Shown here piece by piece: positions 1 through 64,000 of a stretch of DNA of 64,000 bases (positions are counted from its first letter, which is position 1; the number at the start of each line of letters is the position of its first letter). The stretch is from IMG/VR virus record IMGVR_UViG_3300006925_002811. One strand, 5' to 3'. This stretch comes from an uncultured virus (IMG/VR IMGVR_UViG_3300006925_002811) (Duplodnaviria; Heunggongvirae; Uroviricota; Caudoviricetes). Position numbers and translations under genes: made by a program. The notes under the pieces were generated by a model. The model saw only the letters and a list, made by a program, of their open reading frames with translations, did no database searches and was not told the origin of the DNA.

Positions 1-303
1 AATTACTGCAAATGGGTATAGTAACATTCCAAATAATGAGAACCATGCCATCTTACGTTGAGCATCTCTCATTGCATCAGCATCTTCTAGTTCTTTTCTT
101 TTGAACTCTAAGTGCATTTTTGCTTCTGTATCAGATATATGTCCGTCACCATTAATATCAGCGGCCTCCATTCCTTCGATAGTTTTAAAACCTCTGGAAT
201 CGTATTTTACGCCGCCAACTGGTGCCTCTTCACCTGCTTTGGCTTGTAAGGCATCGTACTCGGCACGACTCATCGTGACTTCTGCTTGTTCTTTCTCTGC
301 CAT
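1..303 (-). CDS. Partial membrane protein with EF-hand-like motif (runs off the left edge)
   Basis: Manually translated: MAEKEQAEV...ADINGDGHISDTE...KMAWFSLFGMLLYPFAVI; GGAGG RBS and GATAAATA upstream. Confidence 0.75.
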   Translation of the reverse strand, partial: MAEKEQAEVTMSRAEYDALQAKAGEEAPVGGVKYDSRGFKTIEGMEAADINGDGHISDTEAKMHLEFKRKELEDADAMRDAQRKMAWFSLFGMLLYPFAVI

Positions 304-382
304 TTTTTCCTCCTACGAAAAATTGATTATAACAGTATTTATCTAAAATAAACGATAAATAACATAAAGGACACACAGACGC

Positions 383-1489
383 ATGATATCATATTTTCAC
401 CTAAGAGATAAACAAACAGGCAAAACTTTAGAGACTTGGGGATTATTCAAACGTAATGCAAGTTCTTATATAAACTCGTTAACAGACGCAGATCAATCAT
501 CATATCACCATGAACTAATTAGAGGCATAACACTTGATATGCAAGAGCATAGTTTTGCTGAATGGTGTCCTACTGAAGGTACTCTAGTTAACTTTGGTTC
601 ATATGCTGAAATAAAACATAACAACATAAAGTTCTGTATTAGAGATCCTATGCATAGATACTGCTCTGGTCTAATTATGATTAATCATGATTGGGATATA
701 AAGTCAGCAACAGAAAGCACTATGGATCCTTACTATCACAACGGCGGCAAGGAAGAAATTGAAGCAATGTTTCCGTTAACTGAAGATACAGCCGCTCACA
801 GAACGAGGCAAATGTATGTGTGGCAGAACTTTGTAAGAACAATAAAAAATACAGTATATTCAGATAGCCAGAAGCCGTATATAGATTATACATTTGGTGA
901 AAACCATTTAGATCCAGTATTAACAGTAGTTGCATTAACGCCATACTTCAACCAACAAGCAAATGTAGAGTTCATAGACTTGAGAAATTGGACTGAGTAT
1001 ACAACAAATAAGTTACACATTGGCGAGGAACGTGAAGAAGTTAATCGCTGGAACACTCCTAAGAAACATGGGATAAGAGACCAAATTGGCCAACCGGGCC
1101 ATGACATGTTTAAAGTTTTGCAAAGAGAAATGCCACGTTCTTTTTTACAAGATCCTTTAGCATTAGAGAATCCACAAAACTGGAAAGTAAATTTCGAAGA
1201 CTGGCTGGCACCCGAAGTGGAGATGTATAACTTTCTTAGACAGAATCCTAAGATTGCACATGGCTCTGCCGAGATGGATAAACTCACAGACCTGTTATGC
1301 GAACAAGTAAAAGATCCTTGGTTCTTTGCTAGATCCTTTTCTGTAAAAAGAAACTTTGCACATCCAGGGCTCCAATCAAGACTTCCCAAGAGACTTGTTG
1401 CAGAAATAAATGCTTCTATAAACAAACTCCATCAATGGGAGATAGACCAGGTGACTAAACGCGATAGACGTGATACTCATAAATTCTAA
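383..1489 (+). CDS. Sulfotransferase-like protein (Sulfotransfer_2 type)
   Basis: KRNASSYI and KFCIRDPMHRYCSG resemble the 5'- and 3'-PAPS binding motifs; late motif at 354-361. Confidence 0.55.
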   Translation: MISYFHLRDKQTGKTLETWGLFKRNASSYINSLTDADQSSYHHELIRGITLDMQEHSFAEWCPTEGTLVNFGSYAEIKHNNIKFCIRDPMHRYCSGLIMINHDWDIKSATESTMDPYYHNGGKEEIEAMFPLTEDTAAHRTRQMYVWQNFVRTIKNTVYSDSQKPYIDYTFGENHLDPVLTVVALTPYFNQQANVEFIDLRNWTEYTTNKLHIGEEREEVNRWNTPKKHGIRDQIGQPGHDMFKVLQREMPRSFLQDPLALENPQNWKVNFEDWLAPEVEMYNFLRQNPKIAHGSAEMDKLTDLLCEQVKDPWFFARSFSVKRNFAHPGLQSRLPKRLVAEINASINKLHQWEIDQVTKRDRRDTHKF

Positions 1490-1492
1490 CTG

Positions 1493-1678
1493 TTAAACTA
1501 AATAGTTTATTTGATGTGAGGCTGTAGTAGTCTGAATTCTTCCGTTGTGATCGTAAACAGTAACAACATAATTAGTCTTTTGTATTTTGTCACCATTAGC
1601 AGTAGGGACAACTTTCTCCACTGATTGCGTAAAAGTATAAGTGCTAGGTAGCCGCTGAACTGGAGTTATTTCATTCAT
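1493..1678 (-). CDS. Small hypothetical protein
   Basis: 61-aa ORF downstream of a TAAATA motif and hairpin. Confidence 0.6.
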   Translation of the reverse strand: MNEITPVQRLPSTYTFTQSVEKVVPTANGDKIQKTNYVVTVYDHNGRIQTTTASHQINYLV

Positions 1679-1739
1679 GGTATTGTGGGTGGGGAGACTG
1701 CAGACTGTTATAATTAATAACAGATCTCCCCTTGATTAT

Positions 1740-2501
1740 TTATTCGTCCCAGACTGCATTAACATTTTCTGGGGTGATTGGTGCGGTGTTAATAGTTGAG
1801 TACACATAGTTATTCTGTATCTCAGGATAAGGAGCATCGTCCCAATTACCTTCTTTACATTTCTTTATTACAGAGTAAGGCACACCAGCAATTTCCATTT
1901 CCTCATAACTGCTTAGAATACGTCCTCTTGAAAAAGGTTGCATCATGCAAGGCTGAGGTACCATTTGCCAAGTACCATCTTCTTCAACATGGTCTTTGTT
2001 ATGTCTACCGTTATAAAATGTATTAGCAGTAGGTAATGATTTGTATATTGTTAATCCTTTATCTGGTGTGTGAAATAATGGTGCTGGGCTATGTGCATCT
2101 GGAAAATTAAAATTTATACTTTCGTCAACAATAAATGCCATGTCACCACCGTTGAGTTGTAGTTGGCTCCTTGCCATATGATCTAGGTACTCACCGTTTC
2201 TACCAAATCCATTTTTACGACCTTCCATTTTTCCGTTCTTTGGTTCAATACCTTCTCGATCATCGTCTGGTTGAAAGTAACCAAGTTCCTCTCCGTGTAG
2301 TTCCGATATCCAATACTTTTCTGTGACTTCCCATTGACCTGGACTTACAAAAGTTTCATTACCATTGTATATTTTTGTGTAACCCTCGTGGCCACCTTTG
2401 TGTGCAAGGTAAGATAGGTTCTCGTCAATTGTGCATTTTAACTCTTGGGTATCTGCATTGTGTACCCATTGTAGAACTAAATGTGGCTTGTCTTCTGACA
2501 T
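1740..2501 (-). CDS. Hypothetical protein
   Basis: 253-aa ORF, AGGAG RBS, late motif at 2534-2541. Confidence 0.8.
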   Translation of the reverse strand: MSEDKPHLVLQWVHNADTQELKCTIDENLSYLAHKGGHEGYTKIYNGNETFVSPGQWEVTEKYWISELHGEELGYFQPDDDREGIEPKNGKMEGRKNGFGRNGEYLDHMARSQLQLNGGDMAFIVDESINFNFPDAHSPAPLFHTPDKGLTIYKSLPTANTFYNGRHNKDHVEEDGTWQMVPQPCMMQPFSRGRILSSYEEMEIAGVPYSVIKKCKEGNWDDAPYPEIQNNYVYSTINTAPITPENVNAVWDE

Positions 2502-2549
2502 GTTTAACTCCTGTATAATTAATGTATACTATGTATTTATCATACTATT

Positions 2550-2636
2550 TGGTACCCGGAGACGGACTTGAACCGTCATGCCATTGCTGGCGAGGGATTT
2601 TAAGTCCCTTGTGTCTACCAATTCCACCACCCGGGC
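2550..2636 (-). tRNA. tRNA-Leu(UAA) with encoded CCA
   Basis: Reverse complement GCCCGGGTGGTGGAATTGGTAGACACAAGGGACTTAAAATCCCT...GGTTCAAGTCCGTCTCCGGGTACCA; long variable arm. Confidence 0.96.
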
Positions 2637-2643
2637 TAAACTT

Positions 2644-3324
2644 TTACTTACTTAATTTTCGTGTTTTAATCAAATGCTTTGCTACACCACGTGCGGCTGT
2701 GCTGAACGTTTTATTTTGTTCTTCTTCTGACATGTACAAACTATTAATAACTACTTCTGGCTGACTGTAATTATCCTTCTTGTGTAATGCTCTCTCGGCA
2801 TGTTCGATCATCATAGTAGCCGATTCAAGAGGATCAATTAGTGCTTGTTTATTAACATCGTCTCTACCTATTAATCCAGTTTCTACAAACCCCCAACTAA
2901 AATTAATAAGTCTACAACTGTTTTCATATGGGTATTTAAAACTCTCTAGTACACAATAGTCCTTTAATGCTTTCTTATCCTGTGCATAAACATTAGACTC
3001 ATCAAGTATACTATGAGGTACATAGGCAGTAATAGAGCCTGTGTTAACAATAACTTTGTTTGTATCTGACCATTTTTTATGCAACTTAGTACACAACATA
3101 TTCTGTACACCAGGATGCCATGCGTTGTTAAAAAATATATCAGGGTCAAATTCTATGATGTCTTGCATCAACGCTCTACCGTTTGCTTCTGCAAGATTCC
3201 ATCCGTTGCTTCTGCTATAGCATTTAAGTTCTAGTTTCTGTTGCCCGTACCCGCTTGTTAGCTCTAGTACATCTTTAATTGCTTGTCCAATGCCACTAGT
3301 GTGACCTGTAATTGCTACTTTCAT
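2644..3324 (-). CDS. Short-chain dehydrogenase/reductase (SDR)
   Basis: ITGHTSGIG Rossmann motif, FNNA, YAQDK (YxxxK). Confidence 0.85.
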   Translation of the reverse strand: MKVAITGHTSGIGQAIKDVLELTSGYGQQKLELKCYSRSNGWNLAEANGRALMQDIIEFDPDIFFNNAWHPGVQNMLCTKLHKKWSDTNKVIVNTGSITAYVPHSILDESNVYAQDKKALKDYCVLESFKYPYENSCRLINFSWGFVETGLIGRDDVNKQALIDPLESATMMIEHAERALHKKDNYSQPEVVINSLYMSEEEQNKTFSTAARGVAKHLIKTRKLSK

Positions 3325-3360
3325 TGTTCAATGTTCCAATCTGATTACATTTACTTATAG

Positions 3361-3954
3361 TTATTTGGGTTCAAGCACTACAAATAATGACTCTAATGTA
3401 TCTACCCCTGATGCAAATTGGGTATCCTTTACACTAATGATGTTAAAACTTTTGCTGAATAGTTTTTCTATTTCTTCTATGCTTGATCTTGATTTTAAAA
3501 CTTTTAAAAACATTAATTTGCCAACAGTCTTTGTTATGTTCTCAATGTACAATGTTTTAATATTATCTCTAACCCAATGAAAACAACCTCGGTCTAATAC
3601 ATAATCGAACTTTGTATTCAGTTGAGTGTTTAATATATTGTCATGTAGGAATGTAACGGGTAGAGGACAAGAATCGAAGTCCGGGCATGTATTACAAAAA
3701 TTTTGTTTTGCATGTTCTAACATACCCTTGTGTATGTCTGTGCCTGTTACTGTAAAACCTATCTTAGATAAGTGTAATGCTTGTCGTCCATTCCATGTGC
3801 CAATGTCTAAGAAAGTACCTGTGTCTATTTTACGTTTGTCAATCTCTTGCTTTAAGTCATGGTCCAATTCATCAGTGTAAAATGCATAGTCTTTTGCTAG
3901 GCTCTCAAACTTATAATCTACTGTTGACCAGCCTGCTCTATCAAATGGTTCCAT
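3361..3954 (-). CDS. Class I SAM-dependent methyltransferase
   Basis: FLDIGTWNG, VTGTDI, FDYVLDRGCFH motifs. Confidence 0.85.
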   Translation of the reverse strand: MEPFDRAGWSTVDYKFESLAKDYAFYTDELDHDLKQEIDKRKIDTGTFLDIGTWNGRQALHLSKIGFTVTGTDIHKGMLEHAKQNFCNTCPDFDSCPLPVTFLHDNILNTQLNTKFDYVLDRGCFHWVRDNIKTLYIENITKTVGKLMFLKVLKSRSSIEEIEKLFSKSFNIISVKDTQFASGVDTLESLFVVLEPK

Positions 3955-4000
3955 GTTCTCCTGGGTAGTTTGCTTCTACCAAATACTTATAAGAATTAAG

Positions 4001-4077
4001 TGGTGGGCCCTGTAGGATTTGAACCTACGACCTGCCGATTATGAGTCGGATGCTCTAACCATCTGAGCTAAAGGCCC
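4001..4077 (-). tRNA. tRNA with CAU anticodon, most likely tRNA-Ile2 (lysidine type)
   Basis: GGGCCTTTAGCTCAGATGGTTAGAGCATCCGACTCATAATCGG...GGTTCAAATCCTACAGGGCCCACCA; resembles ileX-type, lacks the initiator GGG/CCC anticodon stem. Confidence 0.9.
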
Positions 4078-4081
4078 TAAT

Positions 4082-4158
4082 TGGCGTCCCCGGCAGGAGT
4101 CGAACCTGCAACCTACGGCTTAGAAGGCCGTTGCTCTATCCAATTGAGCTACAAGGAC
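4082..4158 (-). tRNA. tRNA-Arg(UCU)
   Basis: GTCCTTGTAGCTCAATTGGATAGAGCAACGGCCTTCTAAGCCG...GGTTCGACTCCTGCCGGGGACGCCA. Confidence 0.95.
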
Positions 4159-4167
4159 TTAAACGTT

Positions 4168-4365
4168 TTATCCCTTAGGTCTGTACTTTTCGTACATTTT
4201 ATCTGCAATCTCGTCCATGCCGAGACCACAAAGTATATCACGTTGTCGACGTATGTCGTCACGTTGATCACGTCCTCGTTGCCACACCTTGTGGTCGTCG
4301 CTGTACTCATAGTACCAATCGTGTGTCTTGAGCAGTCGCTCTAGCTCTACTAAATCCGGGTGCAT
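4168..4365 (-). CDS. Small hypothetical phage protein
   Basis: Start re-placed to MHPDLV behind GAGGAG RBS; HDWYYEYSDD motif. Confidence 0.7.
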   Translation of the reverse strand: MHPDLVELERLLKTHDWYYEYSDDHKVWQRGRDQRDDIRRQRDILCGLGMDEIADKMYEKYRPKG

Positions 4366-4430
4366 AACTTTCTCCTCACCGTATGAAGTAACACGGCTCC
4401 TTCTTTTGTTGTTTGAAATAATTGTGTGCA

Positions 4431-4862
4431 TTACCATTGCGCCTTTGAAAACGATTCTGCTAGTTTATGTTGCAATCGCCTTGCTTCTTTCTCCCAAGGC
4501 TGATCCCAATACTCAACGTTGTCGCAATACTTGTTGCTCTTCCATTGCGACATTGTGCTGTTTAGTTCGCCTCTAGCAAACTGTCGTACATGCACCATTT
4601 CGTGTGCAAGTGTTGTAATCCAGTCGCCCCATGTAGCAACATCTATGGTGAAGTTGCGGTTAGAGATTGGCTCACATAGTCCTTCGCAGTCTCTAGAGTC
4701 TGCAAAACTTAAGGTTATTCCTTCGTGTAAACGAACTAGGATGTTCAACTTCAATCGTTGTATGCCTAATTGCTTTGCAAAGTGTTTGACTGCTAACATT
4801 GTGTAAGCCTGCCGCATTGGATCTAGTTGTCCTTCGCGGGGACCTGTAACTGCTATACGCAT
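4431..4862 (-). CDS. Putative zinc metallopeptidase
   Basis: LAHEMVH (HExxH) and downstream PWEKEA. Confidence 0.75.
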   Translation of the reverse strand: MRIAVTGPREGQLDPMRQAYTMLAVKHFAKQLGIQRLKLNILVRLHEGITLSFADSRDCEGLCEPISNRNFTIDVATWGDWITTLAHEMVHVRQFARGELNSTMSQWKSNKYCDNVEYWDQPWEKEARRLQHKLAESFSKAQW

Positions 4863-4874
4863 TTGCGTACTCCT

Positions 4875-5573
4875 TTACTTAGTGTTTAAGACTTTAATAC
4901 GATTCACCATAGTTTCTTTACCACGGTGGTATTTGCTAATGCTATGACTCTTGACGTAGGCACCAATAGTAATAATGTCACCTACTTTAGATTCGATGTC
5001 ATTGTTAAAGAACTTAACAATGTTTTTGTCATCGACACTTGCACAAAATAATTTAGAACCTACACTAGCAATGTATCTAATGTTTTCGATCTTGATAGTC
5101 AAGTTGTCACGTTTGCCAACTGTACCAACATAATCAGAAACATCTGATAGTTTACCTTCTCGTTCTGCCCAAACATCTGAATCTAGTTTATTAGAATAAA
5201 CTTTAGGCAAACTAGCGGCAATGCCAATTCGGTCTTTACCAATGCTATCTGATGATACTAACTTGAGAACATTTTTCTCAAAGTCTGTTAGGTCACGTTC
5301 CATAGCCTTGAAAGTTAAACCCTTTAGGTAATCAATAATTGCTTCAGCCTGTTGTTCATCACCGGGACGTATCTCAACTAGGTCGCGTTTGTTCTCGCCA
5401 CTAGCCTTATCAAATGTTCCCAAGAAATGGTTATACAGAAACGAGCTATTTGCTATTGTGCCTTCATCAGGCCTAGCATCTGCAGATTTAATAAAACCTT
5501 TATTGATTCTGTGTACAGCACATGCGGCTGATAACACTTCGTTGACTGTAAACAATGGATTCTTGTTTGACAT
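4875..5573 (-). CDS. Conserved phage hypothetical protein with OB-fold-like C-terminus
   Basis: 232 aa, sigma70-type promoter upstream; beta-rich C-terminus ending ETMVNRIK. Confidence 0.7.
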   Translation of the reverse strand: MSNKNPLFTVNEVLSAACAVHRINKGFIKSADARPDEGTIANSSFLYNHFLGTFDKASGENKRDLVEIRPGDEQQAEAIIDYLKGLTFKAMERDLTDFEKNVLKLVSSDSIGKDRIGIAASLPKVYSNKLDSDVWAEREGKLSDVSDYVGTVGKRDNLTIKIENIRYIASVGSKLFCASVDDKNIVKFFNNDIESKVGDIITIGAYVKSHSISKYHRGKETMVNRIKVLNTK

Positions 5574-5604
5574 ATTCTACTCCTAAATTCCTAATTACCC
5601 AACT

Positions 5605-5632
5605 ATTATAGCAAACTTTACTTAAATGTCAA
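5605..5632 (-). promoter_or_regulatory. sigma70-type early promoter
   Basis: TTGACA-N16-TATAAT with TG extension on minus strand. Confidence 0.8.
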
Positions 5633-5852
5633 CCACTTCATTACCATTTGCAAACAGCAACAACTCTTGAGCAACTTGAAGAGCCTCTTCACGAGTGAGC
5701 TGGACTTTGTTAAACATGCTGTCAGCAAACTCAGTGATTACTTCTTCTTTACGTTGAGTGAGTTGAATACAAGTACCGCGTTCTTTACCACCAAAAAAAC
5801 GTGTTTGGGTGATTTCAGACTGGCTTGGGATATTGCGTAGCTCGGTAGACAT
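5622..5852 (-). CDS. Small hypothetical protein
   Basis: 76 aa, GGAG RBS, promoter upstream. Confidence 0.75.
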   Translation of the reverse strand: MSTELRNIPSQSEITQTRFFGGKERGTCIQLTQRKEEVITEFADSMFNKVQLTREEALQVAQELLLFANGNEVVDI

Positions 5853-5883
5853 ATTGTCTCCTATTTGCTGTAAGTAAGTGTAT

Positions 5884-5911
5884 ATTATAGCAAATTACAC
5901 GGTTTTGTCAA
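5884..5911 (-). promoter_or_regulatory. sigma70-type early promoter
   Basis: TTGACA-N16-TATAAT with TG extension. Confidence 0.8.
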
Positions 5912-5931
5912 CCGTTATATGGGTGCGTAAC

Positions 5932-6528
5932 CTATTGATTTATAATATAATTATAAATTTCTTGCCAATTTTTTACTACATAACCCTTAGGTTCTGTCAT
6001 ATTATGCCCGTGTTCTACCAAAATACCTTTAAATCCAGCATTGATTCCTGCTTGTACATTGTCAGGCTTGTCCTCAATCCAGAAGTTATTGGTGTACTTG
6101 GTACCTAATTCTGCAAGGATATCGTCCTTATCAGCACCAGTATCTAAACAAATAACATCAACGAATGCATCGCCAAATAACTTGTTCAAGTTCCTAGTCC
6201 TAAGTTCTTTAGCATAAGGATCTAAAGACAGAGAAGTAACTGCTATAAACTTATAGCCGTGTTGCTCAGACAACTTCTTAACAAAATACTGTGCATCTCT
6301 GAGGGGAGGGAGAAAGCCAATTGCGGCACTCTCATTGAATACTTTGACTAGGTTGGAACCTGCTTGATAAGACATACCGTATCGTTCTCCGATAGAGTAC
6401 ATGAACTGATAACCTTCAACTTTTGTGTGTCCATGATGTTCAGCCCAAACAGAAAAGCCCTCTTCCCAATCGAGGACTACTCCGTCTACATCTGTTAAAA
6501 TAATTTTTTCTTTCTTTACCATATGCAA
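5932..6528 (-). CDS. HAD-family phosphatase / 5'-nucleotidase-like
   Basis: DVDGV motif I, WIEDK motif IV. Confidence 0.8.
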   Translation of the reverse strand: MHMVKKEKIILTDVDGVVLDWEEGFSVWAEHHGHTKVEGYQFMYSIGERYGMSYQAGSNLVKVFNESAAIGFLPPLRDAQYFVKKLSEQHGYKFIAVTSLSLDPYAKELRTRNLNKLFGDAFVDVICLDTGADKDDILAELGTKYTNNFWIEDKPDNVQAGINAGFKGILVEHGHNMTEPKGYVVKNWQEIYNYIINQ

Positions 6529-6540
6529 GTAACTTTTCTC

Positions 6541-6966
6541 CTATCTAGTGTAATGGCTTTCACACAATGGGTCCATGTGTGTCCCAATGCTGTTAATACC
6601 AATAGTTACTGTAATCTCATTACCGTTGTAAGGGCTTCTGCCTGTTCTGGTAATTTGAGGCTCAACATAGTCATCAAGTGCTACAACTTCAAGTCTATCA
6701 GCAACATTAAGCATGTCACGTCCTAAAGGCTCATCTTCAGTTGCCGGAAATGCTTCTCTGTAAAAGTTGTACCATCTTGAATGATATTCAGGCTTACCTT
6801 CGGCAACTACTTTTTCAACATCAGCAACTGCATTTTCATAAAACTTAATAGTTCTAGTGATACCAGCCTTAGCCGCACCTTGTGATTTGTAATTAGACCC
6901 TTTCCAACTTGGTCTGCTAGGCTCAACGTGTAACGTGCCTTTCTCTGTATTTACTATTGTGAACAT
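6541..6966 (-). CDS. Hypothetical early protein
   Basis: 141 aa, AGGAG RBS, sigma70 promoter upstream. Confidence 0.75.
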   Translation of the reverse strand: MFTIVNTEKGTLHVEPSRPSWKGSNYKSQGAAKAGITRTIKFYENAVADVEKVVAEGKPEYHSRWYNFYREAFPATEDEPLGRDMLNVADRLEVVALDDYVEPQITRTGRSPYNGNEITVTIGINSIGTHMDPLCESHYTR

Positions 6967-7000
6967 AAAAACTCCTACCTTTTTATTAATTTATACAACT

Positions 7001-7028
7001 ATTATAGCAAGATTCTAGGATTTGTCAA
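7001..7028 (-). promoter_or_regulatory. sigma70-type early promoter
   Basis: GGTTGACA-N16-TATAATAGTTGTATAA; close copy at 50918-50945. Confidence 0.85.
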
Positions 7029-7087
7029 CCTTTTTCTACGATGCCAAAACCGCTATATTACTATGGTCTAAGTGTATAAATACAAGT

Positions 7088-7672
7088 ATGAAGAAAACTG
7101 CACCCTCAATGTCCACTTATCCTGTATTCCCTAACTGGGTTTTTGAGGGTAAATTAGAGCTAGATAACGAAATGAAAGCAATGGTGTTACAGCAATTTGC
7201 TAATATGCACAAGGTAAAGTTACATTTTGGACACATTACAAAGATACAAAAAGTTACAGATAGTGTGTTTAGCCTTAGCCAGTTGTGTAGTAAAATGTTT
7301 TTTGATAATGTTGTAAACCATTTTCAATTACCAGCAGGGTTGCAAAACTTAGAGAGCTGTGAGAACCAGTTGGTGTGTATAGATTCGGGTATGAACATAC
7401 CTGCTAGTATAAATAGAATGCGTTGGTATCAGTGTGTTGTATTTGTTGAAGGAGATGAGACTACGAGTAACTTATATCTAGATTCGTTAGATACAAAATT
7501 GTATGCTACACCAGACCCTGATGTACAAGAGTACACACATTTTATCAAGTACCAACCATGGAAGGTAGTATTCTTCCCAGCACATATACCGTGGGGATTC
7601 ACTCCCAACTTATCTAAGAAAAAGGCTATGTTTTTTACACACTCATACCACATGTTACCAAGGACATCGTAA
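7088..7672 (+). CDS. 2OG-Fe(II) oxygenase-like fold, apparently lacking metal ligands
   Basis: VVFFPAHIPWGFTPN resembles the FPSxLxHxVxPN C-terminus with His replaced by Trp; start re-placed after TATAAATA (7075-7082). Confidence 0.55.
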   Translation: MKKTAPSMSTYPVFPNWVFEGKLELDNEMKAMVLQQFANMHKVKLHFGHITKIQKVTDSVFSLSQLCSKMFFDNVVNHFQLPAGLQNLESCENQLVCIDSGMNIPASINRMRWYQCVVFVEGDETTSNLYLDSLDTKLYATPDPDVQEYTHFIKYQPWKVVFFPAHIPWGFTPNLSKKKAMFFTHSYHMLPRTS

Positions 7673-7996
7673 ATGACATTTGTAGTAGGAAGCCCTTGCG
7701 TTGGCTGTAAAGATACTGAGTGTGTAACTGTTTGTCCTGTAGACTGTTTTTATGAAGGCCCAAACATGCTTGTCATTGATCCAGATGAATGTATTGACTG
7801 TGCGTTGTGTGAACCAGCATGTCCGGTTGATGCTATTTGGAGTGAGGATGAACTACCAGCAGATCAAATTCCTTTTATAGCCATTAACGCAGAAAAAGTA
7901 GAAGAATACAAAAACATTATTGATCAGCAACCTGCTATGGCTGAAGCCTCACCCTATTCAACACAAGAAGCAATAGATCTAATCCTAGCAGAATAA
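7673..7996 (+). CDS. fdxA: 7Fe ferredoxin (FdxA type)
   Basis: [18 protein letters not shown] and [12 protein letters not shown]. Confidence 0.92.
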
Positions 7997-8002
7997 CAAG
8001 TC

Positions 8003-8031
8003 AAAAAAAAGCACACCTAAGTGTGCTTTTT
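8003..8031. terminator. Bidirectional intrinsic terminator
   Basis: A8-GCACAC-CTAA-GTGTGC-T5 between convergent genes. Confidence 0.85.
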
Positions 8032-8055
8032 AATTCTATATAGTTTATACTAATC

Positions 8056-8349
8056 TTAGAAGTCGCAAACGCCTGCCCATGCAACACCAGCCTGTCCAAA
8101 TGCGTCTGATGAATCATCAGCAACTGCTGGTCCACCTTCGTACGCAACATGTACTGCTGTTGTAGCCGCTACTGCAAAGCCGTCAATACCTGTAACTGAG
8201 TAGTTCAAGTTTTGAAGTGCTTGGATAAGACCATCCATCTTAGCCTGTGTCATTCCACCTGCACCTGCGTGAGTGGCTGTAGCCACGTGAATGTCTCTTC
8301 CGAAACCGTTTAAGTCTTTAGTAAAACCGTTTACTTTAGTCTGTGCCAT
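8056..8349 (-). CDS. Small late protein, probably virion structural
   Basis: Ala/Gly-rich 97 aa starting MAQTKVNG behind GGAG RBS; late motif at 8402-8409. Confidence 0.7.
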   Translation of the reverse strand: MAQTKVNGFTKDLNGFGRDIHVATATHAGAGGMTQAKMDGLIQALQNLNYSVTGIDGFAVAATTAVHVAYEGGPAVADDSSDAFGQAGVAWAGVCDF

Positions 8350-8418
8350 TTTTAATTCTCCCAAATGTTTATGTGATAAAGAATATCTTTATCGTTACTA
8401 TTATTTATCACTTTAGCC

Positions 8419-8449
8419 AAAAAAATACCCCACTAAAGTGAGGTATTTT
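8419..8449 (-). terminator. Intrinsic terminator after fibre gene
   Basis: AAAAATACCCCAC-TAAA-GTGAGGTATTTT hairpin with U-run on minus strand. Confidence 0.75.
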
Positions 8450-8472
8450 AATGTTTTAAGTTAAATTAACTA

Positions 8473-11400
8473 TTAAACGTAGTTGTAATGTACAGTAATT
8501 GTACCAGCACCTGCTGTAGTAGTTGCCGCTGTAGAGCCATTGCTCTGCATAAACTGAACTTGTACTGCCGCATTCTTAGTTAGTTCTAAATCACCATCTA
8601 ATTCTACGATATAAGTTCCGGCTGTTGCCGCATCTGCGTCATCCGCCGCTACTAATGAATCACCTGCACCGCCATTCTCTTTAACAAGAATTTGGTTAAA
8701 TGATCCACCACTAAATGCAGTACCAATTTTGATAACAACTTTACTTGCGTAGTAAGTTCTACCACTAACATTTGGCATAGCACCTGTGTTAATTGTAGTT
8801 GAACCTGATACAAGTGCTTGACGAAGCATAAGCCCGTCGCCGCCATTGTTTTCAACATAGTCGATAACTGCCGCTGATGTTGGAATACTAGTATCATTGT
8901 TGTTATTTGTAATTCCGTCTGCTTCATCAACAAACTTAGTTACTGCAATGCTTTCACCTGAGTCGGTTAAAGTACCAAAACTTACAACACCTGATGCTGT
9001 TACGCCTGTTGCCACTAATGCACCAACTTCTAATCCAGCCGCTGTAAGAGTTAAGTCTCCAGTACCTGAACCGTCTGCTGTTGTAGTTGCCGCCATAAAC
9101 CTGTCAGCACTTTGATCCCAACCAAAGAATCCGTTGTTACCATCGGAGCCTCTTTCGTATATGTGACCAATGTCATTAGGGTTAGCACCTGTTAAACCTG
9201 ATTGTAATACAACCAATGTATCAGCAATCGTTGTGTTAGTACTGTTTACAGAAGTAGTTGTACCACTTACTGTTAAGTTACCACCAACAATCATGTTACC
9301 TGATGTTGTTAAATCAGTAATACCAGTTAAAGCACCTGAGCTTAAACTTGCTGTACCGTCTGTTAATGTAGTTGCACTAACTGATGTTAATCCACTTACT
9401 GTTGCATCTAAGGCTACTGTTAGTGTGTTACCTGAACCAGTTGTAGTAATGTTACTACCACCAGCAATATCAAGTGTTTCACTATCTAAATCAATACTTA
9501 AAGCACCACCGGCATCGCCTTGGAAGTCTAAGTCAGCCGCTGTTGCCACTGCATCAACATAGTCTTTAACAGCACCTGAAGTAGGGATAATAGTATCGCT
9601 ATCTGTAAGTGATGTTTGGAAACCTGTTGCTGTAATAGAACCATCGCTTAATGATCCAAACTGTACTGTTCCACTTGCTGTTACGTTAGTTGCACCTGTA
9701 ATAGCACCACCAGTTACAGTTAAAGTACCGTCAGTTAAACTACCACCTGTTACTGCACCACTGGCAGTTGTATTAACTAAACCAGTTAATGATCCTGCGT
9801 TTAATGTTGCTGTACCATCTGTAAATGAACCACCTGTTACTACACCACTAAATGTACCTGCAACACCTGAAGTAATACTACCAGAGTTAATACTTAATGT
9901 ACCATCTGTTAATGTACCACCTTCTAATGAGCCACTAAATGTACCTGCTACACCACCAGTTATAGAACCAGAGGCTAAAGTTGCTGTACCGTCAGTTAAT
10001 GATCCGGCTGTTACTGCACCACTAAATGTACCTGCTGTCATACCTGTTAAGGTAGTATCTAGGTTTACAGTTAATGTATCTGTTGCACCTGCTACAGTAG
10101 TAATATTAGTACCACCTGCTATGTCAACAGTATCTCCACCTGCTACAGTTTGTGTTCCTGAATCACCTGTTAATGTCCAAGAAGTAGAAATAGCCGCTGT
10201 ACTAGCCGCTGTAACTCTACCTTGTGCATCAATTGTTAATACTGGAATTGCTGTAGTTGTACCATATGAACCAGCCGTTACTGCTGTGTTATCTAGGTTT
10301 ATTGTTACGCCATTGCCTGAACCTACTGAACTTAATCCTGTTCCACCTGCAATAGTTAATGTTTCACTGTCTAAATCAATAGCAAGTGCTCCACCACTGT
10401 CGCCTTGGAAGTCTAAGTCTTGAGCTGTTAGTTGTGTATCAACATAAGTTTTAACTGCTTTTTCAGTTGGAGTTGCTGTATCACTGTTACCTGCTAGTGT
10501 TCCATCTGTACTGAATTCAGTAATTGAAGCACCACTGGCGCCTGTTAATGAAGTACCTACTATTGCACCACCGGCTATATCACCAACTCTAATGTCTGAT
10601 GCTGTACCAGTGAATGTGTTTGAATTATCAGTAGCATCTGCTATGAATACAAACTCACTTGCTGAATCATCATAACCAAAGAAACCTGTCTTTGCCGCTG
10701 ATCCATTGTGCCAGTTAAATTTAATACCTCTGTCCAAGTTGTCATCAGCACTTATACCAGGATCACCTAGTTCAAATGTTGGGTCGTCTACTTGTACTGT
10801 TGTACTGTTTACTGTAGTAGTTGTTCCATTTACTGTTAAAGTTCCTGAAACTACTGCATCACCAGTAATTGTAACTGTTGATGATGTAATATCATCTGAG
10901 TTAAGTGTACCAGTAACTGTTAAGTCGTTACCTATTGTTACATCACTTGGTAGACCAATAGTAATCTTGTTGTTAGATACTGCTGTTTCTATCTCGTTTG
11001 AAGTACCTTCAAAAGTTAATGTATCAGTACCTAATGCTACTGTGTCATTACTTCCACTGTCTGCCGCAATAGTTAAGTTTGTTGAGATACTTGCAGTACT
11101 AACTGCTGTAACTAAACCTTTAGCATTAACTGTAACTACTGGAATTGCTGTGGTTGTACCAAACGATCCTACGTCACTGTTAACTGTTGCTAATGTACCT
11201 GCACCTGTTACATTACCTGAACCATCAAACGATGCTGATGTCCATGTCATGTCACCTGTCATACCGATAGTTCTACCAGTTGCTAGTGCAGTTGCCGTAT
11301 CGGCATTACCAGTTAAGTCACCAGTAATTGCGCCGGAGGCGTTTATTGTTGTGAAAGAGCCTGCCGCGGCAGTTGAACCACCGATGATGACTCCGTTAAT

Positions 11401-11823
11401 TGTACCACCTGTCAGTGTTACGTTTGTTATGTCTTGTGTAGCAATACTACCAAGTCCTAAACCAGTTCTAGCACCAGCCGCCGTTGTTCCACCTGTACCA
11501 CCATTAGCAATAGGCAAAGTGCCGCTTACTTCTGATGTTAAAGATATCGCCGAGCCTGCACTAAATGTACCGCCTGAGACTTTGATAATACCTGAACTGC
11601 TACTAAAGTCTTGCCCAGTACCACCGTACTGAGATCCAATAGCCGTGCCCGTCCATGTACCTGCGGTAACACTACCGAACCTTACGTTCTCTAGTGTTGA
11701 CCCATTGGACTGAGTAAAATCAAATTGATTATTGCCGCTGTCGTATTTTAAACGACCGCCGCTTTTACCCATTTGCACGTCTGAAGAAAGACCTTTTATA
11801 CCAAAGTTCTTAATATCAGCCAT
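8473..11823 (-). CDS. Large virion fibre/structural protein with internal repeats
   Basis: 1116 aa G/T/S/A-rich; repeated LTDGT, LDFQGDxGGALxIDLDSETL x2, GTTTAIPV repeats; late motif 11881-11888. Confidence 0.85.
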   Translation of the reverse strand: MADIKNFGIKGLSSDVQMGKSGGRLKYDSGNNQFDFTQSNGSTLENVRFGSVTAGTWTGTAIGSQYGGTGQDFSSSSGIIKVSGGTFSAGSAISLTSEVSGTLPIANGGTGGTTAAGARTGLGLGSIATQDITNVTLTGGTINGVIIGGSTAAAGSFTTINASGAITGDLTGNADTATALATGRTIGMTGDMTWTSASFDGSGNVTGAGTLATVNSDVGSFGTTTAIPVVTVNAKGLVTAVSTASISTNLTIAADSGSNDTVALGTDTLTFEGTSNEIETAVSNNKITIGLPSDVTIGNDLTVTGTLNSDDITSSTVTITGDAVVSGTLTVNGTTTTVNSTTVQVDDPTFELGDPGISADDNLDRGIKFNWHNGSAAKTGFFGYDDSASEFVFIADATDNSNTFTGTASDIRVGDIAGGAIVGTSLTGASGASITEFSTDGTLAGNSDTATPTEKAVKTYVDTQLTAQDLDFQGDSGGALAIDLDSETLTIAGGTGLSSVGSGNGVTINLDNTAVTAGSYGTTTAIPVLTIDAQGRVTAASTAAISTSWTLTGDSGTQTVAGGDTVDIAGGTNITTVAGATDTLTVNLDTTLTGMTAGTFSGAVTAGSLTDGTATLASGSITGGVAGTFSGSLEGGTLTDGTLSINSGSITSGVAGTFSGVVTGGSFTDGTATLNAGSLTGLVNTTASGAVTGGSLTDGTLTVTGGAITGATNVTASGTVQFGSLSDGSITATGFQTSLTDSDTIIPTSGAVKDYVDAVATAADLDFQGDAGGALSIDLDSETLDIAGGSNITTTGSGNTLTVALDATVSGLTSVSATTLTDGTASLSSGALTGITDLTTSGNMIVGGNLTVSGTTTSVNSTNTTIADTLVVLQSGLTGANPNDIGHIYERGSDGNNGFFGWDQSADRFMAATTTADGSGTGDLTLTAAGLEVGALVATGVTASGVVSFGTLTDSGESIAVTKFVDEADGITNNNNDTSIPTSAAVIDYVENNGGDGLMLRQALVSGSTTINTGAMPNVSGRTYYASKVVIKIGTAFSGGSFNQILVKENGGAGDSLVAADDADAATAGTYIVELDGDLELTKNAAVQVQFMQSNGSTAATTTAGAGTITVHYNYV

Positions 11824-11893
11824 TTGTTTCTCCTAAAATTGTATTATGCATAACACATTCAAAATGATTTGTGTTACTTGTATTTATCGTTTT

Positions 11894-13924
11894 TTAGATA
11901 TATGTGAGCTTAACAGTTACTACTCCAGCGGATGCTCCATAGTGATTACATCTTGCTTTTACCTCTAGGTCCTGCGTCTCTGTTGAAGGGTGTACATGCT
12001 CTGAGTTAGGCATGAATGTCATTACTTCTGTTAAGTCATTACTTGGATCATCTACAAACTGATCAGGGTCTGCTGTAGTACCAATTTCAATACTAGGTGT
12101 ACCACCTGAGTAGCCTGTGAATGCTGTGGTTACTTCAATAGCAACCGAAGTTATTTTACCACCTGGTGATATATTACCAAGTGTGTTAGTTGTAGCAGTT
12201 CCAAAACCGCTTATTGGCATAGTAAATGTAGATGTCAATGTTCTAGCATCAACTACACTACTGTCAGCATCAGATATTTTAACCCAACTACTGCCATCAT
12301 ATAAGTATAATGCCCATTCGCCATCTGCCGCCGTAAGTACATGAGCCTGATCACCTGTTTGTGCTGTTAAGTTATTCCTTGCGGCTATGTTGTTAACAAC
12401 TGTAACTGAACCTGCTCTGATACCTTGTTCTACATTTAATGCTAATGGGTACATACCGTTATGTCCACTAGCAATTCCTGTATTTACTCTAAAGTGTTCG
12501 GTGCCTTCGTAAATTAATATTTCGCCACCATCTGTTCTTGTTAAATTTAGTCTGCTTGTACCTGGTCCATTTGTTGTAGCATTTAAACCTGATATATTAC
12601 TACCACCTACAAAAGGATTACCATTTGTATCACTTGTTACATTAGCAATAGTTATTGTATTACCATTTGCTTCAGTGAGTGTTAGTTGAGTATCTGCACT
12701 ATTGGCACTTGCTGTTAGATTAGGTATGCCTTCGTCATTGATATCTTTTGCCATGTCGCTTGGTATAGAAACTGCGGCACCGTACTTGGACTGTCCGCCA
12801 GTTGTCGTACTAAACGTTACTGTCGTCACACCAGATCCACTATTAAATGAAGCGGCAAACGATGGGTAACCACCTACTAATCCGTATGCTGTACTATCAG
12901 CATCACTGCTTACAATATTCTTTGTTGGTACTGTACTTGCTGTAGTGCTATGTGTACTTGTACCATTGTTAATAGTACTAGTCATTTGACTTATTGTTGC
13001 GTTAGCACCGCCAGTACCTGCAAATGTAATTGTTGTACCATTTAGTTTTAGTACATGCCCATCTGGTACAGTAGGTCCGTCTACTGTTCCTTCTAAAAGT
13101 GTTGGTATAGAATCTTGTATTTTTAAGAATGCAATTTTACCTGTATCAGTTGTTGTTAGATCACCGTCAGTGTCAACATAAATGTAGTCGCCTCTACTTC
13201 CTGGTATGCCTGGTTCGAAGTCAATTATTCTACTGTTAGGTGAAACCATAAACATGTTAGGACCTGGACCATCTTCAACTACTATGCCGATCATTTTAGC
13301 CATTGTTGATGATGTTGCTTTAACATAACCAGAAGCATCAGCACATATTACATCGCCTTTGTTAAACCCATGTGAGGTTTTTTCTAGTACATAATTTAAA
13401 CTTGGATTCAAGTATTGGAACCTACTCATTACTGTAGCATAAAAACTGCTAGCCGCTGTAGTAGGTAATGGATCTAACATTGGTAGACCTAATTCGTTTA
13501 ATGAGAATATAATAGCAGAACCTGTGCCGAATATACCGTTACCATCACTTGCTTTAAAGGTGTTATAACGCAACCAATCCTCAACAACACATGTAACCGT
13601 GTTCGTTGTTTTACTATCTATGCTGACAACTTTAACACATTGGCCAGTGGTTGCTCCTGCTATCCAGTCGCCTACAGCGACATCTAATCCATTATAAGTG
13701 AAGTCATCTCTGCTTAAATGTGAACCGTGATTTTGACTTGTTACAGTAAGTGTAATAGTCCATTGATAATATTTCTTACTACCAGAACCGGAGTACCAAA
13801 TGTCTCCTGAACCGTTTTGATGGTCCCAGTAATTTTTTCCTGTAATCGCTGATACTGAAACACCTAATACTTTATTAGGATGATTTAGTTTTATTTGACT
13901 GCTTTTGTAATTAATCAAAGCCAC
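11894..13924 (-). CDS. Virion structural protein
   Basis: 676 aa beta-rich; C-terminal module paralogous to 61674..62744. Confidence 0.8.
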   Translation of the reverse strand: MALINYKSSQIKLNHPNKVLGVSVSAITGKNYWDHQNGSGDIWYSGSGSKKYYQWTITLTVTSQNHGSHLSRDDFTYNGLDVAVGDWIAGATTGQCVKVVSIDSKTTNTVTCVVEDWLRYNTFKASDGNGIFGTGSAIIFSLNELGLPMLDPLPTTAASSFYATVMSRFQYLNPSLNYVLEKTSHGFNKGDVICADASGYVKATSSTMAKMIGIVVEDGPGPNMFMVSPNSRIIDFEPGIPGSRGDYIYVDTDGDLTTTDTGKIAFLKIQDSIPTLLEGTVDGPTVPDGHVLKLNGTTITFAGTGGANATISQMTSTINNGTSTHSTTASTVPTKNIVSSDADSTAYGLVGGYPSFAASFNSGSGVTTVTFSTTTGGQSKYGAAVSIPSDMAKDINDEGIPNLTASANSADTQLTLTEANGNTITIANVTSDTNGNPFVGGSNISGLNATTNGPGTSRLNLTRTDGGEILIYEGTEHFRVNTGIASGHNGMYPLALNVEQGIRAGSVTVVNNIAARNNLTAQTGDQAHVLTAADGEWALYLYDGSSWVKISDADSSVVDARTLTSTFTMPISGFGTATTNTLGNISPGGKITSVAIEVTTAFTGYSGGTPSIEIGTTADPDQFVDDPSNDLTEVMTFMPNSEHVHPSTETQDLEVKARCNHYGASAGVVTVKLTYI

Positions 13925-13939
13925 TATTGAATTCCTATT

Positions 13940-16900
13940 TTAATCATACATTGTGAACTGAATCCAGGCATGAGTAGTTGTTCCAAAACTTCTACTGGCT
14001 CCTGTTTCTGCTTCACGTAATCTCAACTTTACTGCAACTGCTGAACTGCCGTTAAACAAAGTAGGTGAACCTGATGAACCACCGCCTGCTATTTGTCTCA
14101 ATCCCATTGTAGTTGACATTGGTACCAGTAAGTAGACATTGTTGACGTAGTCATATCCATATGCCATTACAGAACCTGGAGGATAATTATAAGTACCGCT
14201 ATCGAATGTTATAGTCATGTCGCCACCACTAGCACTATCAATAATAGCACTACTTATTCCTGTGCTTAGATTAGATGTTGATGTTAAGTTACCCGAACTA
14301 TCATAGTTTAGTTTGAATCTTAATACTTTAGCACCTGATCCGCCACCACCGCCGCTGTTATTATCTGCCGCTGGTGCCCAACTGGTACCGTTATATTTTA
14401 ATACTTGTCCTGATGTTACACCTGCTGTACTAACATCTGTTAATCCATTTAATGCAGTTGCACCACCGCCACCACCTGATTGGTCAACCCATGATAGGCC
14501 ACCTGAACCATCTGTTTTTAATACTTGATCTGCATCACCGTCTGTTGTTGGCAATGTTAATGTATAGTTTGCACCAGCACTATGAGCCGGGCCTTTAATT
14601 GTTATACCGTGTGAGTTATTCTCACAATTTAATTTAAACTGTCCTGAACCTTTAGTAGCATTACCTTTGAATACTACAACACCTGTTCCATTTGGATCTA
14701 AATCTATATCACCATTACTTAGAGTTACAATGTCTTTACCGTTAACATCTAAGTTGCCACCTAGTTGAGGTGATGTGTCTGAAACTACATCTGCTAGTCC
14801 ACCACCTGCTGGTCCAGTTGCACCCTGTGGTCCTGTAGCACCAGTATCACCCTGCGGTCCAGTTGCTCCTGTATTACCTGCTGGTCCTTGCGGTCCTGCT
14901 ACAGTACTGTTTGCTCCTGCTGGTCCTGTTGCACCAGTTGGTCCTGTATCACCAGTGTCACCTTTTGGGCCTGTTGGACCTGCTACGGTGCTGTCTGCAC
15001 CCTGTGGCCCTGTTGCACCTGTTGGTCCTGTAGCACCTGCACTACCGGCTGGCCCTTGTGGTCCAGCGGCACCAGTTGCACCTTTTATACTACCCAAGTT
15101 CTGTACAGAACTATTTGCGTATGTAAATATTAATTCGTCACTTGTGATTGCAACGTTAGTTACGCCGTTACCAGCGGCTCCTGTGCTTCCTGCTGGGCCT
15201 GTTGGACCTGTACTTCCTGCTGGTCCTTGAGGTCCTGTAGCACCTACTCCTGATAAATTTACTGTAGTACCATCATATGTTAAGTTACTTCCACTTAATG
15301 CTATAGTTGGTCTACTTGTTAAATCGTTAAATAATCCACTAGTTGCTACTGTACTTAAAGAACTAGTAGCCGCCTTAGTGGCTATTGAATTTGTTACTGT
15401 TGTGGCAAAATTAGGATCATCACCTAGTGCCGCCGCTAATTCATTTAGTGTATCTAATGTGCCTGGAGCACTATCAGTTATTGCCGCTACTATTGTTGAT
15501 TGGTTTGCAAATCCTTGTGCTGTTAAGTATGAACCAACATCACTATCTCCGTATGCTGATGCTGGTGTAGTAAATGTAAATGCACCACTACCGTTTGTTG
15601 TTAGTACTTGTCCGTTAGTTCCGTCTGAACCTACGTCTGTTAATGCTAATAAAGTAGATGAACCACCACCTGACTCTGCGGCATTTACCCATGCCGTACC
15701 ATTATACTTTAATACTTGTCCGCTACTTGGTGATGATATAGTTGTATCTGTTAAACTTACAACACTTGCAGTTCCGCTTGAACCACTGTTTGTAATTGTT
15801 AAAGTATCTGTTGCACTATTAGTTGTTATTGTAATACCAGAACCAGCCTCAATATTTAAGGTATCGTTCTCAGCATCAGCCACCATATTGTCTTGACCGT
15901 CAACTGCAAATACACCAAAGCCATTTCTTCTTATTGATGAGATATCAATTGTGCTACCGCCACTAATTCCTATTTCGTCTGTTGCGGCATTCCAAGAAAG
16001 TGTTTGAGTTGATGCGGCAATACTTACATTTGATACACTTGTAATTTTACCTGCACTATTAACTGTAAACTGTGGTAGGCTTGTAGAAGTACCGTATGTA
16101 CCTGCTGTAACACCACTTGCATCGTCAATAGAAACGTTTGATACGTTTGTAATTTGTCCTTGTGCATTAACTGTTATTTGAGGAATAACACTTATATCAC
16201 CATATGTCTTAGCAGTTACACCTGTGTCAGTTAATGATATAGCACCACTTGTATTGTTATATGTAATACCTGTGCTACCGCTTATGTCTGTTAAAGCAAT
16301 ACCTGTAGCATCAGTTAGTGTAAACGGCTCATACTTGCTAGTTGTACTGTTATACTTTAATACTTGTCCGTTTGTTGGTGACGTTGTACTAACATCGCCT
16401 ATTGCTGAAGTACTTAATCCTGCACCTATCTCAGATAAGTTAGCACTGATAGTCATTGTATCAGTACCACTATTAGTTGTAATGTCTATTCCATTACCAT
16501 CACTAAATGTAATTGTATCACTGGTGCCGTCTGCACCTATAGTTGTTTGACCTGTTACTGCAAAGTTTTTAAATGCTAGTTCAACGTTACCGCCTGAACC
16601 ACCACTACCACCTGATAAGGCAATAAGATCAACGTTTTGAATTCTTCCGTATGTGTCAACTGTTATTTGTGGTATTGTAGTTGTGTTACCATATACACCA
16701 CTTGAGACACCTGTTGCTACTAAGTTAATTGTTGCTGTAGATTGATTACCAGTACCACCGGATACTGTTATTTGTCCTGCTGTTCCTACTGCTGTTTCAA
16801 CATAGTCTGCTGTTAAACTTGTAGCCGCCGCTACTGTTATGTCTGTTGCTGTTACTGAAGTTACTTGACCTTGTTGGTTAACTGCAATTACTGGAACTTG

Positions 16901-17260
16901 CGAAGCACTACCATAAGTACCTGCTGTTAGTCCAGAGACATCTGCAATATGTACACCACTTGCATTTGCTTCTATACCAGTTCCACCAACAACATTGAAT
17001 GTTGCGGATGTTTTACTTAAACCGTTTCCTGAACTGTATGGATCGTTGGCTATCGGACGCCATTTACCTGCCGCCGCACTATATTGTAGTATTTGCGTAT
17101 CAGTAGGTGCGTAACCGCCGATTGCGTTTACGTCGGATAAGTCATTAAGTTCAACACCGCCAATGCTTAATGCATTTTCGCCAGCATTAACTCTTACAAA
17201 TTTTAATGCTTTGCCGTTGTAATCCGAAGGACTATCTGTTAAATCAAGAAATGTTGCCAT
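13940..17260 (-). CDS. Tail-fibre-like protein with collagen triple-helix repeats
   Basis: [24 protein letters not shown] fibre motif, long G-X-Y runs, GQVLKYNG repeats, [14 protein letters not shown]. Confidence 0.88.
14800..15250 (-). repeat. Collagen-like (Gly-X-Y)n coding repeat
   Basis: [16 protein letters not shown] / [16 protein letters not shown] runs; 9-nt periodic DNA. Confidence 0.9.
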
Positions 17261-17314
17261 ACAATATTATCCATCAAGTGTTCTTAAGTTGCTATTAACA
17301 ACTATTTATCACTC

Positions 17315-17743
17315 TTAAGCAGAAAGGATTATATTGTTTATTTGGCCGTATGAGACATCGTAGGTTTCGCCGTCACCTATGTATGATCTGTCCATATAAC
17401 ATCTAATAAAGGAAAAATTGCCTTTAAATGTGTATGCTTCAGACTTAACACCTGGTGCGTTTGCATTGAATTGAATATATCCAGCATCGTTCCATGCGGC
17501 ACTACCGGCATATAAACCTTCTGATGGATCAACTACGACATCAAACCAATCATCATCTGTTGGAGTCAACGATAATGTGGCTTGTATTTTGAATCTGCCT
17601 ACATAATTACTGTAGACTACTTGTATTGTGTGAATGCCATCGGTATACCCGTAATAACTGTCACCCTTGACAGTATCGGTGTATTTGTTCATTTCAGTGC
17701 CTGTGGCACCCATTAGTGTAACGCTTCTTCTATCTATTGGCAT
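17315..17743 (-). CDS. Conserved late/structural hypothetical protein
   Basis: 142 aa, KGDSYYGYTDGIHT...IQATL; directly upstream of fibre cluster. Confidence 0.75.
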   Translation of the reverse strand: MPIDRRSVTLMGATGTEMNKYTDTVKGDSYYGYTDGIHTIQVVYSNYVGRFKIQATLSLTPTDDDWFDVVVDPSEGLYAGSAAWNDAGYIQFNANAPGVKSEAYTFKGNFSFIRCYMDRSYIGDGETYDVSYGQINNIILSA

Positions 17744-17754
17744 TTTTTATTCCT

Positions 17755-17805
17755 CTAGCAACAAGTACAGTTGCAACATTTACAGCACTTACATTGGTTG
17801 TCCAT
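17755..17805 (-). CDS. Cys-rich micropeptide MDNQCKCCKCCNCTCC (16 aa, 8 Cys)
   Basis: Not in ORF track; AAGGAG RBS about 7 nt upstream of ATG, GATAAATA at 17828-17835, stop abuts RBS of next gene. Confidence 0.75.
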   Translation of the reverse strand: MDNQCKCCKCCNCTCC

Positions 17806-17827
17806 GTTATTCTCCTTCTCTATAATG

Positions 17828-17835
17828 TATTTATC
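17828..17835 (-). promoter_or_regulatory. T4-like late promoter motif GATAAATA (representative)
   Basis: Same octamer just upstream of genes at 336, 354(+), 2534, 8402, 11881, 17303, 24124, 29864, 42672, 51045(+), 58307(+), 63437; TATAAATA at 7075(+), 27127. Confidence 0.8.
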
Positions 17836-18568
17836 ACTTTATAATAAAACATTTTGTTATCTGTAGATCGGTATTTGGGTGTGCTAATGCTAAGAAAGTT
17901 TTTAAATTATCAATTTCTTTTTCGTTAGTGTAGAATACACAATCCCACCATGCTCTTCTGCGGAATCTAATATTGTTAGGATCTATATTGTCTTCGAAAA
18001 AATGTTTTATTTCTTCAATCTTTTTACGCCTTAGATCGTAAGTAACTCTTGTTGGTCTTGCAGACACTTTTATGTTATACTTGTTCCAGTAAGGTTTTTT
18101 CCTAACAGCAACATCTATTTTTTTGTCTTGTAATAACTTTTTGTGTTTTGTACTCCAAGGCCCTGAGCATTGTTCAACATTGTTTGGTAACTTTTTTAAT
18201 ACTTTAGTATAGAAGTCTTTATCTTTGCAATAAACAGTAACCGTTCTCGAATAGTAATCTGTATAGAAACGCAAGTTAGCATATAAATCAATTGTTTGCA
18301 CTATGTCTTTTCTTATTTGCAGAGCACCGTAAATTTTTTGAGACTTAACTAAATTAATATAACCAGAAATCCACAGATCTTCATCAGTACTGCTTTTGCT
18401 AAAATTGTATGCATTTTCGGGCAATTCAAAGTTTCTCATTGCCTCTTCTACAGCCGGTTCTATATCATATTTAAAGTTTAACTTTATCCTATAAGGGTAC
18501 CTACCAAAATATATCCTATCACTAGGCTTTGCAGAAAAGTTTTTAGATTCATTGCCTAGTAATTTCAT
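17834..18568 (-). CDS. Basic hypothetical protein
   Basis: 244 aa, immediately downstream of clpA. Confidence 0.75.
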   Translation of the reverse strand: MKLLGNESKNFSAKPSDRIYFGRYPYRIKLNFKYDIEPAVEEAMRNFELPENAYNFSKSSTDEDLWISGYINLVKSQKIYGALQIRKDIVQTIDLYANLRFYTDYYSRTVTVYCKDKDFYTKVLKKLPNNVEQCSGPWSTKHKKLLQDKKIDVAVRKKPYWNKYNIKVSARPTRVTYDLRRKKIEEIKHFFEDNIDPNNIRFRRRAWWDCVFYTNEKEIDNLKTFLALAHPNTDLQITKCFIIK

Positions 18569-18569
18569 T

Positions 18570-20762
18570 TTAGTTAAAAGTATAGTCCTCTCCTACATAA
18601 TCAATAACTACTGTATGGTTCGCCATGTTCTCAAACAAAATCTTTTTACTTAGTGGCTTCTTAACTTTCTCTTCAAATATACGTTTCAATGGTCTAGCAC
18701 CCATAGTAGGTTCATACCCATCGTCTGCTAGATGCTGTCGTGCTACAGGTGTTAGTGTTAATGTAATTGTACTGTCATTAAGTTTTAGCAGGTCGTTTGT
18801 GTCTTTTACTAGTCTATCTACAATTAACAACATCTGCGGAATGCCTAGTTTATTAAATTGTACTGTAGCATCTAGTCTGTTTCTAAACTCTGGTGTAAAG
18901 AATGCCTTGATTGCTTTTGCAGTATCGCCTTTCCTTACACTATCACCGAATCCTATTTTGTTCTCTTCGGACTTAGCGGCACCTAAGTTAGATGTCATTA
19001 GCAACACTACATTACTAAAGTCAACAACTTTACCATTTGAACCTGTTACTTTACCATCGTCCATTACTTGTAGTAATACTTGTAACACTTCTGGCGCGGC
19101 TTTTTCAACTTCATCAAGTAATAGAACACAATTAGGGTTGTCTTCTACTTCAGCAACTAATTGTCCTTGTCCCATCTTACCTTCACTATGACCTACATAA
19201 CCAGGAGGTGCTCCAATAAGTTTTGCAACACTATGTTTCTCCATGTACTCTGACATATCAAACTTAACTAGTTTTGCTTGTAGTTCTTGTGAAAGTGCTC
19301 TTGCTGTTTCTGTCTTACCTGTACCAGTAGGACCAACAAACAAGAAACTGCCTATGGGCTTGTGGGGTTCACGCAATCCGCTTTTACTAACAAGAATGCT
19401 TTCAACAATCTTGTCAATGGCTTCGTCTTGCCCATAGACAGTTTGCTTGATCCTAGTATCGAGATCAGTGTATGCATTTGAACTTTCTATGTCAATCACA
19501 TCTGCACCTATCTTGCTCTCTTTACTAATAACTTTTACTATGTCTTGCATTGTTACATCTGTTGCATCACGCAACTTAACAGCGGCACCTGCCGCATCAA
19601 CTACATCTAATGCTTTATCAGGAAAGTATTTTGTTTTAACATATCTGTCAACTAGTTCCACACTCTTATCTAGTAACTTTTCTGTGTAAACTACATTGTG
19701 AAACTCTTCGTAATACTTTTGTAAACCTTTTACAATCAGTTTAGTATCTGGTACACTAGTTTCTTCAATATCTATTCTAGCAAACCTACGCATTAATGCT
19801 CTGTCTTTGTCAAATGTATCTGCAAACTCGTCTGGTGTAGTAGCACCTATCGTGAGCATTCTACCTCTTCCCAATACAGGCTTTAATAAATTAGCGGCGT
19901 CTACATTACCTGACCCTGCCGCACCAGCACCCATTATCATATGTATCTCATCAATAAACAAGATAGCATTTGGGTCTGCTTCTAAACAGTTCAGTACACC
20001 TTTAATTCGTTCTTCAAAGTCACCCCTATACTTTGTGCCTGCTAACATGTTACCTAAGTCTAAACTATAAACAACTTTATCTTTTAGAGACTTTGGTACC
20101 TCTTTGTCAACAATCTTCTTAGCAAGTCCTTCTGCAATCGCAGTCTTACCTGTTCCAGGCTCACCTACCATTACACAATTATTTTTCTTACGTCTTGCAA
20201 GAATGTGTATAAGATCACTGACTTCTTCTGATCTACCAATCAGAGGATCTATTTTACTATCCTTTGCTTCTTCGTTTAGGTTAGTAGTAAATTCTTCTAA
20301 TAGTTCTTTGTTCTCTTCAACGACCTGTGTCTTGGTCATTGCTTTCTTTATGCCTTCTGCTGTTAAGCCATTTATTTCACAGTAGTACTTAGCAAAGCAT
20401 TCGTCTTCACTTAGCACACTAATCATTAAGTCAACTGAAGTAAATAACTTTCTGTTGTTAAACATGACCTGTGCTAGTCCACGTTGGAATACTCTTTCAA
20501 TGCTTTTTGTTTTCTTGGGTGTGCCTTTGATTCCGTTTGCACTTACTAACCCAGCATACTCTTGGTCATCTAAATAGTTTTGTATGTCTTTTACAATCAC
20601 AGGAATTTCAACCTGCAGTTGTTCTGCCACATTTTTAATCTGGTCGTCTTCTAATAAACATAACGTCAGGTGTTCTAGTGTAACGTATTCGTGTCCGTTT
20701 GTATTTGCTAAGTCAAGTGCATTACGAATAATGACCTCAACTCCGTTATTATTGTCGCTCAT
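18570..20762 (-). CDS. clpA: ATP-dependent Clp protease ATP-binding subunit ClpA
   Basis: Clp N-domain (HEYVTLEHL), two AAA+ modules (GEPGTGKT, GPTGTGKT), IGF ClpP-docking loop, no ClpB coiled coil. Confidence 0.93.
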   Translation of the reverse strand: MSDNNNGVEVIIRNALDLANTNGHEYVTLEHLTLCLLEDDQIKNVAEQLQVEIPVIVKDIQNYLDDQEYAGLVSANGIKGTPKKTKSIERVFQRGLAQVMFNNRKLFTSVDLMISVLSEDECFAKYYCEINGLTAEGIKKAMTKTQVVEENKELLEEFTTNLNEEAKDSKIDPLIGRSEEVSDLIHILARRKKNNCVMVGEPGTGKTAIAEGLAKKIVDKEVPKSLKDKVVYSLDLGNMLAGTKYRGDFEERIKGVLNCLEADPNAILFIDEIHMIMGAGAAGSGNVDAANLLKPVLGRGRMLTIGATTPDEFADTFDKDRALMRRFARIDIEETSVPDTKLIVKGLQKYYEEFHNVVYTEKLLDKSVELVDRYVKTKYFPDKALDVVDAAGAAVKLRDATDVTMQDIVKVISKESKIGADVIDIESSNAYTDLDTRIKQTVYGQDEAIDKIVESILVSKSGLREPHKPIGSFLFVGPTGTGKTETARALSQELQAKLVKFDMSEYMEKHSVAKLIGAPPGYVGHSEGKMGQGQLVAEVEDNPNCVLLLDEVEKAAPEVLQVLLQVMDDGKVTGSNGKVVDFSNVVLLMTSNLGAAKSEENKIGFGDSVRKGDTAKAIKAFFTPEFRNRLDATVQFNKLGIPQMLLIVDRLVKDTNDLLKLNDSTITLTLTPVARQHLADDGYEPTMGARPLKRIFEEKVKKPLSKKILFENMANHTVVIDYVGEDYTFN

Positions 20763-20769
20763 ATTGTGT

Positions 20770-21570
20770 TTAGATTTCCTTGTTAATAGTATTTAACAGC
20801 TCTATGTGCCTTGGGTCCTTGATATGTGGCACGTCGATGTTTATGATTACATATAAACTCCCGAATACATTGGGAGCACCTGGGTAAGGCATACCTTGAT
20901 TACTTAAACGTAATCTAGAACCTTGTTGTGTACCTGGTGGTACTTTAACACTTAGCGTCTTGCCGCTGATGTGTTTTAAAGTTGTTGTAGTTCCTGTCAT
21001 TGCTTCAATGGCATTAATCATAATATGTTGAAACAAGTCGTTGTCTTGAACTGCCATGTCTGGCGGTACTTGTACATGTACTCTAATAATTAAATCTCCA
21101 GGCGGAAACTGCTGATACGGTTGTCTACCTTGTTGATGTAATCTTATTCTAGTACCTTCTCTAGTACCTGGTGCAATTGATATTATTCTATTTTCATTAT
21201 CTATACCAATATTAAGTTCAGTTCCCTCGTATGCTTGTTGTAATGATATTTGTATGTCGCCAACACTTTCTGGATTACCTTGTCGTTGTCTGCGTTGTTG
21301 CTGTCCAAATATATCGCCAAACATATCTGCAAAAGGACTGTTACCACTGAAAGGATTACCACCACCAAACTGACTTTGCATAGGGTTATCGTACTCGTAT
21401 TTTTTATCAGGGTCGCTTAATGTTTCGTACGCCTTCTGTATATCTTGAAACTTTTTCTTGTCACCACCTTTGTCAGGATGATGCTGTGAAGCAAGTTTGC
21501 GATATGCCTTCTTGATCTCTTCCGGGGTAGTGGTGTGGTTAACACCTAAAGTTTCGTAATAGTCCATCAC
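20770..21570 (-). CDS. DnaJ/CbpA-like co-chaperone (no zinc finger)
   Basis: J-domain with HPD, G/F linker, DnaJ C-terminal domain. Confidence 0.92.
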   Translation of the reverse strand: MMDYYETLGVNHTTTPEEIKKAYRKLASQHHPDKGGDKKKFQDIQKAYETLSDPDKKYEYDNPMQSQFGGGNPFSGNSPFADMFGDIFGQQQRRQRQGNPESVGDIQISLQQAYEGTELNIGIDNENRIISIAPGTREGTRIRLHQQGRQPYQQFPPGDLIIRVHVQVPPDMAVQDNDLFQHIMINAIEAMTGTTTTLKHISGKTLSVKVPPGTQQGSRLRLSNQGMPYPGAPNVFGSLYVIINIDVPHIKDPRHIELLNTINKEI

Positions 21571-21573
21571 AAC

Positions 21574-21601
21574 ATTATAGCATAAAAATACTATGTGTCA
21601 A
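21574..21601 (-). promoter_or_regulatory. sigma70-type promoter for dnaJ-clpA
   Basis: TTGACA-N16-TATAAT. Confidence 0.75.
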
Positions 21602-21609
21602 GGACTTTG

Positions 21610-21867
21610 TTAAGATTGTTCTGCTATGGCGTCTTCGACAATTTTAATTAGGTCACCAACTAGCATAACCTTAGCAAGTTCTTCTTCCATTATGTTGATA
21701 TCATAGTGTTCTTCTATGTCGATCACAATTTCAATGACATCTAAACTGTCGCCATCTAGTTCCATAATAATATTAGTTTCAGGAGCGATAACTTCGCTCT
21801 CGTCTACTCGTAAAGATTCTCTAATGAATCCAATTACACTTTCTGCTACATCAGTCATCGTTTCCAC
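21610..21867 (-). CDS. acpP: Acyl carrier protein
   Basis: Acidic 85 aa with LDGDSLDVIEIV phosphopantetheine Ser motif. Confidence 0.9.
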   Translation of the reverse strand: METMTDVAESVIGFIRESLRVDESEVIAPETNIIMELDGDSLDVIEIVIDIEEHYDINIMEEELAKVMLVGDLIKIVEDAIAEQS

Positions 21868-22453
21868 CTATTATTGATTGTAATAAACTTGGTCTGTTTT
21901 GTGTTGGTTCCTGTTCAGTAACCACTGCTTCAACTTCTTTTTCTAGTTCTGGATTGTTACCAGTAACGTCTAACCAGTATTGATGTTGTATGTTTGCACT
22001 CTTAATCCATCTCACAAGGTCTTGATTATTTTGTGTGAGGATCTTGTAGTCTGATATGGTTAAAGCAACATAAACTAAGTCACCCTTATTCATATCTCTA
22101 ATAACTTCTTCGAACTGGTCTTTCTTTGAATATCCTTCAGGCCAATCAGGATATTCTCTGTCGGCTCTATCACATGCTTTAGGTCTTGTGGTTTGTTGCG
22201 TACCGTCGTCCTTCATTACAGGGTTACCATCTGCATCAACCTTTGGTATTTGGTTGCATCGGTTAACTAGTTTTGCTTCTGATACCACGTACCATTTAAC
22301 ATCATTAAGTTCAACTGGGCGAATTGGTGCTGGAGGTGTTATTTGTCGTTCAATTGGTCTTGATTGGATTTCAAGTGATTGGGTAGGTATTAATGAACAA
22401 CCGCTAGTTACTGCTATCAGTAGACTTGCTAGTACTATCTCTCGTAGTCTCAT
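21851..22453 (-). CDS. Outer-membrane lipoprotein, putative o-spanin
   Basis: Lipobox TSGC, Pro-rich segment, overlaps 3' end of the i-spanin-like gene. Confidence 0.7.
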   Translation of the reverse strand: MRLREIVLASLLIAVTSGCSLIPTQSLEIQSRPIERQITPPAPIRPVELNDVKWYVVSEAKLVNRCNQIPKVDADGNPVMKDDGTQQTTRPKACDRADREYPDWPEGYSKKDQFEEVIRDMNKGDLVYVALTISDYKILTQNNQDLVRWIKSANIQHQYWLDVTGNNPELEKEVEAVVTEQEPTQNRPSLLQSIIGGNDD

Positions 22454-22787
22454 CTTCTATCCCCTTAAATAAATCTTGTGTGCCTTTGTTGAATCTATTC
22501 TCCATTAAGCCTGGCTTAACTGTAGCAAGTTTTTCAAAGTTATGTCTACTTAATATACCTAAGTATCTAGACTTCTCAGACTCTGCGGCATTTAGACTTG
22601 CTTGTAAGTTACTGTTTGCCATAGATGTTCTTTCAAAATCTGCTTTCATCACAGCCATAGCGGCTTTTTGTTCTTCGACAGCATAAACAAGTTTTGCATT
22701 GTTTTCTTTCAATGTAACATTCTCAGAGTAAAGGTAGTAACCACCTAGTCCGAGTATTAAAATTATGCCTATAAAGATTTGATTCAT
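22404..22787 (-). CDS. Putative i-spanin
   Basis: N-terminal TM helix then coiled coil; overlapped by lipoprotein gene. Confidence 0.72.
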   Translation of the reverse strand: MNQIFIGIILILGLGGYYLYSENVTLKENNAKLVYAVEEQKAAMAVMKADFERTSMANSNLQASLNAAESEKSRYLGILSRHNFEKLATVKPGLMENRFNKGTQDLFKGIEDETTRDSTSKSTDSSN

Positions 22788-23551
22788 ATTTGTTTAGTTA
22801 CCAATACATTAGTCTGGTTTGGATGAAATATAACGATGTACTCGTTTATTGGGATAGCTCTCATCTCTCCTAACATACTGTTAAACTGTTTGAGTGTACT
22901 GTCCATGTCGCCGATTGCACTTTCGTTTATTCCAATCTCCGCCATTATGTCTTTTGCTTCTCCGAAACCAACTACTTGTAGTTTTGCTTCGTTAAACTTG
23001 TCTTCAACTTCTAATGTGTTATTATTTATACTCGCATTGAGTAAATTACTACTTTTTAAGAACTCTAATATATTCTGATTCGCCGTTTCTACACTATCTT
23101 CTATAGCCTGTGCTTCTGCCTGCTTGTCTTCCCAGTCTGATTTGGTCATATAATTCTCTGGTTCTTGTATAATAAATTTTGTAATGCCTTCATCAAATAG
23201 TGGATGAAAGTCATCTGTTAAATGGGTCTTACCAACCCAAGCCATTGTACCTGAAAGGTTTTCTACGTCCTTTACAATGTTTCTAATGTTTTCTGTTACA
23301 CCGTCGTTTCTATCCATTTCAACAAATACCATATAGTAGTTGTCTGGATTAGGGTTAGGTGATACCTCAACATCTCTCATTTCATAGATGCTGTTGTTTA
23401 AAAAGTTATATAAGTCGTTGCCTTGTGATGCTTCCTTACATGAAAAGCCTAGTACTAATACATCAGCGGAATCACCTGTCTTAGGTTCGTACTCGTCAAT
23501 GCTTAATTTTTTAAGTATTGTATCTTTTAAATCGCCTTCTTTTAGTCCCAT
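22784..23551 (-). CDS. Conserved jumbo-phage hypothetical protein
   Basis: LKEGDL...SIDEYEPKTG motif recalled from Rak2/GAP32-like phages. Confidence 0.7.
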   Translation of the reverse strand: MGLKEGDLKDTILKKLSIDEYEPKTGDSADVLVLGFSCKEASQGNDLYNFLNNSIYEMRDVEVSPNPNPDNYYMVFVEMDRNDGVTENIRNIVKDVENLSGTMAWVGKTHLTDDFHPLFDEGITKFIIQEPENYMTKSDWEDKQAEAQAIEDSVETANQNILEFLKSSNLLNASINNNTLEVEDKFNEAKLQVVGFGEAKDIMAEIGINESAIGDMDSTLKQFNSMLGEMRAIPINEYIVIFHPNQTNVLVTKQI

Positions 23552-24102
23552 TACATAGCACCCATACTTGGATCAGACACACCTTGATTAACTTGGGCAT
23601 CTGCTTGGATTTCGTTTTCAGTGTTTAAACTTTCTGTGTCAATGTAAGAGTCTTCAGCCGCTTGTACAACTTCTTTGTCAAACTCATCAACATATCTACG
23701 TGGCATTTTAACTTCTACTACCCAGACGTTTTCTCTTTGCGTTTTTGCTTTACGTCTAGTGCTACCATCATCTAAAGTTTCAATATCAAGATCATCAAAA
23801 GTTTTAACTTTTCTAGGACTTAGTAGTACATCTTTTTTAAACTTGACCATACAGTCTCTTGCCATAAGTCTTTTGGCACCATATGGATCAGGCATATCAG
23901 ATTCTTTGTACATTAATTTTACTGTAGCAAAGTGTCTGTCTAAATGAGGACCTTCTAGTACTTCGCCTTTCTCCCAATTCTTATACGCATACAGATCTAT
24001 ATCCTCTAGAACTTTTTCAAACTCTAGTAGCATATCTAATAAAGTATTAGTATCGGATACTTTCTTAATCTGGTCGTTAAGTAATTGTACTGATATTGTC
24101 AT
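23551..24102 (-). CDS. Conserved jumbo-phage hypothetical protein
   Basis: LLEFEKVL...YKNW..GEVLEGP...MPDP.GAKRL; late motif 24124-24131. Confidence 0.72.
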   Translation of the reverse strand: MTISVQLLNDQIKKVSDTNTLLDMLLEFEKVLEDIDLYAYKNWEKGEVLEGPHLDRHFATVKLMYKESDMPDPYGAKRLMARDCMVKFKKDVLLSPRKVKTFDDLDIETLDDGSTRRKAKTQRENVWVVEVKMPRRYVDEFDKEVVQAAEDSYIDTESLNTENEIQADAQVNQGVSDPSMGAM

Positions 24103-24136
24103 AACATAAACTCCTGTTACAACTATTTATCATTTA

Positions 24137-24664
24137 TTACTCTGCAGGCAAATATGTTTCGAAGTGCTTGTCTAATGTATATGTAGAATCAAGTACTGTA
24201 CCATTCACTGTGGTAACATCGTTGCTAAAACACGACGTATAACGCTCTAAGAAGTGGTATGGACACGGTGTAGTAGACTTATATCCGTTATCATTTAGTA
24301 AATTATCGAGGCTTTTAGGCAACATACACAGAGGCATATGACATGCTTGGAACACATTTATTTGTTCTGCTATAAGTAAATCAATAATACAATTAGCAGG
24401 CACTACATGTTCTAGTACCATTTTCTCATCTTCTATCTCACTTCTTACTTTGTAGTGAGGATCAAGTGTTTTGTGATACTCTCTTAAAGTGCTATCCATT
24501 TTCCATCTCAGCAATGACAAACGTACCTCATTGTTCTCAGTTCTCCAAAAGTCTTCCAAGTGTCTTTGGATTTCTTCCTCATAGAACTCTTGCTTTTGAG
24601 GTATACCGCCCTGCTTTACAGCAGAGCGGATTGTCCAACTATTGTAACCTTCTAAATGCTTCAT
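24137..24664 (-). CDS. HNH/DUF1524-like nuclease-domain protein
   Basis: LEHVVP followed by PLCMLPKSLDNLLN. Confidence 0.5.
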   Translation of the reverse strand: MKHLEGYNSWTIRSAVKQGGIPQKQEFYEEEIQRHLEDFWRTENNEVRLSLLRWKMDSTLREYHKTLDPHYKVRSEIEDEKMVLEHVVPANCIIDLLIAEQINVFQACHMPLCMLPKSLDNLLNDNGYKSTTPCPYHFLERYTSCFSNDVTTVNGTVLDSTYTLDKHFETYLPAE

Positions 24665-25743
24665 GATACAAATTGTATTGATGGTAATGGATTGCTACTT
24701 AGTAACATACTAGCACCAGCACCTTCAGTTGGCAAGTTAAGTTCTGTACCACCATTCATTTCATACAGTTCTTTTAACATATTAGCCATACACTTAGGAG
24801 CAGTCCATGTTGCACCTGGTGATATATGCTGTTGTTGTTTCTTTGTAGTAGAGTGTAATACTGCTGACTCATCAAAACTCATTCTAGCATACTTCAATAC
24901 TTCATCCATCCATTCCGGATTTGCTTTATCAAGAACAGGTCTGTTTATTCTATCAAGCCTAGCAAGTTCTACTAATCCTATAAACACACCTTGGTCAATC
25001 TCTTTATCCAATGGATACATTTTCTTAATTGCTTTTAGCACGTTGTGAACAACACCACCTGTTTTATCAACAGCAAGTCCTTTGTAAGCATAGGCAAAGT
25101 GAGACATAAAGTATAAGTTACTGCCTTTGTACTTCTCGCTCTTTCTTTGTGCTTTGTCTTGCAAGTCGATATCGTTTGCTTCGAACTGATCTTCTAGTGT
25201 TCTAGCATCTCTATTGTCCTGCTCCTGATTGCCTAGTTTGAATCTAGTTAATCTATTTTTGTGCAAGTCACCTGGTGTAAGTTTTGCTACAGCAGAATGA
25301 TTTAACTGCTCAAATGCATAACTAGGATATGCTGGATCATCTGTAGTAACAACAAGTATTGGTACTTCTGTGTATCCTAATAGACAAGCGGCAATAGATC
25401 TCTGTTGCCCATCGTATATTAATATCTCATCTGGATCATACCCTCTGTCCTCATTGTCTATAATCCTAGCCGCCTGTGCTGGATTGTGCAACCTTGGGTC
25501 ATACTTTGCCATAATGGTTTTATGTATGTGTTTGGGTATTGCTAACCTCTGGACTTCATAATCAAGCCACAAGTTATCTAGTGGGAGAAAAGAAGTTCCC
25601 TCAGGATAATCAAATCCTATCCTGTCTGCGTTCTCTCTCATTTTGTCTATTTGCTCTTGGGTAACACCCTGAGAAAATAGTTCGTTTTTGACTGCTTCGG
25701 CTACTTTAACCAAAGACTCTTTTTTATATATGGTTGAATCCAT
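24661..25743 (-). CDS. ParB/Srx-like DGQHR-family protein
   Basis: EVQR and IYDGQQR motifs, FEQLN. Confidence 0.7.
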   Translation of the reverse strand: MDSTIYKKESLVKVAEAVKNELFSQGVTQEQIDKMRENADRIGFDYPEGTSFLPLDNLWLDYEVQRLAIPKHIHKTIMAKYDPRLHNPAQAARIIDNEDRGYDPDEILIYDGQQRSIAACLLGYTEVPILVVTTDDPAYPSYAFEQLNHSAVAKLTPGDLHKNRLTRFKLGNQEQDNRDARTLEDQFEANDIDLQDKAQRKSEKYKGSNLYFMSHFAYAYKGLAVDKTGGVVHNVLKAIKKMYPLDKEIDQGVFIGLVELARLDRINRPVLDKANPEWMDEVLKYARMSFDESAVLHSTTKKQQQHISPGATWTAPKCMANMLKELYEMNGGTELNLPTEGAGASMLLSSNPLPSIQFVS

Positions 25744-25821
25744 TTGTATCTCCTTTAAAAGTTTACTATTAACCTCCTCATAGACACTATGCTATTCGGT
25801 AGGCGGTACAACTATACTAAA

Positions 25822-25971
25822 CTAGAATGCTATTCCAGTCTCATTTAGTATCTTTATTATAATAAGAATTCCTAATACTACAAGGGTAAATTTTGGTCCA
25901 CCTGCATCGAGCATTTGTATAAAAAAATACATGCCTCCGATGAGGAAGAGTACAAATATAAATCCTAGCAT
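25822..25971 (-). CDS. Small two-TM membrane protein (49 aa)
   Basis: Manual ORF MLGFIFVLFLIGGMYFF...KILNETGIAF with AGGAG RBS after promoter 25997-26025. Confidence 0.65.
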   Translation of the reverse strand: MLGFIFVLFLIGGMYFFIQMLDAGGPKFTLVVLGILIIIKILNETGIAF

Positions 25972-25996
25972 ATAGTTCTCCTTCTTATTAACTACT

Positions 25997-26025
25997 ATTA
26001 TAACCTAAAACCCACGTTAAGTCAA
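25997..26025 (-). promoter_or_regulatory. sigma70-type promoter
   Basis: TTGACT-N17-TATAAT. Confidence 0.75.
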
Positions 26026-26051
26026 CCGTTTTTCCACTAAATAATAGTACT

Positions 26052-26315
26052 ATGAAAAATAGACGCCGCAGTAGGTACATATCAACTGCTAAAACGATAA
26101 CATGGCGAGTTGTTGCTTCATTAGACACATTCTTACTAAGTTGGTTGGTTTCAGGTAGTGCAACTATAGGTATGAGTATTGCGTCATTAGAAGTATTAAC
26201 AAAGATGTTCCTCTACTATTTCCATGAGCGCCAATGGGAAAAACCACGTGTCCTTAGTTTTGTTGAGATAAACGGCAAACGTTTAGAAAAGTTCTTCAAA
26301 AAAAAGAGGACCTAA
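26052..26315 (+). CDS. DUF2061-family membrane protein
   Basis: KTITWRVVASLDT...KMFLYYFHERQW. Confidence 0.85.
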   Translation: MKNRRRSRYISTAKTITWRVVASLDTFLLSWLVSGSATIGMSIASLEVLTKMFLYYFHERQWEKPRVLSFVEINGKRLEKFFKKKRT

Positions 26316-26341
26316 GCCCTCTTTTTACACTAAGATAAAAC

Positions 26342-26986
26342 TTAGAATATTTCTCTTGAATAGCTCAAGAAAAACGTATCCTCATCTTCTAGCATTGAGT
26401 TATCGTCTGCTAAGAATTCTGAGTAGCCAAGTTCTACTTCGCCACCTAACAATTTCACAGACTTACTAATTTTCCAATTAGAGCCTACGTCATCTATGAA
26501 TCCATAACTAACATCAGCAACTTTGAACATGCTTAGACCTACTTCAGTATAGTCCAAAGCATCGTCCATGCCTACAAAGTGATGGATCTTGACTTTATCA
26601 TCAAATAAGCCTAAGCCTATTCGAACTTCTTCAAAGTCTAATGAACTATCGCCTCTGTAACCGTAGTCAATGTATGTGAGGTCAACTGAAACACCACTTA
26701 TGGATGTTCCGTAACCTGCATACCAGTCTAACTCTTCTGTTGCATCACTACCGTCAAACTCAACTTGGCCTACCCATGCTCCTGCATAAGCACCTAAGTC
26801 AGTATCTAAATGCAAATTAAAATTAGCACTCGGTCCCTGTGATTGATTGATACCTCTCCAGACATAGTCGCTCTGCAATCCTGCAGTACCCGATACATCT
26901 GCCGCCCTGGCGTTATTTGCTAATAGAGCCAAGAGGATTATTCCCCCAGCAATCAGCAAATTTTTCTTTGTTAAATAATCTTTCAT
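26342..26986 (-). CDS. TorF-family (TIGR02001-like) outer-membrane porin
   Basis: Signal peptide, SDYVWRGINQS, ELDWYAGY, C-terminal Phe. Confidence 0.85.
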   Translation of the reverse strand: MKDYLTKKNLLIAGGIILLALLANNARAADVSGTAGLQSDYVWRGINQSQGPSANFNLHLDTDLGAYAGAWVGQVEFDGSDATEELDWYAGYGTSISGVSVDLTYIDYGYRGDSSLDFEEVRIGLGLFDDKVKIHHFVGMDDALDYTEVGLSMFKVADVSYGFIDDVGSNWKISKSVKLLGGEVELGYSEFLADDNSMLEDEDTFFLSYSREIF

Positions 26987-27328
26987 TTAACTAACTCCTT
27001 TTTACGTCACCACTAGTACACAGAATGCGGAATTGCATCTGTATGTGATAACTTTGTTTCTTATGTATTATTTGTGTGTCAACCATTACAATCAGAAAAT
27101 ACACAGTTAATACATAATAACTGCGATATTTATACAGATTGTAACATTATTTAATGACTTTTATGGTCTGAATAATAATGAGTGTTTTAGATCTGTGTGC
27201 GGAGGTAAATATTATTACATGATTAACAACCATTCAAAAAGTTGTAGAAACACAAACATTAACCTTAAGACGAGTTACGGCACTATGCCCTGCTCGTTTT
27301 TTTATGGCGACTATATCGGGAGAGTAAC

Positions 27329-28081
27329 ATGTCCAGAAGAGCTAGAAAGAAAAACTGTAACAAATACAGAAAAAATAAACAACAAGGAGACCATTTGAGA
27401 GTAATACAAGGCGGTGCACCATTAGAGAGAATCCGCAATAAATCAGTCACAATCACACCAAGAAACTTCCATCAAGACGACCTCATAGGACTACTGGAAG
27501 ACAAAAACATTAATATAGTTTTTGCAGTAGGACCAGCAGGCACAGGCAAAACCATTATATCAACACTACAAGGAATCAAAGCACTCAAGACGGGTGGCTG
27601 TGATAAATTTGTAGTGACGAGACCAGCAGTCTCAGTTGACGAACAACATGGATTTTTACCAGGAACATTACAAGAGAAGATGGCGCCATGGACGCGACCT
27701 ATCTTTGATGTCTTTGAGGAATACTATACACCAGATCAAATCGAATACATGCTAGGCGATAACAAAGTAGAGATAGCACCATTGGCATATATGAGAGGTA
27801 GAACATTTAAGAACTCTTATATTATTGCAGATGAAATGCAGAATGCTACAGATAGCCAAATGAAAATGCTACTAACTAGAATAGGAGATAATAGTAAATT
27901 GGTAGTAACAGGTGACTTAGCTCAACATGATAGAGGATTTGAATCCAATGGTCTTAAAATGTTTATTGAACGTTTGTTATCGAGGCAATCCGATAGAATC
28001 AAATTAGTAAACTTTGATAATGGGGATATCGAAAGACACCCTGTTGTTGATGAAGTCTTAAGGATTTACGACTCAGTTTAG
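27329..28081 (+). CDS. phoH: PhoH-family ATPase
   Basis: GPAGTGKT, GFLPG, YMRGRTF, DEMQN, GDLAQHD, RHPVV. Confidence 0.95.
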   Translation: MSRRARKKNCNKYRKNKQQGDHLRVIQGGAPLERIRNKSVTITPRNFHQDDLIGLLEDKNINIVFAVGPAGTGKTIISTLQGIKALKTGGCDKFVVTRPAVSVDEQHGFLPGTLQEKMAPWTRPIFDVFEEYYTPDQIEYMLGDNKVEIAPLAYMRGRTFKNSYIIADEMQNATDSQMKMLLTRIGDNSKLVVTGDLAQHDRGFESNGLKMFIERLLSRQSDRIKLVNFDNGDIERHPVVDEVLRIYDSV

Positions 28082-29509
28082 CAGTTGTTCCTTTTTTAGT
28101 ACAATGTAACTCTGGATATGTTCTTCCGGAGTTGCATTACCTAAAGCATCTTCACAAATCTTTTCCCAAGGATCTATAGGCACAGAATATGTTTTTTTAG
28201 AAAACATTTGCTTTGCTATTCTCTGAGCAGAGTCAAAGTTACAATGTTCGTGTTGGTAATTGTATAATGCATTCACACCATCTGTAGTTTCACGTTCCTC
28301 TAATACTGTGATACCATACTTCTCAGGATTTTTTACAAAGTCTGAATTATGGTTTGCTCTGCCATGCATTTTTTCTAATAGCAATGGTTGTATTTGTAAA
28401 TCTGCTAAGTTGTTCTTTCGTATGTAATCAACAGACTCCCACATGTGTTCTATTGGTTCGTGAGGTAAGCCTACTATTTGTGTTGCAAACTTATGCCAAT
28501 GAGGGTATGTTTCTTTTATGTAATGCATGTTGCTAAAACTTTTATCTCTGTTCATTGTTTTCTTAATGCCTTTACTTGCCTCTGGGTGAAATGACTCAGT
28601 ACCCCAAAAGTGATAATGTACACCACATTCATCCAACCAATCCATCTGTTTCTTCTTGCCAATCATTACATCAAACCTAATGAATGCTGATATTTTTGGT
28701 TGATAGTTTAATTGTTTAATAGCATCTAGTAAGTATAGTATTTTTGTATCGTCCTCATTGAGAGTATCGTCTACACAATTAAAGTGTGTGATTCCATATT
28801 TTTCATTTGCTACTTTAAAAAATTCTAGTAATGCATCAGTTCCAGCATCATTAGTATTTTTAACATTGCGGAATTCAAATGCACAAAAACTACAATTAAA
28901 CTTACAGCCTAGTCTAGTTTCAAACCCAACTACATCACTAGGTTGTAAACAGTAGTCATCAAACAGTTTACTAACTATAGGCATCTCAACAAGTTCAGAA
29001 TCGCTTTTTGGTCTATAAACTGGAACGTTGCCGTACTCATAAGATAAGCATTCACTACTGATAGGCAAGCCGTCCATCCAGTGTTCGAACAAGTGTATTG
29101 ACCTGCCCATAAACATTAAATCTGGCTTTACATCATCGAATCTAAACCTGTTATTAGGACCTCCAATAATAACTGTTATGTCGTATTTTAACCGTAATTG
29201 CTTAATGATATAGTATGTTACAGTAGTATTCTTGAACATATTAGTGTTAAAAAGTGTGCTACAGAGCACGAGAGGGCGTTTAACAGCATGTTTATTACAC
29301 CATGCTACTATGTGTTCTACTATCTCATTAGGCTCCCAAAACTCAACCCAATTGATAACAGTACTGGGAACATCTCGTTTTAGTATCATTTCATGTAATG
29401 CAAACGGTGCCAGCGGACGCATCAGCATGTCTTTGCCTGCGTCATATCCTAATGCTTTATTTGTATTAGTTAACTCTAGAATTAGAGCACCATCAAAATG
29501 GTTAGCCAT
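28073..29509 (-). CDS. Radical SAM protein, B12-binding (class B)-like architecture
   Basis: GCKFNCSFC, N-terminal IIGGP Rossmannoid domain, DDT, GTES, IVGLP. Confidence 0.85.
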   Translation of the reverse strand: MANHFDGALILELTNTNKALGYDAGKDMLMRPLAPFALHEMILKRDVPSTVINWVEFWEPNEIVEHIVAWCNKHAVKRPLVLCSTLFNTNMFKNTTVTYYIIKQLRLKYDITVIIGGPNNRFRFDDVKPDLMFMGRSIHLFEHWMDGLPISSECLSYEYGNVPVYRPKSDSELVEMPIVSKLFDDYCLQPSDVVGFETRLGCKFNCSFCAFEFRNVKNTNDAGTDALLEFFKVANEKYGITHFNCVDDTLNEDDTKILYLLDAIKQLNYQPKISAFIRFDVMIGKKKQMDWLDECGVHYHFWGTESFHPEASKGIKKTMNRDKSFSNMHYIKETYPHWHKFATQIVGLPHEPIEHMWESVDYIRKNNLADLQIQPLLLEKMHGRANHNSDFVKNPEKYGITVLEERETTDGVNALYNYQHEHCNFDSAQRIAKQMFSKKTYSVPIDPWEKICEDALGNATPEEHIQSYIVLKKEQLLN

Positions 29510-29510
29510 T

Positions 29511-29843
29511 TTACCTAGTCTTGCGTATTTGGTAGTCGAATGGTTCTACTGTTTTTATTTCAAAAGGTTTACCAAATGCATCAACTCCTACGATCCATGT
29601 TGGTTTCTTTTTAGTTATTTTTTTAAGTAAGAATGTTTTCATTGTGCGTTTAATTGTTTTTGTACCTCTGTCACTAATTTCAGTCTCATTGTGAAACCAT
29701 ACTGTTAGTTCGTACTCGTTAACAAATAAAGCAATAAACCATTCCCACAGTCTTTTGTACCAAGGCAGACGTTTGATAGTAGTATGCTTTTGCTCTACTA
29801 CTTCTTGTTCTTTTGCCTGTTTTTTAGTTGGTACTTCTGCCAC
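29511..29843 (-). CDS. Hypothetical basic protein
   Basis: 110 aa, GGAG RBS, late motif at 29864-29871. Confidence 0.7.
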   Translation of the reverse strand: MAEVPTKKQAKEQEVVEQKHTTIKRLPWYKRLWEWFIALFVNEYELTVWFHNETEISDRGTKTIKRTMKTFLLKKITKKKPTWIVGVDAFGKPFEIKTVEPFDYQIRKTR

Positions 29844-29866
29844 TGTGTTCTCCTATGTAGTAGTAT

Positions 29867-31315
29867 TTATCTACCCTGTAGCCATTTGCTCTTGTTTTTG
29901 ATGTACCGTTTCACTATAAAATTGCGTTGTTGGTTAGCCAAGTTGTAATGATCGTTATACCAACGCCATTTTTCTCCAGGAATAAGTGTTTGCAATCCAA
30001 ATATTTCATGTGAAGTAAACTTGGATTCTAAGTTGTCACCTAAGTATATGTCTATTTTTGATGATAAGTCATCTGCACCGTCTGAGTCTGTCCAATCGTT
30101 TTGCCACACTTGTGAACTATACCCTAACTCTTCCCATTCCTTATCAGACCCTATAATCTCGTACCCAAACTTTTCAGGGTTTTTATCAAAGTCGCTCTCA
30201 ACGTCTGGATTTTCTAAGTTGCTGTATAGTCTCAAAGGATTACAGCCGCCGCTTGTTAGTAACTGCTCATCAACAATTTTTTCACAGTTCTTCCAAATGC
30301 TATCTTCTTTATCGCCAGTTAGTCCTATAATAAGATTACCGAATGTAAATGCTTCTGGGTATTCATTTTTTACCATTCGCAACGACTGTAGCATTCTTTC
30401 TGGTTTACCACCTTTACGAATTATTTTTGTTACTTCGGGTGTTAAACTTTCTATGCCAAAGAACATGCTGTTGATTCTTGCTTTTTGTATTAGTTCTATT
30501 TGATGTGGTTTTGCACCAAGTACGTCTGCTCTAGTAAAAGCCATGTAATTAGGTTTAAAGTCTAATTGATCATTAACTTTTGCTAACAGTTCTAACTTTG
30601 TGTCAACTTCGTTAATAGTATCATCTGCTAATACAAAATTAGTAATACCAAATTTATCGTGTGCAGACTTAATACTATTAAACAACTTCTCCTCATCTAT
30701 AAGTACAGGATTTTTATTGTTACGGAAATCGTATCCACAAAAACTACAATTAAACTTACAGCCTAATGCAATTTCAATAGTGTGTGTTTCACCTTCGTGC
30801 CAAAAGTCTTCTTCTTTTAGTATAGGTGCTACAGGTTTTTCTAGTATTTTGCCATGTGGGTTTTTATATGTTAGTGGATCTGTGGCAAACACATACTCAC
30901 TGATATCTTCTTTTTGTAACCACCTAGTAAATATATTTCCACTACGTCCTATGAACGCCATGTCTACCCAACTGCTTTCTCCAGTAGGAACACGATAGCC
31001 TCCAAGCATGACTTTGAGTTGTGGTACTTCTCTTTTTATTAGATGTACTAGTGTTTTAAATTCTTTTGTACTGCTACCGTCAATAGAGCCGCTTAGTCCT
31101 ATCCATGGTTCGTCGTCGTCTGCAAACCATTCTATAATGCTGTCTCTGATTAGTGCTGTGGACCAATTTCTCCAATAGTCAATGTTAGTTGCCTCAACAC
31201 CTAAGTTGTTTGCAACTTGTACAATATGCAGAGCACCGGAGGCTCTACTGTTGTTTTGTAACTGTCCTGCTCTTGTAGGCTTAGTTCCTAAGTCTGAGAG
31301 AAGTACAAATTTCAT
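29867..31315 (-). CDS. Radical SAM protein, B12-binding (class B)-like architecture
   Basis: GCKFNCSFC, MLGG, DDTIN, FFGIES, IIGLTG; paralogue of 28073..29509. Confidence 0.87.
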   Translation of the reverse strand: MKFVLLSDLGTKPTRAGQLQNNSRASGALHIVQVANNLGVEATNIDYWRNWSTALIRDSIIEWFADDDEPWIGLSGSIDGSSTKEFKTLVHLIKREVPQLKVMLGGYRVPTGESSWVDMAFIGRSGNIFTRWLQKEDISEYVFATDPLTYKNPHGKILEKPVAPILKEEDFWHEGETHTIEIALGCKFNCSFCGYDFRNNKNPVLIDEEKLFNSIKSAHDKFGITNFVLADDTINEVDTKLELLAKVNDQLDFKPNYMAFTRADVLGAKPHQIELIQKARINSMFFGIESLTPEVTKIIRKGGKPERMLQSLRMVKNEYPEAFTFGNLIIGLTGDKEDSIWKNCEKIVDEQLLTSGGCNPLRLYSNLENPDVESDFDKNPEKFGYEIIGSDKEWEELGYSSQVWQNDWTDSDGADDLSSKIDIYLGDNLESKFTSHEIFGLQTLIPGEKWRWYNDHYNLANQQRNFIVKRYIKNKSKWLQGR

Positions 31316-32238
31316 TATAATGCATTTAACTGCAATTCGATTAATGTTGCACTTAAATTAATTTCTGGGTCTGCACAAGACACACTCTTAACAATACCAT
31401 CTCTTATAATAACAATGGCTTGGTCTTGTTGCAGTTCGTTATTGCCCCACAAATCTAAGTTACGATACATAAATTTATATACTTCTTCATACTCTTCAGG
31501 TCTTGCTTGGCTTACAATAAGTTCTCTTGCTTTCTTGTATTCGCCTTGCTTGAACAATGTTACTACATCAAGCATCCAGTCACTAGTACCGCTATCGCCT
31601 ACCTGTGGTGCTTGTAACACACCCTCTACAACGTTTTGTTGAACAAGGTTAATACTTTTACGCAAGTCAGGATAACTTGCTTGTACATAAGTGTCTAATG
31701 TTTCTAAATCTATTTGTACGTTTTCTTCGATACATATAGTTGCCAGTCTTGCTGTAAACTCTTGTATGTCTAACTTCTCAATATGAAAGCCTTGACATCT
31801 GCTATGCAATGCAGGAATAATACGTTGTGGGTAGTTACATGTTAATATAAATCTACAACTGGTGTGATACATTTCCATAACGCCACGCAATGCCGCCTGG
31901 CCATTTGGAGTAATATAGTCAGCCTCATCTAGCAATACATATTTCAAATCACCGAAAGGCATAGTGCTACTAAAGTTTGTAATCTTATTACGAATAGTGT
32001 CAACATTGTTTTCGTTACTAGCATTTATTTCTAGTATGTCCATGTTGTCAACATCTAATTCTTTCAGTAAGACTTTTGCTAGAGTAGTCTTACCTGTTCC
32101 AGGGGCACCACTAAATAGCAAGTGCGGAAGTGCCCCCTCTTGTACCCAGCCACTTACCTGCTGGCGTTGACCTTCATCTCTAAAGACATAAGTGTCTATG
32201 CTTGAAGGTCGATATTTTTCTGTCCAAAGTTCTCTCAT
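31315..32238 (-). CDS. Sliding-clamp loader AAA+ subunit (gp44/RFC-like)
   Basis: WTEKYRP, GAPGTGKTT, LDEAD, SRC motif. Confidence 0.93.
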   Translation of the reverse strand: MRELWTEKYRPSSIDTYVFRDEGQRQQVSGWVQEGALPHLLFSGAPGTGKTTLAKVLLKELDVDNMDILEINASNENNVDTIRNKITNFSSTMPFGDLKYVLLDEADYITPNGQAALRGVMEMYHTSCRFILTCNYPQRIIPALHSRCQGFHIEKLDIQEFTARLATICIEENVQIDLETLDTYVQASYPDLRKSINLVQQNVVEGVLQAPQVGDSGTSDWMLDVVTLFKQGEYKKARELIVSQARPEEYEEVYKFMYRNLDLWGNNELQQDQAIVIIRDGIVKSVSCADPEINLSATLIELQLNAL

Positions 32239-32242
32239 TTAA

Positions 32243-32410
32243 TCACCAATTGTGTATATTTCCTGCTATAATAAAGAAGCATGTAATAAAGTTAACACCA
32301 ACAATAACTGTTCGTATCATTGCAATTTTATCTGCTTCTGCATCTGTTGTTCCTTCTTTTTCCCCTATGGCTTTAGCCCACAGTCTCCAAAACTTTCTTA
32401 AGGTCTCCAT
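32243..32410 (-). CDS. Small membrane protein (55 aa)
   Basis: Manual ORF METLRKFWRLWAKAIGEKEG...CFFIIAGNIHNW filling the gap in the operon. Confidence 0.75.
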   Translation of the reverse strand: METLRKFWRLWAKAIGEKEGTTDAEADKIAMIRTVIVGVNFITCFFIIAGNIHNW

Positions 32411-32934
32411 AGACTAAGTTCCCCTACTTCTATGTGTTGTGGCTGGTTAATTGCCCAAGCAATCATTCCAGCACATTCCTCCGGCGTTAGCATATCTATG
32501 TCATCAGCCAAATCTGATACCATATCTGTTTTTACATAGCCAGGATTGATATTTATAATGCGACATTTTTTCTTTGTTGTTAATTGGAATACCTCAGCCA
32601 TATCGCTCAATGCTCTTTTTTGCATACAATACTCATCGCTTCGTGTCATGCCAACTCTAAAGTATTTGGACCTACTTACAATATTAACTATAGTCTTACT
32701 TTTGTCATCTTGCCATTTGCTAAACACTTCTTTTAGCAATTTAGTTTGACTGTAGTCACTGTATGCATTGTTTACAAATACGTCAAAGCCTTTTACTGCT
32801 CTAACTATCATATTAGTTTGTTGTATGTCAAAGCCATTACTTCTACTGAATCCTTCTACTTCATGTTCTGTAGAGAGTTCGTCGAACAATGCTTTGCCAA
32901 TACCTTTACTGTGTCCTGTGATCGCAATTTTCAT
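32398..32934 (-). CDS. Short-chain dehydrogenase/reductase (SDR)
   Basis: ITGHSKGIG, FVNNA, YCMQK, PGYVKTDM. Confidence 0.88.
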   Translation of the reverse strand: MKIAITGHSKGIGKALFDELSTEHEVEGFSRSNGFDIQQTNMIVRAVKGFDVFVNNAYSDYSQTKLLKEVFSKWQDDKSKTIVNIVSRSKYFRVGMTRSDEYCMQKRALSDMAEVFQLTTKKKCRIININPGYVKTDMVSDLADDIDMLTPEECAGMIAWAINQPQHIEVGELSLWRP

Positions 32935-32939
32935 AATTA

Positions 32940-32968
32940 ATTATACTATTGTTTTGTCTTGTTGTCAA
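32940..32968 (-). promoter_or_regulatory. sigma70-type promoter
   Basis: TTGACA-N17-TATAAT. Confidence 0.8.
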
Positions 32969-32971
32969 GAC

Positions 32972-33622
32972 TTATTTGTAAGGAAGTGTTACGTTCTTTG
33001 GTAACAGATGCTGAAACTTTTCTGGTATTTGTCCTATTTGCCCACCACCAGGCTTCAAGCCAAAGAATGCTTGTACAGTACACCTTTCTATATCGTGTGT
33101 GACTTCTAAGACTCTGTGCAAGGCACCTACAGTCATATCATCATATACATCTATCATACCACAGTTATACTTAGGAGTGTATGATATCCCATTTTCTTGT
33201 TCAGTGTCTTCGTCTTTGTACCAAACGAACTGACCGCCCCATTCTTCTTTCCATTCTTTGTTTAGAAATAAAGTTAATGAAGCCCATACTGTATCGGTGT
33301 GTGGAGGCAAAGTGCCACCAGGTAAGAAGTTGTTTATCCTCATAGGAAAACCTAATCCTCTTAGCATTTTTTTATTTTTGTACAATGGTAATTCTTTGTT
33401 GCTGTATAGTTCGTCGAGTATACGCATTTGATGGTCTGGTGTTAAGTTAACAGTAGCAGGCACAACACCTCTTGCCTCACCGGCCACAAACCAATCAACT
33501 ATCGCTTGACCGTGTTGTTTTGCTGATAAGTTTAATGTGTTACCACAATAGTAATTGTGTAGTTCCTCTATTAATTCTTCGCTTAGTATGTTCTCATAGA
33601 AGGTAAAATGTTTATCAGCCAT
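32972..33622 (-). CDS. 2OG-Fe(II) oxygenase (prolyl-hydroxylase-like)
   Basis: PHTD, LFLNKEWKEEWGG, LHRV, RCTVQAF. Confidence 0.85.
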   Translation of the reverse strand: MADKHFTFYENILSEELIEELHNYYCGNTLNLSAKQHGQAIVDWFVAGEARGVVPATVNLTPDHQMRILDELYSNKELPLYKNKKMLRGLGFPMRINNFLPGGTLPPHTDTVWASLTLFLNKEWKEEWGGQFVWYKDEDTEQENGISYTPKYNCGMIDVYDDMTVGALHRVLEVTHDIERCTVQAFFGLKPGGGQIGQIPEKFQHLLPKNVTLPYK

Positions 33623-34361
33623 CTTGCTCTAACCGTTGTATAATTTCAGCATTATCACGATTCCATTCTTCACGAGTACCAACTAGTTGTCCAAGTTCAG
33701 GAAGTTGTAGTGCTCCTGTTGTTATTGCCTTTAGTGTCTGATTTTGATTTGTGTCTGTATAAGACTCTGTGTGTTTAAAGTTTCTAAATTGAGTGTTTGA
33801 GTTGCCAGACATAGTACCAAAGTCTTCTTGTGCAGGACCAAAGAACATTTGTACTGCATATCTACTAGTGTTGCTCTCATTATATTCAACTTTGTGGTAT
33901 GCATTATACTCTGGTGCTTTGGAATCGTCAGTTGTTAAGAAGTATGTACCTGAATTACAATGTATATCATATGAATTCTTGTGTGCTTCTAAGTTATGTA
34001 AATCCTGCGTTGTATAGTATATAAATTTTGGTGCTGGATTATTTTCATTCCAGTCTTCATCAGGATTAATATATATTGTTAAAACGCCATAACATCTTTC
34101 TCTATGCAACGGCAACCAACTACCAGGAACAAACCTTTGTAAGTACATGTGATGATGTCTCATCATTTTATTATTATGGTATGTGGGTAAGTTTTCGTTG
34201 TTATACAGTTCTTCTACTATTTGTTCATGATGATTTTCATTAAAGTAACAAAAGAACCTGCCAAAGTCTCTGTGAGTCCATCGAACTTGGTCATTCATGT
34301 ATGTGTCTTGCAGAGTCTTTAGTAATTCTGCACTTAAAAAATTATGATATTGTTCGAACAT
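33615..34361 (-). CDS. 2OG-Fe(II) oxygenase (HxE variant)
   Basis: LHRE, YHKV, RYAVQMF; paralogue of adjacent gene. Confidence 0.75.
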   Translation of the reverse strand: MFEQYHNFLSAELLKTLQDTYMNDQVRWTHRDFGRFFCYFNENHHEQIVEELYNNENLPTYHNNKMMRHHHMYLQRFVPGSWLPLHRERCYGVLTIYINPDEDWNENNPAPKFIYYTTQDLHNLEAHKNSYDIHCNSGTYFLTTDDSKAPEYNAYHKVEYNESNTSRYAVQMFFGPAQEDFGTMSGNSNTQFRNFKHTESYTDTNQNQTLKAITTGALQLPELGQLVGTREEWNRDNAEIIQRLEQDG

Positions 34362-34389
34362 TGCGTCTCCCTATATCCTTATTTATGTG

Positions 34390-35202
34390 TTATCGACGTT
34401 TGCTATTACTTTTTACTGCTGATTCTAATATGGTCAAAGGCGACTTACCGTTGGCTGTTTGCTTTGCATAATATAGTAATGCATTAGTGTCCTTAGGAAA
34501 ACATGAACCACCAAATCCAAACTGTCCGTCGGGTCCTGGTACTTGCATATGACTTTTGCCTATACGTTCATCGTTCCTAAGCATCTCCGTAAATTGTTCC
34601 CATGAACTGTTTGAGCCGCTTTGTTCGAATAGCTCGTGTAGTTCATTAAAGAATGCTACTTTGGTTGCTAACCAACTATTAATTGTGTATTTTAAGAAAC
34701 TTGCTGTAATGAGATCTGTTTTAAATGTAGGTACAACTTTTACAGAACTGTGTCTTACATAAGCCTTTTCAACAACTTCACATTCTTTCCATTTGCCACC
34801 TAGTATTTGCATATCAGGATTTATAAAATCATAATCTGCATTTGTTTCTCTGAGGAATTCTGGATTGTAAACTATTTTTAATTGGAAGTCTTTTTTAAAC
34901 TTGGTTAAGTAATATGGTGTAATAGTGCTTTTAAGTACTACAATACCTTTGTATTCTAGTGCTTCTAGTTGTGCTAACATATCTCTTACTATGTATATAT
35001 CAACGTCTTGGTGGGTTTCTTGTTGTGGAGTAGGTAAGCACACAAAAGTGATACTTGGTCCTGCTTCAACAAGTTCCTGTAGTGAGACGCTATTTTCAAC
35101 TTTAGGGTCCACTATAAATTTTTCAACATCCTTGTCAAAGCCTTTGTTCACTGATCCGCCTACAAAGCCGCAACCAATGATACCAAGTTTGAGGGTGCTC
35201 AT
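34390..35202 (-). CDS. UDP-glucose/GDP-mannose dehydrogenase-like (short form)
   Basis: GCGFVG, CLPTP, KST, NPEFLRE, FGGSCFPKD; lacks the C-terminal domain. Confidence 0.88.
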   Translation of the reverse strand: MSTLKLGIIGCGFVGGSVNKGFDKDVEKFIVDPKVENSVSLQELVEAGPSITFVCLPTPQQETHQDVDIYIVRDMLAQLEALEYKGIVVLKSTITPYYLTKFKKDFQLKIVYNPEFLRETNADYDFINPDMQILGGKWKECEVVEKAYVRHSSVKVVPTFKTDLITASFLKYTINSWLATKVAFFNELHELFEQSGSNSSWEQFTEMLRNDERIGKSHMQVPGPDGQFGFGGSCFPKDTNALLYYAKQTANGKSPLTILESAVKSNSKRR

Positions 35203-35420
35203 TAGACCAAACTTGCTATTAACTTAACAGCATCAATGATTTTACCAACCATTACTGCATCTGCTTCAGTTCCTATCCTAGCACTAATTTTAGCAGAGTC
35301 TGTAATATCTTCAACTAACTCGCTGTATTCGTCTTCGGACAAATCGCCTGCTTCTACTAATGTTTTAAGTTCTAGTACTTGTGACTTTAAATCTTCTTCT
35401 AATTGTGTGTAATCGCTCAT
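35202..35420 (-). CDS. Small hypothetical protein
   Basis: 72 aa, translationally coupled. Confidence 0.7.
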   Translation of the reverse strand: MSDYTQLEEDLKSQVLELKTLVEAGDLSEDEYSELVEDITDSAKISARIGTEADAVMVGKIIDAVKLIASLV

Positions 35421-35797
35421 TATTTTTTCCTGTCTCCAAATGTATCCATTGCTTCATCTACTAACTTTGAAATGTTTGCTCTTTTAATTCTACAGTATGC
35501 TGGTGAAGGATTTTCTCTTTCACTTATTTCTACTGTTAAGGCATGTATTCCTGCGTATATTTCTGCTATGTTTTCTTTAAGTGTACCTTCGCTGTACTTC
35601 ATAAGTACGGCACTATAAAATCTCATGCTTGTCATTTCCATGCCATTGCATGTTTCACTTAAATCTGCTACCACAGATAGTTCTGCAAGTTTCATATACT
35701 CGTTACCATCAAAATCTTCTGGTACATAATCTTTAAAGTTTGCACAACCACTTATCATGATTGCTACAAATAAAAATCCTATAATTCTATCTTTCAT
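35420..35797 (-). CDS. Lipoprotein
   Basis: Lipobox ISGC after hydrophobic signal. Confidence 0.75.
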   Translation of the reverse strand: MKDRIIGFLFVAIMISGCANFKDYVPEDFDGNEYMKLAELSVVADLSETCNGMEMTSMRFYSAVLMKYSEGTLKENIAEIYAGIHALTVEISERENPSPAYCRIKRANISKLVDEAMDTFGDRKK

Positions 35798-35806
35798 GTT
35801 GCTCTC

Positions 35807-36070
35807 CTATGGAACGTAATTTATGGACTTGCCTTTACCTTCTAATACTGCTTGAACACGTTCCTGCCTTTTCTCTTCAAGCCATTCATCTTCGCCTGCG
35901 TAATCAGGTGCGTTCTCCATAATCTTTTCTAGTTCGAATAATACTTCGTAGCACTTCTTCTTACAACCCCAACCATTGAATCCATCTATACGTGGATCAA
36001 CCATAACATGATACCATTGTTGTAATTGTTCTTTTACAGTTTTAACTCCTGTCTTTTCAATGTATGGCAT
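35807..36070 (-). CDS. Conserved small phage protein
   Basis: Start re-placed to MPYIEK; DPRIDGFNGWGCKK. Confidence 0.7.
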   Translation of the reverse strand: MPYIEKTGVKTVKEQLQQWYHVMVDPRIDGFNGWGCKKKCYEVLFELEKIMENAPDYAGEDEWLEEKRQERVQAVLEGKGKSINYVP

Positions 36071-36252
36071 CAGTCTTCCTTGTTTTGTTGTATTTGTAAT
36101 CCTTGACCTAACAGTATAAAAATAAGTGCTGGTAGATACAACCATTGACTTGCACCTGTAAATAGTACTGCTCCTAGGAACATAAGACCTGCGAGGCCAA
36201 ATGTGTTGAACCATGGATTAGTTTTAGGTTTGCCTTCGGTTGGTAGTTTCAT
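36070..36252 (-). CDS. Small membrane protein
   Basis: 60 aa, two hydrophobic stretches. Confidence 0.7.
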   Translation of the reverse strand: MKLPTEGKPKTNPWFNTFGLAGLMFLGAVLFTGASQWLYLPALIFILLGQGLQIQQNKED

Positions 36253-36629
36253 GAGTCTAGTGGGTTTCTGTATACACCGTCAAATGCGGTGTCTTTGTTA
36301 AATTGAAATGTGTTATCTGGTGCTTCATCTGATACTGCTAAACAGCCTGCTGGATCTATTCTCCAAACATTGCCTTTACCACCTTCAATACGATCATCGT
36401 TAAGTTCTAATGCCTCAGTCCATCTGCCGTACTCTACATAAATCCATTGTCCTTCACTGACTAAGTATTGTGAATCCTCACCTACTTCTAGTACTTGAAA
36501 CCAACGAGGAGTAATACCCTCATTTTTTCCTGCTGTAGACTTTACAATAATACCGGACTCAGTTACGTGGTCTTCGAAGTCTCCGTTTATTGCTAGTATT
36601 GTATCTCTGATTGCTCTTAGTTTAACCAT
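36249..36629 (-). CDS. GroES-like co-chaperonin
   Basis: KLRAIRD...TESGII...VLEVG...VSEGQWI. Confidence 0.8.
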   Translation of the reverse strand: MVKLRAIRDTILAINGDFEDHVTESGIIVKSTAGKNEGITPRWFQVLEVGEDSQYLVSEGQWIYVEYGRWTEALELNDDRIEGGKGNVWRIDPAGCLAVSDEAPDNTFQFNKDTAFDGVYRNPLDS

Positions 36630-36951
36630 TTCTTACCTTGTTTAATAATATTTGTGTTTCTAACATTGCTTTTAATTCGCCACCTTCTGCACCTTCTAAA
36701 ATATCTAGTAATGCATCAAGTTTTTCAAGTTTTTCTTCTGTTAGTTTTACTTTGCCTAGTGTGAGACTTTCAATAGGAGTTTCATCAAAACCAGAAATTG
36801 TAGAATCTGTAGATATAGTAATGTTGTCTTGCCAATCAACAATGTTGTCAAGACTATACGATGTGTTAACTATTGATGAATCACAATCAAGTGTAATAGT
36901 AGTGGGACTGATAGTAGTAGTTGTAGTACTAGTTTTTGCCATCCTTTTCAT
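36622..36951 (-). CDS. Hypothetical protein
   Basis: Thr/Ser-rich ORF in operon. Confidence 0.65.
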   Translation of the reverse strand: MKRMAKTSTTTTTISPTTITLDCDSSIVNTSYSLDNIVDWQDNITISTDSTISGFDETPIESLTLGKVKLTEEKLEKLDALLDILEGAEGGELKAMLETQILLNKVRNG

Positions 36952-37474
36952 CCTCTGTGTAGTATGGTACCATTTCTATGTCGCCGTTTGGCTGTTCAAC
37001 TTCTCTCCAACCTAATGGTTGATTGTCGTCCTCAACATCTGCTGTTCCTAATTTTTGCTTTCCGATATCAACATGTTCAGGCTCGTCAAATTCTTCAGGC
37101 TCGGTTACTGCTTCAATTTTATCTTCCAACACTTCTTCTACAGTATCTAATACTGAAGGTTCTTTTGGTGCAGTTCTTTTATTTTCTTTTGCCGTTTTTG
37201 CTGTTTTAGGTTCTAATGGATTTGCCGCATCTGGTTCTGCTTTTACTCCAGGCATGTCGCCTTTTAAACTTACTTGAGATGTACTACTCGAAGGATTTTC
37301 TTGGTAATATGCTCTAACACGATCTTCGTTGGCTTGAACTATCTCGCCGCCTTTGCCCACAACATCACCGCCGGCATTAACTTTCATGTTACCGACTGCT
37401 GGGGACTCTTTGTTAGCCGCAATTAAGGCTTCCATATCAATTGACTGTCCCCTATTGCTTTTTCTTATCACCAT
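36929..37474 (-). CDS. Conserved jumbo-phage hypothetical protein
   Basis: RGQSIDM...AVGNMKVNAGGD..GKGG N-terminal motif, acidic tail. Confidence 0.72.
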   Translation of the reverse strand: MVIRKSNRGQSIDMEALIAANKESPAVGNMKVNAGGDVVGKGGEIVQANEDRVRAYYQENPSSSTSQVSLKGDMPGVKAEPDAANPLEPKTAKTAKENKRTAPKEPSVLDTVEEVLEDKIEAVTEPEEFDEPEHVDIGKQKLGTADVEDDNQPLGWREVEQPNGDIEMVPYYTEDEKDGKN

Positions 37475-37481
37475 GTTTTCC

Positions 37482-37952
37482 TCATTTTAAAAATTCTTTT
37501 ATATCTAACTTATATTTAACCGAATCTACCTTATGAATACCCAGTAAATACAGTATATAACTAGCAACACTACTTCCTCTTCCAACACCCCAAACAAGGC
37601 TGTTTTTACGCATAGTGTCAATTATATATATCAACAACTGTAACACAGGAAATAACTTCCTGGCCTCAAATTCTGCTAATTCCATCTCTACTCTAGCGGT
37701 TATGATGTTTACATCTTGTCCTGATGTTGGTATTAGTCTACGAATATACTCAGCAACATCAATTTCTTTGTACTTTGCTGGTATGTTAAAGTCCTTGCTC
37801 CAGTTACCTTTGCTTACTAACTCTTCTAAATCAAGTTCATAAGCAGAGTCGTTATATTCTGCAACAACACTATCTTCGAATGGCACATTTACTAGAGATT
37901 TATTTCTATACAGTAATTCTATGCCTGTAGTTTCTGTGTTTTGTATATCCAT
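37482..37952 (-). CDS. Stand-alone DNA polymerase III alpha (DnaE) palm fragment
   Basis: RVEMEL...WGVGRGSSVASYILYLLGIHKVDSVKY..FLK matches the DnaE GRGS region. Confidence 0.85.
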   Translation of the reverse strand: MDIQNTETTGIELLYRNKSLVNVPFEDSVVAEYNDSAYELDLEELVSKGNWSKDFNIPAKYKEIDVAEYIRRLIPTSGQDVNIITARVEMELAEFEARKLFPVLQLLIYIIDTMRKNSLVWGVGRGSSVASYILYLLGIHKVDSVKYKLDIKEFLK

Positions 37953-37959
37953 AATCGTT

Positions 37960-37988
37960 ATTATATAATACTATATAACAAATGTCAA
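37960..37988 (-). promoter_or_regulatory. sigma70-type promoter
   Basis: TTGACA-N17-TATAAT. Confidence 0.8.
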
Positions 37989-37995
37989 CCTTTTT

Positions 37996-38079
37996 CTACC
38001 AAGTAACATACAATAGAAATGCTATTGCTATTCCCATGATTGTCCAAAACTCTATATCTCGCCTTGTTATTTTTTTCAT
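37996..38079 (-). CDS. 27-aa single-TM microprotein
   Basis: Manual ORF MKKITRRDIEFWTIMGIAIAFLLYVTW with ATGA overlap. Confidence 0.55.
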   Translation of the reverse strand: MKKITRRDIEFWTIMGIAIAFLLYVTW

Positions 38080-38825
38080 ACTAACTTGGGTGTCCAACCC
38101 TTTTTCTTATTTGTTTTAGAAACTCTTAATTCTTCTAGGTCAATTACTTCACCTGCACCTTCTATAGTTTCGTTAAACATTTTTTCAAATGTTGTGTCAA
38201 TGTAATCTAGTGCTTCTTTATTGATTTCATCACCACCATTGTCCTGCATTGTTTGGCGCCACGAATCTCTGTCCTCACTATCTTTAGCCATTCCATCATA
38301 TGTGCTAATGTCATACCTAAACCACCAACTGGTATCCCAATAACTGTTTTCTGGCAACCACTCTTCGTGACTTGGCAATTCAATCCATGTGTCATCTTCC
38401 ATCTCGTGGATTTCGTATGTGTATGTTAGTTGTTGATCAGTGTCTGCTAAAGTGACTTTATCAACTAATGTATTATTATCAACAATGCTGTTAAGTTTAC
38501 AATGCAATGCCGCTAGGAATGTTGTTTCGCTAAGGTCTGGAACAATTATAATATTGTTATTGTATTTCTCTAACAAGTTAACATCTGGATTGCCTATCTC
38601 TGCTAAAAAACTGTGATCTAATACTTGCTCTACAAACATGTTAACTTTAGCATAACTTTTATTTTGTGCTTTAGTGGCTTCTAAATGAGGATCTACTGCT
38701 TCAGGATTTAGTTTGGTTGTCATTGAATACGTTAGTCTATACTCTGTTGTTTGTATTGCATTCTGATCAGTGTCTATCATTAACACTCTCATTGGAAGTG
38801 TTTTGTTTAGTGTTACAATTCTCAT
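38076..38825 (-). CDS. Conserved hypothetical protein
   Basis: 249 aa in operon. Confidence 0.75.
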   Translation of the reverse strand: MRIVTLNKTLPMRVLMIDTDQNAIQTTEYRLTYSMTTKLNPEAVDPHLEATKAQNKSYAKVNMFVEQVLDHSFLAEIGNPDVNLLEKYNNNIIIVPDLSETTFLAALHCKLNSIVDNNTLVDKVTLADTDQQLTYTYEIHEMEDDTWIELPSHEEWLPENSYWDTSWWFRYDISTYDGMAKDSEDRDSWRQTMQDNGGDEINKEALDYIDTTFEKMFNETIEGAGEVIDLEELRVSKTNKKKGWTPKLV

Positions 38826-38829
38826 AATA

Positions 38830-39147
38830 TTACCTTACTGGAGGTTCTCCAGGTTTTTTCTTTGTGTATACTTCTATGTATGCGTTTACTATTTCATCTT
38901 TAGAATAGTCGGGTGTGTAATCAACATGTTCTGTCTCGCCTATATCAATTACAGTATCCTCTTTTTTAATTCGCTGTGCATATAAGGCGTCTGTGTAGGC
39001 GCTCTGAGCCATATCAATCATGTTTAGTAACTGCTGATATACTGGGCTTGATTCTTGTGTTTTAAATAGTCGTTTGTGAAGTTTTTCTAATTCAGTAACT
39101 AGTTTGCCTTCAGGAAGTCCGTTAACATAATCATAATAATCAAACAT
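38830..39147 (-). CDS. Hypothetical protein
   Basis: 105 aa, AGGAG RBS. Confidence 0.7.
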   Translation of the reverse strand: MFDYYDYVNGLPEGKLVTELEKLHKRLFKTQESSPVYQQLLNMIDMAQSAYTDALYAQRIKKEDTVIDIGETEHVDYTPDYSKDEIVNAYIEVYTKKKPGEPPVR

Positions 39148-39466
39148 ATGAACTCTCCTTTCTTGTGAAGTTTTCTAATCCACTAACTAGTGCGAATGCT
39201 TTAGCATCATCGCGATGGAATCTAACTTCTCCTTCTCTGACTTGAAACTCCCAGAACTCTTTAAGTCCTAGTTCCTTTAACAAGTTTCTACATGCTTGGT
39301 CAAACTTTGGTTTTAATTTTACTTGATTACGTCTCCAATCCATCCAACTTTCAAAAAAGTATGCAGTACGTTCAGAGACTGAAGGACGAAGAGTACCAAA
39401 TGCTTCAAGCATTCTATCATCGCCAAAAATTTCTTGGTATGTATTACTGCGTTTGGTTGTCTGCAT
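39140..39466 (-). CDS. Hypothetical protein
   Basis: 108 aa, overlapping neighbours. Confidence 0.7.
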   Translation of the reverse strand: MQTTKRSNTYQEIFGDDRMLEAFGTLRPSVSERTAYFFESWMDWRRNQVKLKPKFDQACRNLLKELGLKEFWEFQVREGEVRFHRDDAKAFALVSGLENFTRKESSYV

Positions 39467-40313
39467 AATATGTATCCAATGTTGTTTCTGATATATTTAG
39501 ATATTGCTTTCGCTGTCTAAAGATAATATCTAAGTTGGGAGCCGCATTTGGAATAAGATTCTCGATAGTATAACTGTTTTCGTTGCCTACTGCATTACAG
39601 TTATATCCTCTAATCTTATGATTCAACTCGCCAAAGTCTAGATCTTTATCGTTATCAAATTTTCTAAGTACTACACCGTTTGACACATAGTTTGCTGTGG
39701 TTGTGAACACGTCATCAGTGTCACAAATAATTGAAGGTACATTACCGTCTGAGGTCTGTGTGTCCATTAGTATGCTAAATCTATTATTAGCACTTAAAAA
39801 TGTGTAGTATCTATCACCTGTCTTTGTAAACTTAAATCCAATCTCTTGGTAAAAGTCTCTCATTCTTGCGTCGATACTATTGTAAATAATACCGCTTACA
39901 TAATTTAGTCCTTGTTCGTTGCCTGGACTTTTAGTCTTTTCGAGTTGATGTAGAGAGCGTTGTAACTCACCAAACTCTTCTTCAGGCATTAACAATGTAC
40001 GCAACCCTACATTTGGTCCTGCTGGAGTAGTTTTAATATACATACCAGTATCATCTGGATCAGGTTTAGCACCAATACGTTGTATTACGTCCTTGCTACA
40101 GATAAAACCAATACCACTAATGCCTACTTTTTCAGGATTGCTTACAGACTTTATTATTAGTATACATAGATTCTGTGTCCATACAGTAACAGCACCTGTG
40201 CTGTTCCTTGTGCGTTTAGCAAAGCCAAGTTTTGTTAGTTGATCCTCTACCATGTTTATAGGCATAGTCGCAGGATCGTATGTGTATTCTAAGAAACTGT
40301 AGTCTACTTCCAT
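39444..40313 (-). CDS. HPPD-like (VOC/glyoxalase fold) protein lacking Fe ligands
   Basis: YSFLEY..LGF..VTVWTQ..II N-domain; ICDTDDVFTT; IIFRQRK. Confidence 0.6.
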   Translation of the reverse strand: MEVDYSFLEYTYDPATMPINMVEDQLTKLGFAKRTRNSTGAVTVWTQNLCILIIKSVSNPEKVGISGIGFICSKDVIQRIGAKPDPDDTGMYIKTTPAGPNVGLRTLLMPEEEFGELQRSLHQLEKTKSPGNEQGLNYVSGIIYNSIDARMRDFYQEIGFKFTKTGDRYYTFLSANNRFSILMDTQTSDGNVPSIICDTDDVFTTTANYVSNGVVLRKFDNDKDLDFGELNHKIRGYNCNAVGNENSYTIENLIPNAAPNLDIIFRQRKQYLNISETTLDTYYADNQTQ

Positions 40314-40711
40314 TATATATTAAACGTTACGCTCTCACCACATCCACAAGTACTTTCAGCAAGTGGCGATGATATCTCAATCATGTTACCTGCTATACTA
40401 GTTTTCTTGTCTACAGTACTGCCTATAAGATAAGGTTTACTCATGTTATCTAAGTAAAAACTCCATCCTTCGAATGCTATAGTAAATTCATCTAATCTTA
40501 CTGATGATGTATCCTCTACCATTTCCCATTCGTAAGCAAATCCGGCGCAACCTCCTCCTGTTAGTTTTAATCGAATGCCGTGTACATTGCTCTCTTCTGC
40601 TACTTGTTTGAAGTGAACCTGAGCACTCGGCGTTATGGTTATAAGTTCTTTTTTTGGATCGAATGTTTGCATACTAGTATTTAACCGTTTTGCATCGAAA
40701 ATTAAGTACAT
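40313..40711 (-). CDS. A-type Fe-S carrier (IscA/SufA/ErpA family)
   Basis: GGGCAGFAY and CGCGES. Confidence 0.92.
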   Translation of the reverse strand: MYLIFDAKRLNTSMQTFDPKKELITITPSAQVHFKQVAEESNVHGIRLKLTGGGCAGFAYEWEMVEDTSSVRLDEFTIAFEGWSFYLDNMSKPYLIGSTVDKKTSIAGNMIEISSPLAESTCGCGESVTFNI

Positions 40712-41168
40712 AACGACTACCTTGCTTTATTCTGTGTACTCCATGCATTGTATTGTAATCGTAATACACCATATCTCCCTGTTTTAGTTCCATTAAATGC
40801 CCTTCAACTATCAACTCTCCGCCTACATAATCATCTGGATGATTTAGTTGTACTATAACACTTAGGTCTGATTCTTCGAATTCGTGTTGGTCTTTGTGTG
40901 CTGGAATATGACTAGTGGTACTATACTTTAATACTCTTGCTTCAACTAGCTCACACGGTGGTAGATGCTTTTTAGTTTGGTTCCATGCATTTTGCAATTC
41001 TTCTTCAGTAAACTTGCTTAGTAAGAAATGTCCTACAAAACTAGGCCAATGCCTGTCTTTGGCAACACCATCTATTACAACGGTATTAGGTAGTTCTTTG
41101 TATTCTTTAAATACTGATACAATATCTGATAGTGATAATACATTAAAACGTAGGTTAACTTCTCCCAC
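40674..41168 (-). CDS. 2OG-Fe(II) oxygenase
   Basis: HKD, DYVGGEL, MHGV, RYVL. Confidence 0.85.
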   Translation of the reverse strand: MGEVNLRFNVLSLSDIVSVFKEYKELPNTVVIDGVAKDRHWPSFVGHFLLSKFTEEELQNAWNQTKKHLPPCELVEARVLKYSTTSHIPAHKDQHEFEESDLSVIVQLNHPDDYVGGELIVEGHLMELKQGDMVYYDYNTMHGVHRIKQGSRYVLNFRCKTVKY

Positions 41169-41755
41169 TACCTTTTCTCAACTATCTCGTCTGCCAGTCC
41201 CCAATCAATAGCCTCTTGAGCTGATAAGAAATTATCTCTATCCATACCTGCTTCAAATTCTGCATAAGTCTTACCCTTACTATTATGCTTTACATAGATT
41301 TCAGTAAGGTCTTTTTTCATACGTTCAATTTCAGCATACTGAATAGCAATATCAGATGCCATTCCTTGAGCACCACCTGATGGTTGGTGAATCATTGTTC
41401 TTGCTTTAGGTAGTACGAAACGTTTGCCTGCCGCACCTGCCTGTGCTAGTAGACTTCCCATCGAAGCCGCTTGTCCCATTACAATAGTTGATACGTCTGG
41501 CTTAATGTATTGCATTGTGTCGTACATAGCCATGCCTGATGTTACTACACCGCCCGGTGAGTTAATATAAAAACTGATATCAGCATCTTGATCTTCTGCT
41601 TCTAAAAATAATAGTTGGGCACAAATGCTGTTCGATACACCATCATCAACTTGTCCATTAAGAAACACAATTCGTTCTTTTAATAGTCTGCTGTAAATGT
41701 CGTAACTTCTCTCGCCTTGTGCTGTTTTCTCAATTACATATGGTACAAAGTTCAT
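41168..41755 (-). CDS. clpP: ATP-dependent Clp protease proteolytic subunit
   Basis: [30 protein letters not shown] triad. Confidence 0.96.
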
Positions 41756-41782
41756 GTTATCTCCGTTAGTTTTGTTTCACAT

Positions 41783-41811
41783 ATTATACATGCTAAATTG
41801 CTTAATGTCAA
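41783..41811 (-). promoter_or_regulatory. sigma70-type promoter for clpP operon
   Basis: TTGACA-N17-TATAAT. Confidence 0.8.
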
Positions 41812-42203
41812 GCATTAGCAATGTTTTTTATTTGGTTGAGCATTGCCTGTAAGCCTTGCTTCTTTGCTAGTGATAAATTAGTTCCAAGAAATTTGTAGTC
41901 GTTGTATTCTATTTGGTTAACTTGGTCGACTGTTTTACCACCGATAGTATCACATAGTATGTATGCTATACCATTAGTAAACATTGTGTTACTGTAAAAA
42001 TTAAAGTACCATTTGGATTCTTTTTGTGTTCCTGCTATCCAAACGTTGCTTGTACAACCTCTAACATAATTTGCATTTACGCATACTTCTCTGCTGTTAG
42101 ATTTGTCTGCCTGCTTACCAACTGCCATTAACCAATCATTAAACTGGCTCTGGCTGTTAAAGTCTCTTACTGTTTGACGTATTTGTTCTAAGGTTTCAAG
42201 CAT
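41808..42203 (-). CDS. sufE: SufE-like sulfur acceptor
   Basis: VRGCTSNVWI with active Cys; start re-placed to MLETL after TAAATA. Confidence 0.75.
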   Translation of the reverse strand: MLETLEQIRQTVRDFNSQSQFNDWLMAVGKQADKSNSREVCVNANYVRGCTSNVWIAGTQKESKWYFNFYSNTMFTNGIAYILCDTIGGKTVDQVNQIEYNDYKFLGTNLSLAKKQGLQAMLNQIKNIANA

Positions 42204-42275
42204 ATAGATATTTATTAGTAGAGTCATAAAAAAGGCCCACTTAGTGAGCCTTAATTGTTTGAAGTGTTAGTAAAT

Positions 42276-42461
42276 CTACAACCCACTTAGTGGTTTTAAA
42301 GCAATGTACATAAACCAACCGATGAAGGCGAGACTACCTAATGTAGCCAAGTCTTCACATGTTCTACCATCTGGACAGTATCTGTCCTTGAATGTAGACA
42401 TCGCGTTTACAGTACGTTGAATTAAAGATTTACCTTCACGTATGATTGTGATGGTTGACAT
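42276..42461 (-). CDS. Small C-terminally anchored membrane protein
   Basis: MSTITII...YCPDGRTCEDL + TM; GGAG RBS; terminator-like hairpin near 42227-42252. Confidence 0.7.
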   Translation of the reverse strand: MSTITIIREGKSLIQRTVNAMSTFKDRYCPDGRTCEDLATLGSLAFIGWFMYIALKPLSGL

Positions 42462-42723
42462 TATATTCTCCGAATCTAAATAGTTTAGCATCCGTATTCA
42501 CATATTCTCTCGAACTATGCTGAGGGGTTAAAGTTCCTTAACTTTTGTATGATCTCTATAATGTGCTGTACTTTCGCAATAAAGTCTACAGTGGATACAC
42601 ACCACGGCAACACTAGACAATCAACAACCGTCCTCTTGTGGAAGAAGGAGTGCTTTTCTAACTTCCGCTGATATTTATCATATAATTAACTGATGTGTTA
42701 AGTTATTGGGTATTTTTAGTCAA

Positions 42724-42751
42724 AAATAAAGACGCCTGAGCGTCTTTATTT
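42724..42751 (-). terminator. Intrinsic terminator
   Basis: AAATAAAGACGC-CTGA-GCGTCTTTATTT perfect stem. Confidence 0.85.
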
Positions 42752-42767
42752 ACTCGAGTAAATTAAA

Positions 42768-43082
42768 TTACTTTGATTGAGATTTTACGCCTGCTTTTAG
42801 GTCAGCGATCATCTTATCTTTGTTCTTGCGTTTGTCAAGTTCAATGCCAAACTCTCTGCCCAACTCTTCGAGTTGTGCTTTTGTTTGAGCTTTTAACTTA
42901 GCAGGTGTTGGAAGTTTTTTAACTTCTGCCTTAACGCCTTTGGCAACGTTAGATGCCGCTTCTTTTAAATCAGCAACATCGACTTTGCCATCGTCATTAA
43001 TGTCCAAGTCGTTTTGGTCTTTGTTAAAATACCAAAATGCTCCACCAACTGCTACAAGAATTAATACTATAATGTATTCCAT
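42768..43082 (-). CDS. Membrane-anchored protein with EF-hand-like and HeH-like motifs
   Basis: N-terminal TM, DINDDGKVD, TKAQLEELGREFGIELDKRK. Confidence 0.75.
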   Translation of the reverse strand: MEYIIVLILVAVGGAFWYFNKDQNDLDINDDGKVDVADLKEAASNVAKGVKAEVKKLPTPAKLKAQTKAQLEELGREFGIELDKRKNKDKMIADLKAGVKSQSK

Positions 43083-43084
43083 GG

Positions 43085-44008
43085 TTAACTCCTTAAGTAG
43101 TTATCTAGTTTATTTAATTCGTCGTACCTAACAGAATCAAAGGGATGACTAAGATTGAACGGATTTGTACGTTTGTAAGTAGTACTCCTCACTCGGTCAG
43201 CGACCGCATCTACAATCGCTCTATCTTCGTCGGTTAATTTAGTTTGATCTACATCGCCTCTAAGAATAGAAAACAATGCAATGTCAAACTCTAAGTAACT
43301 AAAACCAAATTGGTCCTCGTCACCGTTGGCAATACCTAAGCCGTCTGTGGGTACTGCCTCCACTATAGTACGTGGAACTCCAAGATGTTCTGCTAATGCA
43401 GGAACTTCCCAGCTCTTTGTCAATGCTTGGATAGGTGAGACGTCACCAACGTCACCATGCAATGTCCAAAATCCTGTAGCAAGTTCTGAAAAGTTATCAG
43501 TACTCGCAACTAAACCTTTATGCTTACTAGCAAGATCATACAATGTAATCATTCTAAGTCTTGCTCTAATGTTACCTTGACGTACTTTATCATCTGATAA
43601 TCCGTCATGTGAAATTGTTTCATCCATAATAGAAACTAATGCATCAAATTGTTTAGACAAGTCATGTTCAATCCAACTGTCTAACTGTTCCATACAAAAT
43701 GTTCTGGCTCTTTCTAGTTCTTCATCGTCTTGATGAATAGGCAACATACAACCTGTTACTGACCAACCTGCTTGTTTAAATAGTAAAGCAGTAACGGCAC
43801 TATCAATGCCACCACTAATTCCTATTACCACATGCTCGAGACCATATTTTGCTTTGTATTCAATCAAGTCTTTTACTAAGGATGTTTGTAATCCTTGTAT
43901 GTCGTTGTGAAAAATTCCAAAAGAAATTTGTTTTGCTAACTGTTCCTTAAACCAAGGAGACAGCTCAGGGTCTCTATTGAGTCGATATATGTCTGGCTGT
44001 ATAATCAT
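43085..44008 (-). CDS. nadE: NH3-dependent NAD+ synthetase
   Basis: GISGGIDSAV PP-loop, GNIRARLRM, FWTLHGD, PTDGL, DEDQFG. Confidence 0.92.
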   Translation of the reverse strand: MIIQPDIYRLNRDPELSPWFKEQLAKQISFGIFHNDIQGLQTSLVKDLIEYKAKYGLEHVVIGISGGIDSAVTALLFKQAGWSVTGCMLPIHQDDEELERARTFCMEQLDSWIEHDLSKQFDALVSIMDETISHDGLSDDKVRQGNIRARLRMITLYDLASKHKGLVASTDNFSELATGFWTLHGDVGDVSPIQALTKSWEVPALAEHLGVPRTIVEAVPTDGLGIANGDEDQFGFSYLEFDIALFSILRGDVDQTKLTDEDRAIVDAVADRVRSTTYKRTNPFNLSHPFDSVRYDELNKLDNYLRS

Positions 44009-44024
44009 ATTATATTAGTATTTA

Positions 44025-44918
44025 TTAATTAAATCCTGTTTTATCCATGTTTTTGGCTAGGTATTCAGCAAAATCTTTATGAGCTTCTGCGTCTGGGTGG
44101 AAAAATCCACACCTTTCTCTGTCTGCTTGGAAGTATGTTAAGTGGTAATTTTCGTCAAACATAAACAACTTTGCTCTGTTATATGTGTCTATACAAAAGT
44201 CCCAATACTCCCATTCTTGCTTAGTCTCACAATGAGATTTGTATGCTTCAGTGTGCGGTCTATGGATGCCATCAACTTTAATGTAGTCTTGATTAAAGTG
44301 GGGAACTAGGTGTAGTTGGTAATTGTTTACTGTGGCAAAATTTAGTATGCCACTAAGTGCTGTATAAAAACTGGCAACCAATTTATTATCTGTTAAAAAT
44401 TCAGATAGCAGTATTTCTTTATTAACATTAAAACGTTTTATCATTTGTGCTACTTCAGGGTCTGTACTGTCTTTACCGTCTGCGTTTTCAAATGCAAAGT
44501 TGTATCTACCCTCGTCTTTATCAAGTGTGTATGTTCTAGTAGGCCTGCACATACCAACAAACAATGTGTCGTTGTCTGGATTAATCTCACCTTTGCTATG
44601 CATGTTTTCTAGTTGCAATAAAATATAGTCCATGCTACTTGCAGTTTGACAATGTGTTACTATTTCTTTATTTAATAACTCTCCAAGTAAGTATGGATAA
44701 CTGCTTTTTACAGGTCTACCAATATAATCCCACGGAGACATGTTTGTTTGTTGTGCCATATGCATGTGCCACATCACAACTGCTGTTTTAAAGTTGTACT
44801 GATCTATCAGTCCTTCCTTCATAACATTTACTAGTTCAAAGTCGTTGTCTAGTACCTCATGGTCTTCTATCTCTAATCCACAAGTATGGGAGTCGCCAAA
44901 GAAAACAAGTCTGTTCAT
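44025..44918 (-). CDS. SGNH/GDSL-like hydrolase or acyltransferase
   Basis: FFGDSHT and C-terminal HPDAEAH. Confidence 0.75.
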   Translation of the reverse strand: MNRLVFFGDSHTCGLEIEDHEVLDNDFELVNVMKEGLIDQYNFKTAVVMWHMHMAQQTNMSPWDYIGRPVKSSYPYLLGELLNKEIVTHCQTASSMDYILLQLENMHSKGEINPDNDTLFVGMCRPTRTYTLDKDEGRYNFAFENADGKDSTDPEVAQMIKRFNVNKEILLSEFLTDNKLVASFYTALSGILNFATVNNYQLHLVPHFNQDYIKVDGIHRPHTEAYKSHCETKQEWEYWDFCIDTYNRAKLFMFDENYHLTYFQADRERCGFFHPDAEAHKDFAEYLAKNMDKTGFN

Positions 44919-45055
44919 TCTTGATTATGCTTTGGATCTTTTTGTTGTGCTATCCATTCGGCAATGCGTTTTGATTGTTCATCAATTTGTTGTTGCTGGT
45001 CTTTGATCTTTTTGTTTTGGAATCTAATTTTATTATTCTGATGTGTCTGTTCCAC
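44915..45055 (-). CDS. Small Gln-rich coiled-coil protein (46 aa)
   Basis: Manual GTG ORF ..KIKDQQQQIDEQSKRIAEW.., ATGA overlap with next gene. Confidence 0.55.
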   Translation of the reverse strand: MEQTHQNNKIRFQNKKIKDQQQQIDEQSKRIAEWIAQQKDPKHNQE

Positions 45056-45056
45056 A

Positions 45057-46184
45057 TTATTCTCCAATTGTGTTTGATTCGTAAACTGTATTATATTGTT
45101 TACTATTACTTACTTGAATAAATGTTGTGCGTTTACTTAATTCCTTTAAGCTCTTTGCACCAACATAAGTACAAGTACTGCGAAGACCACCAAGTATGTC
45201 TCTAATACTATTGGCGACTGCACCTTTGTAAGGAATCTGTACAACCCTGCCTTCGCTTGTTCTGTAATCTTTAACATCATTGTTCTCCTGTGCTGTATTT
45301 GAACTCATACCATGAAACTCTACAAACTTCTTTTCTTTTACTTTGTGCTTACAGTGATCTAAATGTGCTCCAACTTCATATTGTAGTTCATTAATCTCTA
45401 CAAATTTATTTACCACCTCACCGCCGCCTTCATCGTGTCCTGCTAACATGCCACCAAGCATAACAAAGTCTGCTCCGGCACCAAATGCCTTTGCTACATC
45501 TCCAGGACTTGAACAACCGCCATCAGCAATGATGTGTCCGCCAAGACCATGAGCGGCATCGGCACACTCAATGACTGCTGAGAGTTGCGGATATCCAACG
45601 CCAGTCTTAATGCGAGTAGTACAAACACTACCAGGGCCAATGCCCACTTTAACGATATCTGCTCCACTTAAAATTAACTCCTCTGTGATATCAGGCGTTA
45701 CTACATTGCCTGCAATAATTGTTAGTTTAGGATATTTCTCTCTGAATCTTTTTACAAAGTCTAAAAATCCTTCACTGTATCCATTAGCAACATCAATACA
45801 CACATACTCTAATGATTTGTTTAGGTTAAGTGTTTTCTCAATTCGTTGCTCGTCTATATCTGTAACACCTGTACTAACTGCCATGTGTTGTACTAAATCT
45901 GATTTGTAAGGATTGTTATTTAACCAATCCCAAAAGAATGCCGGGTCTTCTTCTTTGACCAAGCATGTGAACATATTGTTCTTTGCAAGTGCAAGTGCCA
46001 TATCCCATGTGCCAACACCATCCATGTTACTGGCCATAATTGGTACACCTGTGTAATACCTTTGACTATGTTTAAATTGATATGACCTTTCTAAATTAAC
46101 ATCACCTCTGCTTAACATAGCACTTCGCTTTGGACGAAATAGTACATCACTGTAATCTAGTTTAATGTCTCTTTCAATTCTCAT
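45057..46184 (-). CDS. guaC: GMP reductase
   Basis: [44 protein letters not shown]. Confidence 0.95.
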
Positions 46185-46494
46185 TAGATAGTTTCCTTTG
46201 TATAGTTTCGTCTACTGTTTCGTAAGTGTGTGTTATTTTTTTAACTGTTTCGTGTGACTCGTGTACACCAGTAGTATCCATTGGGCGATTTATTGTTGTA
46301 AATGTTGTTTTAAATACTGTTTCAAACCATGCCCATTTGCCTGTAACTGTTTTTACTGGTAGCCATGCAAACATTTTTTTAGAATCTGAAGTAGAAAATT
46401 CAAAGTGTTTTAAGTGAGGGTATCTCTGATATGCAGGATGGCTATGCTTCTTGTTCATCATCGTACTCTTCCCAATACTCCGACATGTTTTCAT
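46174..46494 (-). CDS. Hypothetical phage protein
   Basis: [14 protein letters not shown] motif; true start probably slightly downstream. Confidence 0.65.
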
Positions 46495-47206
46495 CTTCTT
46501 CTGGATCTTTGTACTCGTCTCTCCACTGGTCTGTACTCCAGCCTACTTCGGCTTCGTAACTTTTACCCATTGTGTCGTTGTAGTCGTAATCTGCTTCTAG
46601 CCATACTTTGTCGTATGCTAGGTCCTCAACAAACTCACCCATGCAAGTTTCGTTAACTGTCATTGTAAGTTTCATTGGATCAAACTCTTCGTCTGTATCA
46701 ACAAACCAAGTAGCAAAGCCACCTTTCTCAACACTCATAAATGCCATTACAGGAGTACACCCTTCTGGTGTTTCACCGCTTGAATCAGTACTGATGTATC
46801 CACCTTCTCTGCCTTTAAGCCAATATGCTTCGCAACTGATTTCATTTTCATCATATTCGTAATCATCTGAACCATCTGCTGGAATACTTGATACTGTGAA
46901 GCCACCGTCTGCAAATGCGGCATTGATATGCTCTTTGTCATCTACTGCATACCATCCTTCTACTTCATTGCCATCTTCAAAAATATCCGGTGAGTCTTTA
47001 TCTATACCTTCTTGCTCATCGTCCCATTCACTAAGTGACAGTACATGGTCAATAAAACCACTTGAATGTGAACCATCTGCTTCTACTTTAGGTGCCCAGT
47101 ATTTGGCAAATTCTTCTGAGACAGTACCGATAGCACATTCGCCTCCATATCTACCGCCTTCAATTCTATATCTATATTTTGCCATTGTTTTCTCCTTAGT
47201 CTGCAA
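46442..47206 (-). CDS. Acidic hypothetical protein
   Basis: GRYGGE..IG, SVEKGGF; very D/E-rich. Confidence 0.75.
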   Translation of the reverse strand: MQTKEKTMAKYRYRIEGGRYGGECAIGTVSEEFAKYWAPKVEADGSHSSGFIDHVLSLSEWDDEQEGIDKDSPDIFEDGNEVEGWYAVDDKEHINAAFADGGFTVSSIPADGSDDYEYDENEISCEAYWLKGREGGYISTDSSGETPEGCTPVMAFMSVEKGGFATWFVDTDEEFDPMKLTMTVNETCMGEFVEDLAYDKVWLEADYDYNDTMGKSYEAEVGWSTDQWRDEYKDPEEDENMSEYWEEYDDEQEA

Positions 47207-47927
47207 ATGCTCTTTCTAGCAAGAAGTCTCCGCTTTCGCCAACATTACCTTCTTGCCAACCTAAACTTTTAAACATTGTTCTACAACCTTTGTTTAAATC
47301 CGGGGAACCACATACCATTACAGTATCTCTACCTTTAGTAAAACCACTTGGTAGATAGTCCTCTATGTAATTCCAAAACCTTCCAGGCCTTACATATGGT
47401 TCCTGAGTAACAGTATTAATATACACTAAACCTCGGAATAAGTCAACCAGATTATCTATTTCATTTATGTATGATAGTTCGTTAATGTTTCTTACAGTAT
47501 GGAATAAGTAGACATTCTTAAATCTATCGTATGTTTCGTAGTCACTTATAATACTCATAAATGGTGCTATACCAGTGCCTGTGCTTAATAGTACAAGGTT
47601 TTCACTAGGGTTCAAGTAATCTATAACTAAACTGCCCACTGTCTTAGGCTTTATTAGAATCTCATCGCCTTCTTGTATATTTTGTAAGATTGATGTTAAA
47701 GGACCGTTTGGTACCTTAATACTTAGGAATTCAATATGGTCATCATAGTTTGTACTGACTAAACTATATGCTCTGAACACTTGCTTTGCACCATTGTACT
47801 TTTCTTCTGGTAAACCTATCATAGCGAATTCGCCATTTTTAAATCTAAATGTTCTTGGTCTATTTGTAGTAAAACTAAAAAGCCTGTCGCTGTAGTGTGT
47901 TACTGAAGTTACCTCGACTGTGTGCAT
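47196..47927 (-). CDS. fpr: Ferredoxin--NADP+ reductase
   Basis: RAYS, GPLTS, TGTGIAPF, MVCGS, ERAF. Confidence 0.93.
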   Translation of the reverse strand: MHTVEVTSVTHYSDRLFSFTTNRPRTFRFKNGEFAMIGLPEEKYNGAKQVFRAYSLVSTNYDDHIEFLSIKVPNGPLTSILQNIQEGDEILIKPKTVGSLVIDYLNPSENLVLLSTGTGIAPFMSIISDYETYDRFKNVYLFHTVRNINELSYINEIDNLVDLFRGLVYINTVTQEPYVRPGRFWNYIEDYLPSGFTKGRDTVMVCGSPDLNKGCRTMFKSLGWQEGNVGESGDFLLERAFAD

Positions 47928-47930
47928 TTT

Positions 47931-48428
47931 TTATACTTGTTTTTCCCACGGATAAACTAACCACACATCTTCTTCGGATTTGTTTATTTCATGACAACAA
48001 TATTTTACAAAACCAAACGTACTACCAAAGTTTTCAGTTAGTGTTGCAAACCTAACGTTGTGTCCCCAAATCATGTCCCACTTCATATCATCAGGAAAGC
48101 AATTCGATTCCCAATCCTGTTGCAAGTGGTTTAATGTTTCGCCAGTGTCATTGATGTCGTCAATAATAAGAATTTTTTTACCATTGTATGCATCTTCACT
48201 CATCCAACAGTTTGATTCTGTTTCTGCTTGATCTCTAAAACTGATTTTAAGTGCATGACATGTGATGTCTGTTTGATTTGAAATTATTGTAGCAGGTATA
48301 TTGCCGCCTCTGGTTAGTCCTACTATGTAATCAGGACGCCATTCGTCTGCGTACATCTGCATAATAATGCTTTGACACATTAATTCAACGTCTTGCCAAC
48401 TATAGAAATGCTTTTTTAATTCCGCCAC
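47931..48428 (-). CDS. Type I phosphoribosyltransferase (purine PRT-like)
   Basis: GLTRGG, ILIIDDINDTGET, WLVYPWE. Confidence 0.88.
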   Translation of the reverse strand: MAELKKHFYSWQDVELMCQSIIMQMYADEWRPDYIVGLTRGGNIPATIISNQTDITCHALKISFRDQAETESNCWMSEDAYNGKKILIIDDINDTGETLNHLQQDWESNCFPDDMKWDMIWGHNVRFATLTENFGSTFGFVKYCCHEINKSEEDVWLVYPWEKQV

Positions 48429-48817
48429 TGCTTGACCTCATCATTAATTACATCAATCTGGGGAGAGTCTTGACTGTCGTTCATGCCAGTCCATGCGTCT
48501 CTTGTTAAGTAATACATCCAAGCCTTGCCTGCTGTTGTGAGTGTCTCTTCGCGTTTATAAAAGTCTGGATAGCCTTCTATCATATCAAGTTGATCCATTG
48601 CTTCATCGCTAACTTGCCAAACTTCACCTTGAATTTTGTATGTGCCATTTTTAACAACACCCGGAAATGCACCTAAATCTAACATGTCGTAATCAGGGTA
48701 TTGTGTTGTTGCTCTATTAACAATAACAGCATGGTCTGAACCAAACTGATCCAATCCTCTTATACTTCCGCCTGTTTTTAGTGTACCGTATACAAATACT
48801 TTATTTGGTAAGGCCAT
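48416..48817 (-). CDS. Gamma-glutamylcyclotransferase (AIG2-like)
   Basis: VFVYGTLK, GEVW, LDMIEG. Confidence 0.88.
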   Translation of the reverse strand: MALPNKVFVYGTLKTGGSIRGLDQFGSDHAVIVNRATTQYPDYDMLDLGAFPGVVKNGTYKIQGEVWQVSDEAMDQLDMIEGYPDFYKREETLTTAGKAWMYYLTRDAWTGMNDSQDSPQIDVINDEVKQWRN

Positions 48818-49040
48818 TTACTGTTTCCTCTAGTGCTTTAATTTTTTGATTCATTAACGTGAGCAATCGACTACCGTCAGCATCCATAGGAATAGCTCTA
48901 CTTTCTATAGCAAGGTTTTCTAGTTCGTCCACTCGTGCATTTAGATTTGCTATTACTTCGTCCTTTTCTTTAAGAACAGTAAATAGCTCTGCTTTTGTCA
49001 TCTGTGTAGTGCTTTTTTTCATACTACTACTTATATTCAC
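48801..49040 (-). CDS. Small coiled-coil protein
   Basis: 79 aa with heptad pattern. Confidence 0.65.
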   Translation of the reverse strand: MNISSSMKKSTTQMTKAELFTVLKEKDEVIANLNARVDELENLAIESRAIPMDADGSRLLTLMNQKIKALEETVNGLTK

Positions 49041-49113
49041 ATTGTTTGTATCATGGCAAATACTGATATAATTATCAGTACCTGCACAATGATTGCCATA
49101 TTAATTAGTGATC

Positions 49114-49476
49114 TCATGTCACTGCCTTAATTATTTCTACAAACACTTTACCGTATTTTGCAAACCAACCTTGTTCTTCAGTTAGTGCAATGCCATAGTT
49201 GTTTGCAATCATTATTGCTGTTTCAGTGTCTAAGAATGCTCCACCAACAAGTACAAACCCTGCACTTGATACTAGCAAGTACATGTGGTCGTTGTCTCTG
49301 AAACTATGTATTATTATCATTAGAGTACCAGCAAATAATAGCAAGTAGGAAGTAAGTTCCATGTGAGGATTTACACCTAATGCCATAGTCATGCCAAGGA
49401 ACAAAAATGTACAACCTACAATTTTCAATGTAGACTGTATAAAATTATTAATTTGTTTCTTTTGTTTCCTAGTCAT
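49114..49476 (-). CDS. Membrane protein (3 TM)
   Basis: Hydrophobic segments. Confidence 0.7.
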   Translation of the reverse strand: MTRKQKKQINNFIQSTLKIVGCTFLFLGMTMALGVNPHMELTSYLLLFAGTLMIIIHSFRDNDHMYLLVSSAGFVLVGGAFLDTETAIMIANNYGIALTEEQGWFAKYGKVFVEIIKAVT

Positions 49477-49987
49477 CTGGATTAGTTATTGTTGTAGGGT
49501 CTGTATTAATTGCTTCTTCCATGGTCTCTTCGATGTACTGTTCTAAGTCATCTACAATACCAAAAGCCTCATCTAATTCTTGTCCAATTGGATCATTGTT
49601 AAAAAAGTCTAGACCTAAGTCAGATATACTAATTGTACCATGTTCTAAACTGCCTGCAAAATCCATAGAAGGTTCGTGGTATAATAATTTAATATTAACA
49701 TCTTCATTGTTATACAAAAACGTTAAAAATGCTTGTTCAGGCGGTGACCATGCAGATTCAAAGTAACCTTTTATAGTTGCACGATCGTTATCAAGTTTTT
49801 CGAATTCCATACGACCTATGTCTATGTCCCACTTAGTTCCCCAAGTAGTTACAGCATCATTGTAATCCCAATTACCAATTGGAGCCATATACTCCAAGAA
49901 CTTTTCGTCATTGCCTGCTTCATGCAATGCTTTAATTTTTTCTACTGGACCTTCAATCTCAGTATAGTTTCCGCACCAATTAGGCAT
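49469..49987 (-). CDS. YubB/DUF1281-like ferredoxin-fold protein
   Basis: MPNWC.N, WGTKWD, FESAWSPP, YHEP. Confidence 0.8.
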   Translation of the reverse strand: MPNWCGNYTEIEGPVEKIKALHEAGNDEKFLEYMAPIGNWDYNDAVTTWGTKWDIDIGRMEFEKLDNDRATIKGYFESAWSPPEQAFLTFLYNNEDVNIKLLYHEPSMDFAGSLEHGTISISDLGLDFFNNDPIGQELDEAFGIVDDLEQYIEETMEEAINTDPTTITNPDD

Positions 49988-50160
49988 TAGTCGTCCAACC
50001 CGTGTTCGTAATTTCTAGACTTTTCATTGTATCCGTAGAAACTACCTTCCTTCTCATTTTTGACTTTGTTGGCTTTATCGCTTTTCTCACTGGCACCAAG
50101 TGGGTCAAGTAGTATTCTTTCTCTTCTTGAAAGTTGTGCGTTTTCTGGCTTATCGTACAT
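49987..50160 (-). CDS. Small hypothetical protein (57 aa)
   Basis: Manual ORF MYDKPENAQLSRRERILLDP...; TAATG coupling on both sides. Confidence 0.65.
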   Translation of the reverse strand: MYDKPENAQLSRRERILLDPLGASEKSDKANKVKNEKEGSFYGYNEKSRNYEHGLDD

Positions 50161-50507
50161 TATGCTACCTTGCTTTTTTTATATTCGGCCATTGTTTCTT
50201 TGATCATTGTTCTAAACTCGCCCATCAAACTCCAAGCATTGTAATCGCCTGTTGCTTGAATGTCAAAACCGTAACCTGACTTAGTTGGCTTGCCTGCTCT
50301 GAACTCTTCAGTTACATAACCAAACACTAGTTTATAGTATTTGCTCTCATAAAAGTCGCCTCTGTTATCACCTGATATCCAAAATGCATCAGTATTGTTA
50401 GCAACTGGAGTTAATTTAGCACCTGTGCAATGCACAATAAACTTCTTCATTTGTTCTGTGCTCTGATAGTCAGTGGCAAGAACAGTTGTGTTTCTATCCT
50501 TAATCAT
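50160..50507 (-). CDS. Hypothetical early protein
   Basis: 115 aa, coupled. Confidence 0.7.
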   Translation of the reverse strand: MIKDRNTTVLATDYQSTEQMKKFIVHCTGAKLTPVANNTDAFWISGDNRGDFYESKYYKLVFGYVTEEFRAGKPTKSGYGFDIQATGDYNAWSLMGEFRTMIKETMAEYKKSKVA

Positions 50508-50884
50508 TATACATTCCTCACAATGTTTTCGTTACCGTGATCAATAATGTTACCTTGCTTATCTCTACCTGGAGATGTACTAGCATGTATAATACTGTCA
50601 AAATCTTTAATATTAATACCAGTTCTGTTAAACACACTATCAACAACTCTGTCTCTCATAACCTTCATATGAGGAACATTTATACTTACAGGATACTCTG
50701 ATCCTTCTGGGTGGTCTATGTTCTCTTCATGTCCATACCACATTTCTTCAAGAGCAGTAAGTTGAATATTTACTGAATCTGAATCCTTGTCGTTTGCATT
50801 GTAGCAAGTAAAAGAACCAATATGATATCCTGGTATAGATACAATTTTGTCTTTGCTTTGGTTCTGTGTGTTTAAATTTTGCAT
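50507..50884 (-). CDS. Hypothetical early protein
   Basis: 125 aa, first gene after sigma70 promoter. Confidence 0.7.
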   Translation of the reverse strand: MQNLNTQNQSKDKIVSIPGYHIGSFTCYNANDKDSDSVNIQLTALEEMWYGHEENIDHPEGSEYPVSINVPHMKVMRDRVVDSVFNRTGINIKDFDSIIHASTSPGRDKQGNIIDHGNENIVRNV

Positions 50885-50917
50885 ATTTTTCTTCTCTTTT
50901 AATTAACTTATACAACT

Positions 50918-50945
50918 ATTATACAGAAATTCTAGGTTTTGTCAA
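50918..50945 (-). promoter_or_regulatory. sigma70-type early promoter
   Basis: GGTTGACA-N16-TATAATAGTTGTATAA. Confidence 0.85.
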
Positions 50946-51055
50946 CCTTTTTGTATAGAAAACATGCACTTAACCACCTTTAAACAGCGATTTATGTTAA
51001 ATTACGTTATAATTCTGTAATCTGTTAACAGGAATGTTAATGATGATAAATAATT

Positions 51056-51095
51056 CTGTAACACAACTGTAACATAACTGTTGTCAAGATGTAAC
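51056..51095 (+). promoter_or_regulatory. Pho-box-like array of four 11-bp-phased direct repeats
   Basis: CTGTAAC(51056) CTGTAAC(51067) CTGTTGT(51078) ATGTAAC(51089). Confidence 0.55.
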
Positions 51096-51160
51096 ACTCC
51101 CCTCTAGGGGAAACGTTATAACAACATGGGCATTTGTGAAGCAACAAACAGGAGACTAAC

Positions 51161-51292
51161 ATGGCGAATCCATTAGGAATAGTAGCCAGATTAACTCGTC
51201 CATTACGTGACACGGCATCTGACTACTTCGAAAAATTTGACTTAATGATGAAATCAGGGAATATGGAAAACATATTGCCCGAAGTTTTTTAA
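51161..51292 (+). CDS. 43-aa small protein
   Basis: Manual ORF MANPLGIVARLTRPLRDTASDYFEKFDLMMKSGNMENILPEVF; AGGAG RBS; followed by terminator. Confidence 0.75.
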   Translation: MANPLGIVARLTRPLRDTASDYFEKFDLMMKSGNMENILPEVF

Positions 51293-51304
51293 TTTAGTTA
51301 ACAT

Positions 51305-51332
51305 AAAAAAAGGGCCTTTATGGCCCTTTTTT
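51305..51332. terminator. Bidirectional intrinsic terminator
   Basis: A7-GGGCC-TTTAT-GGCCC-T6. Confidence 0.88.
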
Positions 51333-51349
51333 ATTGATCTTAACTTCTA

Positions 51350-52072
51350 CTATGTAGTAGGATCAGAATCGTCATCATCTAATAAACTGTCCATTACATC
51401 GTGTATTGCATCAGTGTCCGAAAAGTCTGGACCATCTTGTGGTGCATCTGTACCCGCTTGTTGGAACCCGTCCATTGTAGTTTCTTCTACATGTACGTTT
51501 GCCTCATCGTGGAAATACATCTCTACGTTTGCTTCTTCATGATATTCTGTTTCAACAGGTGCTGGTGCCGTGTCTGGGGCAGGTGCATCTATTGTGTTAC
51601 CGTTATCAGTAGTTTCGTAGTATACTTCGTCGTGTGCTGGCATTATTGGTGCTGGAACTGGCTCAACGTATTCTTCAACAATTTCTTCAGGGGCAACATA
51701 CCAGTCATCGGCATAACCGTTTGACCAATCACTTGTGCTTTCTTCTACCCATACATTACCATGTTCTGGCAAGTATGTCATATCAGTATGATAGTTTGTT
51801 AATAAGTTTGAATCATCCCATTCGTATTCGTTTGGTTGCATCCAACACTGACAACATTCATCCCAATAGGCGCCTTCGCCTAATCCCTCTGGACATGGGT
51901 GAGTTGGTGTTGATGGGTGCATGTAGTCTCCTACTGCTGGTGCTACAAATACTTCTTCGTATTCTTCAACTGGTTCGTGGTGTGGAATTTCCCATAGTTT
52001 CATTTCGAGTGCGTTTAAACTTTCCCTGACACCATGAATCATTTCCATGATTTCTTGACGTGGGTCTAACAT
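51350..52072 (-). CDS. Highly acidic, His/Pro-rich low-complexity protein
   Basis: 240 aa, no K/R after residue ~25, HPC...CCQC cluster. Confidence 0.75.
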   Translation of the reverse strand: MLDPRQEIMEMIHGVRESLNALEMKLWEIPHHEPVEEYEEVFVAPAVGDYMHPSTPTHPCPEGLGEGAYWDECCQCWMQPNEYEWDDSNLLTNYHTDMTYLPEHGNVWVEESTSDWSNGYADDWYVAPEEIVEEYVEPVPAPIMPAHDEVYYETTDNGNTIDAPAPDTAPAPVETEYHEEANVEMYFHDEANVHVEETTMDGFQQAGTDAPQDGPDFSDTDAIHDVMDSLLDDDDSDPTT

Positions 52073-52143
52073 AATTTTTCTCCATATATGTGTTTATTTG
52101 TTAACAATAGTGTGTCTGTGGTTTTGTATACAACAACTATTTA

Positions 52144-52743
52144 TTAATAAAAGGCATTAGATGTGTCACTGTGGTCAGTAACATCTTTAACACCTGTTAA
52201 TTCTGGAAGTTCGTCCATTAGTTGCTTTTCAACACCATATTTAAGAGTTACATCAACTTGGGCACAACCTTGGCACCCTCCACCAAAACTTAGTATTGCA
52301 ACTTTGTCTTCTGTGATTTCAACTAAGTTGCACTCGCCACCGTGTGCGGCAATACCTGGGTTTACATCATTCCATAATACATAATTAACTTTTTCTTCTA
52401 GTGAGGCATCTTCACCTAGTCTAGGTAGTTTACTGTTAGGTGCTTTTATTGTTAGACTTCCACCGTATTCTTCTTGATCATAATTAACAGTTGCTTCATG
52501 TAAGAACTTAATACTTTGCTCATCGAGGTACACATTCAAGTGTTCAAACTCACGAAGTACTGTACCATCGTGATTACCTTCTCTACAATATGTTAATAAT
52601 GTTTCTGCTTTAGGAGTACCTGCTTTGTCAACATATAAACGTACACCAATAACATCATCTTGCTTAGATAGTAGTTCAGCCAAATACATCTGGGCTGGTT
52701 CAGTTACAGTTATACTATATTCATCTAGTGTTATTGTTGTCAT
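52144..52743 (-). CDS. nfuA: Fe-S biogenesis protein NfuA
   Basis: Degenerate A-type N-domain (AGTPKAE, LTIKAPN) plus Nfu domain GGCQGC, DVTDH. Confidence 0.93.
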   Translation of the reverse strand: MTTITLDEYSITVTEPAQMYLAELLSKQDDVIGVRLYVDKAGTPKAETLLTYCREGNHDGTVLREFEHLNVYLDEQSIKFLHEATVNYDQEEYGGSLTIKAPNSKLPRLGEDASLEEKVNYVLWNDVNPGIAAHGGECNLVEITEDKVAILSFGGGCQGCAQVDVTLKYGVEKQLMDELPELTGVKDVTDHSDTSNAFY

Positions 52744-52897
52744 TCATCCTCCTCGATTCTATTTCCGTAATAATCATGTGTGCCGTCTCTATATCTTTGC
52801 TTTCGTTCATCATTGATGATTGTTGATATCCATACAGCCTTAAGCATGCCGGCGCATAGTATTGTACCAAGTATAACATGTAGTATATCTTGTACTG

Positions 52898-53341
52898 TTA
52901 TTGCTGACATTGTTCTACCTCTATATTACTTTTATCTAAAAATTGTTTACCAGTGCCTTTTGCGGCCATATACTCCACATCATAATATACTTTACTTATC
53001 CCCGCTTGGTGTATAATTTTAGCACATTCAATACATGGTAAATGTGTACAAAACAATACAGCATCTTTACAACTATCGTTGCTTTGTGCAACTTTGGCAA
53101 TAGCATTAGTTTCTGCATGTAGCACTTCTGGTTTGGTATGCAAAGTTACTGTGCCTATGTCATGCTGTTCTTTAATTGTTTCGCATTCGTTATCCCAACC
53201 ACTAGGCATACCATTATAACCGATACTAATGATACGATTATCTTTTACAATAATACAACCTACTTGGGCACGTTTGGCTACACTGAGTTTTGCAGTCTCA
53301 TGAGCAATATTCATGTAATATGGAATCATTTTACTTTTCAT
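52898..53341 (-). CDS. dCMP deaminase
   Basis: GYNG, HAETNAI, PCIEC. Confidence 0.92.
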   Translation of the reverse strand: MKSKMIPYYMNIAHETAKLSVAKRAQVGCIIVKDNRIISIGYNGMPSGWDNECETIKEQHDIGTVTLHTKPEVLHAETNAIAKVAQSNDSCKDAVLFCTHLPCIECAKIIHQAGISKVYYDVEYMAAKGTGKQFLDKSNIEVEQCQQ

Positions 53342-54584
53342 ATTTGCTTACACTCACAGCGGAACTCCTACCTCCAAATCCAAAACTTGTTTTCATAAGT
53401 CTATTATAATCAAAATGCTTTTTACTATCAAATGTAAATGCAAAGTGTGATGTATCAAATGGCTCCACAAGTCCTGCATTACCTGGAATAAAGTCTTGTG
53501 TCATTGCTTCTGCACCCAGCACCAGTTCTATTAGACAACTAGCACCCATCATATGTCCTATCTGTCCTTTGTTACTGTATAACCAGGAGTCTTTGTTAAA
53601 GTATTCTTTTAGTACATTAAACTCTACAGGGTCGCCAACTGGTGTGCCTGTGGCATGTGCATTCACAACATTGTAATCTTCTTTTGTAGTACCTGCTCTA
53701 TCCATTGCTTGTTGTATTGCTAATCTACCACCAGTACCTTCTGGGTCCGGTTGAGTAGGGTGATGAGCATCACTGGCAATACCTATGCCGTCAATAACCC
53801 AACGTATGTTAGCACCTCGAGCCTCTGCTTTTTCTAAGGGTTCAACAATCAAGTACACACTACCCTCTCCTGGTATAATACCATCTCGGTCAATGTCCCA
53901 TGGTACACTCTTTGGTGTATTTGAATGGGCACCTAATGCCTGAAAGTAGTATAGTGTTGTACTTGACGTCATGAAATCTGTAGCACCTACGATAGCAACG
54001 TCTGTGCCCGTCTCTAAGTACTTTTCTGCTGTTTGTAATGCTTGTACACCAGAGATACATGTTGCGGCAATAACACTTGCAGGACCATGTATTTTATAAT
54101 GTTCGCTTATTACGTTACTAACATATTCTTGTGCAGAGTTAAGCAATACTTTAGGGTGTATTTTTCTTCTACCTTTGATTAGATCTGTTACCCAATCTAG
54201 TTCACTTAAACAACCACCTTGAATACTGCCCACAAACACTGGAGTATCTTCAGGTAATTTTTTTATTCCGCTCATCCTAACTGCTTCATCAACTGCAATT
54301 AAACTTGTAGTACAAATAGGATCTGAATAACGTTGATCTCTGTCTGGAACTAAATCGTCAATGTTTACATCATCGTAGTTTGCATGAAATATTTTGGATA
54401 GTTTCATTAGTGGTGATGCTATAGGGTCATCTTTAATCCTAGCATCTGCTAACGGCACTACCATGTCCTTTAAATTTTCTATATTAGTCGGTAAGTCATT
54501 TCCTAGTGGAGAAACAACTCCAACTCCTGTAACTGCCATTTTCATATCTTTGTGTCCTGCCTTAGTTTTTATATCGTTCTGCAA
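53331..54584 (-). CDS. fabF: Beta-ketoacyl-ACP synthase (FabF/KS type)
   Basis: ATCISG catalytic Cys, NAHATGT, KGQIGH, SFGFGG. Confidence 0.9.
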   Translation of the reverse strand: MQNDIKTKAGHKDMKMAVTGVGVVSPLGNDLPTNIENLKDMVVPLADARIKDDPIASPLMKLSKIFHANYDDVNIDDLVPDRDQRYSDPICTTSLIAVDEAVRMSGIKKLPEDTPVFVGSIQGGCLSELDWVTDLIKGRRKIHPKVLLNSAQEYVSNVISEHYKIHGPASVIAATCISGVQALQTAEKYLETGTDVAIVGATDFMTSSTTLYYFQALGAHSNTPKSVPWDIDRDGIIPGEGSVYLIVEPLEKAEARGANIRWVIDGIGIASDAHHPTQPDPEGTGGRLAIQQAMDRAGTTKEDYNVVNAHATGTPVGDPVEFNVLKEYFNKDSWLYSNKGQIGHMMGASCLIELVLGAEAMTQDFIPGNAGLVEPFDTSHFAFTFDSKKHFDYNRLMKTSFGFGGRSSAVSVSKYEK

Positions 54585-55017
54585 GGTACTTTTCGTGTTG
54601 TACCCACTTACCTTTTTTCATAAATCCCCATTCTCTTATCACTGGACCTGGAAAAAATAATGTCCAAACAGCAACGCCAGGCTCAAGCTCAACGCGATGA
54701 AGTTGACTACTGCCTGCAAGGCGTACCGTACCTGCGGGCCGCCAGTACTTGCCAGTCGGCGTATGTTCCCAATAACCCCCTTTAAGGATAATAGTGATAA
54801 AAGGCCAAGGATGATCGTGTAAGTCATCCGGATCTCCTTTGTGAAAGTTGTGTAGGAATATGTTAAACGGAAACCATTTCCTATCTTTTAAAAACAAGTA
54901 ATACCTTGTTAGGTACGGCTCGTTGTCTGCATCAAGTATAACTCTCTTTCTACCCAATTTTTCTAATAGTTTTAATATCATTTCCATCCACCAGCACTTG
55001 CTAATTGCATTGCCCAT
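54562..55017 (-). CDS. Cupin-fold protein
   Basis: LHDHPW..ILKGGYWE, HRVEL; true start probably ~30 nt downstream of the listed start. Confidence 0.8.
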   Translation of the reverse strand: MGNAISKCWWMEMILKLLEKLGRKRVILDADNEPYLTRYYLFLKDRKWFPFNIFLHNFHKGDPDDLHDHPWPFITIILKGGYWEHTPTGKYWRPAGTVRLAGSSQLHRVELEPGVAVWTLFFPGPVIREWGFMKKGKWVQHEKYLAERYKN

Positions 55018-56018
55018 AATCTATGACTTGTTGGACTAGGATAATTTACATTCATCTTTAGTTTTTGAAACGATATGTCGTTCCAATAATTTTGTACGTC
55101 TTCTATGCATTTTATTTGATGGTCTCTCCATGCTACAGGAGTTCCGAGAAGCCAACTCATCATGCAGTTAGGCTCTCTTAACAGCAATGCAGGATTACTA
55201 ATTTGTCTTCCTTCCAATAACTCTACACCGTCAAGTTGTGCATTAAATGTGGTCCAATCTAAATCTTGTGTTTTAGTTTTGTATTGGTCTCTTTCGTCTT
55301 TGTTGATACACCACGGATTAAAGTTCTTCCATAGCACAATATCTACGTTGTTATACTTTTGTATAATCTCATCTGCCCACACTAGAAACGATTTATCATA
55401 TTCGTATAACCATTCTTCAGCAGTTATACCTATTGTAGTACCTGTGTCGTTAGTGTATTTGTTAATCCATGGTGTATCATATAGATAACAAGCATTTGCA
55501 CATCTGTGTGGATCAGTTATTTGAATGCATAACTTAACTTCGTTATACTTATGTACCCACTGTGGTAACATACGTTCTGCTTTTTCAAACATGTTTGTTG
55601 TATGATCACCTGGCCATGCACTTTGATATAAATCACAGTCTAATAATTGTGACAACTTAGGACCCACTGGTTCTACAATTCCTCTTACAACACTTTCAAT
55701 AGATTCCCTTACTTCATTGCCAACAACCATATCTCTAATTTTGCCACCGTATGCCCAACTCTCTCCAAAGAACATAACTAATTCGTTGCTTTTTCTATAT
55801 ATCGCAAATTCAGTGTTAGGAAAATTATTTACTCTGCATTCTTGTCTAGTTTCGATCACATCACTTGCAGGTCTATCAAAAAACTCTGTACCAAATATAG
55901 AAGAATCATTTTCACTGTAATTGGGTGTATAAGTTCTTTTGTATTGATTATAGAGTACTTCAGGAAAATCTCCTGGTCCTCCCCTTGGTACTGTATTCGG
56001 AATTATTTCGTCGGTCAT
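54978..56018 (-). CDS. SGNH-like protein, degenerate catalytic motifs
   Basis: FFGESWAYG; C-terminal NYPSPTSHRLWA with Tyr at the usual His position. Confidence 0.55.
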   Translation of the reverse strand: MTDEIIPNTVPRGGPGDFPEVLYNQYKRTYTPNYSENDSSIFGTEFFDRPASDVIETRQECRVNNFPNTEFAIYRKSNELVMFFGESWAYGGKIRDMVVGNEVRESIESVVRGIVEPVGPKLSQLLDCDLYQSAWPGDHTTNMFEKAERMLPQWVHKYNEVKLCIQITDPHRCANACYLYDTPWINKYTNDTGTTIGITAEEWLYEYDKSFLVWADEIIQKYNNVDIVLWKNFNPWCINKDERDQYKTKTQDLDWTTFNAQLDGVELLEGRQISNPALLLREPNCMMSWLLGTPVAWRDHQIKCIEDVQNYWNDISFQKLKMNVNYPSPTSHRLWAMQLASAGGWK

Positions 56019-56500
56019 ACCAACCTATCTAATAATTTTGTATTTGACCTACTAAGGTGTGCATAGATGTTTTCAGCACAATGAAACAATGCTACATATA
56101 AACTTGTGCTGACTGCTATTTTAAAATCGAAGGGAATGGCCGCAACGTATGTATCTAGTAGCGAACCACCGCTTACAAGCCACACAGAGCCGTTTACAGC
56201 AACATGCCATATGCCTATAGCACTTACACTACCCCAAAAAAGGCTCTTTGTGTGCCTACTTATAGTAGGCGTAACAGCGAATACAGTAAGTATACTTGCA
56301 AGTATAAACCAGTTTACTGGCTCTAAAAATAGATTTGAGAATGCCATTAGTGCTACAGGAAGTAAGTATTGCAGTCTTTTATCGTCAGTTAACCTTGGCA
56401 TAAAGACAGCCAATGCTAACAGTGGTGTAAAGTTGGCAGGTAAACCTATAAATCTACTTGCAACCAATACTACTACCAAAAACATTAAATTTTTAAACAC
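56015..56500 (-). CDS. DUF6580-like small membrane transporter (S-component-like)
   Basis: SRFIGLPANFTPLLALAVF, N..VW, YVAAIPF; about 5 TM. Confidence 0.7.
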   Translation of the reverse strand: MFKNLMFLVVVLVASRFIGLPANFTPLLALAVFMPRLTDDKRLQYLLPVALMAFSNLFLEPVNWFILASILTVFAVTPTISRHTKSLFWGSVSAIGIWHVAVNGSVWLVSGGSLLDTYVAAIPFDFKIAVSTSLYVALFHCAENIYAHLSRSNTKLLDRLV

Positions 56501-57255
56501 TTACTTTCCTCTCTAATTTTTGTTGCTGAAATATTCTCTATTTCTTTATCAAATTGTTCTTGTTCTATCTTATAACCGACATCTCTGCCATATGTTATAT
56601 TTACTATATTTGGAACTATACTAAACATAACTTGGCCTGCAAAACTTACTAATTGTTTGCTTAAATTTGCAATAACTTCCTGTGCTGTATAAGGATTATT
56701 TTTATCTGTAGGCATGTCTCTAACCATTATATTTACTTGCCCATGTTTTGCTAATGCTCTCTCAAACAATGCTTGATGCCCATCATGCCAAGGCTGATAT
56801 CTACCTAACATTTGTGTTGTGGGTTTTTGTACATCAAAAAATCTACTACCTATAAGCCAAGCAATATTGACAGGGTCATCGTCGTTCCAACTATCGCAGG
56901 TGTAATCAGCATATACACTTCTTTGGAATACTTTATTGGTATCTTCAAATCTACCTTCTTCTATAGTGTCCATAAAGATTTCAATATCTGCATTGAATAT
57001 CAATCGTTGATCATGAAATGGTGCAACGAAATCTGCTATTGCAATTTGACCTTCTGCTGAAGCATTGTCACTTAACTTATTCATTCTTTCGTTTTGTCGT
57101 ATTCTACCTTCTTCAGAGAAGTCCCAGTCGTCTGCTTCTTCTCTGACTTTGTCTGCATTGAACCATGCAACTTTATCTTCACCTAGTGTTTGATAAAGTT
57201 TTTTTGCTAACGTTGTTTTGCCTGAACCGGGCAGGCCATAAATTAAAACTTTCAT
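56485..57255 (-). CDS. Adenylyl-sulfate kinase-like domain fused to an HxGH nucleotidyltransferase
   Basis: GLPGSGKTTLA, DWDFSEEGR; C-terminal GRYQPWHDGH and ISATKIR. Confidence 0.82.
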   Translation of the reverse strand: MKVLIYGLPGSGKTTLAKKLYQTLGEDKVAWFNADKVREEADDWDFSEEGRIRQNERMNKLSDNASAEGQIAIADFVAPFHDQRLIFNADIEIFMDTIEEGRFEDTNKVFQRSVYADYTCDSWNDDDPVNIAWLIGSRFFDVQKPTTQMLGRYQPWHDGHQALFERALAKHGQVNIMVRDMPTDKNNPYTAQEVIANLSKQLVSFAGQVMFSIVPNIVNITYGRDVGYKIEQEQFDKEIENISATKIREESKCLKI

Positions 57256-57689
57256 ATTTGATTTGTTTGTACTCTTTTCCTCAAACTTGTGGAAGAGAAA
57301 GAGTGGTCTCTCCCATTGTAAACAATTTTCATGTCACGTTGTTTAGCAATATCCTTACCTGTGAATTCTCTGCTTTTGTATTCATCGCCAAGTATTCTAA
57401 CATTAATAGGTAACGTAAGAAGTAAGTCCTTAAGATCTTGTTCGGTGTTATAGATTACAATCTCATCTACATATTTTACAGCCGCTAATTGTATTTGTCT
57501 TTCAACAATACTTTGTATAGGTTTATTCTTTTCTGGACGATCTTCAGTAGGATCGTTTTGCAAACCTACAATTAAATAATCACAGTGATGCTTTGCTTCT
57601 TCAAGCATTGTAATATGCCCTGCATGTAACAAGTCAAACGTACTACATGTAAAACCTATTGTACCGCAATCTTTATAGCTCAGTTTCAT
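57252..57689 (-). CDS. Cytidylyltransferase (TagD-like)
   Basis: FDLLHAGH, YLIVGL, SSTSLR. Confidence 0.9.
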   Translation of the reverse strand: MKLSYKDCGTIGFTCSTFDLLHAGHITMLEEAKHHCDYLIVGLQNDPTEDRPEKNKPIQSIVERQIQLAAVKYVDEIVIYNTEQDLKDLLLTLPINVRILGDEYKSREFTGKDIAKQRDMKIVYNGRDHSFSSTSLRKRVQTNQI

Positions 57690-58270
57690 ATAAGGTTCCT
57701 TGGATTTTCTGCAAATTTAAAATTAATGATCCACGAGTCCTGATCAACAGCATTATATTCCAACACACTATTATACTGCTCTTTTGTGTTTTGGTCAACC
57801 TTTTCTACAGCAAATAATCTATTATGGGCGGTGAACGTTAAATCATTCATCTTAAAAACTCCACCAGGTGTCATTGGAACACATGCCTGCGATGTTATTC
57901 TACCCCATGGACTGTTTGCTACAATGCTTTCTTGTACTTTAACTACATCTTCTGTTTCTAGTACAAGTTTACTACCTTTATTAATTTTATACAATTCTAT
58001 ATAACTTAGGTGTGTTACAGGATAGTTGAGCATAAATGCTATGTGTATGCTAAAAGATTTTACTACATCGTCTGAGTATGGGGTCAATAGGTATAATTCG
58101 CCGTTTGGTAAACTTATACTTTCAGTTAATTTTGGTGCTGTGTCTAATAAATATTGTGTATCAGAGAGACTAAAATAGTTGTCTATGAACATACTAGGCG
58201 GATCGATGTCAACAATAGACACTATAGCATCCGTAGTAGACTGGATTTCCTTTATTCTTTCCACAAACAT
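57686..58270 (-). CDS. Hypothetical, possibly degenerate prolyl-hydroxylase fold
   Basis: FIDNYFS start and GRI strand resemble P4H layout; no HxD. Confidence 0.5.
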   Translation of the reverse strand: MFVERIKEIQSTTDAIVSIVDIDPPSMFIDNYFSLSDTQYLLDTAPKLTESISLPNGELYLLTPYSDDVVKSFSIHIAFMLNYPVTHLSYIELYKINKGSKLVLETEDVVKVQESIVANSPWGRITSQACVPMTPGGVFKMNDLTFTAHNRLFAVEKVDQNTKEQYNSVLEYNAVDQDSWIINFKFAENPRNLI

Positions 58271-58347
58271 AGATAATACACCTAAATAAATTTTTGATAG
58301 TTTTATGATAAATACTTATATCAATACAACATGTAGGAACACTATAA

Positions 58348-61300
58348 ATGGCTGATTTTAAAAATTACGGGCAAAGTGGATTAGGTAGAGATGTTCAACT
58401 TGGCAAACAGGGTCCGAGGCTTCTCGCAGACGTATCTACTGGTACATTCCAATTTAAAGACTTGGGTGGTACATTAACCACTGTGCAAGGTGCTGATGGT
58501 TCAAATGCCGCAGATTTTGTAACTAAGAGCCAATTAGATGCCGCAAGTTCAGGTACAGTAGCCACAGCATTTACATTGGGTACTCCGGCAGACGGCAAAT
58601 ACTTTATTACACCTAACATTGACGGAGCAAGTGGCTCTGCAATTAGACAAAGTGCTATTACATCTTTAGATTCCAGCACAACTGTTACTGAAGCAATTGA
58701 CAAACTTAACGAAGCAATGCTAAATGTACAAAACGACACTTTCGTACGTGACGTTTCTGTTACAGTTGATACCGCAGTAGGTGGAGCACCGTTAACAAGT
58801 ACATTAACAATCGCCACAGAAGGCTCACCTAACAGATATACAATTGACTGGGGTGATGGTAGTTCAACAACTGCTACAACAGATAGTACACCAAGTCATA
58901 CTTATACAGATAATTCAAACTCACCGTTTGATGTTGTGGTTACAGCATTCAATAATTTAGGTGCAGGAGAAGGTAGTACAGCAAGTATTACTAAAACAGA
59001 TTTTATTACATTATATACTGCTAACCCAGTTGTAGCATTTGATATGTATGCCGCTTCAAGTGGCGGCTCAGCAGTTACTTTTGTCGACGATGGTGTTGCA
59101 TTATACTTAGACAACAATACTACAAATGTAAATGGTATAGCAGATGCTAGTTACGAAATACAATGGGGTGACGGTTCAGCAAATAGTTCAGTTACAGATA
59201 ACGACTATCCAGGTGGTGCAAATGGTTCAAGACTAGCACACACTTATGCAACTGCAACTGAAACAGAGCAAACGTTTACAACTAAACTAAACATGCTTAC
59301 GCATAGTACAGCAGATCCAAGTCAAGTTCCTCAAGAAGTATCAAAAACAATCAAAGTATACGATACGCATACTCCAACAGTTGCAACAAGTAGTACAAGT
59401 GGTATTAACGAAACAGGAACAAACGGACACCCAGTAACGTTTACAAACAATACTGAAAACACAATTGGTAGTTATGCCGCATACGGAATACAATATAGAT
59501 ACACTTGGGGAGATGGAACAACTACAACTGTAAATACAGGTAGTGGTGCCGCAGGTGATACAGGTGGAACAATTGATCACACTTATCAATTAAGCAATGG
59601 ACAACAATCAAGTGGTACAGCAGTAGATTACACAGGTAACTTAAGAGTGTTATCAGAACATTCAAGTTCACCATTTATAAGTAGTGACTTCACAATCCAC
59701 GTTGAACCAGATGTTAGAGCAAGTATTACGGCATCAGCAGTAAATTCAAGTTTAAATGATGCTAGTGGTGACAACATAAGAACAGTTTACAAAGGCACAG
59801 ATTTAAGTGGTAACAATAGAGCAATAGTAACTGTAGACAATACTACACAAAACGGTGATAGTTATGTTTACACATGGGGTGACGGTGATAACTCAGGAAC
59901 AGTTAATGAGTCCGGTTCACCAGCAGGTTCTGTAGCAGGTGCTAACATTACGCATGATTACAATAGTGCAAGTGCAGGAAACTACACATTATCATTTTCA
60001 ACTAGTGGAACACCAGATATAACAGCACAAACTGATACTGATTCAGAAACAATAGTTGTTAAAGCAGTTCCAACTGCTCCACAAGGATTAAGCAGTAAGT
60101 CTCTATCATGGAATACTAACTACGATCAAGGTGGAAGATTAGCCTCAGGTGCAACAAACAATACAGGTACTACACCTCCAAGTGCAGGTGATTCATTACA
60201 GTCAAGTACATTAAGAAGATTTGAATCAGGAACAGTACAAAGTAGTACAGTAAGTAATGCTTACAGAAGTGATACAGGAACATTATCTGCGTTATTAAAT
60301 GATAGTGCCGATGGTGCAAAAACATTCAGTACATCAACAGGTGAAACAGGAACATTTGATTCATTAGTGATTTCATCAGAAGGTGATGCTAGAAGCGAAA
60401 TAGGTAGCAGTTACCCTTCAAACTTTTATCAAGTGTTTAGTGCTAGAGCAAGTAAAAGCATTACTAGTTTAGCAAAAGGTATACACAAACTTGAACTAAG
60501 TCATAGCACAACAGGTAACACTAACGAAATACAATTTGTTAAAGATAATGTTACAACTGTTCCTACATTAAACGTAGGTAGTGCTACAGTAACACAAGTT
60601 AGTGCAGGATCACTTAGACATATTTCAGGAATACCTTATTATAACACAGGTTCACCTCAAATTAGAATATCAGGATTAACAGTAGATAATTTAGTTGGAG
60701 AAGCATATTACGATGGAAGTCAAATTTTACAATTTACTTCAGGTACTAATTATGAGAGTACATCAGATAGTGCTATAAGTACAACTAACTTTAGTTATAC
60801 AGATATAGACGGTGCGAGTACAATGCTAAGTAGCGGTGTACCAATTGCACAAACAGGTGTTGCTAGTGCTTATGCATTAGGTGACATTGATATTACTTTA
60901 ACTAGTAGTGGTGCTAAATCAATAGAAACTATTAAAGGTAGAATACAAAACTTAATGGGCTACAGTAATTACGCAAGTGACTTAGGTACTAAGATACAAG
61001 TGCATACAGATGCTCCAAGTGGTTTTGTAGAAGGTGCCATTCCAGTAGCAGACAGTTTGGGTGCTACACATGACGATGATGGGTTGAGAATTACAGGCTT
61101 TAGTGGTGCAAGTGATACACCGGCTATTGCAGGGTCAACAAACTTCTATACAGCAAATGCATGGAGTGGTGCTGTTACAGTAGCAGGAACATCAGAAGCA
61201 ATAGTAAGACTAGGCACACTACAACATTATACAACAGATTTAAGTTCAGGATACTTGCCAGCAGGGCCAGACTTGAACACAGGCAGAAGTGGATCACAAT

Positions 61301-61674
61301 ACTTTACTTTTGCATTTAGAAGAACAACAATGTCTAACTTCACTGTTACATTAACTGGTACAATAAGCGGAATGTTTATTGCCGCACCAGGTACTGACAT
61401 CGACGATGCAAGTACAATTAACGGTTGGTTAGATTGTACATCGACATACGCAGGAGCAGGAACACCAGGTGCTGATACAAGTAATGGTGGTAATGGTTCA
61501 AATGGTTGTGCGTTTACGTCAGGAGACCGAATTATAGATGGAACTAGTATGAGTAGCGATAGTTTCACATTTACACTAGGTGACCAAAACGGTACTGGTG
61601 CAACAGGTAATAACATACTAGTAAGAATTAAATTGGAGTCAGGAGACTCCTTAACAGCAGTGAGTATAGCATAA
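58348..61674 (+). CDS. Large virion structural protein with PKD-like repeats
   Basis: Four WGDG motifs with HTY/HDY; N-terminus paralogous to 8473..11823; late motif 58307-58314. Confidence 0.85.
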   Translation: MADFKNYGQSGLGRDVQLGKQGPRLLADVSTGTFQFKDLGGTLTTVQGADGSNAADFVTKSQLDAASSGTVATAFTLGTPADGKYFITPNIDGASGSAIRQSAITSLDSSTTVTEAIDKLNEAMLNVQNDTFVRDVSVTVDTAVGGAPLTSTLTIATEGSPNRYTIDWGDGSSTTATTDSTPSHTYTDNSNSPFDVVVTAFNNLGAGEGSTASITKTDFITLYTANPVVAFDMYAASSGGSAVTFVDDGVALYLDNNTTNVNGIADASYEIQWGDGSANSSVTDNDYPGGANGSRLAHTYATATETEQTFTTKLNMLTHSTADPSQVPQEVSKTIKVYDTHTPTVATSSTSGINETGTNGHPVTFTNNTENTIGSYAAYGIQYRYTWGDGTTTTVNTGSGAAGDTGGTIDHTYQLSNGQQSSGTAVDYTGNLRVLSEHSSSPFISSDFTIHVEPDVRASITASAVNSSLNDASGDNIRTVYKGTDLSGNNRAIVTVDNTTQNGDSYVYTWGDGDNSGTVNESGSPAGSVAGANITHDYNSASAGNYTLSFSTSGTPDITAQTDTDSETIVVKAVPTAPQGLSSKSLSWNTNYDQGGRLASGATNNTGTTPPSAGDSLQSSTLRRFESGTVQSSTVSNAYRSDTGTLSALLNDSADGAKTFSTSTGETGTFDSLVISSEGDARSEIGSSYPSNFYQVFSARASKSITSLAKGIHKLELSHSTTGNTNEIQFVKDNVTTVPTLNVGSATVTQVSAGSLRHISGIPYYNTGSPQIRISGLTVDNLVGEAYYDGSQILQFTSGTNYESTSDSAISTTNFSYTDIDGASTMLSSGVPIAQTGVASAYALGDIDITLTSSGAKSIETIKGRIQNLMGYSNYASDLGTKIQVHTDAPSGFVEGAIPVADSLGATHDDDGLRITGFSGASDTPAIAGSTNFYTANAWSGAVTVAGTSEAIVRLGTLQHYTTDLSSGYLPAGPDLNTGRSGSQYFTFAFRRTTMSNFTVTLTGTISGMFIAAPGTDIDDASTINGWLDCTSTYAGAGTPGADTSNGGNGSNGCAFTSGDRIIDGTSMSSDSFTFTLGDQNGTGATGNNILVRIKLESGDSLTAVSIA

Positions 61675-62744
61675 TGGCAATATCAGATAGTCAAAAAGTT
61701 GACCTACTTTGGAAAAAAGTTGGTTTTGGTAAAGCCAAAACTGATACTAATGCAAATAAAAAAGCACCAAACGAAGGTACATCATCCGATTTTATTATTA
61801 AAGTTGATCAAATTTGGGCTCAGAGTGCCAGCATACCAGGAGTTATACCAACAGCGAATTCAAGCATTGTAACAGTTTACAGTGACGCACTAGGTAAGGC
61901 ACACAAACTAACAGAAGATGCTACATCCTCTGATAACAGAACATGGACAACAGGTATTACTAATTGGATTGCTCCAAGTTTTGGAGCAACATATCAAGTT
62001 AAAGTTTATGCAAGTGCGGCGGATGACACTGATCCACAAACAAGCGGAACACAGTTATTTGAAACAGGTTCTGGTAGTGACGACCAATGGTACTTCGATT
62101 ACCAATCAGGTGTACTACACTTTATAGGTAATAACTTACCAACAGCAATAGGCACAGGTACAGCAAATGTTATATACATGGCAGGTGCTAAGTATTCAGG
62201 GGCAACAGGTATTGGTGCAGATGCCTCCGGAGCAAGTGCTTCGTTTAGAAAGGCTAACATGACAGCAGTATTTGCCGATAACACAATTAACGAAGGTGAC
62301 ATTATTGAAGTTACTGATGTTGGTGATGGTGAGTATGGTGTTTACCTGGCTAAGCAAGATAATCCTACTGCTACTGGACACTTAACATTAATTAGTACTC
62401 AAGACAGTTCAGGTACTGATGCACAAACATTAAGTGCAAGTGCTACATACGATGGCGGTACACAAACATTAGGTGGTATAAGTGCTTCAACTAAACCAAT
62501 GCAAGTAATGGTTAACGTTACAACTGCATTTGATGGTACTAGTACACTAACTGTAGGTGATGATAACAATAACTCAAGGTTAATGAGTACTACATACGTT
62601 GATTTAAGTGAAACTGGTGTGTATGTTACTAACCCAAGTTATGTTTATACTAATGCTTTAGATGCCGACAATACGTTAAAAGTATATACTACGCAAGGTA
62701 CGTCCTCACAAGGTGCGGCTACTGTATACGTTAGTTACGCATAA
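61674..62744 (+). CDS. Virion structural protein
   Basis: KVDLLWKK, WYFDYQSGVLHF; C-terminal module shared with 11894..13924. Confidence 0.8.
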   Translation: MAISDSQKVDLLWKKVGFGKAKTDTNANKKAPNEGTSSDFIIKVDQIWAQSASIPGVIPTANSSIVTVYSDALGKAHKLTEDATSSDNRTWTTGITNWIAPSFGATYQVKVYASAADDTDPQTSGTQLFETGSGSDDQWYFDYQSGVLHFIGNNLPTAIGTGTANVIYMAGAKYSGATGIGADASGASASFRKANMTAVFADNTINEGDIIEVTDVGDGEYGVYLAKQDNPTATGHLTLISTQDSSGTDAQTLSASATYDGGTQTLGGISASTKPMQVMVNVTTAFDGTSTLTVGDDNNNSRLMSTTYVDLSETGVYVTNPSYVYTNALDADNTLKVYTTQGTSSQGAATVYVSYA

Positions 62745-63413
62745 TTAACTAAACAACACTTCCCAATCGTTTTCAATAATATCTGGTTCCTTCTCGAACT
62801 CTACTGGTCTATTATACTTTTGTGATTGGTCTCTATCTTCTAGCCAAATTATTTCTTTTTTATGTTCACTACGCAACCAACTATGTGGAGTATTTTTCCA
62901 AATATGTACAACCTCAACATTAGATGCATACATTTGTCGTTCACATGTACGAACTAGTTTTCTAGTCTGATCATTATCTGGAATTATTAAAGTTTCGTCC
63001 CAACTATGATGGAAATTAACATCGCCTTGCATAGTTTTATAAAAGGCAACTACAGCACTCTTAACCTGTGCTTCTAAGTCTCGTCGAAGTAAGTAGTAGC
63101 ATTCGTCAGCCTCACTCATTAAGTCCTGCAAAAATGTCTCTTTGCGCCAAGGTGATAATTGCTCTCTTAACATCAACGGAAATACTTTAACACAATTAGA
63201 CTGTGTAGGATCGTTCCAGGCCCTCATTACTTGTTTGAATTGTGCTTTTCTTTGTGCATCTGTCTTTGGAAATGGTTCATACCCGTGCCCAAGAGTTCTA
63301 AGATCCTCTCCCCAGTTGTGCATACCAGGATTAGCAGTTGCTATATTGTGTAAGAATGTTGTGCTACCGCATCTCGGTGATGTAATAAGTATTGCATTTT
63401 TTGACATAATCAA
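62745..63413 (-). CDS. Stf0-like sulfotransferase
   Basis: SPRCGST P-loop-like motif and LLRRDLEAQVKS. Confidence 0.65.
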   Translation of the reverse strand: MIMSKNAILITSPRCGSTTFLHNIATANPGMHNWGEDLRTLGHGYEPFPKTDAQRKAQFKQVMRAWNDPTQSNCVKVFPLMLREQLSPWRKETFLQDLMSEADECYYLLRRDLEAQVKSAVVAFYKTMQGDVNFHHSWDETLIIPDNDQTRKLVRTCERQMYASNVEVVHIWKNTPHSWLRSEHKKEIIWLEDRDQSQKYNRPVEFEKEPDIIENDWEVLFS

Positions 63414-63459
63414 CGCCTTTTTTTACTCTTAAAAGTTATTTATCTAGTAAATATAGCAT

Positions 63460-63924
63460 ATGAACGGTTTCAAGGTACAGTTTGAAGAGATAAGAGCAGT
63501 TTGGGAAACCAAACTTTGGCCTCATCGCGAAAGTGCAATAGAGCCAATGAGTGTAATGACTTGGCCTTTTGAAGGCGACCCTGATGAATATGATATGAGT
63601 ATATTAGACAAGTATACCCCTACATTCTTTGGAGTAGCAAAAGACCGTAAACTAATAGGTGTGAACTCAGGACACAGAACATCAGATATGCATTATCGCA
63701 GTAGAGGTATTTGGGTTGATCCTAAGTATAGAAAATCTGGTGTTGCACAATATCTATTTAATGTAACTGAGTTACAAGCAAAAAAAGAGAACTGTGAAAT
63801 GATTTGGAGTTTACCAAGAGAAACCGCCTTAAGTGCTTATACCAAATTTGGCTTTGAAACTGTCGGCGGCTTTATTAAAACTGAGACTTCAGAGTCTAAT
63901 ATTTATGTTAGGAAGATTCTGTAG
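63460..63924 (+). CDS. GNAT acetyltransferase
   Basis: VDPKYRKSGVA acetyl-CoA motif, YTKFGF. Confidence 0.85.
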   Translation: MNGFKVQFEEIRAVWETKLWPHRESAIEPMSVMTWPFEGDPDEYDMSILDKYTPTFFGVAKDRKLIGVNSGHRTSDMHYRSRGIWVDPKYRKSGVAQYLFNVTELQAKKENCEMIWSLPRETALSAYTKFGFETVGGFIKTETSESNIYVRKIL

Positions 63925-64000
63925 ATTCCTGTGCTTTGGCTCTTGCTTCTCTAACATCTGATAAGTATTGTACCATAGTATCAGCATCACTAACTTGGAA

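Follow-up and report, generated by a model that had tools for sequence, protein, structure and literature searches.

Fe-S and radical SAM genes in the phage window

The 64,000-nucleotide stretch of viral DNA analysed here (the window) raises the question of why a phage should carry genes for delivering Fe-S clusters together with radical SAM enzymes, which a first-pass annotation had read as a phage-encoded supply chain for the phage's own radical chemistry. The phage is an uncultured marine jumbo myovirus with kinship to PA5oct and Atu_ph07, has tRNA genes, and encodes a clamp loader sharing 55% identity with its counterpart in Pseudomonas phage PA5oct. Pfam and NCBIfam profile searches were run on the ORFs of the window and of record G001, which is 100% identical to the window across positions 31501-64000 and then runs beyond its right end (window position = 94101 minus G001 coordinate); relatives were surveyed in 48 related IMG/VR records. 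The eight genes originally listed are intact ORFs at the coordinates given for them, with significant family matches and intact key residues, and are scattered across 49 kb at no fewer than five sites, amid nucleotide, NAD, lipid and chaperone genes.

Two of these genes encode cluster carriers. The A-type, ErpA/IscA-like carrier (40313..40711, minus strand; Pfam PF01521, E = 3.1e-10) has Cys55, Cys122 and Cys124, and scores 67.7 bits on TIGR00049 (cut-off 58.8) and 70.4 bits on ErpA, below that model's cut-off of 117. NfuA (52144..52743, minus strand; Pfam NifU and Fe-S_biosyn) joins a degenerate A-type domain to an Nfu domain with CxxC at 157/160, and matches TIGR03341 over its full length at 250.4 bits (cut-off 269). 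In E. coli, LipA, MiaB and other radical SAM enzymes receive their 4Fe-4S clusters from NfuA and ErpA. A SufE-type sulfur acceptor (41808..42227, minus strand; PF02657, E = 2.9e-18, 66.2 bits against a cut-off of 27) has an active-site residue, Cys58, that is invariant in 12/12 phage SufE sequences. ClpP (41168..41755, minus strand; CLP_protease, E = 7.5e-78) and a 2OG-Fe(II) oxygenase (40674..41168, minus strand; 2OG-FeII_Oxy_3, E = 5.2e-09) lie between SufE and the A-type carrier, and both the SufE-ClpP-(2OG)-IscA gene order and the oxygenase slot between ClpP and carrier are conserved in relatives.

An electron pair is encoded at two further sites. The FdxA-type ferredoxin of 7Fe pattern (107 aa; 7673..7996, plus strand; Fer4, E = 3e-08; phrog_8732, E = 3.6e-37) has cysteines at 9, 12, 17 and 21 and at 40, 43, 46 and 50, and scores 125.9 bits on the NCBIfam model FdxA_Protbact (cut-off 135); it begins immediately after the stop codon of a 2OG-oxygenase-like ORF (7022-7672), not next to a radical SAM gene. 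The Fpr-type ferredoxin/flavodoxin-NADP+ reductase (243 aa; 47196..47927, minus strand; FAD_binding_6 and NAD_binding_1 in Pfam) has as its best NCBIfam match Fpr PRK10926, over the full length (E = 5e-35), at 120.9 bits, far below the cut-off of 390. Radical SAM clusters are physiologically reduced by Fpr together with flavodoxin or ferredoxin.

Fe-S genes past the right end of the window

The 3′ end of a peroxiredoxin gene (63908..64000, minus strand; Redoxin in Pfam/NCBIfam) lies at the right edge of the window and continues in G001. Upstream of it, outside the window, are genes for a SufS-type desulfurase, ClpS, Hsp20, IscU, IscS and a ferritin-like protein, the added Fe-S and redox genes beginning ~500 bases past the right end. 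IscS scores 679.9 bits, above its cut-off of 548, IscU 157 bits and the SufS-family desulfurase 295 bits, and the ferritin-like protein matches Ferritin PF00210 at E = 5.2e-17. The genes of the proposed supply chain do exist, and there are more of them than were annotated. Because the desulfurases and the scaffold are located beyond it, the region from 7673 to 56500 is not self-supporting, as had been claimed. The same genome holds the stress genes ClpB, DnaJ, ClpP, ClpX, ClpS, Hsp20, peroxiredoxin and ferritin, and also a cytochrome c gene.

This gene set is very unusual for a phage. Of 50,697 phage records, NfuA matched 6, the A-type carrier 11 and the ferredoxin 14, many of these records being, by title, bacterial genome pieces or unannotated fragments, and the radical SAM protein had no tblastn match.

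The radical SAM pair and its N-terminal domain

Both radical SAM genes are on the minus strand and encode proteins with a B12-binding-like N-domain: paralogue 1 (482 aa; 29867..31315; PF04055, E = 2.4e-15; CxxxCxxC at 186/190/193) and paralogue 2 (478 aa; 28073..29509; PF04055, E = 5.7e-10; CxxxCxxC at 202/206/209). They are 28% identical over 409 columns (E = 3e-46), which bears out their annotation as paralogues. All 238 homologues of paralogue 1 come from metagenomes, and the pair belongs to a virus-only family with no close cellular relative. The 110-aa ORF between the two genes (29511..29843, minus strand) is a core gene that accompanies the clamp loader and stands outside the Fe-S/radical SAM system: it is present in 15/48 related records, directly follows the clamp loader in G034, which has no PF04055 gene, and occurs in G032 and G036, both of which lack the A1 radical SAM family. 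The PA5oct gene in the equivalent slot does not resemble it.

The first-pass annotation took the N-termini to be B12-domain-like, and structure prediction supports this as far as a class I B12-binding-like, Rossmann-type fold. The AF2 model of paralogue 1 (pLDDT 92.6) matches CysS (Z 20.9), AprD4 (Z 20.8, rmsd 3.4, 382 aligned residues) and TsrM (Z 20.4). The sequence signal is weak, with PF02310 matching residues 27-109 at E = 0.0014 and 18.9 bits, below its cut-off of 32.1. In the A1 alignment and the model, the invariant Ser75 and Gly105-Gly106 end strands 3 and 4, and a near-invariant Arg24-x-x-Gly27 precedes helix 1; in cobalamin-binding domains these positions are occupied by the SxL, GG and (D)xHxxG elements, and the Arg is as in TsrM, which has Arg69.

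A Rossmann-like domain without cobalamin is an alternative that we regard as possible, though on the doubtful side. The enzymes would then be of the dehydratase or rearrangement type, their substrate a sugar or nucleotide-sugar and their partners the products of the SDR and dehydrogenase-like genes nearby. AprD4 scores level with the cobalamin enzymes, and at the lowest rmsd. According to a review (PMC12931638), homologues of AprD4 and ArsL possess Rossmann-related domains yet bind no cobalamin, and the modelled fold cannot tell cobalamin binders from AprD4. Also in its favour are the sub-threshold PF02310 match, the lack of a detectable cobalamin riboswitch in the window, and the presence within 4 kb of an SDR (32398-32934), a 2OG oxygenase (32972-33622) and a truncated UDPG-dehydrogenase-like gene (34390-35202). 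Four relatives have a radical SAM gene that overlaps a UDPG-dehydrogenase-like gene; in G020, G021, G023 and G025, radical SAM, UDPG-dehydrogenase-like and SufE genes overlap. In G027, NeuB-like, UDPG-dehydrogenase and carbamoyltransferase genes are scattered through the radical SAM array. Against this, PF02310 matches 22/38 A1 family members at E<=1, the best of them at 4.5e-07, the Ser, Gly-Gly and Arg-x-x-Gly residues lie where cobalamin-domain elements belong, and the best, weak NCBIfam matches are all class B enzymes (for paralogue 2, PhpK at 44.6 bits and ladderane-lipid at 41.3 bits, all far below their cut-offs).

The DUF6580 membrane protein, which had been proposed as a cofactor importer (56015..56500, minus strand; PF20221, E = 3.9e-15, 56.9 bits against a cut-off of 27), bears on the same choice. 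Its AF2 model (pLDDT 83.7) has a solitary ECF S-component-like fold, and the closest structure in VIA-align is the B12 importer BtuM (Z 13.8, rmsd 2.3, 145 residues), ~3 Z units above other S-components (Z 8-11), which argues for a cobalamin link. BtuM needs its invariant, defining Cys80, which DUF6580 lacks; no conserved cysteine was found across 36 DUF6580 sequences. A P-loop, APS-kinase-like kinase with a nucleotidyltransferase-like part (56485..57255, minus strand; APS_kinase, E = 1.1e-11; CTP_transf_like, E = 3.9e-4) is fused in one ORF that shares 16 nt with the start of DUF6580; its residues 149-208 weakly match NMN-adenylyltransferase (NCBIfam), and NadE lies 12 kb from DUF6580. With cobalamin left out, DUF6580 would import another vitamin, e.g. 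an NAD precursor.

Co-occurrence and gene adjacency in relatives

Among the 48 related records, SufE is carried by 23, PF01521 by 21, ferredoxin by 14, NifU by 12, a class-V aminotransferase by 11, Fpr by 10 and IscU by 6. The first-pass annotation had set the supply chain against generic auxiliary genes. A generic kit, which would prop up host respiration and nucleotide or cofactor synthesis in iron-poor, oxic surface water with no special radical SAM tie, seems to us rather unlikely, but several observations fit it. The Fe-S genes are dispersed in the window, where the nearest radical SAM gene is 10.5 kb from SufE, and share a genome with the stress and cytochrome c genes named above. Some records that lack the A1 family nonetheless have PF01521 genes (three in G039, of 82 kb, and one each in G043 and G046), and 4/5 large records in which A1 was not found still have SufE, a carrier or ferredoxin. 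Conversely, none of the Fe-S families tested was found in G044 (100% complete; five radical SAM genes), G029 (65% complete; seven) or the cultured phages Atu_ph07 and Phosso (four each; 0/6 families), and G043 (100% complete, 14 radical SAM genes) has no SufE, ferredoxin, Fpr, desulfurase or IscU. Carriage is patchy even in near-complete relatives, and the data do not bear out the wording 'rather than generic auxiliary genes'. Nishimura 2017 (PMC5332604) reported Fe-S assembly genes to be common among the auxiliary genes of photic-zone viruses, where they are spread across four virus groups and often missing from close relatives of these.

What a generic kit explains poorly is that B12-type radical SAM genes of two different families lie repeatedly and tightly beside SufE, ClpP and IscA, in several independent layouts. 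A PF04055 gene is within 3 kb of SufE in 12/23 SufE-positive records, in ~7 arrangements; G027 has a contiguous SufE-rSAM(689 aa)-ClpP-IscA row with gaps of at most 45 nt; in loci L013, L016, L018 and L030 ClpP lies flush against the radical SAM gene or shares 4 nt with it; and an A1 gene directly follows ClpP in 6/40 loci. This adjacency may come merely from two hot spots of insertion on either side of a conserved core block of 10 kb. At least one Fe-S biogenesis gene occurs in 4/4 large genomes with at least 11 radical SAM genes (PF04055 genes: G046, 15; G043, 14; G027, 12; G032, 11), and none in the three cultured relatives without radical SAM genes. Genomes with an Fe-S biogenesis gene have more radical SAM genes than those lacking one (Mann-Whitney p = 0.017, 13 large related genomes, with habitat confounded with culture status), but the trend is not significant in the eight large IMG/VR records alone (p = 0.32), and presence/absence gives Fisher p = 0.12. 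Several radical SAM proteins of relatives carry SPASM auxiliary-cluster domains, which together with the high gene counts points to a heavy demand for Fe-S clusters in the clade.

A role in sulfur trafficking, in which the desulfurases and SufE would feed persulfide sulfur to thio-modification of tRNA, DNA or a small molecule and the radical SAM enzymes beside SufE in relatives would be sulfur-inserting, is very improbable. In its favour, SufE directly adjoins radical SAM genes in relatives, MiaB, RimO and MtaB rank high in the structure comparison (Z 18-19), the phage has tRNA genes and IscS scores 435 bits on the DndA model. Against it, that score is below the DndA cut-off of 480 while IscS cut-offs are exceeded, IscU, the A-type carrier and NfuA handle clusters and are not sulfur relays, and only the three CxxxCxxC cysteines are invariant among 38 A1 sequences, so that no auxiliary cluster of MiaB, LipA or BioV type can be bound.

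A phage-borne Fe-S toolkit

The reading we prefer, at roughly even chances, is a near-complete bacterial, gammaproteobacterial-looking Fe-S toolkit, long kept in the phage and mainly supplying Fe-S enzymes that the phage brings. IscS, the SufS-type desulfurase and SufE would mobilise sulfur, IscU would serve as scaffold and the ferritin-like protein would handle iron, with the desulfurases, scaffold and ferritin-like protein encoded outside the window. The A-type carrier and NfuA would perform late 4Fe-4S delivery, and low-potential electrons would pass from the Fpr-type reductase to the FdxA-type ferredoxin. Cluster supply and reducing power would thereby be kept up for phage Fe-S enzymes, and incidentally for host ones, in an infection setting that is probably oxic and iron-poor. 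The only recognisable clients in the window are the two virus-only radical SAM paralogues, which the carriers would load and Fpr/FdxA reduce; they may bind cobalamin, and DUF6580 may import a cofactor. Our best guess for their product is a modified sugar or nucleotide-sugar.

The general idea is not new, as the same Fe-S/radical SAM coupling has been proposed for marine viral genomes (Nishimura 2017, PMC5332604). The supply chain as first annotated is partly supported, a dedicated tie between the toolkit and the radical SAM enzymes being likely rather than proven. What it means is that this phage brings most of the genes to build and deliver Fe-S clusters, beside two virus-only radical SAM enzymes.

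Phage identity and the Fe-S genes of the window

The window has an even GC content (0.36–0.41), and nearly all of its genes lie on the minus strand from ~1.7 to 58.3 kb. Phage hallmarks recognised by Pfam searches of 82 ORFs and PHROG searches of 31 include PhoH, proteins of the tail fibre and virion, and a clamp loader of the T4 type. The clamp loader shares 55% identity with the Pseudomonas jumbo phage PA5oct group and 40–45% with Atu_ph07, Phosso, SCTP-2, XacN1, and others; at the DNA level, a 20-kb query gave zero matches in the phage record collection. Relatives 90–99% alike occur among contigs assembled from seawater runs whose RNA status is doubtful, and one contig in X1 seems to skip 28044–31357, with just 21 letters on one side, and was not counted.

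Eight genes had been singled out in the first-pass annotation as a supply chain for radical SAM chemistry, and all eight are present with significant matches and intact key residues: a ferredoxin at 7673, two radical SAM proteins (28073–29509 and 29867–31315, both minus), an A-type carrier at 40313, SufE at 41808, the ferredoxin-NADP reductase Fpr at 47196, NfuA at 52144, and a DUF6580 membrane protein at 56015. Among these eight, an NCBIfam cut-off was passed only by the A-type carrier, with the subfamily model TIGR00049 (67.7 against 58.8). This protein has Cys55, Cys122, and Cys124 in a C-x(n)-C-G-C arrangement, and its subtype is not fixed because its score against the ErpA equivalog, 70.4, is under the cut-off of 117. 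NfuA joins a degenerate A-type N-terminal domain to an Nfu C-terminal domain with CxxC at 157/160, and its full-length match to TIGR03341 (250.4 bits) falls slightly below 269.35. SufE matched PF02657 at 66.2 bits (threshold 27), retains the persulfide-accepting Cys58 in 12 of 12 phage homologues, and scores below both the SufE and the CsdE equivalog cut-offs. The ferredoxin is a putative 7Fe protein, with 125.9 bits against NF045490 (slightly below 135) and both halves of the FdxA cysteine pattern, which we take to be C-x2-C-x4-C-x3-CP plus C-x2-C-x2-C-x3-CP. Fpr shows the FAD_binding_6 and NAD_binding_1 architecture, and PRK10926 was its top full-length match (E = 5e-35), yet at 120.9 bits compared to a cut-off of 390. 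Such a gene set is very rare in phages: in 50,697 phage records the radical SAM protein had no match, NfuA had 6, the A-type carrier 11, and the ferredoxin 14, and many of the matching records are bacterial genome pieces judging by their titles.

Several neighbouring genes were observed in passing. The ferredoxin begins immediately behind the stop codon of a 216-aa ORF that weakly matches 2OG-Fe(II) oxygenases (phrog_81, E = 4.1e-07), and the pair (7022–7996) forms a small plus-strand island amid minus-strand genes. Fpr is embedded in a nucleotide/NAD run (43085–48817 and 52898–53341) that encodes NAD synthase, a GMP reductase/IMPDH-family protein, a phosphoribosyltransferase, a gamma-glutamyl cyclotransferase-like protein, and dCMP deaminase. 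A cupin at 54562–55017 strongly matches phrog_4786 (E = 5.2e-38), a family that carries the annotation cysteine dioxygenase, and is kept near NfuA and DUF6580 in relatives; a candidate cysteine-consuming enzyme alongside cysteine desulfurases is curious.

Extension of the Fe-S gene set in the same genome

G001, an IMG/VR record of 62.6 kb (CheckV, 27% complete), is 100% identical to window 31501–64000 and extends ~30 kb beyond it, and the two were therefore taken as one genome, which at that completeness would measure roughly 230 kb. Near-identical proteins are also encoded on contigs of 158–174 kb. In the 36 ORFs of G001 1–32000 scanned against Pfam and NCBIfam, further Fe-S genes, encoded by the same strand as those of the window, start ~500 bases beyond its right end. 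A minus-strand peroxiredoxin spans the boundary, its last 93 bases being window 63908–64000. Beyond it lie a SufS-family desulfurase (295 bits, cut-off 475), IscU (157 bits, cut-off 192), and IscS at G001 22404–23675, which passed two equivalog thresholds (NF010611, 679.9 against 548; TIGR02006, 677.3 against 643.2). This part of G001 also encodes ClpS, Hsp20, two DUF6552 genes, a ferritin-like protein, and cytochrome c, with ClpX, a QueD-like PTPS, ribosomal protein S21, and peptide deformylase farther along. One genome thus combines two pairs for sulfur mobilisation, IscS-IscU and SufS-SufE, with two late-acting carriers, an electron pair, and an iron store. The earlier description of the system as self-supporting suits this genome, with its IscS, IscU, and SufS, better than it suits the window, and the 94 kb of window plus G001 showed no HscA/HscB, 2Fe-2S Fdx, IscR, or SufBCD. 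IscS is 63% and NfuA 43–45% identical to Acinetobacter/Salmonella sequences inside mislabelled records of the phage collection; we therefore infer a gammaproteobacterial source, and the host is probably gammaproteobacterial likewise.

Other features of this genome include a whole proteostasis set: the window encodes ClpB and DnaJ (18570–21570) and ClpP (41168–41755), and ClpX, ClpS, and Hsp20 lie shortly beyond its edge (G001 loci L119:19043–19999 and L120:7576–8399). Ribosomal protein S21, cytochrome c, peptide deformylase, and a glycosyl hydrolase family 6 protein are found at L120:304–729, L120:1506–1955, L119:553–1059, and L119:1068–1910. Rfam at gathering thresholds returned zero riboswitches in the window and three tRNAs, all on the minus strand (Leu-taa, 2550–2636; Met-cat, 4001–4077; Arg-tct, 4082–4158). 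A tail-fibre-like protein of 1106 aa, encoded at 13940–17260, contains collagen triple-helix repeats, and a 156-aa ORF at 37482–37952, kept in 22 of 40 related loci, matches only positions 20–94 of the bacterial DNA polymerase III alpha NTPase domain.

The radical SAM proteins and the cobalamin question

The two window radical SAM proteins are paralogues (28% identity, E = 3e-46) that match PF04055 at 57.5 and 40.1 bits, above the 29.5 cut-off. Both contain the CxxxCxxC motif, which is invariant in 38/38 members of their family (A1), and the modelled one (29867–31315) matches the partial TIM barrel fold; they belong to the radical SAM superfamily. In the alignment of the 38 sequences, numbered on the 29867–31315 protein, C186, C190, and C193 are invariant and no other cysteine is conserved. 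A total of 238 homologues was found in 5.8 billion proteins, all metagenomic and on contigs of up to 320 kb, and neighbours in the ESM Atlas fall into all-viral clusters. A scan covering 185,579 prokaryote species, with a single genome per species, gave just 37 loci, at 19–31% identity over core parts. Judging from these searches, A1 appears to be phage-specific, with the caveat that distant cellular relatives could escape the cellular scan because it begins from two peptide patterns.

The AlphaFold model (pLDDT 92.6, pTM 0.89) has as full-length structural neighbours CysS (Z 20.9), AprD4 (Z 20.8), TsrM (Z 20.4), MgmA/QCMT (Z 20.2), OxsB (Z 19.8), RimO (Z 19.2), and MiaB (Z 19.1). By the modelled fold alone these neighbours appear tied, and the cobalamin enzymes are inseparable from AprD4. 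With the class I cobalamin radical SAM enzymes (CysS, TsrM, OxsB, TokK, QCMT/MgmA), the phage model shares an N-terminal five-stranded Rossmann domain, a CxxxCxxC partial TIM barrel, and a C-terminal domain (Z 19.8–20.9 over 353–419 aligned residues), but identity is only 10–16%, and in the cellular scan the best relative reaches 21–31% over parts.

AprD4 offers a competing model. AprD4 and its SDR partner carry out aminoglycoside deoxygenation, and SDR genes are found near the phage radical SAM enzymes. This radical SAM 1,2-diol dehydratase (PDB 6fd2) has the same three-part architecture and the lowest rmsd (3.4), at 13% identity, and binds no cobalamin according to a 2026 review (PMC12931638). 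A methylthiotransferase of the MiaB/RimO/MtaB type is excluded because the N-domain auxiliary-cluster cysteines are missing, none being conserved in the 38 sequences, and no member matched UPF0004 in Pfam.

Sequence features of the N-terminal domain lean towards B12. PF02310 was matched by 22 of the 38 A1 members at E ≤ 1 (best 4.5e-07), with the window protein at 18.9 bits, below 32.1, and a precomputed PF02310 match exists for 2 of the 120 homologues listed (of 238). Every one of the top weak NCBIfam matches of the window proteins is class B, all far under their cut-offs. Ser75 and Gly105-Gly106 are invariant at the ends of strands 3 and 4, and Arg24-x-x-Gly27 is near-invariant before helix 1; these positions are presumably equivalent to the SxL, GG, and HxxG motifs in cobalamin-binding domains. 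The proposed B12-domain-like N-termini find support in a modelled fold resembling class I B12-binding domains, with weak PF02310 matches, but the model matches AprD4 and MiaB/RimO as well. On this evidence, cobalamin binding is predicted with somewhat better than even confidence.

The 110-aa ORF between the paralogues (29511–29843) was rejected as a peptide substrate or partner: it occurs directly after the clamp loader in G034, a related record with no PF04055 gene, and in G032 and G036, both without A1. It showed no similarity to the PA5oct gene of the same slot.

Gene order and co-occurrence in related phages

With the radical SAM family, the clamp loader, and NfuA serving as anchors, 64 distinct related IMG/VR records were gathered, and 48 were searched whole, after leaving out 16 that were near-duplicates, contigs below ~20 kb, or, in two cases, carried a 34% clamp-loader match. 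Among the records searched, G035 is a piece of the window's own genome that ends before the radical SAM genes. A1 was found in 29 of the 48 records, any PF04055 in 40, SufE in 23, the A-type carrier family PF01521 in 21, ferredoxin in 14, NifU in 12, DUF6580 and Aminotran_5 in 11 each, Fpr in 10, and IscU in 6; absences mean little, since the records are mostly fragments.

The backbone in relatives runs from SufE through ClpP, (2OG), and IscA to some ten core genes, followed by a UDPG-dehydrogenase-like gene, the clamp loader, the 110-aa ORF, and PhoH, with radical SAM insertions at either end. In 12 of the 23 SufE-positive records, SufE has a PF04055 gene no more than 3 kb away, in varying arrangements. 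In G020, G021, G023, and G025, a radical SAM gene, a UDPG-dehydrogenase-like gene, and SufE follow one another with overlapping ends; in G015, two radical SAM genes lead into SufE and ClpP; in G018 and G019, a radical SAM gene, a 71-aa ORF, SufE, and ClpP are found in this order; and in G007, SufE is 2 kb from two A1 genes. A second B12-binding-type radical SAM family (611–689 aa), absent from the window, stands beside the SufE-ClpP block in relatives (loci L122, L123, and L124 from G027, G006, and G032) and in G032 exceeds the PF02310 cut-off (44.5 bits against 32.1). Its gene is part of a contiguous SufE-rSAM-ClpP-IscA row in G027, is divergent in G006, and lies 2 kb from the block in G032 and G036. 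Among 40 loci of a more distant group, six have an A1 gene directly after ClpP, and in two of these six the genes overlap by 4 nt. For the remaining 11 of the 23 records, the window's genome included, the nearest radical SAM gene is 8–11 kb off or not on the contig. This juxtaposition gives moderate support to a functional tie between the Fe-S block and the radical SAM genes, while the adjacency could also stem from two insertion hot spots. A predicted complex of the radical SAM enzyme with SufE scored 0.00, which speaks neither for nor against binding.

Gene order says more than co-occurrence, which is suggestive only, because genomes are few, p-values are mixed, and kinship and habitat are confounded. 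Twelve PF04055 genes accompany the carrier, SufE, ferredoxin, and Fpr in G027 (66% complete); 11 accompany SufE, ferredoxin, Fpr, and a desulfurase in G032 (91%); and G036 (59%), probably the same phage as G032, has the same gene set with 2. G043 (100%) has 14 with the carrier and Nfu, G046 (56%) has 15 with the carrier, and G028 (100%) has 5 with a single weak carrier match, while G029 (65%) has 7 and G044 (100%) has 5 with none of the Fe-S/redox families. Among the five cultured genomes, searched for six Fe-S families that did not include Fpr and DUF6580, PA5oct, SCTP-2, and XacN1 had 0 radical SAM genes and 0/6 families, and Atu_ph07 and Phosso had 4 radical SAM genes each and 0/6 families. 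Radical SAM counts were higher where a biogenesis gene was present (p = 0.017, n = 13 genomes); the same trend within the 8 uncultured genomes was not significant (p = 0.32), and the presence/absence test gave p = 0.12.

A BtuM-like membrane protein

DUF6580 has 113 homologues, all unnamed and all metagenomic, and was found in 0 of 14 control genomes. Its model (pLDDT 83.7) is a bundle of six to seven helices. Foldseek returned nothing at E ≤ 0.001, and sequences of solved structures gave no relevant match with a single sequence or with a profile at E ≤ 10. An exhaustive structure aligner placed BtuM on top (Z 13.8, rmsd 2.3, 145/161 residues), followed by twelve other ECF S-components (Z 8–11, none above 11.0) and then by unrelated helical proteins (Z ≤ 6). 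Helical bundles may score Z 13–14 from arrangement alone, and the S-component fold was accepted because the ranking holds a clean block of S-components; the model thus points to a solitary ECF S-component.

Like BtuM, the solitary ECF-type B12 transporter (PDB 8ovv, 8c7p; PMC6072759), DUF6580 would have a small six-helix S-component fold with no ECF module in sight, but identity is 10%, with no sequence match even by profile at E ≤ 10. The invariant loop-3 Cys80 of BtuM ligates cobalt and is essential (PMC6072759), and no counterpart was present in 36 DUF6580 sequences, whose loop-3 consensus is Cys-free; the invariant residues are R16, N23, P26, A31, L59, W98, V102, N103, A121, F124, D125, and T132. 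The candidate cofactor importer of the first-pass annotation gains a BtuM-like fold and lacks the cysteine that defines BtuM. DUF6580 is likely a cofactor importer, with cobalamin as one candidate cargo. Its gene overlaps a kinase/nucleotidyltransferase-like gene by 16 nt, and an adjoining 346-aa ORF matches only viral hypothetical clusters in the ESM Atlas.

Possible chemistry of the radical SAM enzymes

There are hints of sugar modification. SDR, 2OG-oxygenase, and UDPG-dehydrogenase-like genes neighbour the radical SAM genes, and cytidylyltransferases are found at window 57252–57689 and in G001. In G027, a close relative, nine PF04055-matching ORFs stand in tandem (L121, G027:162000–180000), and five of them have their SPASM domain at the N-terminal rather than the usual C-terminal end. 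Between these ORFs lie genes for NeuB-like, full-length UDPG/GDP-mannose dehydrogenase, WYL_2, and carbamoyltransferase proteins, and the array looks like a sugar-modifying cluster. Similar arrays were seen in G043 (252–271 kb), G046, G032, G039, G045, and G044.

A lipid target may also be considered, given an acyl carrier protein gene at 21610–21867 and a beta-ketoacyl synthase gene at 53331–54584. These fatty-acid-type genes are scattered, together with a short SDR at 32398–32934 whose top matches are 3-ketoacyl-ACP reductases; window 2644–3324 matches the same places in relatives as this SDR.

Discussion

In bacteria, late cluster delivery is performed by ErpA and NfuA, and radical SAM enzymes are reduced by Fpr-ferredoxin/flavodoxin (E. 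coli, Azotobacter). The phage set has the same protein families and key cysteines as the bacterial ISC/SUF and Fpr systems, with an IscS above the equivalog cut-off, but is virus-encoded, scattered without isc/suf operons, and incomplete in 94 kb.

According to the available portion of Nishimura et al. (2017, mSphere, PMC5332604), marine viral genomes combine A-type carriers or IscU with up to 12 radical SAM genes, one 183-kb genome having an A-type carrier and 12 of them. In that portion, A-type carriers, IscU, Grx, PaaD, and Cas4 are reported, ClpP is classed with Fe-S-related genes, and viral assembly proteins are proposed to serve host and viral Fe-S proteins, so the core idea of a viral supply for viral Fe-S proteins is already in print. 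Those genomes resemble this one as uncultured marine T4-like/large phages with Fe-S assembly genes and many viral Fe-S clients. Beyond the set described there, this one phage has IscS, a SufS-type desulfurase, SufE, NfuA, an FdxA/Fpr pair, and a ferritin-like gene, and its relatives have B12-type radical SAM genes physically juxtaposed with SufE, ClpP, and IscA. By title and abstract, literature searches found nothing on topic for jumbo phages and radical SAM, and no such gene set for phage desulfurase/IscU. New here are the wide range of Fe-S genes that a single genome carries, the SufE-ClpP-IscA/rSAM juxtaposition, the phage-only B12-domain-like family, and the BtuM-like DUF6580.

The finding itself is real, and a dedicated supply chain is its best, yet unproven, explanation, with about an even chance of being right. 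A far bolder version, which we regard as improbable, would have the virus run a largely autonomous metallocofactor economy. Sulfur would be mobilised by IscS and SufS-SufE, iron buffered by the ferritin-like protein, clusters assembled and delivered by IscU, the A-type carrier, and NfuA, low-potential electrons drawn from Fpr-FdxA, and corrinoid imported via the cysteine-less BtuM-like carrier. The clients would be the virus-exclusive cobalamin-type radical SAM family, plus the SPASM-type ones elsewhere in the genome, and they would yield a new type of modified sugar destined for the virion or DNA.

The DUF6580 proteins form a family of small BtuM-like membrane proteins with no literature, as no paper using the word was retrieved. 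Phage Fpr/FdxA and NfuA could help the expression of difficult radical SAM enzymes, and the phage-only B12-domain-like radical SAM family, with its 238 metagenomic homologues and no close cellular relative, may be an entry to new chemistry. Fe-S assembly genes of marine phages are known as scattered auxiliary genes; if the link to radical SAM enzymes holds, this genome, which encodes desulfurases of both types along with a scaffold, two carriers for late delivery, a pair of electron-transfer proteins, and iron storage, shows how far phage cofactor logistics can reach.

Follow-up and report, generated by a model that had tools for sequence, protein, structure and literature searches.

A cysteine-dense micro-gene of a marine phage, the tiny-peptide family to which it belongs, and a possible function in metal binding

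The locus considered here raises two questions: whether a reading frame of 16 sense codons, eight of them for cysteine, is a gene at all, and, if so, what so small and thiol-rich a peptide might do for a phage. The frame lies in a 64,000-nt stretch of DNA from an uncultured virus (IMG/VR record IMGVR_UViG_3300006925_002811), which was analysed at its full length and is called the window below. The window is part of a large marine phage: contigs of its relatives reach up to 170-200 kb, and the stretch is present in marine and seawater metagenomes. It encodes a ClpB-like ATPase, DnaJ, ClpP and PhoH, together with several genes of Fe-S type (ferredoxin, two radical SAM proteins, and IscA-like, SufE and NfuA-like proteins) that are located 10-35 kb from the micro-gene.

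The micro-gene and its signals

Read on the minus strand, positions 17805 to 17755 run ATG GAC AAC CAA TGT AAG TGC TGT AAA TGT TGC AAC TGT ACT TGT TGC TAG, and translate to MDNQCKCCKCCNCTCC, a product of 16 residues with eight cysteines in the pattern CxCCxCCxCxCC, as the initial annotation had stated (Table 1). That annotation had also given the frame its own TGATAAATA motif and AAGGAG ribosome site, and we located both of these upstream of the ATG. Its statement that the frame ends at the ribosome site of the next gene was likewise borne out, since the TAG overlaps the AGAGGA of a gene for a 142-residue protein, whose ATG (17743) follows the stop of the micro-gene after 11 nt.

Table 1. Positions of the micro-gene, its putative signals and other features of the window
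Feature	Position	Strand	Basis
Micro-gene, 16 codons plus stop, MDNQCKCCKCCNCTCC	17755..17805	-	Sequence; same spot kept in L326-L332
AAGGAG Shine-Dalgarno of the micro-gene, 6-nt spacer to ATG	17812..17817	-	Read from sequence
TGATAAATA promoter-like motif, 22 nt upstream of the micro-gene ATG	17828..17836	-	Enriched in the window
AGAGGA ribosome site of the 142-aa gene, overlapping the micro-gene stop TAG (17757..17755)	17751..17756	-	Read from sequence
142-aa downstream cistron, virion-structural-like	17315..17743	-	PHROG matches
Presence/absence cassette, 65 nt (Shine-Dalgarno plus 16 sense codons)	17758..17822	-	Contig of run X19
Radical SAM gene	28073-29509	-	
Radical SAM gene	29867-31315	-	

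The window contains 8 copies of the TGATAAATA motif where 1.69 would be expected. None of 100 shuffles attained this number, and by inspection 6 of the 8 copies stand 21-42 nt upstream of a start codon on the same strand. Starts of tail-fibre-like genes are among these, including the one at 17260. We compared the motif with that of the T4-type late promoter, TATAAATA, which is conserved and lies a short way ahead of late or structural genes. In several relatives that do not have the micro-gene, TGATAAATA sits immediately upstream of the 142-aa gene. The 142-aa protein matched phrog_13657 (E 9e-21) and phrog_14467, a 'virion structural protein' (E 6e-7), and tail-fibre-like genes lie downstream of it. 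Jumbo phages encode relatives of it that carry the annotation 'structural protein'; those with names include proteins of Sinorhizobium phage Phosso, Agrobacterium phage Atu_ph07, Pseudomonas phage PA5oct, and Escherichia phage 121Q and its kin. The labels 'late' and 'structural', which the initial annotation applied to the operon headed by the micro-gene, are ones that we infer, and they should be read as putative.

Over all six frames of the window, exactly one stretch of 12 codons contains eight cysteines. Simulated sequences (first-order Markov, 100 runs) peaked at 5 per 12 codons in 78 runs and at 6 in 22, and never reached 8. For this reason we dismiss a chance origin. Overall, we regard the micro-gene as very probably a real gene. 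A simple DNA repeat, against which the initial annotation had argued from the alternation of the cysteine codons, is ruled out as well: Tandem Repeats Finder called nothing at the micro-gene.

Searches with the locus itself returned little. The 2.2 kb around the micro-gene had no megablast match in the GenBank phage collection, and blastn with the 61-nt region of the frame gave only chance matches, located in large genes and on the opposite strand in the two that were checked. The 27-residue stop-to-stop translation had no tblastn match, probably owing to low-complexity masking, and no family model in Pfam, NCBIfam or PHROG matched it at E <= 10, a search in which composition filters may hide weak matches. 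One 228-nt contig from an RNA library (run X20) covers 17565-17792 and so includes most of the micro-gene together with the start of the 142-aa gene; the RNA-library contigs over this stretch are of low depth and possibly of DNA origin, and we do not count them as evidence of transcription.

A peptide family in phages and cells

Searches by pattern were more informative. A degenerate DNA pattern for CKCCKCCNCTCC matched 8 viral contigs. In all 8 an ATG lies 1-3 codons upstream of the core and a stop 0-1 codon downstream, an SD-like site precedes the frame, and another gene follows within a few bases; the flanks of these contigs are unrelated to each other, save in three that are near-identical. 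Patterns in which the four non-Cys codons were freed matched at least 122 and at least 120 stretches, microsatellite-like noise included. Among the matches listed, 222 had non-Cys residues at the four x positions, and these included 51 distinct loci where an ATG lies no more than 12 codons away and the core is followed by 8 residues at most. At 47 of the 51 the x positions carry only polar, charged or Gly residues, which yields 42 distinct listed peptides of 13-25 residues. The residues seen at the x positions of the 42 are K, N, S, T, R, Q, E, D, H and G only, with Lys at x1 in 33 and Thr at x4 in 30 of them. One listed peptide (L296), from a GC-rich Bifidobacterium frame, looks like noise. 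Upstream of the start an SD-like 4-mer is present at 37 of the 47 listed loci, and the next gene begins no more than 14 nt away at 36 of them.

We therefore describe the family by the pattern M-x(0-12)-CxCCxCCxCxCC-x(0-8), with peptides of 13-25 residues. It comprises at least 47 distinct loci and at least 42 peptides, which come from marine phage contigs unrelated to one another, with scattered occurrences in SAR86, Porticoccaceae, Cellvibrionales, Oligoflexia and an archaeal MAG. It should be noted that invariance of the cysteines in the pattern-derived set is a matter of construction, because the patterns demand all eight; the tight placement of start and stop, the SD-like sites and the absence of hydrophobic residues at the x positions are not. 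Among 44 listed members there are 41 distinct core DNAs, and both TGT and TGC occur at every cysteine position. What the whole family has in common is therefore the peptide and not the DNA, and the use of both codons at every position is an apparent signature of selection on the translated peptide.

The peptides are alike in composition, with CxC and CC motifs, Lys, Ser, Thr and Asn in between, a core free of aromatic residues, and a cysteine content of 50-62%. Phage copies carry 0-4 residues ahead of the cysteine core and are 13-17 residues long. The window peptide has no aromatic residue; some of the bacterial N-terminal extensions carry one Phe. By exact look-up, none of 5 bacterial versions was present in a collection of about 15 billion proteins. 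Our reading of literature on the CKCCKCC peptide, phage metallothioneins, viral metallothionein auxiliary genes and cysteine-rich small phage genes turned up nothing on the micro-gene peptide. This family of tiny peptides is so far undescribed.

A scan of genomes gave 53 loci, 11 of which resemble family members: 3 in SAR86, 5 in Porticoccaceae, and one each in MAGs of Cellvibrionales, Oligoflexia and Woesearchaeota. The other 42 were rejected as runs of Cys, Ser, Gly or Arg codons in long frames, or as lacking a start. Among 201 genomes of the order of the SAR86 genome the pattern was found in 2, the query genome being one of them; either the gene is sporadic in the genomes searched or the pattern is too strict.

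Metal-related genes adjoin the frame at 2 of the 11 bacterial loci and were not seen at the other 9. On a complete SAR86 chromosome a MerC-family gene (E 1e-22) lies 70 nt downstream of the cysteine ORF, and within 2 kb there are genes for a CopZ-like HMA-domain protein, an SMR pump and a pseudoazurin (score above its cutoff). A gene resembling repressors of the CsoR/RicR/RcnR family is located about 1.4 kb away in the same islet (73.5 bits, under the RicR cutoff). The cysteine ORF of the Oligoflexia MAG stands directly behind a gene of the same strand whose product scores above the cutoff for an ArsR/SmtB metalloregulator, and a hairpin with T-run lies downstream of the ORF. The other SAR86 copies have neighbours unrelated to metal. 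Four Porticoccaceae and Cellvibrionales loci that share one version of the ORF are stand-alone units among unrelated neighbours, with the order: a conserved 28-codon hydrophobic ORF MEITTGAMVFTCVLLTAIFLSEFWLRDE, a gap of 0-3 nt, the cysteine ORF, and a terminator-like hairpin. No Rfam riboswitch was detected at the 11 bacterial loci, where the only hits were tmRNA, tRNA and sub-threshold noise.

No metal gene was seen beside the phage copies at the viral loci scanned. The neighbours that recur there are DUF6267 (phrog_455), a cytidylyltransferase with DUF5824 or DUF6321, and an AAA_33/Zeta-like (polynucleotide-kinase-like) gene; PhoH and a PD-(D/E)XK nuclease were also observed. In one contig (L070) a 29-aa hydrophobic ORF begins 5 nt downstream of the cysteine ORF. 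In another (L017) an IscU gene (NifU_N, E 1e-37) follows the micro-gene within about 15 nt or less, and an IscA-type gene comes next.

Gain and loss among relatives chosen through neighbouring genes

Two further sets of loci were assembled independently of the cysteine pattern. The first consists of relatives of the 142-aa gene, retrieved whether or not they had the micro-gene. Eighty of them came from metagenomes, and the micro-gene was found at the same spot in all 7 of the closest (142-aa gene identities of 100, 94, 80, 80, 79, 80 and 78%), the first of which, L326, may be the source of the window itself; the other 73 (<=76% identity) all lack it by a clean indel. The 15 relatives from viral contigs (32-65% identity) all lack it too, again by a clean indel, and in some of these contigs an ORF of about 55-60 codons occupies the slot. 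The 7 carriers begin with MDNQ, MESK, MNIK or MQSK, have K, T, E or S at x1 and T or S at x4, and preserve all 8 cysteines; downstream of the stop, the spacer sequences differ and include indels.

A contig of run X19, probably DNA and about 94-96% identical to the window over 1.2 kb, joins position 17757 to 17823. The junction omits exactly the Shine-Dalgarno and the 16 sense codons, 65 nt in all, with four other letters in between. From this junction, and from the clean split between relatives at >=78% and those at <=76% identity, we conclude that the micro-gene is an accessory cassette that is gained or lost whole, without decay. The expectation of the initial annotation that close relatives keeping the flanking gene would also keep the frame held for the 7 closest, and the frame is missing from the X19 contig and from the more distant relatives (73 from metagenomes, 15 from viral contigs); the outcome of this check is mixed and does not refute the gene.

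The second set comprises 23 loci that reach the N-terminus of the cytidylyltransferase gene, which follows the micro-gene in another phage group. The family ORF is present in 8 of the 23, in 5 distinct sequences; a different cysteine peptide, MCKCESCKCDPCTCSN, consisting of three CxC units with two other residues after each, is present in 3, and 12 have no cysteine micro-ORF. Among the carriers, 5 of the 8 cysteine codons switch between TGT and TGC and not one cysteine is replaced.

The lineage of the window behaves differently at the level of codons. All 9 Y-ending core codons (8 Cys and the Asn) are identical in the seven sequences; in the 142-aa gene, by comparison, there are 28 columns in which a two-fold residue with Y-ending codons is invariant, and just 8 of these keep a single codon; identity at third positions is about 50%. 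The peptide reading alone leaves these frozen codons unexplained. They hint at a nucleotide-level constraint or at recent spread of the cassette, and recent spread is an incomplete account, because the N-terminal codons and x1 have diverged. In two unrelated contigs, L169 and L258, the core DNA is only 2-3 substitutions from that of the window, a near-identity that would fit horizontal spread of the micro-gene.

Candidate functions and comparison with known systems

Three functions had been put forward in the initial annotation: a mini-metallothionein or metal store, a cysteine-sensing leader, and a substrate for the radical SAM enzymes of the phage. The first is the best supported of the three, having gained from the apparent conservation of the peptide and from the predicted metal-homeostasis contexts in two unrelated bacteria. 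We consider a minimal, metallothionein-like peptide that binds metal in unmodified form to be the most likely function, with confidence that is about evenly balanced. This interpretation draws on the composition of the peptide, its fixed arrangement of CxC and CC motifs, the polar residues between them, and the metal-regulated settings in two bacteria.

According to the scheme that we favour, the TGATAAATA promoter-like site would give rise to a short transcript with the micro-gene as first cistron, followed by the virion-structural-like gene, and translation of the first cistron would yield a 16-residue peptide with eight thiols in the fixed CxCCxCCxCxCC pattern. The unmodified peptide, single or oligomeric, would form a metal-thiolate cluster with Cu(I), Zn(II), Cd(II) or Hg(II); co-produced in the phage with structural proteins, it would thereby buffer or sequester soft metals in the infected cell. 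Copper attacks Fe-S clusters, and buffering of thiophilic metals may protect the Fe-S enzymes and the Fe-S assembly of the phage; a benefit of this kind to a phage that invests in Fe-S proteins is plausible. As a more tentative proposal, which we would put short of an even chance, these peptides (13-17 residues, 8 Cys) may be the smallest gene-encoded metallothionein family, borne on a mobile cassette of about 65 nt (one ribosome site plus ORF) that ocean phages carry and that occasionally reaches bacteria of the SAR86 and Porticoccaceae types, and serving as an auxiliary control of Cu, Zn or Hg that protects Fe-S enzymes.

Possibly the peptide serves Fe-S or sulfur chemistry directly, as a ligand of [2Fe-2S] or [4Fe-4S] clusters or as a persulfide acceptor, and acts as a carrier or store for phage Fe-S assembly. 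Short Cys-rich peptides can hold Fe-S clusters in vitro, and the phage of the window encodes SufE, IscA-like and NfuA-like proteins, ferredoxin and two radical SAM enzymes. The proposal derives mainly from one contig, L017, where the micro-gene is immediately ahead of the IscU and IscA-type genes. We think it unlikely, since Fe-S genes adjoin the frame in just 1 of the 19 viral contexts scanned (two window-lineage loci being left out), are 10-35 kb distant in the window, and give way in the informative bacterial contexts to genes for Cu, Hg and ArsR-type sensing, not Fe-S assembly.

The micro-gene could instead act through its codons, as a leader that senses cysteine or tRNA-Cys: when charged tRNA-Cys runs short, ribosomes would pause on the eight Cys codons, and their pausing or termination at the ribosome site of the next gene would set translation of the downstream cistron. 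The layout invites such a proposal, in that the stop overlaps the downstream SD, the next ATG is 11 nt on, and a gene follows within 14 nt at 36 of the 47 listed family loci, although spacing as close as this is ordinary for phage genomes. A constraint on the mRNA or on the choice of codons would be consistent with the frozen synonymous sites of the window lineage (9/9 versus 8/28), and there is a precedent in the polycysteine attenuators of mycobacteria (bioRxiv 10.1101/834739). Yet the exact spacing of the cysteines and the polar non-Cys positions are conserved, neither of which is needed for the counting of codons. The downstream genes are diverse (virion protein, IscU, cytidylyltransferase, nuclease, unknowns), with none in cysteine metabolism found among them, and the Porticoccaceae, Cellvibrionales and Oligoflexia ORFs end in terminator-like hairpins of their own with no conserved gene behind. 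The predicted fold of the leader RNA is also unremarkable: with an MFE of -12.9 kcal/mol it has z = +1.2, shuffled sequences fold equally well or better in 184 of 200 cases, the minimum-energy structure leaves the downstream SD unpaired, and no terminator-like site was seen from the ORF to the next gene. A leader function, as the initial annotation had suggested it, is thus poorly supported, and we judge it improbable.

A third alternative is that the peptide is the soluble partner of a small membrane protein or transporter, handing metal to or from the membrane or regulating its partner. It is suggested by MEITTGAMVFTCVLLTAIFLSEFWLRDE, which stands 0-3 nt ahead of the cysteine ORF in the four Porticoccaceae and Cellvibrionales loci, by the hydrophobic ORF 5 nt downstream in L070, and by MerC after the SAR86 ORF. 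Such a neighbour is absent from the window and from most viral loci, and the proposal overlaps with metal binding instead of excluding it; as a separate function it seems to us quite unlikely.

The peptide might also be a RiPP precursor, modified by thioether-forming or other enzymes such as the radical SAM proteins of the phage. Cys-dense peptides are typical substrates for sactipeptide and ranthipeptide formation, and two radical SAM genes lie within the same window. These genes are 10-13 kb from the micro-gene, and their products resemble B12-type methyltransferases, with scores far below every family cutoff and no match to a SPASM-type maturase. With 0-4 residues before the cysteine core, the phage peptides lack a leader that an enzyme could recognise. 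Neighbouring ORFs were scanned at a further 29 loci of the family (8 viral, another 11 viral with the window-lineage L328 and L330 left out, and 10 cellular), and no rSAM, YcaO, lanthipeptide synthetase, peptidase or exporter was among them. The suggestion of a radical SAM substrate is therefore not supported, and we rate modification of this kind as very unlikely.

That the locus is not a gene, but a chance ORF or a DNA or RNA element with an incidental cysteine reading, would accord with the frozen synonymous sites of the window lineage, with a translation that is predicted only, with the silence of gene finders, which never called it, and with the missing bacterial versions noted above, but it is scarcely credible when the same peptide recurs with start, stop and SD in unrelated flanks, TGT and TGC interchange without loss of cysteine in the cytidylyltransferase set, no simulation reached 8 Cys in 12 codons, and neither an Rfam match (11 bacterial loci) nor a stable fold was found.

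We return to metal binding through a comparison with known systems. SCIFF and the other ranthipeptide and sactipeptide precursors are about 45 residues long in total, a leader region included, and a radical SAM/SPASM maturase is encoded next to them. The predicted product of the micro-gene is, like them, short, Cys-dense and ribosomally made; unlike them, it has no leader, and no maturase gene is adjacent. The polycysteine leaderless short ORFs of mycobacteria are cysteine-responsive attenuators (bioRxiv 10.1101/834739). They lie upstream of operons for cysteine metabolism and depend on an RNA duplex in which the ribosome site is concealed. The micro-gene shares with them its tiny size, lack of annotation, richness in Cys codons, and position as first frame of a polycistron before the next ribosome site. 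It differs in having its own SD, downstream genes unrelated to cysteine, no stable predicted fold, and conserved spacing and non-Cys residues.

The nearest likenesses are with metallothioneins. SmtB-SmtA of Synechococcus is a regulator-coupled metallothionein system; SmtA has about 56 residues, and MymT about 53. The mymT gene of Mycobacterium tuberculosis belongs to the copper-responsive RicR regulon (PMC3944814). Comparable arrangements are seen where the Oligoflexia ORF stands behind an ArsR/SmtB gene and the SAR86 ORF near a CsoR/RicR/RcnR-like gene, whereas the phage copies have no regulator beside them and the micro-gene peptide bears no sequence resemblance to SmtA or MymT. Nor did any model of a known metallothionein family in Pfam, including the SmtA-type PF02069, match it. 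Known metallothioneins contain about 30% Cys, and the 50-62% of the present family, which is well above this value, counts against grouping it with them.

The micro-gene peptide nevertheless resembles metallothioneins in being very small and Cys-rich, with CxC and CC motifs, Lys, Ser, Thr and Asn spacers and an aromatic-free core, and in the linkage of its family to metal-homeostasis genes in two bacteria. It differs from them in its extreme cysteine content, in being phage-borne, and in size: the short fungal Cu-thionein of Neurospora crassa, once held to be the shortest, has 26 residues (PMC4755600), and the phage peptides, at 13-17 residues, are about half as long as this shortest classic one. 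Genes of 13-17 codons that every annotation pipeline misses can, as this family shows, be conserved, mobile and widespread. If the peptide does bind metals, the lower size limit of gene-encoded metallothioneins would be roughly halved, and the control of trace metals would be one more auxiliary function with which ocean phages equip abundant bacteria of the sea.

Codon conservation and the slot before the 142-aa gene

We observed that all Y-ending codons (9/9) of the micro-gene core, at 17755-17805, are identical across the seven syntenic relatives L326-L332, of which L326 is 100% identical and possibly the window's own source; by comparison, in the neighbouring 142-aa gene (17315-17743) one codon was kept in only 8 of 28 comparable columns. 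Such freezing of the core's Y-ending codons points either to the cassette having spread recently or to a constraint at the nucleotide level.

TGATAAATA, a promoter-like motif of this phage group, is strongly enriched in the window, and it is found directly 5' of the 142-aa gene in relatives also. Between the motif and that gene, other relatives carry another small ORF, roughly 55-61 codons long and MAKIVSEAVVIEISR...-like, which in Sinorhizobium phage Phosso is annotated as a hypothetical protein; the slot seems open to alternative small genes. Three tRNA genes were detected in the 64,000-nt window, none of them for tRNA-Cys.

Fe-S-related and other genes

Fe-S-related genes are dense in the window, and comprise those for a ferredoxin, two radical SAM proteins, an IscA-like protein, SufE and an NfuA-like protein. 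The radical SAM proteins are both B12-methyltransferase-like, with scores far under every family cutoff.

The window also encodes a ClpB-like protein, ClpP, DnaJ, PhoH, two 2OG-Fe(II) oxygenases, NAD synthase, an IMPDH/GMP-reductase-like protein and a beta-ketoacyl synthase. On the phage contig L017, IscU and IscA-type genes lie immediately 3' of the micro-gene copy, with a CsgG-like lipoprotein gene 1 kb beyond them.

Locations of genes, motifs and ORFs in the window and in other loci
Feature	Position	Strand	Source
Fe-S-related gene set	7673-7996, 28073-31315, 40313-40711, 41808-42227, 52144-52743	first (+), other four (-)	window
TGATAAATA	2534-2542, 8402-8410, 17303-17311, 17828-17836, 24124-24132, 42672-42680	(-)	window
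TGATAAATA	51044-51052, 58306-58314	(+)	window
tRNA-Leu (TAA)	2550-2636	(-)	window
tRNA-Met (CAT)	4001-4077	(-)	window
tRNA-Arg (TCT)	4082-4158	(-)	window
IscU	3051-3479		L017
IscA-type	3463-3777		L017
CsgG-like lipoprotein	4772-5608		L017
Slot ORF, Phosso	2741-2926		L001
Slot ORF, other relatives			L004, L007, L010, L013, L337, L339, L340, L344-L346, L348
29-codon hydrophobic ORF	550-639		L070
DUF6267/cytidylyltransferase/AAA_33 module			L020, L021, L070, L161, L162, L165, L180, L184, L197, L198, L212

Neighbours of the Cys ORF in other loci

At four Porticoccaceae/Cellvibrionales loci (L291, L297, L308 and L316), the Cys ORF is preceded, after a gap of 0-3 nt, by a conserved hydrophobic micro-ORF of 28 codons, MEITTGAMVFTCVLLTAIFLSEFWLRDE, and a stretch of about 130 nt upstream is conserved. 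One viral contig (L070) has a 29-codon hydrophobic ORF located 3' of the Cys ORF.

In many viral contigs the micro-gene is embedded in a recurrent module, which consists of DUF6267 (phrog_455), a cytidylyltransferase with DUF5824 or DUF6321, and an AAA_33/Zeta-like kinase that is polynucleotide-kinase-like. Directly 5' of the cytidylyltransferase gene, where sister contigs have the eight-Cys peptide, L417, L418 and L419 encode a different 16-residue peptide with six Cys, MCKCESCKCDPCTCSN, in which a CxC unit plus two further residues occurs three times. The eight-Cys family may belong to a broader group of CxC-repeat micropeptides.
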